DNA of 64,000 nucleotides from Eledone cirrhosa (GCA_964016885.1 OZ024750.1:7192001-7256000), one strand, 5' to 3'; counted from the first letter of the stretch, positions 1-64,000 are shown. The notes: generated by a model from the letters alone, not told the origin. Made by a program: numbers and translations.

Positions 1-494
1 ATCAAATATATATGTATATATATCAAATATATATGTATATATATATGTATATATATATCAAATATATATATATATCAAATATATATAAATATATATATAT
101 CTAATATATATGTATATATATCATCATCATATCAAATATATGTATATATGTGTATATATATATATATTTATATATATCAAATATATATATGTATATATAT
201 ATCATCATCATATCAAATATATGTATATATGTGTATATATATATATGTATATATATATATTGTCCCACCCTTGCAAGCAGGGAAAAAGTGGACGTAAAAT
301 GAAATGATGAAATGATATAGTGGTAGATCACTGGAAGGTAATATCCGTAGTGGTAGAACACTCAGTCCATGGGACGAGTTAGGTAGAAGTGGTTACACAA
401 CAGTTAGTTCACCTTAGCCATGTGCCTCCATTTTATATATATATATATAGTGACGAAACATAAGTCAATTGCATGAACTCATAATCCTTTATTT

Positions 495-550
495 ACTTCT
501 ATATATATTTCGATGATAGCCATTGAATGGCTATGACCTCATCAGGCAGT
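495..550 (-). ncRNA. Type I hammerhead ribozyme-like motif (sense to Slo1 pre-mRNA)
   Basis: ACTGC-CTGATGA-G GTC ATAGCCAT TCA ATGGCTAT CAT C-GAAA-TATATA-TA|GAAGT, followed by AATAAA. Intact core, G-C at the base of stem II, palindromic stem III, AUA site, stem I 4/5 paired. Confidence 0.7.
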
Positions 551-609
551 TAGTCAGTTCTTAGATATGCCAGCTCTGTGTTTATAGTGTTGATGGTATC
601 AGAGCCTTG

Positions 610-2654
<2,045 letters not shown>

Positions 2655-2885
2655 GAAGGCGCATGGCTTAGTGGTTAAAGCATTGGGCTTGCAACCGAAA
2701 GGTTGTGAGTTCAATTCTTAGACTGGGTGATGTGTTGTTTCCTTGAGCAAGACACTTTATTTCACATTGCTCCAGTTTACTCAGCCGTAGAAATGAGTAC
2801 CGGCCTGCCCACCCAGCCAGTGGAATGGCGTTATCTTATCGCTAAAACAGCCGATTGGCGCCCGACAGACTGGTCGGTCAAGGTG
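2655..2885 (+). mobile_element. tRNA-derived SINE, family B (GGCGCATGGCTTAGTGGTTA...CCTTGAGCAAGACACTTTATTTCAC)
   Basis: Pol III A box (TGGCTTAGTGG) and B box (GAGTTCAATTC). Related copies at ~13972-14365, ~32388-32730, ~35635-35965 and partial ~20275-20485. 3' parts in reverse at ~5355-5530 and ~57860-58210. Confidence 0.88.
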
Positions 2886-3402
2886 ATATATATATATCAA
2901 ATATATGTATTTATATGTTTATATATATATATATACATATATACAAAATATATATATATACATATAAACAAAATATATATATATATATATATACATATAT
3001 ATAAAATATATATATATATACATATATACAAAATATATATATATATACATATATATAAAAAAATATATATATATATATACATATATATAAAAAATATATA
3101 TATATACATATATATAAAATATATATATATATACATATATATAAAATATATATATATATACATATATATAAAATATATATATATATATATATAAATAAAA
3201 TATATATACATACATATATATAAAATATATATACATGTATATAAAATATATATATATATACATATAAAATATATCTATATATATATATATAAATAAATAA
3301 AATATATATACATACATACATATAAAATATATATACATATATATAAAATATATCTATATATACATATATATAAAATATATCTATATATATATATAAATAA
3401 GA

Positions 3403-3608
3403 CATCCAGAGTTGACATTGCACTCAGTGCTCCTTTGGGAGCCCCTACATGGACACACTAGAAGAGGAAGACCAAGGTTAACATATGTTGATGCCCTAAG
3501 GACAGACACTGGTCTGTTGGAGATGCAGGATATGGCAGCGATAATGAGGGACAGAGACCGCTGGAGAGAACTCGTCCATGGATCTCGGGAATTTTACCCG
3601 CCTTAGAT
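3403..3608 (+). mobile_element. LINE 3' fragment (LLWEPLHGHTRRGRPRLTYVD); inverted homologue at ~25640-25885
   Basis: ORF 3412..3606, RTE-type C-terminal motif, (TAGA)n tail. Confidence 0.8.
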
Positions 3609-4778
3609 AGATAGATATATAAATAAAATATATATACATACATATATATAATATACATATATATAAAATATATATATACTCTTTTACTCTTTTACCTGTT
3701 TCAGCCATCCGGCTGAGGCCATGCTGGGGCATATATATACATATATATAAAATATATGTATGTATACATATCTACACATACATACATATATGATTAGACT
3801 ACTATCTGTGTACAGAAGTAGCTCAAATTGAAGGAATTTGTTAAGCAGTGGATCTAAAATGTAAAGTCCCACTATTTCACACAACCAGGTATGAGTTATC
3901 ATCGGAGATCAGTGAGTACTGAATATTTACAATGATGCTCATTTCTGTATCATCAATATCAAAGAATTTCCTTCTATTACTTTTCTGAGAAAGTATGGAA
4001 AATTTCTTACTTAATATCACCTGAATACTAATAAATCCTGCAAACAACAAACTATGTATTATAGTTAGGCTGTACTAGAATCCATTAATGATAATATAGG
4101 ATTCCCTCTTTGAAATAACACTACATCGATAATTACTTGGAAAAATATAGAGGACAAAAGCTATTTTATGATTAAACTTTGCAGAGTTTTATCCTTCAAT
4201 TAAAAAAGCTTTTCTTCTAAATAGTGAAGAGTTTTGAAGAAGATTCTCTGCTGTTGATAGTACAGAAATCAACATCATTTTACATGCCCAGAAGTAACAG
4301 AAGTAACAGCTCTTCACATATAGTGTTAAACACAATAGTGACAATCTATTTGATGTTGGTATAGAGACCTATGAAGGGGCAGAGATATGTGACCTAGTAG
4401 GTCATTACATTATACTATCTATTTATCTATCTCTCTCTATATAAACATTACTTCTTAAAGAGGATGCCTCACATTCATTCACCTTCAGTTAATATAGACT
4501 TGGCCGGGGGGAGTTGATTTCATGATCAGACAGTATTCAACATTCATTAAGTGATTTGAATACAAAACACATATGTGTTATATATATACAATATATATGG
4601 AAAAAGAAGGGAGTCAATTATCAGATAGGACCAATTACTGATAGTGTCTGCTGGTCACATTCTTAGCAGAAGGAATGGGATATGAACATTTTTCTCAAGA
4701 ATACTACACTCCATCCAGTCGAAGAATCAAGCACACAACATTATGACCATGAGTCCAACACACCAACTACTAGTCCAC

Positions 4779-4814
<36 letters not shown>

Positions 4815-4860
4815 CCAGGTATACCTTGTATTATATATACATATATATTTACATATACAT

Positions 4861-4913
<53 letters not shown>

Positions 4914-7900
4914 GATAAATATACATAAATATATATACATATATATGTATAAATGATACATATGTGCATATGGCCTACTTATTGCTCTTTAGTATTTTTT
5001 CTACATTCTTGTAACTAATGGATTCTTGTGGTAACAAGCAAGGCAAATTAAGTGCACGCATTCTACTATTAGTGTGTCATCTTGCATTTACATAAATGAA
5101 GCATTACATCTGCACTGCACATACATTGTGCCACCATCCATACACCCACCATGAAGTGGTGGTATTTGGTGGGTGATAAAGATAGAAGAAATCTAGTCTA
5201 ATTAACATTAATCAATAACGATAGGTTCCGTTTGTGATCAATAATAGTATGTTCTATTTGTGATTAAGTTTGCTTCTTGTGAAATCAGTTTTAGTACAAA
5301 TGCACAAACATTGAAATTATATTCACTTTATGAAACAAGTGAGAGTAACTCTCATCATCACTGTTTTACGTCCGTTCTTCCACGCTAGCATGGGCTAGAC
5401 GGGTTGACCTTGTCTTGCTCATACGGGAATTGGTTCTGGCTTGATTTCTACAGCTGGATGCCCTTCCTAACACCAACCTCATTTACAGTGAGTGCTGGGA
5501 GCTTTTTTTCTGTGGCGCCTACATGTCCAATTTACAGTGTGGGCTGGGTATTTTTTTGCACCTCCATTGCACCTCCATGATCACTTTGCAGTGGGAGGGG
5601 GTGGGGCATATCGTCTATATGCTTCAGCTTGTTGGATTAAAACTATCTTCTACAGACTGTTCTCTTGTTGCATATTTTCAGTGTGGATACTATAAATATA
5701 TAGTCATCTGTGTTCCAGAAAACCCTTATTTATCAGAGTGTGTTTTCTAATATTCTAGAAAACCCTTAATTATCAGAGTGTGTTTTCTGGTGTTCCAGAA
5801 AAAACCCTTAATAATGGAAGGGAAAATATATGCTCACATTTTGTTTTCCCATAATCATAGGAATTCACATTTTATTAAGAAAGAACTATATATCATAATT
5901 ACAATGTGAGTATTTGTCAATGTTTGAATATGTTGGACCAATGCTGTATTCACCACTATTGTCTACATCACTAATAATTTCAAAAACACCTCTAATGACT
6001 TACAGAATCTCTTTGAAATGGTTAGTTGTATTGATTAATTCATCAGAAATAGTTTGATATGATAGAAAACATGCTAACACAATGCATAAATTTATAGAGA
6101 ATTTAAATAATATTAATAACTAAACCATTTTTATTCTTAACCACAGGCTTGATAATAGTTTTTTTTTTCTAATTAAAGAAAGATGCAAGTTATATCAAAC
6201 CTTGTAGCATTTTTTTTTGCTTAAGGATAATTTACTTGTGAAACATATTCTGTTATAACAATGCTTGAAACTAGTTAGTAAGAACATTTCTACTGAGATT
6301 TATTTTACTACTGTTGATTGAGTAAAAAAAAACAACATCATGGTATTATGATTCGGGCATAATTTATATTGTTCATCTTGAGTCACTCTCAGAATCTTTA
6401 AGTGGACAATGAGATGTTCTTAAAATAATCTGAGTGTCACTAGATTTAGGCTTATGTAGTAGACAAAGTGTTATTTTCTACTGCAACCTTGATAGGTATA
6501 TTGAAATAACACAAACATCTTAGCAAAGAAATACATATGAGAAGAAGAAAGGAGAACATTTTGACTGGTAAAATATTGTTAATATTAAATAGATATATAG
6601 AAAGATATATATAAAAAAAAAAAAGATACAGCATAAAATATATTATATAACAAAGCTAAGATCATCAACACTTACAAATAACAACAATCATATATAAACA
6701 GAATTAGATACAAAATTCTATGGATGAAAAAATGGAATAGTTACAAAATGCATATAGAATATTAAACATTATCCAAAGAATTATCTATTAAAAAGAAATA
6801 ATTGTTTCTATTTTTTTTTTTGGCACAACAGTAAAGGGCCATAACTCTACGCTGCAAAGCATGATGTCTGACGCTCTACCAATACTGCCAATCCATTAAA
6901 AGAAATAATATTGAACGTTTACTACTAAAGTTTGAATCTAAAAGAAACAATTACATTAATAATTTAATCAGTTAACACTTAGTTTGATTCTCTTCTGATC
7001 ATAACAAATTTAAAGTCCAAAGGGTAAAATAATAATTGTTTCTACTTTTGGCACAAGGCCAGCAATGATCACAGTACATTACTGGTGTTTTATTTTATCG
7101 ACTCCGTAAGGATGAAAGGCAAAGTTAATCTCAGCGGGATTTGAACTCTATGCGTCAAAGCATGGCGTCCGACCCTTTACTGATACTGCCAATCCAATGC
7201 CAGTGATACTGTACATGAACAAATTGATATCTGTCGTGTTGTAGGGGGAGGCTGCTAAATCTTTCTCATTTAGGGAGGTTATATTTTTTCCTCATAAAAC
7301 AATGGATATAAAACATGAATACAACTTTTTTCTTCCATCAAGAATGACAATTTCATAAAAAATGATTGCTTTATGTGATAGGAAAATTGTTCCAATAACA
7401 CAAGGGAAGAAATGAAATATCTATTAACTTCAAAACAGTTTTACAGAATTAAAACATAAAGGAAGAAATATTCATCATGTCAGCATTATTAGTTCTTTGA
7501 TAAGTTCACAGTTTATTTTGTCAAAGCTTCCAGGAGGTATACTCAGTTTTTCTTATAATATATTTGTACAGTTTTAGTTAAGCTATATTTAAAATAACAA
7601 CAAACAGTGTTTTGCTGAACTGTTGTTTATTGTGTGACAAACATTTACAAAGTGTAAGGAGCCACAATTTGTCCCCTAAAGACCAGGCCTTGTTAACTGC
7701 TTAACTGAAAGTCCCTTCACTGCTGACCAGGTCAATAACTGGTCTGCAGTAAAGTCCCTTCCATCCCCAAAGTCTAGGTTTTGTTAGCCATCTAACTGGG
7801 AGTCCCTTCACTGCTGACTAATAACTTCAGGTCTAATAACTGTCCCTAATATTTTTGTTATCATTATTGATGGCAATATCTAATTTATATTATTTTAGTT

Positions 7901-8001
7901 GATAAAGGTTCAAAATCTTTATCAATTATACTTTATTTGTTATGGGGTTTTTAACAACTTTTATACAATACACAGAGAATGTATTTCAAAGTTAATAATA
8001 C

Positions 8002-8028
8002 CTGAGGTTGCTGAACCTTATAAGAATA
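8002..8028 (-). CDS. slo: Candidate 27-nt phase-2 microexon (N)ILIRFSNL, with an internal acceptor giving a 9-nt form (8002-8010)
   Basis: tcctatctttctattctatcctatccttggtcgtag|TATTCTTATAAGGTTCAG CAACCTCAG|gtatta. Both lengths are multiples of 3 and open in the phase left by the 91-nt exon. Confidence 0.5.
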
Positions 8029-8578
8029 CTACGACCAAGGATAGGATAGAATAGAAAGATAGGATAAGATGGGATTATCTCCTTAATGTAGCTCAAAATT
8101 TTCATATCTGAGCTAACCACTTCCCTTGCATTTTACACTTTAATATTTTCATCTATAAAACCATAACTATACATAATATATATGTAGATGTGTGAAAAGA
8201 TATCATGTTTAAAAAGAACCGAATATGCAACAAAAGACAAGAATTTGTAACAATAATTTCTGAAATTTGTTTGCCCCAGGTTTCAGTATACTTTGTTAAA
8301 ATGATATAAAAAAAAAAAGAAACAGAGCAATATATGAAATAATCAGTATAATATCAATGTAGTAATAGTAAAAACTAGTAGTACCTAGTTATCTGATGGT
8401 TATCCCCACCTTATCCAAGTTAAGTCAACATACAAACACAGATACATACACATTTGCCAAACAGAATATAGACCAATGGTTAATAAACCTAACTATTGCC
8501 TTCTAGGCATAGTAGTTCTTTTGGTTATTTTGGAAATATAAGCTAATCTTCAGCATGAATTAGATATGTAAAGACATA

Positions 8579-8639
<61 letters not shown>

Positions 8640-8723
8640 CATACATATATACACACACATACATATATATATACATACATACGTTTTATATATATATATA
8701 CATATAAATATAATGAAGGAGGT

Positions 8724-8868
8724 GTGGTAAGGAACCAGATGGACTATAACGCACCAGAGTACTCAATACTTAGAGTAGTAGAGTGGGTAATAGGAAAATG
8801 TTTAACCCCGACGGCAGAGCTCAAGCCGTTTCGACGGCTTGAGCTCTGCTGTTGGGGTTAAACATTTT

Positions 8869-8873
<5 letters not shown>
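8724..8873. repeat. Short repeat family ending in a fold-back; copies at ~24508-24685 and ~27193-27316
   Basis: Shared TGTGGTAAGGAACCAGATGGAC...ACCAGAGTACTC...GAGTGGGTAATAGG. Inverted arms of ~40 bp (8790-8873) and ~50 bp (24575-24685). Confidence 0.85.
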
Positions 8874-8918
<45 letters not shown>

Positions 8919-9684
8919 TAGATATAGCTGTATGAGTGCATATGTGTGTGTATTCATAGTTGTGGTTTAGAAATATTTAAAAGGTGTAGATTGTTGAACC
9001 ATTCATCTGGTCCATATGAAGACATAATTTTGTACAAGAAGGACAAACATAGATATTTAAAACGATTTACACATTTGTAGAAATGAAAATATGAGAAAAA
9101 AGTTGGATTTAATCACATATAATAAAACATTTAACCATATATTTATAACAGGAATATAATTAAATATAATCTTTTGATAAAAAAACTATAAATAATAAAA
9201 CTTTTTCCAAAAAATTACTGATTTCCTTTATATATATATATATGTATATATATTTCCTTTTTTGTTGAAAACAAATATTTAAAAAAAATCTCCTAGATAT
9301 AAAGAAGAAATCATATACTTCAATAATGCATAATTAATTAAATAATTAATTAATTTGATAAAATGGAAAAAAGTATCCACCAATAAAGTAGGACAGAATG
9401 AAAACTTTAATTAATTCTTTTTCTTTCATTTAAGTGACAAATTAATTTTCAAAGAAAGAAAATTTGAAAAAGACATTTACAATGACAAATTAAAAAACAA
9501 GTTTAGTTTTGATTTATTATTCTCTGCAGAGCTGTTCTGCTAGATATATTAAAAATATTAAATGGAGCTGTACTGTTTCAGTCAATACTTTATATTGTTT
9601 CTTTAGAGTAGTTTATTTTAAGAACAGATATTTAATTAAGAAAAAGATATTAAAAACAGAAGAGGAAATGGTACACATTCTTAC

Positions 9685-9775
9685 TTTGAAATATTTGAAA
9701 TTTTCTTCATTTGTGACCCTGGACTAGCAGCAGCTTTATCTTTCTTGTTTGGCATGTTTGTCACCGATGATAGAA
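9685..9775 (-). CDS. slo: Slo1 linker exon (91 nt): (V)[29 protein letters not shown](K/N)
   Basis: Acceptor atttttaccatttcag, donor gtaaga, phase 1 to 2, open. Its phase and Lys/Ser/Pro-rich composition resemble the vertebrate exon [32 protein letters not shown]. Confidence 0.85.
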
Positions 9776-10689
9776 CTGAAATGGTAAAAATATACTACGT
9801 AGATATAAGTTTTTAATATAGGCCATATGGTAGTTGTAGTGCACCTGAGCACTGTACACAATGATTTTCATTATTATTTTTTTTAGTGGTAGATATCAGT
9901 TTTTAGTATAGGCCATAATATAGAACTGAAATGGTAAAGATATACTATGTAGGTATCAGTGTTTAATATAGGCCATTAGTTTCAGATTTACTATGTGATA
10001 TTCATACCTTTTTAAAAGTAATAATGCATAGAAAAAGGAAATTATCTCTCACTATGATACTTATTAATGCTGTTTACATTATATTTAAAATAAACCTTTT
10101 TTACAATCATTATATAAATGATTGTAAAAAAGGTTTATTTTAAATATAATGTAAACAGCATTAATAAGTATGTCTATTATGGCAGCAGCAATAATAATTG
10201 TCATCATAATTTAAATGACTGGCTACTTGGACAGGCAGTGAGTCTATGTCAGCATTCTATATAAAGTAAAACAAAGGGGAAATTGGGATGTTCATCAAAT
10301 ACTCAGACAACAGTGTATATCTCATAACATTTAAAAAAAATACGTGCACAGATTACAAGGATATGTTAAATATTGAAATGATATAGACTTATATTCATGA
10401 TTCTGAAATAAAATGAAGAAGCTGTTTTCTTCTATTTTTTAAAAATGTTTATTTTCTTAATCTTTGTTATAAATTTTATTTTACACAAAAAACCCTACAC
10501 TGTATAGTCCTGTACCATTTTTAATGTTTCCTTAATGTGAGCCCTGTGTGGCTAATAATGAAATTATCATTATTATTATTTTTTTAATTATTTTCTTTTG
10601 ATATCTGTATATTCACATACACCTCACCAGGCCTCAACAAGGGGCCCTGAGTAGATGACAACACATTTTTCCAGCACCATAGATAACTG

Positions 10690-10725
<36 letters not shown>

Positions 10726-12613
10726 TTTTTTTTTTAAATTTTATTTATCTTGCTTTATGATCATACGAGTTATCACCAAGTCACAATCAGTGACCTCAAG
10801 AGACAACAAGGTCTGCCATGTTCAAGAAAGAACACATACACACATACATCTATCTTTAGGTGTTTAGATTTGTGATGTATTTAAATTGACAGATTCTTCC
10901 TTAGTATATGGGCAGTTCCCATTAATATTATATTTTGTATTATTATTATTAGTACTATCTTTTGTATTATTATTATTATTACCCCCCCCCCCCCCCTGTT
11001 TAAAAACAAAACACATATTTGCCGCAATGTATCATTAAGACAAGAAATGTAACGTTGATTGAATAAACACATAAACTAAAGATTGAATATAAACACTTTT
11101 ATATATCATAAATCTGATAGAATATTCATGTCCAATAATGGACAAAAAAAATCTATAAATCAGATAAAACTGAATGAATTTTAGATTTTAATCTTATTTG
11201 AATTACATTCAATAGATTTAATTTTTATTTCAGCAGTTTTATGAAAACAATAACAATAAAAAATGTATTGTTTAAAATAACATTTCTGAGTACATATTTC
11301 ATTTCTCCAATTCTGAAATCAATGATTTAATAAACTAATGAGTGAGCCTCTTTGTGATTGTTTGAGCAAGAAATAGCAGTTAAATCTCCCTTAACCCTGT
11401 AGCATTTAAACTGACCATATCCGGTCATAATTCTCTCACCCCAATCTGATCAAACCAGCCATAACCGCTTGCTCATATTTATGTTAAGGTATAGTTCTAA
11501 AAATAAATAATATCAAAATTCCATTGATTCGATATTATGTGAGGTAATTATGTGAGATAAAGCCTTTACTTTTAAAATATAATAGTAAATATAGAGTAAT
11601 GTAATGCTAAAGAGTTAAATCACATTCTATCATCTTAAATAAGGATGAAGACATTAAATAATATAGTCTTAGATATTATTAAGTTCAGAAAAATAAAATA
11701 TTGAGATGAATGACTTGAATGTCTTTGATCATTGGCCCTGGACTTTGGTTAAACAACAGCAATCAATACATCAATAATTTATTAATTTCATGTCAATATC
11801 ATAAGTTTAGTCTATTGATAATTGCTTGATAATAATTAAGAATATTCATTAATGATTGATTTAGCCGAATTAACCTTGAAACTTAATTATAAATACTATT
11901 TATGATATGTTAGTCTCATTCTCAGAAGCACTAGCAACATAAATGAAGCGAAATAACAACAACTGGGAATTGAATATTGACTTGATTTGCTCGAAGCTCA
12001 CTACTTTGTCTAGGATGATTAGTTTTACTTAAAAAAAATAAAGAATTATCAACAACAGTAGAAGCAATTTTAAGTAAATATTGATTATCTCGATTGTAAT
12101 ATTGACTCTAGATCAATGGTTCTTAACCTTTTTCTATTACAGCACCCCTTGAGATTTTGAAATTCCACCCCACATCCCTATACCAAGTACATAAGACAAA
12201 AGAACTTGAATTTTCAGGTCAAATCATCAGCTACTTAGCTGCTACTAGTGTTAATCAATAGAGTACATAGCTCAGAGAGCTACTTCATTTTATCAATATC
12301 AGAAGGATGAAATGTAAAATGGACCTTGGTAGGTTTTGAACTTAGAATGTAAAGAGTCGAACAAGTACTGCAAAGTAATTGTTCTGATGCTCTAATGTCA
12401 CTACCTGGCAAAATAATAAGTTAATAACATTTACCTGTCAGTAATTGCTGAAATAGGTTTGACATAATTTTGAGGTAATAAAATAAAAAAATAAATGACA
12501 ATAATATACTGTAGAGATATAAAAATAAACTAGCTTTCTAAGCATGCTTCGTGTGAAGGTATTGGAAACTAATACAAAATCAATAATACAAAGTGAAAAA
12601 ATTGAAGATGAGC

Positions 12614-12646
<33 letters not shown>

Positions 12647-13700
12647 TATATACACATATATATACACATATATATACATATACACACATATATATACATA
12701 TCGATAAAATCAATGATATATAGTGTGATATATGTGATGGAATATATTAGAATGGGAACAATGTTTCATGCTCATGCTGTTTATCTTATAGAGAACATTT
12801 ACAGTAATAAAGTATACAATAGAATGAATGGACATCTAAATATTTAGTCAATTCAGAAACAGTCATATATACAATGGCAAGACATGTACAGACATATAGA
12901 CATAGACATGTCATATATACAAAAGCAAGACATGTGCACACACAAACACACATATATACACACAGACAAGCACACACACATATTCACACATATATACACA
13001 CATACAAGCACACACACATATTCACACATATATACACACAGACAAGCACACACACATATTCACACATATATACACACAGACAAGCACACACACACATATT
13101 CACACATATATACACAGACAAGCACACACACATATTCACACACATATATACACACAGACAAGCACACACATATATACACACAGACAAGCACACACACATA
13201 TTCACACACATATATACACACAGGCAAGCACACACACATATTCATACATATATATACACACAGACAAACACACACATATATACACGGACAAACACATACA
13301 CATATATATTCACACACATACACATGTCAAAAAACAGAGTTGAAGGAATCTGGTGATGGTTAAAAATATATAGTGATGTATATGAAAGAAAGAGAAATGT
13401 TAAGCATAAATTTGATGATATAAAATATCTGTTTGCTTTTAGAACTGTTGAGTTATCTCTCTCTCTGTATACACACACACACACATATATATATACACAC
13501 ATATACACACACGCACACTCATATATATATATACATATATACATATTCATATATATATTCTTTAGCCTTTGCTCGCACCAACCAGAGGTATATGGTCTTT
13601 AAAGCGATGAAATACCAATGAAGGCTGGAAGATGACTGATGAAGGACTAAATTTATTCATATGTAACCCATTTGCAACCACGCAGCATGCCATGTTTTCA

Positions 13701-13763
<63 letters not shown>

Positions 13764-14365
13764 AAATATTTGTTTTTTTTTCTTTGTTCAAACTATGCTG
13801 TAAAATGGAGGGGTAGAGAGGGCCCATGGGTCCAGTAAGACATCCTCTCTAGTGCTGGTGACATGAATAAAAGCACCCAGTCCATGCTGTAAAGTGGCAC
13901 TGGTGTTAGGAAGGGCATCCAACCAGTCTATCAATGCCAAAACAATTATTATTTAATTATGATATATATATGAAGGCACATGGCTTAGTGGTTAGAGCAT
14001 TGGGCTTGCAATCGAAAGGTTGTGAGTTCAATTCTCGGACCGGGTGATGTGTTGTTTCCTTGAGCAAGACACTTTATTTCACATTGCTCCAGTTTACTCA
14101 GCTGTAGAAATGAGATGATAAGACTGGAGTCCCTATCATTCCACTGTAAAGTGGTCGTGGAGGTGCCACGGCAAAAAAAGCACCCAGCACTCACTGTAAA
14201 TGAGGTTGGTGTTAGGAAGGGCATCCAGCTGTAGAAATCAAGCCAGAATCGGTTCCCGTATGAGCAAGGCAAGGTCAGCCGACCGGACACTGCCCGCAAC
14301 AGGACAACCCGTCTAACCCATGCTAGCGTGGAAGAACGGACGTAAAACAGTGATGATGATGATGA

Positions 14366-14421
<56 letters not shown>

Positions 14422-15064
14422 TTTATTTAATTACATAATAAACAACACAATATAATTATTCCATTACCAAAAGTTTCAGGAGACTAGACGATCCTTACAG
14501 AAATGTCCAGTTCGTTCATCAGATGAAATAGTTTCTGATGAAAGAACCGGACGTTTCTGTAAGGATCATCTAGTCTATAAGGTACTAAGCTTCACGCATT
14601 GATCTGTGGAGTATTGATTATGCATGACATAAACAAACGTCACTACTTGCTAATATGCATTTACTCTACTATAACATAACCATTACATTATATATAATTT
14701 ACCTATTTTAAACAATTTTATAATTTGTTTATTTAAGAAAAAAAAATCTTAAATTTGGAATAAAATTAAATTTTTCCAGGATATTTAATAATTTCAAATA
14801 TTTAAAAATATGAAATTCCTCTAAAAGATAACAACTAATTTAACCTCATTATATATTTTCAGCTCAGATAATTCTGTAATTCTGAATTTGAAAGCAAAAT
14901 ATATAACTTGAAACATGTTTAATTATCTGAATGTGACCTGAGAATTTTTGGTGAAGAATCTGAAGTCTGAGCAACTAAGTTATACTGACAATTCTGCAGT
15001 TAATTCCAAGCTCCTAGGATACAGTTTACAAATATATATATATTAGGATAGAACTAGTTAGATC

Positions 15065-15095
<31 letters not shown>

Positions 15096-18000
15096 TTATG
15101 TACATATTTGTATGTATGTATGTAGGTATATATATATATGTGTGTGTGTGTATGCCTGTGTGTGAGTGGCTCCAGGCAGGAAATGTGGTACTAATATCTA
15201 ATGGAATTTCCTACACGAGGAGAAAGGATGATTAAATAAGATTAATTTGCTTGATATTTCATTTGAAGTGTTGATGGCTAGTAATTGGATGAGACGAGGA
15301 GTGAGAGGGAATAGCCAAAGAAATAAACATGGTTTTGGGAAGAAAGATGCCTAAAGAGTGATGTAATGGCAGCAATAATAAAACAACATATGATGGAGTG
15401 TGTGATATTTAGTAATGTGATAGTATAAAGATGTTTGGGTGAACAGAGCTTATTATAAAGATAACTATCCTTAAACAAGACCTGAATAAGCTCGATTCCG
15501 CAGGCACTGCTAGAGTCCTCAATAATCAGTTTATGGGACTAGAGTTGTTCCAAATGGGATAGTGTAAAAATATTTGATGGACAGAGCTTGTTATAAAGAT
15601 TATAGCACTGAGATCTGGATCATCCTTAAACAAGACCTGAATAAGCTCGATACCACAGGCACTGCTAGAGTCCTCAATAATCAGTTTATGGGACTAGAGT
15701 TGTTCCAAATGGGATAGTGTAAAAATATTTGATGGACAGAGCTTGTTATAAAGATTATAGCACTGAGATCTGGATCATCCTTAAACAAGACCTGAATAAG
15801 CTCGATTCCGCAGGCACTGCTAGAGTCCTCAATAATCAGTTTATGGGACTAGAGTTGTTCCAAATGGGATAGTGTAAAAATATTTGATGGACAGAGCTTG
15901 TTATAAAGATTATAGCACTGAGATCTGGATCATCCTTAAACAAGACCTGAATAAGCTCGATTCCGCAGGCACTGCTAGAGTCCTCAATAATCAGTTTATG
16001 GGACTAGAGTTGTTCCAAATGGGATAGTGTAAAAATATTTGATGGACAGAGCTTGTTATAAAGATTATAGCACTGAGATCTGGATCATCCTTAAACAAGA
16101 CCTGAATAAGCTCGATTCCGCAGGCACTGCTAGAGTCCTCAATAATCAGTTTATGGGACTAGAGTTGTTCCAAATGGGATAGTGTAAAAATATTTGATGG
16201 ACAGAGCTTGTTATAAAGATTATAGCACTGAGATCTGGATCATCCTTAAACAAGACCTGAATAAGCTCGATACCACAGGCACTGCTAGAGTCCTCAATAA
16301 TCAGTTTATGGGACTAGAGTTGTTCCAAATGGGATAGTGTAAAAATATTTGATGGACAGAGCTTGTTATAAAGATTATAGCACTGAGATCTGGATCATCC
16401 TTAAACAAGACCTGAATAAGCTCGATACCACAGGCACTGCTAGAGTCCTCAATAATCAGTTTATGGGACTAGAGTTGTTCCAAATGGGATAGTGTAAAAA
16501 TATTTGATGGACAGAGCTTGTTATAAAGATTATAGCACTGAGATCTGGATCATCCTTAAACAAGACCTGAATAAGCTCGATTCCGCAGGCACTGCTAGAG
16601 TCCTCAATAATCAGTTTATGGGACTAGAGTTGTTCCAAATGGGATAGTGTAAAAATATTTGATGGACAGAGCTTGTTATAAAGATTATAGCACTGAGATC
16701 TGGATCATCCTTAAACAAGACCTGAATAAGCTCGATACCACAGGCACTGCTAGAGTTCTCAATAATCAGTTTATGGGACTAGAGTTGTTCCAAATGGGAT
16801 AGTGTAAAAATATTTGATGGACAGAGCTTGTTATAAAGATTATAGCACTGAGATCTGGATCATCCTTAAACAAGACCTGAATAAGCTCGATACCACAGGC
16901 ACTGCTAGAGTCCTCAATAATCAGTTTATGGGACTAGAGTTGTTCCAAATGTAATGTCTTCATCAGATCCTTGGTGTCTCTCTATGCAACTGAATCTCAA
17001 ACAACATCTAAGAATAATGCCAGCAGCAGCCGACCATTGAAGACCAGGCTACAGTGGTTTGGCCACACCTGCAGGATGAGAACCAAAAAACTACCACACC
17101 AACTTTTGTCATGACAACGACCCATGTATTGGAGAATCCAGTGTAGCGCACCAAAGAAGACATAGATGAAACAAATCGAAGAGGACCTGAAATCACAGCG
17201 CCATGACCTCAACCATGCTAAGGTCAGCACCATGGATAGAAAAGCATGGAATAACATCATCATTGGAGTCATTCATTCAGTGGCACCCAGAGCAGTGTTT
17301 TGGTTGAGAGGACAGCCTTCCCCAATCACCAGCTAGAGATCGAAGAAGAAGAAGAAGAAGAAGTAGAAGGAGAAGAAGAAAATAGAAGATTTAAAGAGAA
17401 ATCTTTCTGGTATATTGAGGATTGTAGATGTGGTTACGCTGGGAATCAATAAACAATTTAGGATGTTTGCAACTGTGGAGAATGGAGAATTTCAGATATT
17501 GGAACAATATTTTTTATGCTAGGTTGAACTTAAACAGAAGTTGCTTGAGGACAAAAGTAATTCTTATATGTGCAGAAATTAAATTTATTTAATTGTATTT
17601 TTGACTTGGTATTTATTATATTACAATATTCCAAATTATTTTATTTTACAAGGTACCATCACTAAATAGAATTTAAATTTCCTTCAACATTGTTTCGATA
17701 GACAGTCATTTTTTCTTTTAAAAATTTAGCATGGTTTGTCTAAACTGTTTACAACATCCTTTTTCCTATAATATAATAATATATTATTAATGAAATAAAA
17801 AAGTATGAGTAAATCCTATCACTAAAGCTTGTTATTTTTAGATTGTTACTTTCACAAGTCTTAAACCTGACATTTATCAGTGTCAGTTTCGAGTAATAGT
17901 GATAGCTATTGAAAGAAAGCCTACATCATCTTATAAGCAATTATATTTACAACGAAAACAACTTTTTATTTTATGATATTAATGTAATGCAGGATTGCAA

Positions 18001-18401
18001 AGAAACTAATGGCTTCTTATAGACTTCAGATTATAGTTTACTTTAATCATTTTTAATTATAAAACAGATGTTCTGTAATTTCGGTATGTTTACATAAAAT
18101 ATAGCAATTAATATATCTTTGAAGGTTCAAAATCTAAGCTCGGTCACCTGCCACCTTAATAAATTGAGACTGTAATACACTAAATACTCTCGGGTCTCAA
18201 ATAATAAGGGAAGGGGGTTGGAAAATCGGTAATTTTTTAAAGGTGTCTCCCTGGATTTTTTTTTTTAAAACCAGAATTAGTTGTTTAGTTTACATTAGTA
18301 TATTATAAAAGTCAGTTGCCAAACCGTGGAATGGAACTTGAAACCATGTGGTTGCAAAGTAGACTTCTTAACCACACAACCATGTCTGAACACACACACT
18401 C

Positions 18402-18436
<35 letters not shown>

Positions 18437-18562
18437 AGAGAGAGAGAGAGAGAGAGAGTGTGTGTGTGTACCATAGTATCTGAGGAAGAAGAATATCTTA
18501 CAATTTACTAACAAGCTGTGAAAAATGTCAAGATAACACACATCACAATAAACTGACGATTT

Positions 18563-18601
<39 letters not shown>

Positions 18602-21600
18602 TTACACACATATATATATGAGCTGGTGGGGGAGTAGGAGAGAGAGAGAAAAATGGATATAGATACAGAATCATATATATATATATATATGTGTGTGTGT
18701 GAGAGAGAGAGTATATATATATATATATATATATAAACACATGCAATTGTTTACATTGGTTTATCTTTTAAAAGGAAAACTAAGAATAAAACAAAGAAAG
18801 TGTTTGAAGAAAAGTAAATAAGAAATTTAACAAAGTTAAAAAAAGAAAAAAAATGACAGGAGATAATAGCAGAGAATATGTATACATAGTATATAGTTCT
18901 GTTTGTATATATATATATAAAGTGTATAAATAAAGTGTATAGTTGTGTTGTGTTTGTGATATATATATATTGTGTTGTGTTTGTGTTTATATATATATAG
19001 TTTATAGTTTAGTTGTGTTTGTACATATATATATATAGTATATAGTTGTGTTTGTGTGTGTGTGTATATATATATATAGTATATAGTTGTATTTGTATAT
19101 ATATATATATAGTATATAGTTGTGTTTGTGTGTGTGTATGTGTGTATATATATATATAGTATATAGTTGTATTTGTATATATATATATATATAGTATATA
19201 GTTGTGTTTGTATATATATGTATATTATAAAGTTGTTTTTGTGTACAAATAATATACAGATACAGTTGTTGTGTGTATATATGCATGATATAAGAATTTA
19301 GAATAATAATTCAGCTACTGTGAAGCCATAAAAGAGAGAAGTCATGTTTATTAAAGCAAAGAGTAAGAGTTTATTATGAGAAATAAAGTGAATTTTGTCA
19401 GACAAAGAGAAACAGACACTTCACTTCACATTGCTCCAGTACACCTAGTTACACATAGACAGATACATACATACACATATATACGCATATATGTACACAG
19501 ATAGAAATAAGAGGTAGACAGAGTGATAGATCTAAAGAGAGGGGGAAGGATGAGGAGAAGGAAGAGGAGAATGAAGAGGAGAATGAAGAGGAGAAGGAAG
19601 AGGAGAAGGAAGAGAAGGAGGAGGAAGAGAAGGAGGAGGAAGAGAAGGAGGAGGAAGATAACAGTAAAAGATTATCTACATTAGTTAATATTGAACTGAA
19701 AATAAAGCAAGTCTTCGTATTGTTAAGAAAAACAGATTCCAAGCTGGTTATAATTCTACTGCAATGCTATTTATTTTAAAATATATATATTTTTTTAAAA
19801 TGTTTCTACGAAGAGAAATTTTTAAACAATAATTTACAAGTCATTGCTACAGTCATTGCTGTTGTTGTCGGTCATTGATGGCTTCAGTATCACCATTATT
19901 ATATGTTAGCTGTAGTGTACAGGGGTAGAAGATTGCACTGGTATGGATATATAATTGTTTCTATTTTAGGCACAAGGCCAGCAATTACCCAGTGCATTAC
20001 TGGTACTTTGTTTTATCGACCCCGGAAGGATGAAAGGCAAAGTTAACCTCGGCAGGATTTGAACTCAGATCGTAAAGGGACGTAACTATGCTGGAAAAGC
20101 ATGTCTGACCCTCTACCGATACTGCCATGGATATATAATGCATTTGAATGATGACTGTTGGGTGAAAACATTGCCTTACACTTTCCCTAATAGATGTACA
20201 AAACAAAGAGGCAGGGACATTCTATGATGAGAGAAAGAGAGAGACAAGTGGACTCAATAAAAATGCCAGCTGTGCAGGGTTGCATGTTGTGTTCTTGAGC
20301 AAAACACTTCATTTCACACTGCTCCAGTATACTTAGTTGAAAATGAGTTCTAGCAATAACTGGGGGTTTAACCCTGCGATGGACTGGTATCCTATCCTGG
20401 GGGAAATCTTGTACTCTCAGTCGCTTCACACAATGAAACCAAGATAAGCACTGGCTTAACAAGCCTTCTGGCTTGAGACAGACTTAGGTTATGAAAGCTA
20501 CAGAAATAGTTATATCACAATTTATTAAGAACAGAATTAGCCTAGCTGGGATATCCTTATCAACATCTAATTTTAGTTTCTTTATACTTGCACAAGTTAG
20601 AAGACTCTGCTTGCTTTTATAAACAGAATTAAATCAAGATTTATGTTAAGGACTTGATCATATTATAAACAGTATTATATAAACACTGGAATAGCTATTT
20701 ATGCAAATAGGTATATTTACTTTGAAGCTACAGGATTTTCTCTTACTTTGATGCCATAATATCAAAGAAACACAAGTTTCTTTCAAATCCCTGTTATTTA
20801 TAGTCTTGACATAAGCTGTGATGCAGTTATATAATTTTAAAATTATCAAAGGAAAGGAAATATTCCTGATCATCGTTATCGTTATTTTATGTCTGCTTTT
20901 CTATGCTGATATGGGTTGACACTGAAGAGTCAATGGCTATCCACTCCAACTATGGGTTAAATAGTTTCACAAACCTGCAATTGGCCAAGCGTGGTGAGTA
21001 GAGATACACCCGTGACATGACCAAAACCAAACAGAAAATAGTGGAGGGCAAAACCAGGAAGGGGTTCCTTCAACAGGAGTGAGAAGACCCTGGATTGGAT
21101 TGGATTGGATTTCTTATATATAATGAATGGCTGAAGAATTCAATGGTTATACATGAAAAAGCACAGACACATACATATATACATGTACAGACACACATAC
21201 ATAAAGTTTGAGCAGTAAAGATGCTGCAAATAATACATTTCAGAGTTCAACCAGGTCATTACGGTATCAAATTTGAGGTATCACTGTTTTGAGTTAAACC
21301 TGGTCTTTGGAGTGTCAAATTTGAGGTATCACTGTTTTGAGTTAAACCAGGTCTTTAGGGTGTCAAGTTTAAGTTGTCACTATTTTTAGTTAAACCAGGT
21401 CTTTACAGTATCAAGTTTAATGCATGCATCACTCTTTTGAATTATTAGCTTTTAAACAATCTGGTGTTTGTGTTAGGGTGTAACAAAAATAAAAATAAAA
21501 ATAAAAATAAAAATAAAAATAAAAATAAAAATAAAAATAAAAATAAAAATAAAAATAAAAATAAAAATAAAAATAAAAATAAAAATAAAAATAAAAATAA

Positions 21601-23201
21601 AAATAAAAATAAAAATAAAAATAAAAATAAAAATTTCACTAACATTACAATACATGAATTAAATCTGCAGCTGATTGGAGAAACACCAAAACAAAACAAT
21701 TTATGCAAATATAAATAATATATAAAATTATATACATGAAAAACCAATTCACAGAAGTTTAAGGGAAGAGAGTGAGAAGCGTATATGTGGAACAGAAAGA
21801 AATGTGAAGATAAGGAAGATTGACAGAGAAGAGAAGTGAAATAAGATAAAACCAGAAAGCACCAAGCAAAGATTTTATCCAGAAGTCAATAATTGGAAGC
21901 TGAAAATGAGCAAAAGATTAAGAAAACATTAGATGTTACATAAGCATAGATACCTTAAGAGAAAATAGTTAAAAAAATAATAATTACTAGAAGATAAAAC
22001 TAACCCTCTAGATGGAAATGTAAAGTTGTCTCACAAAGAAACACAGAGAAAAAAACCCAGTAAATATTTATATTGAATATATGAAGAAGTGAATGAAAAT
22101 AGAAGAGGTAGCTAAGAAAAAAAATACTGAGATTAATATCGCTGAAATATCAAATATGTATATATGCAGTTGCATAAATATATGAAGATATACATTCACA
22201 CAGAATGTATGTATATTTCTTATTTTTATATACTTACATAGAAAATATACATATGGCAGAGTTTCACTTATGTAATACAATGGGTTAAAATACTTTGATT
22301 AACCAAGCTTATCTTTGTAATTATACAACAAAAATAAATTCCCTGATTTAAGTCTATATTGCATTAAGACTATATTACATATGTGAGATTTAAATATCTA
22401 TATATATATTGCTTATAAGACAAAAAAACTCCCTGATTTAAGTCTATATTACATTAAGACTATATTACATATGTGAGATTGAAATATCTATATATATATT
22501 GCTTATAAGACAAAAAAACTCCCTGATTTAAGCCTTTCAATAGGCTATATTACATATGTGAGATTTAAATATCTATATATATCGCTTATCGAGGGAGTGT
22601 GATACATGTCTCAGAATATGAGGGCTACATGAAACCAGTGGTAGAGGATACATATCCTGGTTGCCACACATAAACATATTTTCTGACTCAGCCCACTTCT
22701 GCAACAAAACTATATTTTGCATAAATGTTGGTTTGTGTTAACAAACACTAACCATATATTTTAAAATTCTTTTTCTCGTTTTGATTATTCAATTGGAGCC
22801 TTGTTGGGGCACATTACGGTATGCGTATATTGCTACATAAACATTCACAAAATATGCATAAATGAAGACAAGTTGAGCATGTGAGAGCCAGAAAAGCAAC
22901 GGTGAGGAACATGGAGTGAAACACGAGAGAGTGAGAGATAGGGAGAATGTGAGAGAGAGAGAGAGAGAAAGTGAGTGAATGAGTGAGAGAATGTTTGAGA
23001 TATATAGTAGTAGTTATAAGTCTATTGAATACCTATTTGATTGTCTGCGTGCGCCACTTCAGACCTTCTTTGTATTGCTGAAGGGAAAGAGTAATAAAGC
23101 AGTTTAGATGAGGACATAACACAACCCTAAAATAAAGACAAAATAATATATGTATATATGTGTGTATATATATACATACATAAATACATATACACACACA
23201 T

Positions 23202-23277
<76 letters not shown>

Positions 23278-24452
23278 CATTATATATATATATATATATA
23301 TATAAATATGTGTGTGTGTATACACATATATACACACACATTATATATATATATAGTTTCAGATGATCCTGCTTAGGGTGAAAGCAAAAATTCATTGCTT
23401 AAACTTTTAATCTGTTCTAATAAAAAATATATATATTTAGTTTAGTAATTTGAAGATATACACACATACACATATATTGCATAGAGATATATTTAGACAT
23501 ATATGCTCACATATACACACATACATATATATATACATATTTATGCATATATGCATACATATAAACACATACACATATCATATATACATATATTTATGCA
23601 TATATGCACACATACACATGCATATATATATTTATGCATATATGCATATATATATACACTTATTTATACATATATGCACACAAATATACACACATACATA
23701 TATATTATACCAATGAGAGGTAAATATCCTTTGGCATACCGTGTTAATCTGTGGTAAATCACATTCTGTCATCATCTCTAATCTAATTCGTACAGTTAGG
23801 TGAAATAAGGCGGCATTCAGAATTAGATATTTCTACCTAAAGACATATAAAACACCTTGGGGAGATATTATCTTACAACAAATATGCTGGTGGCAATCCA
23901 ATCCTTTATTTCATTAAATTATATCAAGGTATATATTGATAGGGCATACATCACTTCTTAAAAATCTAAGAAACTGTACATAAAAAATTTAGTTTATAAT
24001 GATAATTTTATGTAAGAACTTTTGTTAAGTTAATTTAATATGCTGGTTAAGATCTGTATATGAATGTAACATATGGTGTGGTAAATAAATAAATATATAT
24101 ATGTATAGAGGTAGAACACTGGAAGGTAATATCAGTAGTGGTAGAGCACTCAGTCCATGGGACGAGTTTGATAGAAGTAGTGACACAACAGTTAGTTCAC
24201 CATACCGAGAACAATTGTTTCACCTTATGTGGATCTTCAGCTCAGACCAGTCCAAGCTGAAGATCTGCATAAGGTGAAACAATTGTTCTCAGTATGGTGA
24301 ACTAACTGTTGTGTTACTACTTATATATCATCATCATCATCATCATTTTACGTCCACTTTTCCCTGCTTGCAAGGGTGGGATGGGTCTTATTCAGCACAG
24401 CATCTCTCCACTCGTCACGGTCCTTCGTCATCTCCACCGTGAGCTTCAATGA

Positions 24453-24500
<48 letters not shown>

Positions 24501-26387
24501 AAGGAATTGTGGTAAGGAACCAGATGGACCATAATGCACCAGAGTACTCAAAAAAAAGGGTAATAGAGTGGGAAATAGGAAAAAGTATGACCCCGACGGC
24601 AGAGCTCAAGCTGCTTCAACGGCTATTTATGGACTAGCCGTCGAAACAGCTTGAGCTCTGCCGTTGGGGTCATATTTTTTCCTATATATATATATGTATG
24701 TATATATATATTTATATATATATATATATACACCAGGTCTGAACACAAAGGAACCAAATTCCCAGTCACTGCCTCCGTCTCTCCCCATTACTCTTACTAT
24801 TATGCAAATGGATGCCCGTGTGCTAGTCGCCCAACAGTCCCGGTGGACTGTAATGATAGCATGACATTATTTCGAAGAAATATTATAGCAAGACTGAAAT
24901 TATTTTCCAATTCCAATGTAGTTTAAATATCTAGTTATATATTTCTCAAATTAATAACAGATAATGAGAAAAATTCTTTGAGTCATACAAAAATTCTTTG
25001 AGTCATACAAAACTTCATTTCAAAAATAAGTTGAACTTAACTCTAAATCTTCGTTTTACTGTTCAAGTAATACGCTGCAGATTTTGTTTTATCGCTATCA
25101 AATAGAAGTTTCTTCCTATAAACTTGCAACTTAGTCGAAACAGCCAAGCAGCAAGTTGTTTCACTTGTTAAATGTTTTACATTGTAATCTTATACTCAGT
25201 TAGTATAACCAGAAGCTATATCTTTATTAAGGTTTATTACTATTTCTCATTGAAGTATGTTACTCACACACGTCTCTACATATAATGTAAGATATATGTT
25301 AAGTATAAATTAGTTAATTTAATATTTCTTAAATATAAACTAACTATTAGCATCTGAAATAAGCATGAAAAAACAAACGAAAAAAACACGCAAAAAAAAC
25401 CAAAAATGGCAACGTCGCAGATTTTAAACCTCTTGTCGAATTAATGCAATGATATGTTAGCATAGTTAACTAACATGTTATCAACTTACAGAGTTTCTGT
25501 TGACTAACATAAATACTAGTGTAGCCTATTTGACTGTTGCTGATGGAAAAAACAACAACAAAACATGCTATAACAGTAATATGAACACACAACACAAACT
25601 TCTGATTGTTATAGCTGTCATATATATATATATATATAATCTATCTAGGGTGGGTAAAATTCCTGAGATCCATGGACGAGTTCTCTCCAGCAGTCTCTGT
25701 CCTTCATCATCACCGCCATGTCCTGCATCTCTCAGAGACAAGTGTCTGTCCTTAGGGCATCAATATATGTCAACCTCACTCTCCCTCTTCTAGTGTGTCC
25801 GTATAGGGGCTCCCACAGGACCACTGAGTGCAGTGTCAACTCTGAATGTCGTTGAGCATGTCCAGCTAACCTCAGTCTCCTCTGTATATGTTACATAGAG
25901 TTTACACTAGGAAATTCTTGTCATCAGTTGTTCACTGGAGATCACAACAATTTCAAAAGCTTTCAGCAATATAACTTTATTAATTCCTAGCTTTAACAAA
26001 TCTTCTGCATTTAAGGTTTCACTATCATATAGCACCATGTTATGTTCACAAACATCATACAATAAGCACTTTACTTTGAGTGAAAAAAGCCATTGTTATC
26101 AGTAGAAATAATAGGTTTTGAATATATTTTCCACCTTGTTCTTATCTTGAATACTATGTTATAAGAACACCCACTTCCACTGTCTGTCAATTCAGTCACA
26201 TATGTAACAAAACTGTATGTGCATATATGTGTGTGTATATAAGCTTATACTTAGAACTACTCAGCATATCTCAAACACTGGCTCTATAACCTCAAATTAT
26301 TTATCGCTAACTACCTTTCATATATATATCATCAGAAAGTATTGAACCACTTACTGTGGTTACCCCCGATTGAACCAGGGATAAACT

Positions 26388-26482
<95 letters not shown>

Positions 26483-26542
26483 GAAATTGAGTTTTGCTTA
26501 TTTCTACCCGCCGAAATACGATTCTCGCTGAATTTATATTTA

Positions 26543-26573
<31 letters not shown>

Positions 26574-26811
26574 CTATCTATATAATTTGTTTATGTTCAT
26601 AAGTGCCAGAAGATTAGGTCACAACTTTGATCCCTCTTACAATCTGGAGATATGGTCAATAATGGGCTTTGAAATCTTAGGTATCGCTTTTGTTCGGTGT
26701 ATGAACATAAATAAATAGTATATCAGTTCTCTTCCCTGATTGAGCACTGTTTTCCTTTTTCCTTTTCCATATCTATGGATATTTTCTACAAACACACACA
26801 CATAAAAACAT

Positions 26812-26869
<58 letters not shown>

Positions 26870-27136
26870 AATGAATAATAACAGGCAGACATCATAAAAA
26901 GGTAATTTATTCCGTGTGCTTACAAGTGTAAACACTTATAAGCACACAGAATAAATTACCTTTTTATGATGTCTACCTGTTATTATTCATTCTTTATATA
27001 CACTCCGGAATACTGAAGGATCAGGAACTAAGTTTCTTGAACAATTCTTCCATAACTCGTAGAGTAACCTCTTACCGTACGTCAACCATATCCAGTGTAG
27101 TAATTAACCATTACTACATCTTGGATAATCCTATAC

Positions 27137-27183
<47 letters not shown>

Positions 27184-27311
27184 CAAAGAAAGTGTGGTAA
27201 GATACCAGGTGGACCATGACACACCAGACTACTTGATACTTTGGGTAGTAGAGTGGGTAATAGGATCTAGCTGTCGAAACACCCAGAGCTCAGCCGTTGG
27301 GGTCCTGACTC

Positions 27312-27349
<38 letters not shown>

Positions 27350-27966
27350 TCATCATCATCATCATCATCATATATATATATATATAAATATGAAATAGAA
27401 GGCAACCACAAAGTTTGTGCCCACCACAATATTAATAGAATTAGGTAGGTTTTGCAGAACTTGACATATTAATAGTGTAACTGAAACAGCATCCTCAACA
27501 ACTAATAGTGTATGGTATACTATGGTGGAAATGGTACACTGTGTTGGTAAACAAATACCTTTTTAGTTATATTATTTTTTGTATAATATAATTTTGATAA
27601 AATGATGTTGAATCAATAAGCCAGTGATTCTACTTATATTTTCTATGCATTATTGAATATAATATATCCTACTTGACAAGTCATCCACTGGCAAGCTGGT
27701 GGTATCTTCTGTTACTAATACTTAAGTATGTTTAATATTATTATTTTTGTTGTTATAGATATGTAAAAAAAAAAGAAACTATGATATATTGATTACTCTG
27801 TAACTAAAGCAGAAGTTTGAAACAAAACTATGTCATATAACATGTTTATTTGTATGGGAACATGTTTTAACTATGTCAGTAGAGAAACATATCATCACCA
27901 TCGTCATAAATATCATCATCATCGACATCATCATCATCATCAGCATGATCACTACCACCATCTTAC

Positions 27967-27999
<33 letters not shown>

Positions 28000-29025
28000 G
28001 CAGCATGATCACCATCGTTGTCATAGTTTTGATGTTTGATTTTTCCCCTTTTACAAAGCTGCTGGACGAGATTCAGACTAAGATATTGAAGTCACCTGGT
28101 GAAGTAGGAGTCAAACTAGTGACTCACATAGTCAGCCAGGTAACAGAGGATAACCTTTAACTGTTACAAAGGAAAAGGAGATTCTCTAGAAAGGAGGAGC
28201 TACAACTGTTGAGGCTTAAAACTAATGAAAATAGTAGAAAGTGTTTTGGTAGAACTACATAGGGAAAAAGTCAAATTAGATGAGATGCAGTTTGGATGTG
28301 TGACTTGTCTAATGTGAGACGTGTTTTTTTTGGAGGGTATAAGGTATAGGATGCAGGTGGATTATATATATGTGTATATACATATATATATTTATATATA
28401 TATATATATATCATCATCATCATTCATCATCATCATTTTACGTCCGCTTTTCCCTGCTTGCAAGGGTGGGACGGGTCTTATTCAGCACAGCATCTCTCCA
28501 CTCGTCACGGTCCCTCGTCATCTCCACCGTGAGCTTCAATGATCTGAGGTCTGTTCTCACCACCTCTGTCCATGTTTTTCGTGGTCTACCTCTACCACGT
28601 CTTCCTTCAACTAGCATTTCCTGGCACTTCTTCACCCATCGGTCATCCTCCATGCGCATCACATGTCCATACCACCTCAGTCTCCTCTCCCGTACACTAC
28701 ATTCTATCCCTCTCAGACACAGTCTCTCTCTCAACACATTTATGCTGGGTCGTTCACGCACATTTACACTGCACATCCAACGGAGCATGCTTGCCTCATT
28801 TCTCTCCAGCCATCGCATATCCTCTGCAGTTGCTGCCCATGTCTCACTACCATGCAGCATCGCGCTCCTCACACAGGCATCATACAACCGGCCTTTCGTA
28901 CGCAGGGATTATATATATATATATATATATAATAAATATATATTAGTTAGTGAAATACAGCTTCTGCTGTATTCTTTGCTGTTTGTAAACGAAGCTAATT
29001 TTCAAGACAACGCTAAGCTCTGTAT

Positions 29026-29077
<52 letters not shown>

Positions 29078-29765
29078 CTTGAATAAGCACCTGAGGATTA
29101 GGTCACAATTTTGATACCTCTTACGTTCTAGAGATATCGTCAAAAACCTTAGGTAGCGCTTTTGTTCTGCATATGAACATAAATAAATAGTATAATATAA
29201 ATATATATATATATATATATAAAACACACATATATATATAGTATAGTATATATATATATATAATATACATTGAAGTTTTTAATTTATGTTCAAATATATA
29301 ACAAGCATAAAACGTGAGAAAGAATGCAATAATATTTATAACAGATTTAAAGATTAATAATAAAGAAAATACACACATGCACACAGACACAAATACACAT
29401 ACATATATATATATGTACATACATACACACAGATACAGATTAAAAAGTGAATCTAACTCATGCAAACGGAATATAAGCTAACCAACTACTGGCATGGTTT
29501 TACTAACTAGCTATAGCTAAAAATGCATAAAAGATACAATGGTAAAAACCACAACAATAACCACAGTGATTTAAATACATTAAATAAAGCATAAATGTGT
29601 GGAATATTATTGCTATTGACCCATAACAGTTAAAAAGGGCAGGATTTTCTTACCCGATGCTGTGAAAAGAAATAAAGATGAATTATCTCAAAATTTTGAG
29701 AAACAGAGAGAGAAATATATATATATATGTATATATATATTATGGTTATTGCCTTCAATATATAT

Positions 29766-29800
<35 letters not shown>

Positions 29801-29839
29801 AATATATATATATATATGTATATATATATGTATATACAA

Positions 29840-29873
<34 letters not shown>

Positions 29874-31988
29874 GTAAAGAGAGAGAAAAATAACATCAAT
29901 ATAAATAAACAGTGAAAAACAAAATGAAGAAAAGATATTTTCACAGCTAGAATTTTAACAACCTGTAGAGACAAAGCATTGATATTTAAGATATAACTCT
30001 GATAACAAAGAAAACAAGAGAAATGCATGAATATAAATTTACATAAATTTACATATATCTAACATTAGCAAAGGAGAAATTAATACAGTGTTCATAAAAT
30101 AGAATCAAAAGTCAATTATGATTGAAACATTACTTACCTAATGTGGAGGAACAGAGAATAAAACAAAAATAACTTAAAAAACATTAAATAACTACAGAAG
30201 AAAAATATATTACATTGGTGAAAATATAATTGTTTCTACTTTTGGCACAAGGCCAGCAATTATCAGTGTATTACTGGTACTTTATTTTATCGACCCTGTA
30301 AGGATGAAAGGCAAAGTTAACTTGGAGAAAATATAATAATGGCTTCTACTATAGGCACAAGGCCAGCAATTTGAAGGGAGGGGAAAGTCAATTAAATCGA
30401 CCCCAGTGTATTACTGGTGCTTTATTTTATTGACCCCTGTAAGGATGAAAGATAAAGCTAACCTCGGTGAGATTTGAACTCAGAACCTAAAGGGACATAA
30501 CTCTATGCTGTTATGCATGGTGTCTGACGTTCTACTGATTCTGCTAATCCACCGAAAAATATAATAATTGCTTCTAATTTAGGCACAAGGGCAGGAATTT
30601 GTGGGTGGGTGGATGTGCGGTGATTGGGAGAGGAAATTCACTTATATTGACCTCCAATAGGTGGACTAGTCGTTTAATTTATCAAACTTAGAAAGACCAA
30701 TAGCAAAGTTAACCTTGGCGTGATTTGAACTCAGAACATAAAGAGTCAGAACAAATACTGAAGAGAATTTTCTCTGACTCTCTAACAATTCTGCCAATCC
30801 ATTACTGTTAGTCGCACCAATAATTAGTTACATTGATAAAAGGCCAGGAATTTTGGATGAAAGATCAGTCAATTATGTCAACCCTGTTACATGACTGGTA
30901 CTATATTTTATTGATTCTAGTATGATGGAAGGTAAAAACCTGCTTGTCTCATAATAAGCAGTAGCTCATGTGACAATCATCAGTTTAATTAGATGACCTT
31001 AGAGTCATGGACACCAGTGGTTTCACAGATGATCAACTATTAATTCGAGAATAGGTTGACACAACTGCTCCATGCTCTAGTTAACAGAGAAATCTATGAT
31101 TATGTAGGCATGGTGAGTTGCATATATTCTAGCCATTAGTAAAAGCAAAATGAATGTTTCCCCTTCGATGGAGGGATGACTCAAGAAGAAGAAGAAGAAG
31201 AAGAAGAAGATAAATAGATTTAATTGGCTCCTTTGAAGGATGAGGGTAAAGCTGTCTCCAGTGAGATTTGAATGTAGATGGATATATATCTAAATAAAGC
31301 AAAGTATTGCTATGAATTTTGAAAAACAAACAAACAAATAAACACATAAAGGTGTTTGGTAGTTGAAAGGTAAAGAAATATCTAACATAAGACAATAAAA
31401 AAAAGACTATGAAATACAAGTTACCAAGAAGAAACACACTTAGATGTAATGTAGAATGTCATATATATATATATATATATACATGCATATATATATACGC
31501 ACACATGAAATAATATATATACATGTATATATTATAAGTGGTTTTACATACAGAGATGTTCTTATACTATATCACAGAAAATGAGAAAATACATACACAC
31601 ATACATTTATATATACATATATGTGTGTATCTGTTTATATATATTTATATATATATATATATGTATGTAGAAAAATCTACCTAAATATACAGTAGTGTCC
31701 AATCCGTATGAAGAACTCAATGTAATCCAAATATCATGAAAAGAGAAGATGCACTCAAAACTTTTCGATGAAAATCCCAGGACAACAGAGTCAAGATAAA
31801 TTAATAAAAACAATGAATAAAAACAAAGAACAAGTTCCTTATATTAAAAAATTCATCATTTTACGATCGTTTCTAGAATATATATGTGTGTGTTGGTATG
31901 TATATCATATAGATCTATGTAAAAATATTTTACAAACTATCAGAGGAAATATACATACCTTCACATATATATGCTGTCTTCAGAAATA

Positions 31989-32030
<42 letters not shown>

Positions 32031-32325
32031 TTCGTCAAGTATGAAATTTGTAGAAATTTGTTTTGTTTCTACAAATTTCATATTTGACGATCCAACATAT
32101 GTGAACATATATAATATATATATTAATATGGAAACATTGCACAAGTGATCAAGAAAAACAAATACTAGCACAGACAAAAATAATACAAAGCAAAAGAGAT
32201 ACAAATATTAGAACATTGACTGCTGTCTGGAAGGTCATGATGATTTAGACAATAGTGACTAAAGTTATAAATATAGAGTTACTGGGGAGATGTGCAATGA
32301 AGACAGGAGAGCAACAGAATATACA

Positions 32326-32378
<53 letters not shown>

Positions 32379-34827
32379 TATATATATGGAGGCACATGGC
32401 TTAGTGGTTAGAGCATTGGCCTTGCAATCAAAAGGTTGTGAGTTCAATTCTCAGACCGGGTGATGTGTTGTTTCCTTGAGCAAGACACTTTATTTCACAT
32501 TGCTCCAGTTTACTCAGCTGTAAAAGTGGTCGTGGCGGTGCCACGGCAAAAAGCACCCAGCACTCACTGTAAATGAGGTTGGTGTTAGGAAGGACATCCA
32601 GCTATAGAAACCAAGCCAGAAAAAGTTTTGTATGAGCAAGACACAGTCATCTGACCTGACTTGTCATCATCACAATAGGACAACTTGTTTAACTCATGCT
32701 AGTGTGGAAAATGGACATTAAATGATGATATATATAGACATATATATATATTTATATAATGATGATATTTATATAATGATGATATATATAGACACATATA
32801 TATATATGACAATGCAAATAACAGAAATAAAAATACCGAAAGCGAATAAAATTTCACCGTTTGGAAAGAAGAAACAAAAAAAATATATAACAATAAATAC
32901 GGCCACAGACACCAATATACCAGACTTCGTGACATATCAGAAATACTAGAGTCATTTACTTGTTTTACTGGCACATTTTAGGATTTATAGAACAGAATTC
33001 CCTGTAATAAATTAATTATCAACACCATGATAATTTTAAAATGAAAGCAAAAAGTTAAATTTCTTTTACTTGTTTATATTTCTGTATGATGCATGATAAA
33101 ATATGTCATAAGAAAATTAAGAAAATATCTTCATCTGAAATATAATTGTTTCTACTTTTGGCACAAGGCCAGCAATTAATCCAGTGCATTACTGGTACTT
33201 TATTTTATTGACCTCCGTAAGAATGAAAGGCAAAGTTAACCTCGGTGGGATTTGAACTCAGATCATAAAGGGACTATGAAATATACAAAGCTTATTTAAT
33301 CATTCTTAAAATCAATAAATGTGCCAATAATCCAATAAATGAACTATATTTAAAGCAACAGATAAAAATAAAATAAAGACTTTTCCCAAATAAAAAAATA
33401 TCTGAAGACATTATTTTAGTTAAGAAGAATCAGCTAAATAGAAATGAATTGAACAGATTCTGTTAATGACAATGAGAAGAAGATTGGTCCAACAGAGGCT
33501 GTTTTGGTTTTTTTACCATTTATGGAATGGTCAAACAGAAACTATTGTTACTATTATATAAAAAATGGCCAACAGTGAGTGAAGCTATCATTTAATGAAA
33601 CGTACAGTGTCAGCTGTGAGCAATGGTTCAACAGAGTCTATTGTTACCATCATTTGAAAATGTTCAAATAGAGATTCCATCTTACTGTAGAGCAGTGGTT
33701 CCCAAGCTTTTGTGTACCATGTCCCACCTAGAGATTCCATCTTACTGTAGAGCAGTGGTTCCCAAGCTTTTGTGTACCATGTCTCACCTAGAGATTCCAT
33801 CTTACTGTAGAGCAGTGGTTCCCTAGCTTTTGTGTACCATGTCCCACCTCAACATCTCAAACATTTTTATGTCCCACTTTGATATAAAAACAGCAATGAT
33901 CAACTACAAAGTGTAAACAAATTGGCGTATGGTGATGTCAAAGGAACAATAACATGTGTGGAGGAGGTGAGACAGGAGTTTCTGACAGTAATGTCTACCA
34001 AAGCTGCCTTGGTGTAGGTGGTGCCAGATACACAATAACATGTGTGGAGGAGGTGAGACAGGAGTTTCTGACAGTAATGTCTACCAAAGTTGCCTTGGTG
34101 TAGGTGATGCCAGATACACAATAACATGTGTGGAGGAGGTGAGACAGGAGTTTCTGACAGTAATGTCTACCAAAGTTGCCTTGGTGTAGGTGGTGCCAGA
34201 TACACAATAACATGTGTGGAGGAGGTGAGACAGGAGTTTCCGACAGTAATGTCTACCAAAGCTGCCTTGCTGTAAAAGCAATACGGTAAAATCTGAAGTT
34301 TGCTCTCATTAACATCATTTTCAAATTGCCCCCCTTCAATATTCAAATTGCTCCCCTGTGGGGTGTGCACCCTATGTTGGGAATCACTGCTGTAGAGCTT
34401 TATAGAGCCAGTTGTTAGGACGACCCAAACAGGATCTATTATTACATTTTTTGGTAAGATTTTTTGGTAAGATGGTTCAAGAGAATCTGTTGTTTAGCAT
34501 TAGATGGAAATGACCCAATGAAAACTGTTTGCTATCATTAACAAATATGACTCAACAGAGAGCCTGTTGTTAGCGGTAAACAGAAGAGTTGAACAGAGTC
34601 TGTTATTAGCACTAAAAGAAATAGTTTTGACTGAGTTGACTTGCTAACAGTGACAGATAAGATAATATTACACTCTACCTAGAACTGCGGATGCTCCTTT
34701 TCGGAATAATGCAACTGTGAGAGGGAAAAAGAAATTTGAAAACAATAAGTTTAGTTATCTAATCAATACTCTAAATTGTTCATGTCTGGTGCTTTCAGTT
34801 GAAAAATAGAATCATGAAATTAAATAT

Positions 34828-34876
<49 letters not shown>

Positions 34877-35488
34877 TATAAATATATATATATTTTTAAT
34901 ATGTATATATATATGTATTAAAAAAAATATATATATATATATACATTAAAAATATATATATATATATATGTGTATGTGTGTATATATATATGTATATATA
35001 TATATATATATATATAAATATATATATATTAATAAAATATATGTATATATATCAATAAAATATATGTATATATATATATATATATATATACATATATGAG
35101 GACGAGTTAATGAAAACCTAATGGATTTATTAGATACTTAACCCCTCATTTGGCTATTTAAAATGTTAATAAAGAAGGCTGTAAGTAGAAGAATATTTTC
35201 AGATAGTGTTGAAATGGAAATTGTATAAGACAGAATAGTATCAAATAGCAGACATCAATATATTGATGACGATGATGGTGATGATGGTAATGATGATGAT
35301 AATGATAATGGTAATGATGATGATAATAATATAGTAAAGAGTTATAAGTGGAAGTCTTTTCTTGATTGACTGGTTCCTGGTTCTGTTTATTAAATTTTTT
35401 GACATGGCAAGTCAGTGTCACAAATGTATGAATGTTTTCTTTATGGGTTAAGGTAATCTGAGAGCTTTGTTTGTGGGTTAAAGCGATT

Positions 35489-35569
<81 letters not shown>

Positions 35570-38500
35570 CTCTGTGTTGCATATTTGCTATCCATTGTAT
35601 ACCGTGCTAATTGTGTGTGTGTGTGTGTTCATGATTAGAGCATTGGGCTTACAATTGGGAAGATGTGAGTTCGATTTCCCAACCGGGTTTTGTGTTGTGT
35701 TCTTGAGCAAGACACTTTATTTCATATTGCTCCAATTTTCTCAGCTGTAGAAATGGGTTATGATGTCACTGGTGCCAAGCTGTATCAGACATTGCCTTTC
35801 CCTTGAACAACATCAGTGGCGTGGAGTGGGGAGGGGGGAGGGAGGAGACTGGTATGCATGGGCAACTGCTGGTCTTCTACAAACAAATTTTTTGGCAAGT
35901 TTGTGCCTTGGAGGGAAACTTTCTCGGTTCAAAACCATGGGCCTTTGTGACCAATGGGGGCCTTAAAAAAAGCTATATATATATATATATATAGTAAAGA
36001 AACTATGTAATTTGCAGCTGTAGCTTGTAGAAATCTTTAAAAAGGGTGACTTTATTTCATAGAGCCAAAGCTGGTTTTGGCTGGATCAGTAACAAATGTG
36101 TTAAAAATTCTAACAACAGAAATTATTCTGCCATTAAGATTTTCAATAGTATCAAGACTAAATTAATCAACAATGTATTGTAGAGTATATTAATCAAGAA
36201 GAATGATAATAGAGAAAAGGATGTTGATGGCATATTGGTCCAGATTGATGTGAAGATTTAAGAAATTTAATCACGCATGTTAAGACAATGATGTTTCAGG
36301 AATAAATAAAATGGTGGAAAGACTGGAATTGTTTTACACTTCAACAGAAATTGATTGCAGAAAATCATGTGATGATTCCTAAACAGTTACATTGTTCCAC
36401 CATTTACATTCTACAGAGAATGTCTTAATGATTAAAAAAAAAAGTTTCCATCAATAGTACTAGAGTTTATTTCAGGTGGATTCTTTAGTTTATTCTTTAA
36501 TAATGGTTTTGGCTCAAGGCCAACACTTTGAGAGGAAAGAGAAAGTAAGTTGATTAAATTGACCCCAGTGCATTACTGGTGTTTTATTTTATCCACCCTG
36601 TAAGGATGAAAGGCAAAGCTAACCTCAGTGGTATTTGAACTCAGAATGCAAAGGACCGTAACTATATGCCACTAAGCATGTTGTCCAATGCTCTATCGAT
36701 TACTGCCAATCCACTACCCTAGTTTATTCTTTAATAATAATTGTTTCTACTTTTGGCACAAGGCCAGCAATTAACCAGTGCATTACTGGTACTTTATTTT
36801 ATCGACCCCGTAAGGATGAAAGGCAAAGTTAACCTCGGCGGGATTGCCCCAATAATAGAAATACTTAATGCTACACCAGCCTACAGTCTAAGATCAGCAA
36901 GTGTTGGTAGGCAAAACCAACTGGCAGGTGACCCAGGGGTAGACCCCAAGCAAGCTGGTTGGATAACATCCATGAGCTTGGCTGGTCACACTTAGGGATC
37001 CAACTGGATCAGTTGGAGACGGTTGCTTCTGACAGGACCCACTGGAAGGAGTGTTTGAGGACGACCCTCTCAGGAATAAGTGGGCAAAGAAGAAGAAGAA
37101 GAAAAATATGTAAAAATGTACAAAACAGAAATATTGCAATAGTATTCAATTAGATAAGTTGCTTCATATATAAATCTCAGAACAATGAGAGTTCATATTG
37201 ATAACGACAGAATAAAATATTGCTCTCTGAATATTTAGATATTCTTCACCAATTATTCTGTTCCGTAATTCACAACAATTAATAAATGTTATTTGAAATT
37301 CCTTTCAGTTACATTGTCAGTTTATTTCTAGTACAATGCTGAAATTAATCATGACAGATGCAAATGAAAACAAACAATATTCCTACCTGGCCGACATCGA
37401 CACTTTTTAATAGCTCGAACATCTGTAACAACTCCATGGCAAGTCTTGCAGTAATAGAAGGCCCTAGAAACAATAACATAAATAACATAAATACATAAAT
37501 AAATATACTAAATTGAAACAGATCTTAATTAAAATTTAAGATTTTAACGATTGCTTTCTTTTCAGAATATTAAACGAAAATGATAATTGAATATGTGACA
37601 GGTTGAAAATTTTAAAAATGGATAACAGAGAATAATCAGTGGAAACTATATAGGTTGTGGTTTTAAATAATTGTATTGCAAATAGGTGGTTTCTGGTTCA
37701 ATCTCACTATGTCATAGATTGGATTAAACTTTATGTGTGTGAAATTTGGGAGATAGAAACTGTGTGTAAACCCACAAGAGGGTACATTTCTTCTCAAGGG
37801 GCACATTTAATCTGTGACTCAGTTTAACACTCTCCTCTGGCCCTTGGGTTTCTTTAGCAGAGCCCATACTATTGCCATATCTCTTGTCTGAGGGATATAT
37901 TCCTACCTTCCTCTCACCAGTAATAGAGGGATTGGAAAAAGGGCTACGGGTGTGAGGCTGTCTCAAATCTGCTTAGTAGGGTCTCTTTCAAATGAAACTG
38001 TAGCTAAGTGAGGATATATGTGTATGTATGGCTGTCTCAATTTTATTTGAGAGGTCTCTTTCACACACATACACACACATTTACACACACACATATAACT
38101 ATATATAAATGAGGTTGGTGCTAGGAAGGTCATCCAGCTGTAGAAACAAAGCCCAAATCAGTTCTGTATGAAAAAGACATGGTCACCTGACCTGTTCATT
38201 GCTCACAACAAGATAACTCATCGAACTCATGCCAGCGTGGAAAAACGGATGTTCAACGGTGATGATGATGGTGATGATGATGTAGACTGAGAAAGAAAAT
38301 ACCTTTTAACTTCTTCAGCAGATTCTGCAATGAAGAATCCTTGAGTTGCTCTTTCTATTTTGATTTTAGGTCCTGGGTTAATTGCTAGAGAACTTTCTCT
38401 GCTATCACCAAGACGGGCTTCTATAGCTAACAGCAACAGTTTCAGTTTCGTGAAACATAACCTAGAAGATAATATATCATAAAATATTATAAACAAAATA

Positions 38501-38843
38501 TACTCATTACTAGTATTTTTACTATGTAGTGTTAAAGAAATACGTACATTATCATTGTATGGTGATGATGATGGTGATGGTGGTGATGATGGTGAGGATG
38601 GTGGTGGTTGTGATGATGATGGTGGTGGTGATGATGGTGATGATGGTGATGATGGTGATGATGGTGGTGGTTGTGATGATGATGGTGGTGGTGATGATGG
38701 TGATGATGATGGTGGTGATGATGGTGAGGATGGTGGTGGTTGTGATGATGATGGTGATGATGATGGTGGTGCTTGTGATGATAATGGTGATGATGACAGT
38801 TGTTTCATGCTGATGTGGGCATATATATACACCCACACACATG

Positions 38844-38885
<42 letters not shown>

Positions 38886-38941
38886 TGTCACACTAGCCAC
38901 ATTTGCGTTGCTACCTCTTCCAACAATCATTGACACTCATT

Positions 38942-39035
<94 letters not shown>

Positions 39036-39101
39036 GACAATCAAACAAACGCAGGAGTCAATGGTACAAAGTGTTATTAGCTTCATGCTGAGAGTGGGGA
39101 G

Positions 39102-39149
<48 letters not shown>

Positions 39150-39231
39150 CATACAAAATCAAATTCTAGTTTTGTAACTTGTTTAATAGGTTAATATATA
39201 TATTGTACTGAGAGATGTGTGTGTGAGATAG

Positions 39232-39295
<64 letters not shown>

Positions 39296-40311
39296 AATAT
39301 TATATGTAGGTGTCTTGTATATAAATGTAAGGTTAAAATATTAAACAGTTATGCTAATTTCTCAGCCAATGTAATTTCAATTCTATGATTACAAATAATA
39401 ATATTAATAATAATAATAATAATACAAATGATTTCTGGCTTAGGCACAAAGCCAACAATTCTGTTTGGCCAGTTTTGTATGGTTGGATACACATCCAATC
39501 ACCAACCACTTTACAGAGAGTACTGGGCGCTTTTATCATGTAGATTACCAACAATAGTAGTGAAGTTGTCATATCCATAAATCTTGTGCAGTCAACAATA
39601 TTACTTTCTAAATATTGCACAAAATAACTCTTCTCATTCCACCCACCTAAAAAAAAAACCCCAGTTATTATACCCACTTCCTCTACCCCCCCCCCCCCTC
39701 CCCTCCCCACCCCCACACCTTTTTAAAAAAACATGTAAATTTAGATATTTGTATCTGAATTAATGTATCTATTTTAACTTATTTTATTTTTGAACATCTG
39801 GCTGTTTTTGTTACTACTAACTTATTCAACTATGAAATATGATTAGTATCTATTTCTAGCTGGGTTGGCCAAACAAAATAGAAAAAAAACCCAAAATATA
39901 TGTGATGCAAATAATTTTTAAATATTAATGAGAAATTATGATAATTTTAGAAGGAAACCAATAGCAAGTTTTGTGATTGTAAATCATCTCTTTTGCTCTT
40001 CATTCTCTCTTCCTCCTCACTTTCTTTTTTCCTATCTCTTTCTCTTATTTAAATTTTTGAAATTGAAATTCAACTGGATTAGTTAATAGTAGTGTTAACT
40101 GTAGCCATGCTGTTCTATTGAAAGGCTCCCTGTTATTCTTTGGGTGTTGAAACTGCGGTAAGGGTAATTTATCCCTAGGGAAAGATGCTTCTACAGTAAT
40201 CTACCCTCAGTGATTTTGTATAAGTTGTTCTATATGTATTTGCTTCTCTAAATGAGATTATTTTAACAATCTCTTTTCATTGAGATGTTATGTATATTCA
40301 TGACAAATTTA

Positions 40312-40365
<54 letters not shown>

Positions 40366-43300
40366 TGTATGTATAGTATATTTGGCAATATACCGTATGT
40401 TTAATTAAAAACATTTAGAAGACCATTCGCTATCAGTTTTAAAGTAGTGACTATGTCACTTACTTATATTTTCGGCAAAAGCTGGGAGAATGGCTGACAG
40501 CTGTTTCTCGCTGCTTGGCATTTATCAAAGCCATGCACTCACCTGCCTTTGCCGAAAATTATAGAAGCTGGATTCTTATAGAATAATTGCTATAAACCCT
40601 TTCAATCTCCTCTTGGGTCCCAAATAATAGGCTGTGTATGGTAATTGGTAATTTTTCTAAGTTGTTTTCCTTGATTTAAAATAACAAAACAAACAAAATG
40701 AGTTGTTTAGTTTACATATTCAGACCCCAACCCATCCTATTTATTTTATAAGGTATGCAATTTCTTGTAATGTTCTTCTCTTCTAATGTACAATGTTTTT
40801 TTTTTAATGTAAAAAGAAAATTAATTATCACAGGAATGTTACCACTTAAAATAAAATTTCGCCAGAGATAGATTAGCTAAATTTGATAAGTAGGGGTTTA
40901 GAATAAAAGCATGGGTGGGGGAGGATGATTGTTCAAGACCCAAGAGTATGCCATTATAGAAATATAAGTGTATTATAAGGCTGATTATAATAAAGGTGAT
41001 CATAAGAGAGCTTCTTATAAAACATTTTTGTTGTTGTAGTTATTACATATCATAGGTTTTATGTGTAAGGTTAAAGACTGGCAAACTTCGCAGTTATATA
41101 ATGGAAAATGACAATTTGCCAATGTGAAATAGTACTGGTTAAATGCACTAAAAGTGTACTAGGTTTGGAATGTACTAAGAATGAAAATATAGGCCAATAC
41201 AAGAGAAAATACTTCCTTCACTCAGGTATAAAATTCAGACAATTCACCAGCTAAGAACAGGAAGTAAAAATGAGAAGATATATTTCCTCAACTGATAGAA
41301 TTTGATCCCAAAATAATTTTCATTTAGCTTCTAAAATATTTCTAAACAAGATTTGTAATTACTCTTAAAAAGATTTCCAAATATCTTAGAACAAACCAAA
41401 GCCAAGAATTTCAGAACTATTTTATAATATAATATAATGAAAATTATTGTGTACACTGCTCAGGTACACTACAATTCATCAAAGGTGCATGTATAGTACA
41501 TAGAATAATGTACAAATTTCAGGAAAGTGAACAGTGCATGAGTCATGATATACATACAGATGTACACATACACATGTGTATATGTGTATGGAAGGGGAAT
41601 ATCAGGTGTAGTGTAGGTGAATTTCAGGAAGCTTGGAAGTTTCAAAGGATGCAGTGTCCCGATAGCTAACAACCAATGCAGCAACTCTGAGCATGAAAGA
41701 ATGTTTCTGAAAGTCATGGGAGCTGTACTGTTTTCTGATTTTGAAACAGTAGCAGCAAATGCTGTAGGAGTGGCGTTATAGTGATGATAACGGTGATAAC
41801 ATATTTTAATGGAGGCCCTACCACAGGGGTCAAATGAAGTGAAACTGCAGCAACAATAACAATAACAACGACAGCAAACTGTGGGAGTGGAATCATAGGA
41901 GTGGTAATGATAATAACATAAAAGATCCTGATTATGGCTGGAATAATACATTTATTCATTTCAACATATGTCTCAACGGTATTCATGATCTGACATTTGA
42001 AATTCCTACTTCTAAAGATATTAAAATCTGACTAAATATTTGTTAGTATCACCCTTTTAGTCTTAGTTACTTTCACAGCAGAAATTAATTCTTCTGTATT
42101 CCATTTTTTTGTTGTTGTTTTTGTGTTTACATAATCCATTAGCTTTGTCAATAAATCTATTTTGAATTCCCAGAAGAGTTTTGGATCCAATTTAATTGTT
42201 CTTTCTAACAGTCTCCACTGTAACCACTAGCATCATCATAATAGAATGTAAGGGATTTTCATCTAGCTTGCTTGCTTTTACTCATAATGAATCTACATTC
42301 AGTATCGGTAGAGGGTCGGACGCCATGCTTTGACACATAGAGTTACGACCCTTGCCATTTCTGAGTTCAAATCCCGTCGAGGTTAACTTTGCCTTTCATT
42401 CTTACGGGGTCGATAAAATAAAGTACCAGTAATGTACTGGGTAATTGCTGGCCTTGTGCCAATAGTAGAAACAATTAATTACATATCATTGGGAGAAACT
42501 TATAATGAATAAATAGAACTATCTGAAGATATATTATATTAATTATGAAACAAAAATTAGAATAATTGTGGAACATGGAATTAGTCCACATTTAAATTAG
42601 CATATATGATTACCCCCAAGATTCTTGATAATTCCCAACAATATATAGCATATAAAATTAACCCATGAATCTGGGGTAATAACCAAAAGAATACGATTGT
42701 GAATATAAGCAGCCGAAATGGAGTTCCTCTGAAGCGTCTTTGGAGTAATGTTATTCGATAGAGTGTGTAGCTTGGAGATCAGAGAGTTATTCCAGGAAGA
42801 GCCACTATTTCTCTGTAATTGAGAGATCACAGCTCCGATACTATGGACATGTGGTTAGAATATCTCAGGAAAGAATTGTTGGACATATTTTACGGGAAAA
42901 AACCAACCGACAGGAAACCCAGGGGTAGATCCCGAGCAGGATGGTTGGATAACATCCATGAGCTTGGCTGATCTTGCTTGGGGATCGAGCCGGATCAGTT
43001 GGAGACAGTTGCTTCTGACAGGACCCGCTTGAAGGAGTGTTTAAGGACTCTGCCCATACGACCCTCTCAGGAATAAGTGGACAAAGAAGAAGAAGAAGCT
43101 GAAGCTTCAGTTGGTAACATACTTGGATGTCTTTAGAAAAACTGTAAGAAATCAACAGGAATAAGTGGGAGGAGGAGAAGGAGAAGAAGAAGAAAAAGAA
43201 GAAGAAGAAAAAGAAGAAATCCAGAAATCCAAGTAAATGTTGTAAATACTCTGCTGCTTCTGGAAAAGTCATTCCACTAAATGAACTGGACAGATACTCT

Positions 43301-46300
43301 GTGTACATTTCCATTGCAGTTCCTCTCATGTAGTCATTCTGCCATTGTGCCATGTCAGGAGACTGAAATAAGAGAAAGAAGAAATTTATTTGGTGGAAAT
43401 ACACAACTTATTTTGGTGTGTGTGTATGTGGGTATATGTGTGTGTATGTATGTGTGTGTGTGTGTATGTGGGTATATGTGTGTGTGTATGTATGTGTATG
43501 TGGGCATATGTGTGTATATGTATGTATGTGTGTGTGTGTGTATGTAGGTAGGTATGTGTGTGTGTGTGTATGTGTGTATGTATGTGTGTGTATATTTATA
43601 TGTGTGTGTGTGTGTGTGTGTGGAGGGGAGTAGGGCCTTTCTGAGAAATGTTGAAAAGTGGAACAACAAGACCATTTTATAAATTCATGGGGATTAAAGG
43701 GTTTCTTGTAAGGAATGGGGGTTGGGGCAGGAACAATTATTTATAGTCCCTTTTTGGGGGCAGAATTGTTAGTGTCAGACAAAATACCCCATGTCATTTG
43801 TTCAACAACAGCAGCATCATGGAAATATTTAGTCTAGAAACTCCTACAAACATTTGATAGAATCTTTAATTCTCCTTTGAAAAGATTATAAATAACTGTT
43901 TATAATTGATTTTAATTCCAAAAGTATGCTTAACACACACCCAAGTTCACAGATGAAAAGTTTGAATTCTCTCATGTAAATCAATTCACATTAAACATGT
44001 GGTTGAGTAAGTAGGTGCAGAGGTCAAACTCTGGGCTGTTATTAAGTCTAATACTTTAACTGGTCTGTGTTGTAATAACATTAAGATTATCTAAAACTTC
44101 TACCCTGAACACTTTACTGAGTGCAATCTTATCAGCTGAACTGAAGGGTTATGTTTCAGTTGTGCTGTGAGTCTGGTAAAGACAATTGTTCACCAAAATG
44201 CTTTATTTCCACCAACAGCCATTGTAAAAAATATAAATGTTGCAAACTTTTCTTTTTTCTTTCTTTGGAAAAACTCTTTGTAAAGAAATTGAAAATTACT
44301 CTATCAATTTTGTTGCCATAAACACAATCTTTAAACTCTTTTCTAGACATTTTCAAATATTATTTCTCTTTCCAATTAATAATAATTGCTTAGTAATAAA
44401 GATTTAAAAAAAAAAATTATTTTAATATCTTCCTAAGCCATTTTATTTTTGTAGGTAAATAATAAAATAAATTAATTACGTAAATACAAACATTTCTAAG
44501 TAACATTCTTTTTCTGTTTCTTTATCCACACACACGTACATGCAAACACACACACACATATCCCCCCCCCACCCCCCGAAAAACCCACACACACATACAA
44601 TGTGTTCAGTTTAGGGAGAAGAATTCTATTAATATATGTATGATTACATATTCACCAACTGAAAACTCTATTAAGTAACTCAGAATTTTTTTTTTAATGT
44701 TTTCCTTAATTATTCACACAAAACACTAACATTCTCATAAACATCTTTTTTTTCCTCCTACCATTACATTTCCCAGAACAATTTCTGTTCCAGTGATTTT
44801 CCCATCACTATTCATCAAATATTCTGCAATTCTAGACTACATGTTTTCAGTGCAAAGAAAAAAAACACCCCCAAAACAAGCAAACAAAATACAAAAGAAA
44901 CCAAGAAAGTAACCACCATTCCTTATATAAGTTGTGTATTTCAACCAAATAATAAAAAATAAAAAAAATAAAAAAATAGAAAAATAAAAACTAAAAACTA
45001 AAAATAAAAAATCTGGAATAGTTGGGAGAAAAGGTTTGTGTTCGGATAGGTTTTAAAACCATCTCTTTATCTAAATTTATGCCACACACCTTCAGTTTCA
45101 CCTGATTTCTTCACATTTGGAACTAACTAAGGTAAACAGCTTCCGACAGAAGCTTTACAGGAATTTAGTTTTTATGATAAAGTTTATTTTTATAACAAAT
45201 AGAAAAAATTTTTTTGGTAATTTAATAATAAAAAAAAATTACTTTCTGATAACCTTTAATTTCTTTTTCTTTTTTCAGGCAAAAAAAAAAAATGTTTATT
45301 TCTCTTGGAGGAAAGAAAGTGTATGAGGTGTTGGGTGGAAGTATAAGGTTAGTTGGGTGAGTTAACTGTATTAGATGTGATTACTAGTAACACATGGTTA
45401 GGGTATTAGGTTCCAAAACTATATAGTCCTGCAAATGAAAGACTCTAAATGTTATTTACTATGTAGTATGAACAATCTGTCAAAGATTTAGAATTGTGTA
45501 GAAATATCTTCCTTCAAGTCCATGGCATCACGTATCTAATTTCTTCCATTGGATTCTTTTCTTTCCGACATGAATGGGAGATCTCAATACTAGGTTTCTA
45601 TTATTTTAATCTTCGTGTTTTAAATTAATGTACCATATTTCCCGATGCCTAAGATACTTTGTCCTCGAGGACGCACCCTAATTTTGACAACCAAAAATAA
45701 AAAAAAAAAAAATAATAAACAACCTTCGGCCTCCAGGACACATGGTAGATTTTTGAGACTTATTTTAGGAAAAAAAGTAGCGTCTTTGACACCGGGAAAT
45801 ATTGTAAATGATGGAAGACACGAGGTTGAATTAAGTGCAAGAATTGCAAGAGTTGGTGCAGTAATGTGCCAGCTTCAGCATTCGGTAATCAGAAGAAGGG
45901 AGGTAGGTGTAAAAGCCAAACTCGCTATCTTCAATTCAGTATTTGTGCCAGCCCTTACCTATGGTCATAAATCTTGGGTGATGACTGAAAGACTAGGATT
46001 GTGAATACAAGTAGCCAAATTGGGTTCTTCTGAAGGGTCTTTCAAGTAACATTACTCGATAGAGTGCATAGCTTGATCATCAGAGAGTCATTCCAGGTCT
46101 GTGTATGTCAGGGTGTGTGTGTGTGTATGTCAGGGTGTGTGTGTGTGTATGTTTATGTTTGTGTGTGTGTACGTGTGCTTCTCTGTATGTGAGTATGTTT
46201 CTCTCTCTGTCTGTGTGTGTATGTGCTTCTCTGTATGTGTGTGTGTATGTGTTTCTCTGTGTGTGGGGTTGTATGAAACAGTAGAGTCCAAGGGAAAAGG

Positions 46301-49300
46301 CACCACAAATAAAGGGAAAACAAGAACAAATTCCAGGGATAATTAAAAGACAATTGAATCATGAAGACATCTACTTACTGGTTTGTAAGACCTCATTGTG
46401 AATAAATTAGCCATAAGTGTGGAGAAGCCAGGAGCTAAACAACTTTGAGCTATAAATCCAAGCTTTAATTCAGCAATACACACAGCATCATCACCACGTT
46501 TCCAGTCCCAACTGGGAATGTTCAACAGGTAAGCCTGGAAAAAATGGAAATAAATGAAAATAAGGTTTAGACAAAGACATTTAGCACAAAGTCAGTAATT
46601 TGAAGGGAAGGGGGAAAAGTCCATTAAACCGACCCCAGTACATTACTGGTAGTTTATTTTATTGACCCTATAAAAATGAAAGGCAAAGGTAGCCTTAGTG
46701 AGATTTGAATTCAGAACGTAAAGGGACGTAACTTTATGCTGCAAAGCATGTTGTCCAACACTCTACCGGCTACTGTCAATCCACTGCCTCAAATGGTTTC
46801 TGATTTAGTCACAAAGCCAACAATTTTTTTGGGAAGGGGAAAAGTCGATTAAATTAACCCCAGTGCATTACTGGTAATTTATTTTATCGACCATGTAAGG
46901 ATGAAAGACAAAGCTAACCTCGGCAGGATATGAAAATAATGTTTAGACATTCAGGGAAATACCCCCCCCCCCCCACACACACACATTATTTACATATAAC
47001 TCAGATAATAACCCTATGACACAAAGCGTGTTGTCCGATGCTCTACCAATTCTACTGCCAATCCACCAATCTATTGTAAACTGGCTTACCTTATTGTGAT
47101 ACTGCAACAGCTGGACAATAACTTTAATCTCTGAATGGTAATTCTTGATTGAGATTACTCTCATGATGTTAGCAGCATCTTCTTGGTCAGGATCATCACA
47201 GTATTTGTTTGCTAGCACCAAGCATGCATCTGCCTGCTGAATCTGAAAAAAAACAGCAACCATAAATATTTAAAAGATGTAAAAAATGTAAAAATATAAA
47301 GATGTAAAGATGTAATGTTTGTTAATAGAATATAAACATGATGATGACATTTTAATACTTCTCTCTCTCTCCCTCTCTCTCTTGTTTCTCCCCCTCTCTC
47401 TCTTGTTTCTTCCTTTCTCCCCTCCTTCTCTCTCCCTCCCTCTCTCTTTCTCTCCCACTCTTGATGAAAGGTACAGTACTAAACAGAATAAGAATTATGA
47501 TGACAACACTATTACTTCTCTCACCCTCTCTAACTCTCCAATTTGCTGCCTAACTTGTGACAAACTAAGTGAGCCTCTACATGGCTATGTGACCTGAGAG
47601 AAATAACAGCCAAATTTCCCTCAAATCACACACTTCTGTCATAAAAATATGGAAGGACACATTAGATAATGTAGTTTTAGATACATTACATCTGATAAAA
47701 GATAGATGGTAGGGTATGGTTGGAAAGCTTTTGGTGATAATGTGTTGGCTGAGGGCTGACCTGTCAGCTAAATAACAGAAATAACAGAAATAACAACCTT
47801 GTGATATTTTAAGTTAATGTCCAAGAGAGGTGGGCAAAAGAGACTGTGTAAGGTGAAATAAAGAATTAAAAATTAATATTATTAGGAAGCATACTTGGGT
47901 GGTCTGAGAGAGGGTAGAGATGAGAAACGGAATATAAATGAAAATCTTAGTGATTTCATGGTACATTTACAATGTAAGAGTTTACATTTGTAAGTAGATG
48001 ACATAAGAAAAGTATTTCACTACTTTGGAGGAAGATGGGGGAGGAGAAAACATGTTTGTTTTACTAATTATATATATGTGTGTGTGTGTATGTGTGCGTG
48101 TGTGTGTGTGTGTATGGGTGTGTGTGTGTAAGTATAGTGCAAACACATACACACACACATATACAAGAAGAATACTTGTGATGGAAATACAGAGTATAAA
48201 TGTATAGAAGAGGTTAATGTGTATATGTGTATGTGTATGAGAAGCTAATGTGTATATGTGTATGGGTTTGATAAAATAAAGTACCAGTAATGCACTGGGG
48301 TTAATTTAATCAACTTTCTCTTCTCCCCAAATTGCTGGCCTTGTGCCTAAAGTAGAATTACAATAGTAATATTAATATTATTACTATTACTAGGGCGGTG
48401 GATTGGCAGTATCGGTAGAGCGTCGGACACCATGCTTTGTGGCATAAAGTTACGGTCCTTTATGGTCTGAGTTCAAATCCCGCTGAAGTTAACTTTGCCT
48501 TTCATCCTTATGGGGTTGATAAAATACAGCACCAGTAATGTACTGGGGTCGATTTAATCAACTTTCCCTTCCTCCCAAATTACTGGCCTTGTGCCTATAC
48601 AAGAAATTATTATTATTACTATTACTATTACGGACTGAGTTCAAATTCCGCCGAGGTTAACTTTGCCTTTCATCCCTACGGGGTCGATTAAATAAAGTAC
48701 CAGTAATACACTAGGATAATTGCTGGCCTTGTGCCAAAAGTAGAAATAATTATTACTATTGTTATTATTACAATTACTATTATTACTATTGTTATTATTA
48801 TCTATATTTACGCAAGCTTTCTTACCGGGAATTACAGTAGACAAACAAGAACTAACACTAAATATGTAGAAAGAACAAGATTTACATTCCACAGAACTAA
48901 TCAAAATTGGATGATTGTTCTTTCTTCCATTAGCAACTATTTCAAGACACAGTGTATAAATACATATACATACACATACATATACATACATACATACATA
49001 CACACACATACATACATACAAATACAGACACACGCACACAGAAATACACACACATACATACACCTATACGCACATACACACACATTACACTCACACACAC
49101 ACAAATACACATACGCACACACAAAAATACACACACACATTACACTCACACAAATACACATACACAAGCTCAAAAATACACACACACACATATATACATA
49201 TACAAATACAGACACACACACACACATACATATATAACTTACATACTTTATTACAGCTCACGATAGAATCTATTTTTCTTTTATCTCAATAGTTTTCTAC

Positions 49301-52300
49301 TAATTATGAATAGTTTCCAGCTCCAAGCAACAGCTTACGGTATGTTGATGCTTGAAGGCTTCTCTAGATAACATCTTTTATAGGCAAACATCAAAGAAAG
49401 AGAGGAAAAGAGTGCCAATAAGTACCATAACTATTAAAATTATGAGTACTTTAACATAATAATTATTGTCAGATGAAAATAGATGATCAGTTTAAAGATT
49501 TGTTGAACACAAGAGATAAAATGAAACATATTTCATTAGTTTGTCTAGTCACCAAAGTAGGTAAGTATTGAGGAAGGAAGATCATATCTATTTTAGTTTG
49601 TACTTGAATAGAAATATTTTTCTCTTCATATAGTGATGTTGTATATATTGTTCTTGTCAGTTTTGACCAAAAATGTTTAAGTTTTGTTCAGTTCTGATTG
49701 AGTAGACATATCATCAAAGGTGTTCTAATTGTGACCATCATGTCTTTTTCTCACGGTATAGTGTACTTTGGGCTACATTATCCAATGTGTCTTTTCCGTT
49801 TTCTAAGATTGAGGTGCCATTGTTAGCTTGGAGTACTTAAAGTAAATATAGTTGATAGTGCTAGAAGATCTTCACATATCAGATTATTGTTAAAAATTGT
49901 TTTTACTACAAATTTGTCATAAATACTTATTTCATGGTATTATGCTAAACTGAAGTTAATCAAATTCAAACATAGAACCTTAAACTGTTAAACAATTTTT
50001 CAACTATATTATGTTGATTGCACAATATTACAGATCAGAGAGTCTACCTGGAGGTAGAGCCGCTACTCTGAATTGAGAGATCACAGCTCCGATACTGTGG
50101 GCATGTGGTAAGAATGTCACAGGAAAGAATTGCTGGAAAGATTTTACGGGCAAAACTAATCTGTAGGAGACCCAGGGGTAGACCCTAAACAAGATGGGTG
50201 GATAACATCCATGAGCTTGGCTGGTCTCACTTGGGGATCCAGCCGGATCAGTTGGAGATGGTTGCTTCTGACAGGACCTGCTGGGAGGAGTGTTTGAGGA
50301 CTCTGTCCCCACAACCCTCTCAGGAATAAGTGGGTGAAGAAGTACAATATTACATATTCCATATTTTCCTCTTAAATTATGTAAGTTGTTGGTTGGTACT
50401 AGTTGAATAATACTATATAGTCAGTTTTAAATGATGTTGTGTTGGTACTAGATAGATAGTACTGTATCAACCGATTGAATCAAACAACAAGATCACAGAC
50501 TTTTCCATTTCTGATACTATCTATCAGGGATGTCGAAGGAACTGAAAAGAGTTATAATATTGTAATACTAGAGGAATATACCAAGTTAGACATCATGTAG
50601 GGATCAAATAAGAATTGTAATATTGTAATATTAGAAATATACTATATTACCATTTTAATGTTAATATCAGAAACACTAAATTGTTAGGAGAGAAAAAACA
50701 ATGGAAAGAGAAGAAAAATAAAGGAGAGAAAGAAGAAATAAAGTTGATTGAAGGAATAAAATGAAAAAAAGGAAGCAAAAGAAAAAGAAAAAAAAACAAG
50801 AGAAAAAAAAGGAAAGACGAAAATAGAAAGAAGAGAAAACTAATTGCGTGGTCCTATCTGTGAGCAATAAGATATCCAATAGCTAGAACAAGCTTGGCTT
50901 AGTTATTTATTGAAACAAATTCTTTGTCAGAAGAAGAAAATGATGAAAGGTTTTGAAGGATTGCAGTTTTACACATTTCTTGTGTCAACCATGAACTGTA
51001 TATCTATGATACTCTATAGTTTACATCTAAACTCTCTGCTATGTTATTCCATGTAACACTATTTCATATATAAGGATAGAATTTCATGACTATTCCTGTT
51101 TCGAACAGATTACTACATATCTGTTTCAGTCAGAAGAAAACTTTGTTAAACTAGTATGCGAAAAAACAAAAAAACAAAAAAAAATAAAGAGAACAAAAAA
51201 AAAAAACAAAGCAACATCAACAAAAAATAAACAAAACAACCTTCAAAACAAAATAAACAACAAAAACAACAAACATCACAAGCAAATGAGGGGGCACCTA
51301 TATGGTCATTTATCTCCAAGAAATAGCAGTCAAATCTTCCAACATATTTTTATATAAGAACCTTACATTAAGTTACTATCTTAGTAATGAAATAGTTAAT
51401 AATTTTAGTAAATCTCTCGAAATTCTTCATTAATTAATTGAAATAGGTTGTATATCATTAGAAATATGGCCAAAACCAGTTCTGGCTCTATGAAATAAAA
51501 CCACCCATTTTAAAGGTTTCCAATTTAAATTAATAGCTTCCAACATAATTGTATATAAAAACCTTACATTAAGTTACTATCTTAGTAATGAAATAATTAA
51601 TAACTTTAGTAAATCCCTCAAAATTATTCACTAATTAGATAAAATAGAGTGTATTTCATTAGAAATGTGGTCAATGCAGTCCTGACAGGGTTAATGAGAG
51701 TGACACTGCAGTAACTCTTATGACAGTATCAGGGTTCCAGTCATGCACTATTCCCACCAGGCTTTAATCTTAGATTACCAACACAAAATCTAAACAAATT
51801 CTTTTATCAAGCAATTAAAATTCTTTTGAACAAACTACAGTCAATTTTACCTAGACAACTTCCTCTTTTTTAAATTCTGAAATATTTTACATAACAAAAT
51901 ACATTTAGATCATACACATCTACACTATTAATATCTCTTTTATATTTACTTGGCTATCTACAAAACAGAATAGCATAATATTTATTTCAGAAAACGACGT
52001 TCAAATATTCTTAAGCATAATATTCTATACACTGTATTTGTTATTCAGTTAAAACATGATTTGTCAACCAATAAGCTCATAAGATAAATATTTACACAAA
52101 TGACTTTCAATTGATATCAAAATCTCAATAGGGATAAAAAAGAGAAATTGTGCTCAAATAAATTCTTATCATTATTTCTTAATTTACTTTGTTGATAGAG
52201 ATTTTTCAGAAAAAAAAAATTCTAAGAACAAAAGATAAATAAATATATATATGTATGTAAATAAAAAATTCAATTTCAAATCAATAAAGCAAACATTTCC

Positions 52301-53704
52301 AAGAACCTGTAACACACATCACTTTTCATATATATATATATTTTTAAATTTCAAATATTCTCCAAGACAAATATTGGTAGTTAGTAAAGGTTAAGGAATT
52401 ATATTGACCATTCATATCATTAGAGAATAGCAAATATTTCTTTCTTTTCTTTATTTTGTTTTTCTTTAAACAGAAAATACAAAACCAAACTACAATGCCA
52501 TCCATTAACACTAATGTGATGGGATGTCTTTATCTGAAATTACTGTTGTGAAGCAATGAGGCAATTAATAAATTGACATTAGATTATTGTTTAGTCTATA
52601 ACTTCTTCTGCTAAACATTGTGTAAGTATTTAATATTGTAAAGTGTTTTCCCCGGGGGATTGTCTGGCTGCTCTCTCTTTGCACTGGTTGCCATCGAGAC
52701 ATCAGGTGTACTTGGACCCCTACTGCCGAGCTCCTCCGCAAGATCAGAACTTCAACGGCACATCTGAAAAAAGAGCCCTGCTAGGTGGGGTGGCTGTTGC
52801 ACCAGGCGGGTGTCGCTGGCCATTGTCCCTAGGATTGCTTTTGTGGTCTTGTCTGTGGGGTGTAGCCCCATTACCACAGTACCTTAGGCCCTTTGCCTTT
52901 CCTTTGGACAATATTGGTGGTGTAGAGAAGGGGTGACTGCTGGTCTCCCATAAACAACCTTGTCCAGACTTGAGCCTCAGAGGGGAACCTTCTAGATGAA
53001 AATCCCATGGTCATTCATTACTGAAAAAAGGGTGTGGGTGTGTGTGTGGAGGGTTGGGGTTGGTGGGGGCTGTTTACCCTTTAACTCATCAGGAGGCCTC
53101 AATAGTTCATCAGACAGATATTCTTAAAACCTTTTAAAAAAGAGGAATGCAAAGGTTCACAAAAATATTGAATCTAAACATGAAAGTTGGTCACACACAC
53201 AAACGATTGATATCACAACACAGCTCTGGAGTCTTATGTTATTTACCTTTACTCTTTCTAAATCATTGGCATCCATAACCGTGCCTTGGAAAAATTCTAC
53301 TTGTGTAAAATGCCTCTTAAGCAACCCTTCAAGTTCTAAATCAGGGAGTTGCCTGAAAAATAGAAATAAATGAAATTCAGGTTTGTATTACATAATTGTC
53401 TTGTAAAAAAAAAAATTAAATAAATGATGTACCAGACCCTCTTATACAGAACTGTTCTCTCAGTTCACTTATGTTGTGCTGTTCATCCATATTATACATC
53501 CACCAGAGTATGCTTGCTTATATATATATCATCATCATCTCTCTCTCTTTTTATGCCTTTATATTCCTTTATTAGATAACTTTTATACAATTAACACCTG
53601 ATGATGTCACCAGGATCCTATGGAACCTGGTCATTGAAATGTGCATAGTGTTTGTAATAAATCTTTGAAGGAATTTCACCAGTCCAGCCTCCTGTCATTT
53701 TACT

Positions 53705-53754
<50 letters not shown>

Positions 53755-56240
53755 TCATCATCTCCGTTTAATGTCCATTTTTCCACACTGGCATGGGTTA
53801 GACAAGTTATCCTGTTGTGAGCAATGCCAGGTCAGTTGACCATGTCTTACTCGTACAAAACCAATTTCAGCTTATATATATGATAATTTATTTCCCCTTT
53901 GTCTGAAATAGTTTATAATCATTTTTACATTTTACCTAAATATCATATCAATATCTTAAAATTAAGAGAATGCTGTATCATTCAGTTGGTTTCTATTCTT
54001 ATGAAATCACAACTGTACAGGCTGTACAGAGTTCCAGTCTAGTTTATGCAGCAATAAGCAGATGAAAGATAAATATCTCCTTTGATAAGATAACTATTTT
54101 TCAGTTGAATAAACTTGAAGTAATGTGAAAATAAATATCCTTTGTAGAAATTCAAGTAAAGTCCTTCAAAAGACACCAGCTTATGATTTAGGAGCTGGTT
54201 ATCATCATCATCATCATCATTGTTTAACGTCCATCTTCCATGCTAGCAAGAAAGCAACGAAATGATCAAGTGGGGGGGTGTTGGATGTTCGTTTTCTGTA
54301 TCTGAATTGCTGCAACCAAATTCTAAATTGGTGCACCCGTCTAACATGAACAGTACCAACATGGTGTGTCTCAGTTCTGCATATACAATTAAAGTTTTCT
54401 ATAATGATAAATGATTTTAGCAAGATTTTATTGACCATTTGAACATTTTCTTTCTATATTTGAACAAGCAAATACAAACATCCACATTGAATACTGTAGA
54501 ATAGTTATACACACAGTTATATACTTACATATATACACACATATTTATATACACATGAACATAAACATGCATGCATGTATGCATAGTTGTAATGAAATTA
54601 CTTACGTATCAATAAATATAATCTCTACATCAACATCTTCTCTGTCTTTGTGTAAGAAATCTTTCAAGAAATTTGAAACTGAGTCATAAGTAATATGGCC
54701 GCACACTACAATATGTCTGTAAAATAAAACAAAAGAAAATGAAAATAGAAGATAAACAAAGCAACAAAAACCAAAGCAGAAGCAGTAATAGGAGTGTCAT
54801 GTCATCATTTTATCAATAGCAACACAGCATTTTCTAAGGAATTTGATCTAAACAATCTATAAGCAAGATGGAATTATCCAACTGGTCATGTCACAGACCA
54901 TTATAACCAGACCAGCCCATGCCAGTAGGAAAACAGAGATAAAATGATGATGATAATGATGATGATTATGATGATGATTATGATGATGATCATGATGATT
55001 ATGATGATGATTATGATCTTATTCTTACACAACACTTCTAGATTATCAATCTAACATGGCAAGTCTCAGTTCTGCATATGAAATTAGAGTTTTCCATTGT
55101 ATTTATGATTAAAAATGATTTTAGTATTCTTTTATTGATTTGAGTAGCTTTCCTATCACCAACCACTTTAAAACATGGACCTGATGCATTTTATCATGCC
55201 ACTAGAACTTGTGAGGTTGTCTGTCAGGACTAAAATGTTCCTTCTATGCTGTGTCAGATTTTATTTCAGAGTTACTGTTCTCCTAGATGGGTTGCTTTCA
55301 CTGTATCTTTTGGATTTGACATCCATCTTCTCTATGCTGATGTTTAATTCTGTTAATGCTATCCTAGACAGGTTGCTTTCATTGTGACTCAGAGAGTTCA
55401 CATCTCCTCTGTCTAGAATTTCATTTAAAGTTTATTATTATCTTAATTGGGTCACCTCTTCTACAGCTAAGAAGCCGCACCCGAAGGTACTCAAGGCAAT
55501 TAATTATGTAGAAGCTTGTCATATGCTGTCAGAATAGTTAGAGTAATGGCAACTGGTTTTACTTGCAGAGATAGGGTGTTGGCGTGCAGTATATACATAG
55601 ATACATACATATATATATATATATATATGTATATTTGTACCTTTACCCTTTCTAGCAGTCTCTCTCTCTGTTAGCCTTCTCCTCAACTTTCACTCACTCA
55701 TTCTCTGTCACTACCTCTCCTCCTCCTCTTTCCTCCTCCTCCTTCAAGTTTGACCTGTGTGAAATTCTTTTCTCGCGCGTCCTGGCCAAGCTGGTATGGA
55801 ATTTTTTTTCTCTCTCTTTCGTCTGCGACTTCACAAAACTTATGTTTACCGAATTCGTAGACCAGACCCCTTCTTCTTCTTCTACTTCTTTTTCTTCCCC
55901 GTTAGACTTGTGCGAAATTCCTTCCTTTCTCACATTTCAACCAGGTTTGATGGTCTTTTGTCTCTTGTTCACGATTTTACCGAGTTTATATTCATAGAGA
56001 TCTGGGACTTGTCTATTTCTTCTCACTTTCCGTTGCTTAAACCATTTTGTTTGTTCCCCCTAACGTCCCCTTTATTTACGTGTCCCAACGACTTTTTTTA
56101 GCCGTTGTTCGCACCAACCTGAGGCATATGGCCCTTAAAGCGATGAAATGCCTGGGACGGTTGGAGGGTCACTGATGAAGGACTCACTTTTTCATATGCA
56201 CCACCATTTGCAACGGGCAGCCATCATTATTATCATATTT

Positions 56241-56296
<56 letters not shown>

Positions 56297-56464
56297 AAAT
56301 CATCATCATCAGCATTTAGTAGGATGTTAAATGGTGATGATGATTATATATATATATATATATATATATACCCACTCATGCATCGAGTACTCTCATGATT
56401 GGTGGTCTTCTCGGTCTCAGCACCACAGACTCACACACACACACTCACACACACTCTCTCTCTG

Positions 56465-56498
<34 letters not shown>

Positions 56499-57801
56499 GT
56501 ATATAAACAGTTTTGATAACATTCACCCAGCAGTAGTCAGATTAATTACACACACGTACACATGCACACACACACACACACACACATGCACACACACATG
56601 CACACACACGCACACATGCACACACACACACACACATGCACACACACATGCACACACACACACACATGCACACACACATGCACACACACGCACACATGCA
56701 CACACACACACACACATGCACACACACACACACACACATGCACACACACGCACACATGCACACACACGCACACATGCACACACACGCACACATGCACACA
56801 CACGCACACAAACACACGGTTTCAATGTCATGCATACATATATATTCAGATATAGATGTAGAAAATTCATAGGAATAAATAAGTTTTTTGTATGTAAACA
56901 TTACGTAAACATTGAAGTGATGTTCTGTTCACAGTATATTAAGCCCACCTCCTGTGTGTTCTAAGAACTGATTAATATGAAGACAACAGACATTTCAGGA
57001 GGCTTGGCAATGTTTTAGAACAAGCAAAAGGTTATCGCCTTCATAAATAGTTATAACCACTCCACAATCAAATACAACCAACACAGACAAGCATGCAGAC
57101 ACACTCCATAATGTGTATATATAATATATATATATATACATATACATACACTCATATATGTATGTGTGTTTATATATATATATATATATATAATATATAT
57201 ATATATACATATACTCATATATGCATGTGTGTTTATATATATATAATATATATATATATACATATACATACACTCATATATGCATGTGTGTTTATATATA
57301 TATAATATATATATATATATACATATACATATACTCATATATGCATGTGTGTTTATATATATATATATATAATATATATATATATACATATACTCATATA
57401 TGCATGTGTGTTTATATATATATAATATATATATATATATACATATACATACACTCATATATGCATGTGTGTTTATATATATATAATATATATATATATA
57501 CATATACATATACATACACTCATATATGCATGTGTGTTTATATATATATAATATATATATATATACATATACTCATATATGCATGTGTGTTTATATATAT
57601 ATATATAATATATATATATATACATATACATATACTCATATATGCATGTGTGTTTATATATATATAATATATATATATATACATATACATATACTCATAT
57701 ATGCATGTGTGTTTATATATATATATATATATATTGGTTTACAAAGCTAGTTGAAGAGAATTCATACAGTTCTGGCCGTTTCTTACTTAATGATATAATC
57801 T

Positions 57802-57842
<41 letters not shown>

Positions 57843-58636
57843 GTATATATACAGTATCATCATCATCATCATCATCATCAGGTTTAGCGTCCGTGTTCCA
57901 CGCTTGCATGGGTTTGGACGGGGGTTTTCCCACTTGAGGCAAGAGTGGTTGTCTTGCTCGCATAGGACTGTCTGGCGGGTTTTCTACAGTTGGATGCCCT
58001 TCCTAACACCAACCACATTTACAGTGTGGGGCTGGGAGGTTTTTACCGTGTTGCCTACACGGCCACATTACAGCGTGGACTGTCTGGCGGGTTTTCTACA
58101 GCTGGATGCCCTTCCTAACACCAACCACATTTACAGTGTGGGGCTGGGAGGTTTTTACCGTGTTGCCTACACGGCCACATTTACAGCGTGGACTGTGTGT
58201 TTTTTGTCGTGACACCTACACGATCTCATTTGTTTCGGCCTGGATGTTGTGGGACCAACATAACTTTACATTGAAAGGGGCGGTGTGGAGGGACGGGGGT
58301 GTGTTTTGATAGAGGTGCCTACTGACTGTAGTAGGTTTTTACTTTGTATTTAGGTAAGGCGGGTCTTCTCTATTACTGAGTACCGCCAAAGGTCTCGGTC
58401 CAGTGACATTGTCTTGGAGAGGTGTAAGCGTGTGAGGTCGGAATTTATCAGCTCGTCCCATGTTTTTCTGGGTCTGCCTACTCCGTGGCTACCGTCTATC
58501 TTTATTGCCCTGCACTTTGTTATACAGCTGTCGTCTTATATATAGTAATAATAAATTTGGACAAGGTGTCAAATTATAATTCAGTTTATAAATGCATGTT
58601 TCTCGATTGATCAGTCCACACACACACACATATCTA

Positions 58637-58686
<50 letters not shown>

Positions 58687-58692
58687 CAGGCA

Positions 58693-58748
<56 letters not shown>

Positions 58749-59680
58749 TATGTATGTATGTATATATGTATGAAAAACGTAAACAGTACTGTAAGATAAA
58801 GAAATGACTCGATTCCTACTTATCAGGATGGCTCTTATTTCCTCAGACCAATAAAGGAAACTTTATGTGGTTGCCAACTTTGCTAAAAATAGCAGCAAAA
58901 TTACATCAAATCACATTAAGCCATTTTAAGAATGTAGACTAAGATACAAAAAAGAAGAGAGGGTAGTCATGTTTGGAACACTTTTAATCTAATTTTTGTT
59001 TAAATCAGAGCAAACCTGGTTGTAAGCTTGACTATGTAGTGAAGAAACTTGCTTCACAACCATATCTTTCTGGTTAGGTAACTGTCTTCTACTATAGCTT
59101 TGTGACTAACAATACACAATGAATGTAATTTACTTGAAGAAAACCATATAAAAGCCTGTTGTGTTTATGTGTGTGATCTATATATTTGAATGAAAGTTTA
59201 AAATACTATTGTACTTTAAACATTCAAATATTAACAAAACAAGCAGACAATAGGTGTAAGCAGAGTATAAAGTTTATTTTCTGAATAGAAAAATGGCAAC
59301 CACTTTGATGTTTCAGCTTCATTGTTTTATCTGGCAGCACTGAAGGATCCTTTCTGGCTTGAAGGATCCTTTCTGGTTTTCAGGTTTATTATTTGAAACA
59401 GAAAGGTTTTTTTGTTGTACATGGACATAATAAAAAGGTGGTGGTTTGTGCAATAACAAAATAATTTGTAATTGAACAGCTGTGGTGATGTTTGCGTACA
59501 TGTGTGGGTTTTTTGTTCATATCTACTGTAAGGCAGACAATATATATATAAAACTCTATATAACAGTGAGTGTGTTCTGTTATTATTTCTGGCAATATTA
59601 TTACAACAATACAACCCTCCCCAAGTATAACAATATTTGTTTAGACACACGATTTCATATCAAAAACCTTGCAAAACAAA

Positions 59681-59761
<81 letters not shown>

Positions 59762-62700
59762 TATAAAGAAGAGAGATGACAATATATCTCTCAAAGAATT
59801 ATTGAAATTATCTAAATGTGAAGATCTAGAAATAAAAATAACATGAACGTGAATGATAAAAACAGAAACAATGCCAATAATAATCCTTGACTGTTCACAT
59901 GAGAACATGAGAAATGATATCAAAGTAAACTTATCTTCTTTATTATTCATGTTTTAGATTGTTGAGTGCTATCATAACCTTATTTGTAATAAACTAGGTG
60001 TGATGTACACAGGCCACTCCTGTAAACCCATGTGAGTAAATAGACACAAAAAGAACACATTTAAGTCAATAAATCATATTATATTAACCTCTTTTGAAGT
60101 TAAAGAAGTGACTCAGTGTTTTCTCTATATACTATATCATATAACTTTTTTATTACAAGTTGATAAATTATCATTACTATGACAGGTTTGTTTGTTTGTA
60201 TTGTATCACCTGCTGCACCTATGTTGCTCACCTGTATGCAGCATTACATGTTGCTTAGTTGTGTGCAGCATTATATGTTCCTGAGCTGTGTACAGCGTTA
60301 TATCTTCTTATACTTTGTTAGGTGGGGGTGGGGGAGGAGTAAAGACTTCCACTGTTAGTGTTGTGCATCAACTTTGCTTTGTTATGTTCTGAGTTCAAAT
60401 CCCGCTGAGTTTAACTTTGCCTTTCATCCTTACAGGGTCGATAAAATAAAGTACCAGTAATACACTGGGATAGTTGTTGGCCTTGTGCCAAAAGTAGAAA
60501 CAATTATTAGTCTTCTTATATAACTTCCATTTTTTTACTCCTATAAAGTTTCTTAAATGTATCTTTGTGGTCATCTTTGTTTCATCTGATACCTATTGGT
60601 GATGAAGTACTAAACAGTTTATTTTATCTTTTTTCCCCTGAACAATATCCTCCTAAAAGTACTTTTACGTTAATAATTTCTTTCCAAACAGAGGCTCATA
60701 AAGATTTAACTTCATAATTAAATACACTAATTATCAATTAAGTTAGTATGTTTAAAGTTCTGTCTAAAATGATCTGAAATTACTTTGATTATTGCCTCTC
60801 TTTTATTAGGTGTATTGTTATACTAAATGTTTAGTCTAGATAAACAGAAAATACTATAAGTATTACTTCTCTTTTAACCCTTTCATGAAATATTTCTAAT
60901 GAAATACACTCTATTTTATCTAATTAGTAAAGAATTTTGAGGGATTTACTAAAATTATTAATTATTTCATTACTAAGATAGTAACTTAATGTAAAGTTCT
61001 TATATAAAATTATGTTGGAAGATTTTAATTTAAATTGGAAACCTTTAACTCTATTTCATAGAACCAGAGTTGGTTTTGGCTGGGTTGGTAACTAAAAGGT
61101 TAAACTAATTATGATGGGTCTAAAAAATACTACAATTATTATCACTGTTCCTCAGATTTGACAAATGAAAGAAATATATTTCAAAATGTCTGATGCCAAA
61201 AAAAAAAAAAAAAATACAAAACTCTGAAAAAATTTTCCTGTTCCAGTGTCAGTATTATTTATATCATATGGGCGGTGAATTGGCAGTATCGGTAGAGGGT
61301 CGGACGCCATGCTTTCCAGCATAGTTACGTCCCTTTACGATCTGAATTCAAATCCCGCCGAGGTTGACTTTGCTTTTCATCCTTACGGGGTCGATAAAAT
61401 AAAGTACCAGTAATGCACTGGGTAATTGCTGGCCTTGTGCCTAAAGTAGAAACAAGTATTATTTATATCATATATTTCCCCCATTCTACTCTTTTACTCT
61501 CTTGTTGGTTAATACAACATAGATTCTTAATGGTTGAGGGAACCATCTTGCAAATATTAAATTCACCATAGATGATGATATAGATTGAACCATGAATAAC
61601 AAGCAAGTCAGATGTACTTTACCTAATTTTGGGTTTTATTTTAGTGTAGATCAGTTGGTTGGTTCATGATTATATTTAGCTGCTTCCTTCACAGCAAGCT
61701 AATCTTTAAATATCCCCTTCTGTTTACCCAGATATTCATAATATATATTTCTAATAGTTTGAACTCTTAACTCACCCAAATTCACATAGAATCCATCTTG
61801 TTTTTTTTTTGCTGTGTTAAACTATCACAATAATTTTAAGCTGGGGATTAGAGATAACATCAAAAGATTACTCTTGAAGAAAATATCATATAGTGTTTAC
61901 TGACTTCATATATATTAAATTATATCCACTTATTTTGGTAAGTGGAAAAAGAGAAAACAATATTTCATTTTCCTTCAAGCAATTAGCAAAAAACTATGAA
62001 ATAAACAAAATGTTTATATACTAATGTAAAAATCTTTATGAAATATTTACATATAAAGAAAGCAAATAGATATAAAGAAAACAAATGTGACAGAGGAAAA
62101 TATGAACATCTGATGTTTTGATGTTTTTCTGCTTCCATATGTTTTGTATATACACATATATTCATTGAGCAATCTGCGATTAATTTCTAATAAATTAAAT
62201 TTAAATTAACCTTTTGAGGCTTCTTTTCATTATTGTAGCATATGAACAAAAATGGTGCCATATTGTTTTTCAACATCCTGCCAAAGTTACTTTTAAAATC
62301 CTTAACTCTTCTACGAAAGTTTCTAGGCCATTAAAATGAAAATAAAAATAAAGTCTTCTAATCTCTATGACTATGGTCTAATCTTTTGGCCAAATACATA
62401 CTAGATATTAAAACAGATATATCACTCTCAATATATAGTTGCCAGAATCTCTACATTAGATCACTGCTGACATCTCCCTTGCTTTATTGAACCAATACAT
62501 GACATCCACTCTCTATTAGACTACTGCTCCAGGCTAACATTTGTTTCATTAAACCACTGTTACAGGCTAACAACCTCTCTTTATTAGACCAGGGCAAGAC
62601 ATCCACCCTCTATTAGACCACTACTTCAGGTTAACACTCTTGCTTCATTAGACAAGGGCTTCAGGCTAATACCTCCTCTTTGTTAAATCAATCCATGGAA

Positions 62701-62842
62701 TATAGATTTTGAAAACATTTGATAATATTATTAGAAGATTTATTTCTTACTTTTTGCCTCTTTCTTTCTTATATGTTCCGCCATATTTCTGTCTCCGGCC
62801 AATAATCTCAGCAATTTCAGGAATAAAGCTCGTAAATATACC
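9685..62842 (-). CDS. slo (KCNMA1): Slo1/BK large-conductance calcium-activated potassium channel alpha subunit, partial multi-exon gene (end of S6, RCK1, RCK1-RCK2 linker); gene continues beyond both window edges
   Basis: Eleven GT-AG exons join in frame to give [22 protein letters not shown]...[31 protein letters not shown]...[32 protein letters not shown]...[24 protein letters not shown]...AFYYCKTCH..., which are clear Slo1 motifs. Exon sizes 92/111/106/156/77 match KCNMA1 exon sizes as I recall them. Confidence 0.98.
10057..10171. repeat. Perfect inverted repeat, 55-bp arms, 5-nt loop
   Basis: ATACTTATTAATGCTG...CAATCATT / AATGATTG...CAGCATTAATAAGTAT. Confidence 0.95.
11391..11618. mobile_element. 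piggyBac-like MITE (TTAA-flanked) nested in an older repeat
   Basis: TTAA CCCTGTAGCATT ... AATGCTAAAGAG TTAA. The host repeat is seen uninterrupted near 47600-47780 and 58885-59020. Confidence 0.75.
12435..12447 (-). CDS. slo: Candidate 13-nt microexon CAATTACTGACAG: (A)ITD(R/S), phase 1 to 2
   Basis: cctatttcag|...CAG|gtaaat, with a long U-rich tract upstream. Not frame-preserving on its own. Confidence 0.35.
13972..14365 (+). mobile_element. Full-length-looking family B SINE with an RTE-like 3' tail ending in (GAT)n
   Basis: A/B boxes, conserved core, and the tail AACCCATGCTAGCGTGGAAGAACGGACGTAAAAC...GATGATGAT, similar to the RTE 3' ends in this window. Confidence 0.88.
14457..14530 (-). 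ncRNA. Type I hammerhead ribozyme-like motif (sense), with an adjacent inverted partial copy at 14535-14576
   Basis: TATTTCAT-CTGATGA-ACGA ACTGGAC(loop)GTCTAGT C TCCT-GAAAC TTTTG GTA|ATGGAATA. 8-bp stem I, intact core, GUA site. Confidence 0.72.
15416..16951. repeat. Tandem array of ~10 near-identical 155-bp units
   Basis: TTAAACAAGACCTGAATAAGCTCG recurs at 15471, 15626, 15781 ... 16866. Confidence 0.97.
17005..17380 (+). mobile_element. Degenerate RTE-like LINE 3' fragment with a (GAA)n tail
   Basis: [11 protein letters not shown] motif at ~17047-17080. Confidence 0.7.
21484..21634. repeat. (AAAAAT)n hexanucleotide microsatellite
   Basis: About 25 perfect units. Explains the NK/FL/FI pseudo-ORFs. 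Confidence 0.97.
22339..22582. repeat. 90-bp tandem repeat, ~2.7 copies
   Basis: CCCTGATTTA at 22341, 22431 and 22521. Confidence 0.9.
22818..22832 (-). CDS. slo: Candidate 15-nt microexon: (A)IYAY
   Basis: ttttgtgaatgtttatgtag|CAATATACGCATACC|gtaatg. Symmetric phase 1, but only moderate splice sites. Confidence 0.3.
23033..23077 (-). CDS. slo: Slo1 linker exon (45 nt): (A)[14 protein letters not shown]
   Basis: Acceptor tgctttattactctttcccttcag, donor gtattc, symmetric phase 1, open. Joins the 36-nt exon to give ...AVL-AIQR..., like Aplysia ...AVL-ALQR... as recalled. Confidence 0.85.
   Translation of the reverse strand, partial: QYKEGLKWRTQTIK
24205..24245 (-). ncRNA. Minimal type I hammerhead-like motif (sense) inside a 68-bp-arm inverted repeat; mirror copy on + at ~24252-24292
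   Basis: CTGAG-CTGAAGA-TCC ACATAA GGT-GAAAC AATT GTT|CTCGG. Palindromic AATT in stem III, 5-bp stem I. The U.U at 10.1/11.1 and the GUU site are suboptimal. Confidence 0.55.
24734..24847 (-). CDS. slo: Candidate 114-nt cassette exon: (V)[37 protein letters not shown]
   Basis: GC/CpG-rich island. Acceptor catgctatcattacag. Only the phase-1 frame is open. Donor G|gtgtat is weak and there is an internal gtaaga donor after 50 nt. Confidence 0.3.
25345..25353 (-). CDS. slo: Candidate 9-nt microexon ATGCTAATA, inserts (D)AN
   Basis: gtttttttcgtttgttttttcatgcttatttcag|ATGCTAATA|gttagt. Symmetric phase 1, with UGC inside the pyrimidine tract. Confidence 0.55.
26861..27000. repeat. Inverted repeat, ~69-bp arms, three mismatches
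   Basis: TATATAAAGAATGAATAATAACAGG...AAGTGT / ACACTT...CCTGTTATTATTCATTCTTTATATA. Confidence 0.95.
28411..28905 (-). mobile_element. 5'-truncated RTE-clade LINE 3' fragment (C-terminal part of ORF2 plus (GAT)n tail)
   Basis: ORF 28438..28887 [16 protein letters not shown]...[10 protein letters not shown]...[12 protein letters not shown] is typical of the RTE C-terminus. Shorter 3' ends at ~24328-24457, ~261-312 and ~58380-58535. Confidence 0.92.
29654..29659 (-). CDS. slo: Candidate 6-nt microexon CATCGG, inserts (A)S
   Basis: tctttatttcttttcacag|CATCGG|gtaaga: strong acceptor and donor, symmetric phase 1. Confidence 0.6.
30131..30172 (-). promoter_or_regulatory. Recursive-splice-type site (acceptor immediately followed by a consensus donor)
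   Basis: Minus strand reads ttatttttgttttattctctgttcctccacattag|gtaagt: an AG-free pyrimidine tract of ~30 nt, then TAG and a perfect GTAAGT. Junction at 30138/30137. Confidence 0.5.
32027..32095. repeat. Inverted repeat, ~30-bp arms
   Basis: TTGGTTCGTCAAGTATGAAATTTGTAGAAA / TTTCTACAAATTTCATATTTGACGATCCAA. Confidence 0.9.
32388..32730 (+). mobile_element. Family B SINE copy
   Basis: Near-identical head and tail to 13972-14365. Confidence 0.88.
33693..34389. mobile_element. Non-autonomous hAT-type DNA transposon with a triplicated left end (3 x 60 bp) and an internal 86-bp tandem repeat
   Basis: TIR CAGTGGTTCCCAA / TTGGGAATCACTG. 8-bp TSD CTGTAGAG at 33685, 33745, 33805 and 34390. The 86-bp unit runs ~33946-34269. 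Confidence 0.88.
34679..34714 (-). CDS. slo: Slo1 linker microexon (36 nt): (V)[11 protein letters not shown]
   Basis: Acceptor tttctttttccctctcacag, donor gtagag, symmetric phase 1, open frame. Resembles invertebrate Slo linker peptides as I recall them (Aplysia LAMFKKGAAAVL, Drosophila LATFRKGVRAV). Confidence 0.9.
   Translation of the reverse strand: MHYSEKEHPQF
37387..37463 (-). CDS. slo: Slo1 exon (77 nt): [25 protein letters not shown], CxxCH heme-binding motif exon
   Basis: Acceptor ttattgtttctag, donor gtagga, phase 2 to 1. Homologous to vertebrate [25 protein letters not shown]. Confidence 0.97.
38303..38461 (-). CDS. slo: Slo1 exon (159 nt): [52 protein letters not shown](R)
   Basis: Acceptor attatcttctag, donor gtattt, phase 2 to 2. 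Lies inside ORF 38227..38880. Confidence 0.97.
40468..40559 (-). ncRNA. Type I hammerhead-like motif with a U3-A8 variant core and a long stem I (sense)
   Basis: TTTTCGGCAAAGGC...ATGGCT-TTGATAA-ATGC CAAGCA GCGA-GAAAC AGCT GTC|AGCCAT...GCTTTTGCCGAAAA. Confidence 0.62.
42660..43100 (+). mobile_element. RTE-like LINE 3' fragment, second family, with a (GAA)n tail
   Basis: Degenerate LRYYGHVVR...[16 protein letters not shown] frame. Homologous copies at ~36905-37100, ~50030-50342 and ~45800-46098. Confidence 0.8.
43250..43362 (-). CDS. slo: Slo1 exon (113 nt): [37 protein letters not shown](E)
   Basis: Acceptor tttctcttatttcag, donor gtattt, phase 0 to 2. EMYTEYLS motif (E535 equivalent). Confidence 0.97.
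45631..45806. mobile_element. Tc1/mariner-pogo-like MITE inserted in a LINE fragment
   Basis: TA-flanked imperfect TIR TACCATATTTCCCG / CGGGAAATATTGTA. Confidence 0.6.
46379..46534 (-). CDS. slo: Slo1 exon (156 nt): [52 protein letters not shown]
   Basis: Acceptor ccattttttccag, donor gtaagt, phase 0 to 0. Overlaps ORF 46343..46525. Confidence 0.98.
46566..47067 (-). mobile_element. Tandem family A SINE copies filling the intron between the 153-nt and 156-nt exons
   Basis: Reverse complement of the 61270 element. Other - copies at ~6800-6897, ~7034-7200, ~19954-20128, ~30228-30800 (cluster), ~33143-33273 and ~36505-36846. Confidence 0.88.
47090..47242 (-). CDS. slo: Slo1 exon (153 nt): [51 protein letters not shown]
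   Basis: Acceptor gtttttttttcag, donor gtaagc, phase 0 to 0. Lies inside ORF 46943..47263. Confidence 0.98.
51082..51139 (-). ncRNA. Hammerhead-like motif with a one-base core insertion, CUGACUGA (sense)
   Basis: TTTCTT-CTGACTGA-AACAGAT(ATGTAGTA)ATCTGTT C-GAAAC AGGAATA GTC|ATGAAA. 7-bp stem II, GUC site, stem I 5/6 paired. Confidence 0.5.
53247..53352 (-). CDS. slo: Slo1 exon (106 nt): [35 protein letters not shown]
   Basis: Acceptor ttctatttttcag, donor gtaaat, phase 2 to 0. Confidence 0.98.
53593..53652 (+). ncRNA. Type I hammerhead-like motif (antisense to Slo1), same family as 495-550
   Basis: AACAC-CTGATGA-TGTC ACCAGG(loop)CCTGGT CATT-GAAA-TGTGCA-TA|GTGTT, followed by AATAAA. Confidence 0.62.
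54606..54716 (-). CDS. slo: Slo1 exon (111 nt): RCK1 start, [36 protein letters not shown](T)
   Basis: Acceptor ttttattttacag, donor gtaagt, phase 2 to 2. Contains the equivalents of the RCK1 Ca2+ ligand D367 and Mg2+ ligand E374. Confidence 0.98.
60874..61103. mobile_element. piggyBac-like MITE; inverted, partly duplicated homologue at ~51336-51693
   Basis: TTAA CCCTTT ... AAAGG TTAA. Shares the internal TTACTAAGATAGTAACTTAATGTAA sequence with the 51.3-51.7 kb copy. Confidence 0.75.
61270..61454 (+). mobile_element. tRNA-derived SINE, family A (GGCGGTGAATTGGCAG...GCCTTTCATCCTTACGGGGTCGATAAAATAAAGTACCAGT...), with a 19-bp target-site duplication
   Basis: TSD AGTATTATTTATATCATAT at 61251-61269 and 61455-61473. 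Other + copies at ~42298-42477, ~48270-48750 (three), ~60385-60508 and ~63293-63525. Confidence 0.92.
62751..62842 (-). CDS. slo: Slo1 exon (92 nt): S6 C-terminus and S6-RCK1 linker, [30 protein letters not shown](K)
   Basis: Acceptor ctttctacactgtag, donor gtaaga, phase 0 to 2. PEIxE and KYGG motifs present. Confidence 0.96.
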
Positions 62843-63049
62843 CTACAGTGTAGAAAGGAAAGGTAAATAGTAATTAGATTTTATAACAACAGAATATATA
62901 TACATACATACATATATATATACACACACAAATATATATATATATATAAATTTGGTGGATAAGGATGCAATTCAATCAAGCACTCAACATCATGTTACTT
63001 CTTCAAAATAAGTATGATGGAGTATAATTAGAATGAGGAAAATGTGAAG

Positions 63050-63107
63050 TTGTAGATGTTAAAGAGACCTTTCTTAATATTAAGAAAGGACTCTTTAACA
63101 TCTACAA
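63050..63107. repeat. Near-perfect 58-bp palindrome
   Basis: TTGTAGATGTTAAAGAG A CCTTTCTTAATATTAAGAAAGG A CTCTTTAACATCTACAA. Confidence 0.93.
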
Positions 63108-64000
63108 TCAGTTTCTCATAGGAATAAGGTTTTATATGTTGAGATGTATAAGAATGTTTTAATCTTGACCAACTGGGGTTTCATAAAAGCAACATCATAA
63201 ATATTTAGCATGTTTATCTTTTAAGTCATTTATGGGACTGGTAATTTATTTTACTCTCATCTTAGCAATTTTCTTTTTATTATTGATGTTGGTGAAAGGT
63301 GATTGATTGGTAGTAATTGGCAGAGAATCAGACAACATGCTGTGTGGCATAGAGTTACGGCCTTTTATGTTCTGAATTCAAATCCTGCCAAAGTTAAACT
63401 TTGCCTTTCATCCTTACAGGATCAATAAAACAAATCACCAGTAATGCACTGGGGTCGAGTTAATCCTTAACTTTCCCTTTCCCTTCAAATTGCTGGCCTT
63501 GTGCCAAAAGTAGAAACAATTATTATTGTGAAAATTGCTTGAATTCTTTATATTTTGAATTGTGCAGTTAGTTGAAAAGCATTCTTAAAAAAAGCAATAT
63601 TATATGAATAAAATATGGCAACATGGACTTAAAACTATGATGATGATGATGATAATGATGGTGATGATGATGATGATGGTAATGATGGTGATGGTAATGA
63701 TGATAAAAAAAATTGTTTATATTTTTATATTCATGAATTCTTCAAATAAGAAGAATTTTCTTTTTCCTCTTCACTTATGATATATATCAATATTCTTGGA
63801 AGGATTTTTTAAAATGCCAATATAGGAAGAAAACATTTCAAGTGATGCGTGTCAACTGTATTGTCTATAAATTGGAAACCATATATTTCAAGTTAGAAAT
63901 CTCGAGATGGCATATTTATAAATGTCAGTTGAGTTTTTTGTTTGATCAGTTATTTCAGTGTTATAGGTTTGTTCAAACAGAGCTGACGGATATATTAACT

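Follow-up and report, generated by a model that had tools for sequence, protein, structure and literature searches.

Probable cassette exons in the RCK1-RCK2 linker of the BK channel gene of Eledone cirrhosa: an array smaller than proposed

Introduction

How many of the short, splice-flanked segments in the RCK1-RCK2 linker region of a cephalopod BK channel gene are exons? For Eledone cirrhosa, eight microexon candidates had been proposed to form a combinatorial cassette system at this place. The window analysed here is the whole 64,000-nucleotide stretch of DNA from which that proposal was made (GCA_964016885.1, OZ024750.1:7192001-7256000; G000:C10:7192001-7256000), within a genome of 3.0 Gb. 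The array was found to be real yet smaller than proposed, with three cassettes supported within the span, one candidate left and four rejected. It represents a known splicing hot spot in a new species, and it is already contained in the annotation of related species.

The Slo1 locus and its anchor exons

With Octopus sinensis Slo1 as the tblastn query, an ordered series of Slo1/BK exons was found on the minus strand. It begins at the end of S6 (62842), runs to the C-terminus, spans the window and the next 40 kb (L002-L005) and is mostly 85-100% identical to the query. The gene was assigned to Slo1/BK (KCNMA1/slowpoke) by the presence of RCK1, the CxxCH motif, RCK2 and the Ca2+ bowl, ordered on this single strand. 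The RCK1 exon at 46534-46379 gave a slowpoke/Slo1 match with 100% identity to Octopus, Argonauta and several bivalves, and the linker peptides of the window closely matched those of Octopus. The spliced site lies, as had been predicted, in the RCK1-RCK2 linker of Slo1, just past the CxxCH/KKCxC motif, between two anchor exons:

37463-37387, minus strand: 77-nt Slo1 exon with the CxxCH motif, ending in phase 1; upstream anchor
9775-9685, minus strand: 91-nt linker exon, from phase 1 to phase 2; downstream anchor

The 77-nt exon was 96% identical to O. sinensis residues 614-641 by tblastn, and position 37386 is the first base of the 27,611-nt intron that separates it from the 91-nt exon. The peptide of the latter was 100% identical to O. 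sinensis and was found in all 24 cephalopod proteins with a full linker. Four cephalopod Slo1 clusters comprise 50 members, of which 32 were examined and yielded these 24; the 24 are drawn from about five annotated genomes plus a small number of assemblies and are not independent. The remaining eight proteins were set aside, among which P0139 stops after the 36-nt exon described below with 12 unrelated residues, an ending that may reflect intron read-through. No extra cephalopod linker variant was recovered by further linker searches, a second cluster listing, which contained the same 15 + 15 cephalopod members, or a representative library (11 matches).

Splice scores and the background rate of exon-like segments

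All eight candidates were present on the minus strand, each listed by its last exon base, with AG and GT ends, a length that is a multiple of 3 and no stop codon in the given phase. Such a filter is weak, because the 27,611-nt linker intron alone contains 976 segments of 3-120 nt that satisfy it (phase 1, stop-free, AG..GT), and the antisense strand has 1,488. Splice sites were therefore scored with a matrix derived from 16 constitutive exons of Slo1 in the same genome, with the candidate cassettes outside the training set. Five Slo1 introns further upstream on this strand, 23,095 nt in total, served to estimate chance expectations, given per 27.6 kb. Among the 976 segments, the 6-nt candidate ranked first and the 36-nt candidate ending at 34679 ranked second (0.0 expected by chance in both cases), followed by the 45-nt candidate in rank 4 and the 9-nt candidate in rank 8 (1.2 expected for each), the 114-nt candidate in rank 42 (23.9), the 15-nt candidate in rank 60 (45.4) and the 36-nt candidate ending at 25490 in rank 359 (399). 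In the phase-2 intron, the 27-nt segment at 8028-8002 was the best of 295 within its own 9.9 kb, with a score of 3.0 (7.2 expected per 27.6 kb), and its 9-nt form (8010-8002) scored 0.4. The proposal that the candidates carried proper splice signals thus held for only a part of them. Three of the seven phase-1 segments were above chance and backed by homologs, one was borderline, and the other three, together with the phase-2 pair, were at chance level. These ranks support the calls without deciding them, because the matrix is small and genuine cassettes may score low, as seen for the phase-2 exons of 90 nt (4.1) and 36 nt (5.1) introduced below.

Other segments of the intron also emerged from this scoring. 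An unlisted 42-nt segment at 29166-29125 (minus strand) took rank 3 of 976 and belongs to a dispersed repeat found in at least 46 places (best 40 of 463 candidates scored). Two further unlisted phase-1, stop-free segments on the minus strand, at 29998-29963 (36 nt) and 28160-28155 (6 nt), scored slightly above the 9-nt candidate, and their peptides were absent from the homolog linkers listed. A 54-nt AG..GTAAGT segment at 30191-30138 (minus strand) scored 8.7 and contains an in-frame phase-1 stop; it is possibly a poison exon, or chance. A recursive splice site of zero length at 30138 was rejected, its acceptor scoring 0.8. The sequence UGCAUG, which we take to be the RBFOX motif, occurred seven times on the sense and eight times on the antisense strand, and so is not enriched in the linker intron.

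Three supported cassettes

Three of the candidates within the linker intron matched peptides that are included or skipped in related species:

34714-34679, minus strand: 36-nt phase-1 cassette, whole codons for 11 residues; supported
29659-29654, minus strand: 6-nt phase-1 microexon, adds two residues (Ala-Ser when the preceding exon ends in G); supported
23077-23033, minus strand: 45-nt phase-1 cassette, whole codons for 14 residues, shared with gastropods; supported

The peptide of the 36-nt exon was identified in 17 of the 24 full linkers, with 100% identity by tblastn. Its homologs were also found in Aplysia (5TJ6), in bivalves, in the nemertean Lineus and, at the same place, in Drosophila slowpoke isoform J (7PXE); judged by these alignments, it is a peptide conserved across protostomes. 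The ortholog of the 45-nt exon was present in 10 of the 24, always together with the 36-nt exon. Its peptide is 73% identical to that of O. sinensis, with 4 of 15 residues different, and a similar peptide start was observed in Aplysia, Haliotis and Biomphalaria.

The 6-nt microexon is the shortest of the three, and its call is supported by the exact match of a two-residue insert in two lineages. The Ala-Ser insert was found in two of the 24 full linkers, namely XP_036356400.1 (P0121), which is isoform X7 of O. sinensis in RefSeq and carries the two residues directly between the 77- and 91-nt exons, and the assembly protein P0143 (98% to Sepia pharaonis, 92% to O. sinensis), in which they follow the 36-nt exon. 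According to the flanks and a frame check, this insert could come neither from a donor shifted further into the intron at the 77-nt exon nor from an acceptor placed upstream of the 91-nt exon. It could be argued that the 6-nt segment is unused in Eledone cirrhosa and that only the 36- and 45-nt exons alternate, since the insert comes from only two of 24 proteins, both of other species. However, the six bases of the window encode exactly the two residues of the octopus and cuttlefish-like records, and the segment has the top splice score of the entire intron in any frame, which makes its disuse very unlikely. A metagenome pattern scan that combined the 6-nt exon and its flanking splice sites returned 28 loci, which are chance matches, because none of the 28 had a Slo1 match.

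Each of the three peptides was missing from some of the 24 cephalopod linkers. Altogether, 12 combinations were distinguished among these proteins, with five patterns at the phase-1 intron and four at the phase-2 intron, counts to be read with the caution that long-range exon combinations in RefSeq isoforms may be partly computed. The combinatorial splicing that had been foreseen for the linker was thus observed in relatives, in patterns other than a fixed joining of the 77-, 36-, 45- and 91-nt exons. By orthology, the 36-, 6- and 45-nt segments are likely to be cassette exons in Eledone cirrhosa too.

At the phase-2 intron, the segment at 8002 had been proposed as the cassette that follows the 91-nt exon. 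The real ones were located just outside the window:

L002 9797-9708, on G000:C10 just before window base 1: phase-2 90-nt cassette, in 13 of 24 cephalopod proteins
L002 3291-3256, on G000:C10 just before window base 1: phase-2 36-nt cassette, in 12 of 24 cephalopod proteins

Candidates without homolog support

The remaining five candidates were the following:

25525-25490, minus strand: 36-nt candidate, acceptor score -10.7; not supported as drawn
25353-25345, minus strand: 9-nt candidate microexon, single copy; in 0 of 24 proteins
24847-24734, minus strand: 114-nt candidate, the end of a dispersed repeat; not supported
22832-22818, minus strand: 15-nt candidate, single copy, score -1.5; chance level, not supported
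8028/8010-8002, minus strand: 27/9-nt phase-2 candidate, single copy; weak, not supported

None of their peptides was present in the 24 cephalopod full linkers, an absence that is weak evidence because RefSeq and assembled contigs drop rare forms. The acceptor of the 36-nt candidate at 25490 is the third AG past the pyrimidine tract, 8 nt behind another AG, and the use of a better acceptor results in a 50-nt segment that is out of frame. The repeat of which the 114-nt candidate is part occurs in at least 41 places including itself (best 40 of 696 candidates scored); the apparent donor is the junction between the element and a TA run, and nearly all listed copies end at the same base.

The full proposal, in which all eight candidates constitute a combinatorial cassette system overlooked by annotation, draws on the fact that every segment is in frame and stop-free and that three of them were borne out, and also on the arrays of scallops and a nemertean, which reach at least four short cassettes. 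Nevertheless, with 976 segments passing the same filter, the candidates at 25490, of 114 nt and of 15 nt rank only 359, 42 and 60, the 114-nt segment is repeat-derived, five candidates have no counterpart in any of the 24 proteins, and RefSeq already contains those that are supported. A system of all eight is thus extremely unlikely. The companion statement, that automated annotation would largely miss the array, was wrong, because the RefSeq isoforms of Octopus already contain the 36-, 6- and 45-nt peptides and comparable arrays are found in molluscs and a nemertean. The candidates other than the 36-, 6- and 45-nt exons probably represent repeat DNA or sequence that resembles splice sites by chance.

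The 9-nt candidate stands somewhat apart from the other four. Its acceptor scored 7.5, within the constitutive range, and is preceded by an AG-free zone of 76 nt, with UGC at -12, CUAAY at -107 and unique flanks. About 140 nt upstream of it lies the frameshifting 50-nt segment mentioned above (25539-25490, minus strand), which is single-copy, has a score of 7.5 (1.2 expected by chance) and is possibly a poison exon.

Neural microexons that depend on eMIC/Srrm proteins measure 27 nt or less, a length within which the 6-nt exon and the 9-nt candidate fall and which the 36- and 45-nt exons exceed. A search with PF15230, presumably the family tied to the eMIC domain, gave no match in the genome and none in the controls either. 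According to PMC8797185, the sequence code of eMIC targets consists of a UGC near the 3′ splice site, a long AG-free zone and a branch-point motif. The 6-nt exon does not carry this signature, as it has an AG-free zone of 27 nt, no UGC within 20 nt and no CUAAY within 120 nt; among the short segments tested, only the 9-nt candidate shows it.

A larger array would follow if the 9-nt segment, perhaps together with the 50-nt frameshifting exon that ends at 25490, were a low-inclusion neural microexon missed in the annotation of relatives. Its constitutive-grade acceptor and the features that match those given for eMIC targets (PMC8797185), all within single-copy DNA, agree with this, as do the extra inserts of 15-24 nt at this linker site in other molluscs and the exon of three residues reported at the vertebrate site (PMC3840924). 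On the other side, the donor of the 9-nt segment scores -0.7, less than any of the 16 constitutive donors, about 1.2 segments of this quality are expected by chance, its peptide occurs in none of the 24 proteins, a UGC within 20 nt is also seen at one of eight constitutive acceptors, and the unlisted segment at 29166-29125, which ranks higher, turned out to be a repeat. The 9-nt candidate itself is therefore a doubtful microexon, and the larger array to which it would belong is likewise a tentative and rather unlikely reading. The array of three cassettes is the preferred one.

Comparison with known linker arrays

The five cassettes (36, 6 and 45 nt at the phase-1 intron, 90 and 36 nt at the phase-2 intron) were found in the same order and phases in the RefSeq Slo1 records of O. 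bimaculoides and O. sinensis (such as XP_052834501.1 and XP_036356400.1) and in KCNMA1 of Sepia pharaonis, although within these records the 6-nt exon is restricted to one O. sinensis isoform and one assembly protein. Similar arrays of short cassettes were observed in abalones, scallops, oysters, clams, snails and a nemertean, with 2-22 distinct linkers per group examined. In the RefSeq records of other molluscs and Lineus, a conserved first cassette of 36 nt is followed by lineage-specific short ones; the two-residue 6-nt exon was seen in cephalopod records only, whereas inserts of about 15-50 nt, peculiar to each lineage, occur in the other groups.

The octopus split residue 641, which is 21 residues past the first Cys of the motif, corresponds to human residue 633, at the point where the alignment breaks off; the intron of vertebrate splice site 2 may lie at this same human position, in phase 1. 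As in site 2, several short frame-keeping exons are combined in the relatives of Eledone (five patterns, 24 cephalopod proteins). The corresponding human motif, CKACH, occupies residues 612-616 (PMC12346439). Splice site 2 of vertebrate KCNMA1 (STREX/IYF) is likewise described in the RCK1-RCK2 linker by the CxxCH motif, where up to four exons (PMC13674577), one of them of three residues (PMC3840924), are used combinatorially. STREX is a cysteine-rich insert of about 58 residues with a CSC motif (PMC12346439). No octopus cassette is a homolog of STREX, because the supported cassettes are short (2-15 residues) and have no cysteine. Apart from their position, the octopus and vertebrate linker exons would seem to have been gained independently.

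Among other invertebrates, Drosophila slo contains 14 alternative exons in five regions (PMC3245913), and nematode slo-1 is spliced at several sites (PMC4270693). According to work cited in PMC3840924, linker inserts of C. elegans slo-1 act jointly with an RCK1 exon. Mutually exclusive duplicate copies of four RCK1 exons were not detected by tblastn in the window (54716-38303, minus strand), so that this partner mechanism may fail to carry over. The thrips protein P0001, unlike the window, has duplicated RCK1 exons.

Proposed role of the cassettes

Very probably, the 36-, 6- and 45-nt segments are cassettes, which would be likely to tune gating, and the remaining candidates are chance or repeat DNA. 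As the frame check demonstrated, the three exons start and end in phase 1, and the reading frame would be kept in any combination. Their inclusion or skipping, seen in relatives, would occur in Eledone cirrhosa as well, and it would give the disordered loop past the CxxCH motif a different length and sequence. By analogy with vertebrate and nematode BK channels, such a change could shift the Ca2+ and voltage dependence of the channel, or may instead alter phosphorylation or partner binding. Inclusion would likely be tissue- or neuron-dependent. The loop directly past CxxCH is unresolved in structures (PMC12346439). PMC3840924 and PMC12346439 document what inserts do at the vertebrate site, including a shift of half-activation of up to 50 mV by STREX (PMC3840924). 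Given the loop position and the insert effects in vertebrates and C. elegans, the most likely role of the cassettes would be to tune Ca2+/voltage gating, or the access of kinases and partners, in a graded and tissue-dependent manner. The AlphaFold model of O. sinensis Slo1 (P0125) had a mean pLDDT of 38 and was left out of the argument.

A more far-reaching scenario may also be considered, in which coleoids evolved their own two-residue neural microexon in the IYF/STREX intron and Eledone also a three-residue one (25345). Together with the 36/45- and 90/36-nt exons, up to 64 BK linkers would be set neuron by neuron, and the 50-nt frameshifting exon would serve as an off-switch. This scenario is quite unlikely.

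For the three-cassette array, the outcome is modest: the exons of the cephalopod BK linker have been mapped and checked, and no new mechanism is revealed. The search of the open-access literature found no paper on cephalopod Slo1 linker splicing or on the 6-nt microexon that octopus and cuttlefish-like records have in common, and the main text of a preprint (10.64898/2026.09.05.749416) mentioned octopus three times and slowpoke or KCNMA1 not at all. The 36-nt cassette, shared from flies to molluscs, is included in the Aplysia channel studied by cryo-EM (P0159, 5TJ6).

Additional features of the locus

Some other features of the locus were recorded. A tandem duplication of about 150 bp at 9990-9776 (minus strand) duplicates the acceptor of the 91-nt exon, and the second AG, at 9927-9926, lies 150 nt upstream of that acceptor, in frame, with a stop after seven codons; it is a candidate decoy acceptor or NMD-inducing alternative. 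Within the linker intron, a unit of 155 bp is repeated 9.6 times with 99% identity at 15467-16951, and a stop-to-stop frame of 156 aa at 28438-28908 (minus strand) is reminiscent of the C-terminus of a LINE reverse transcriptase. Downstream of the window, alternative C-terminal Slo1 exons were identified by tblastn at L004 7757-7671 and L005 9807-9742, and the C-termini also vary among cephalopod Slo1 isoforms.
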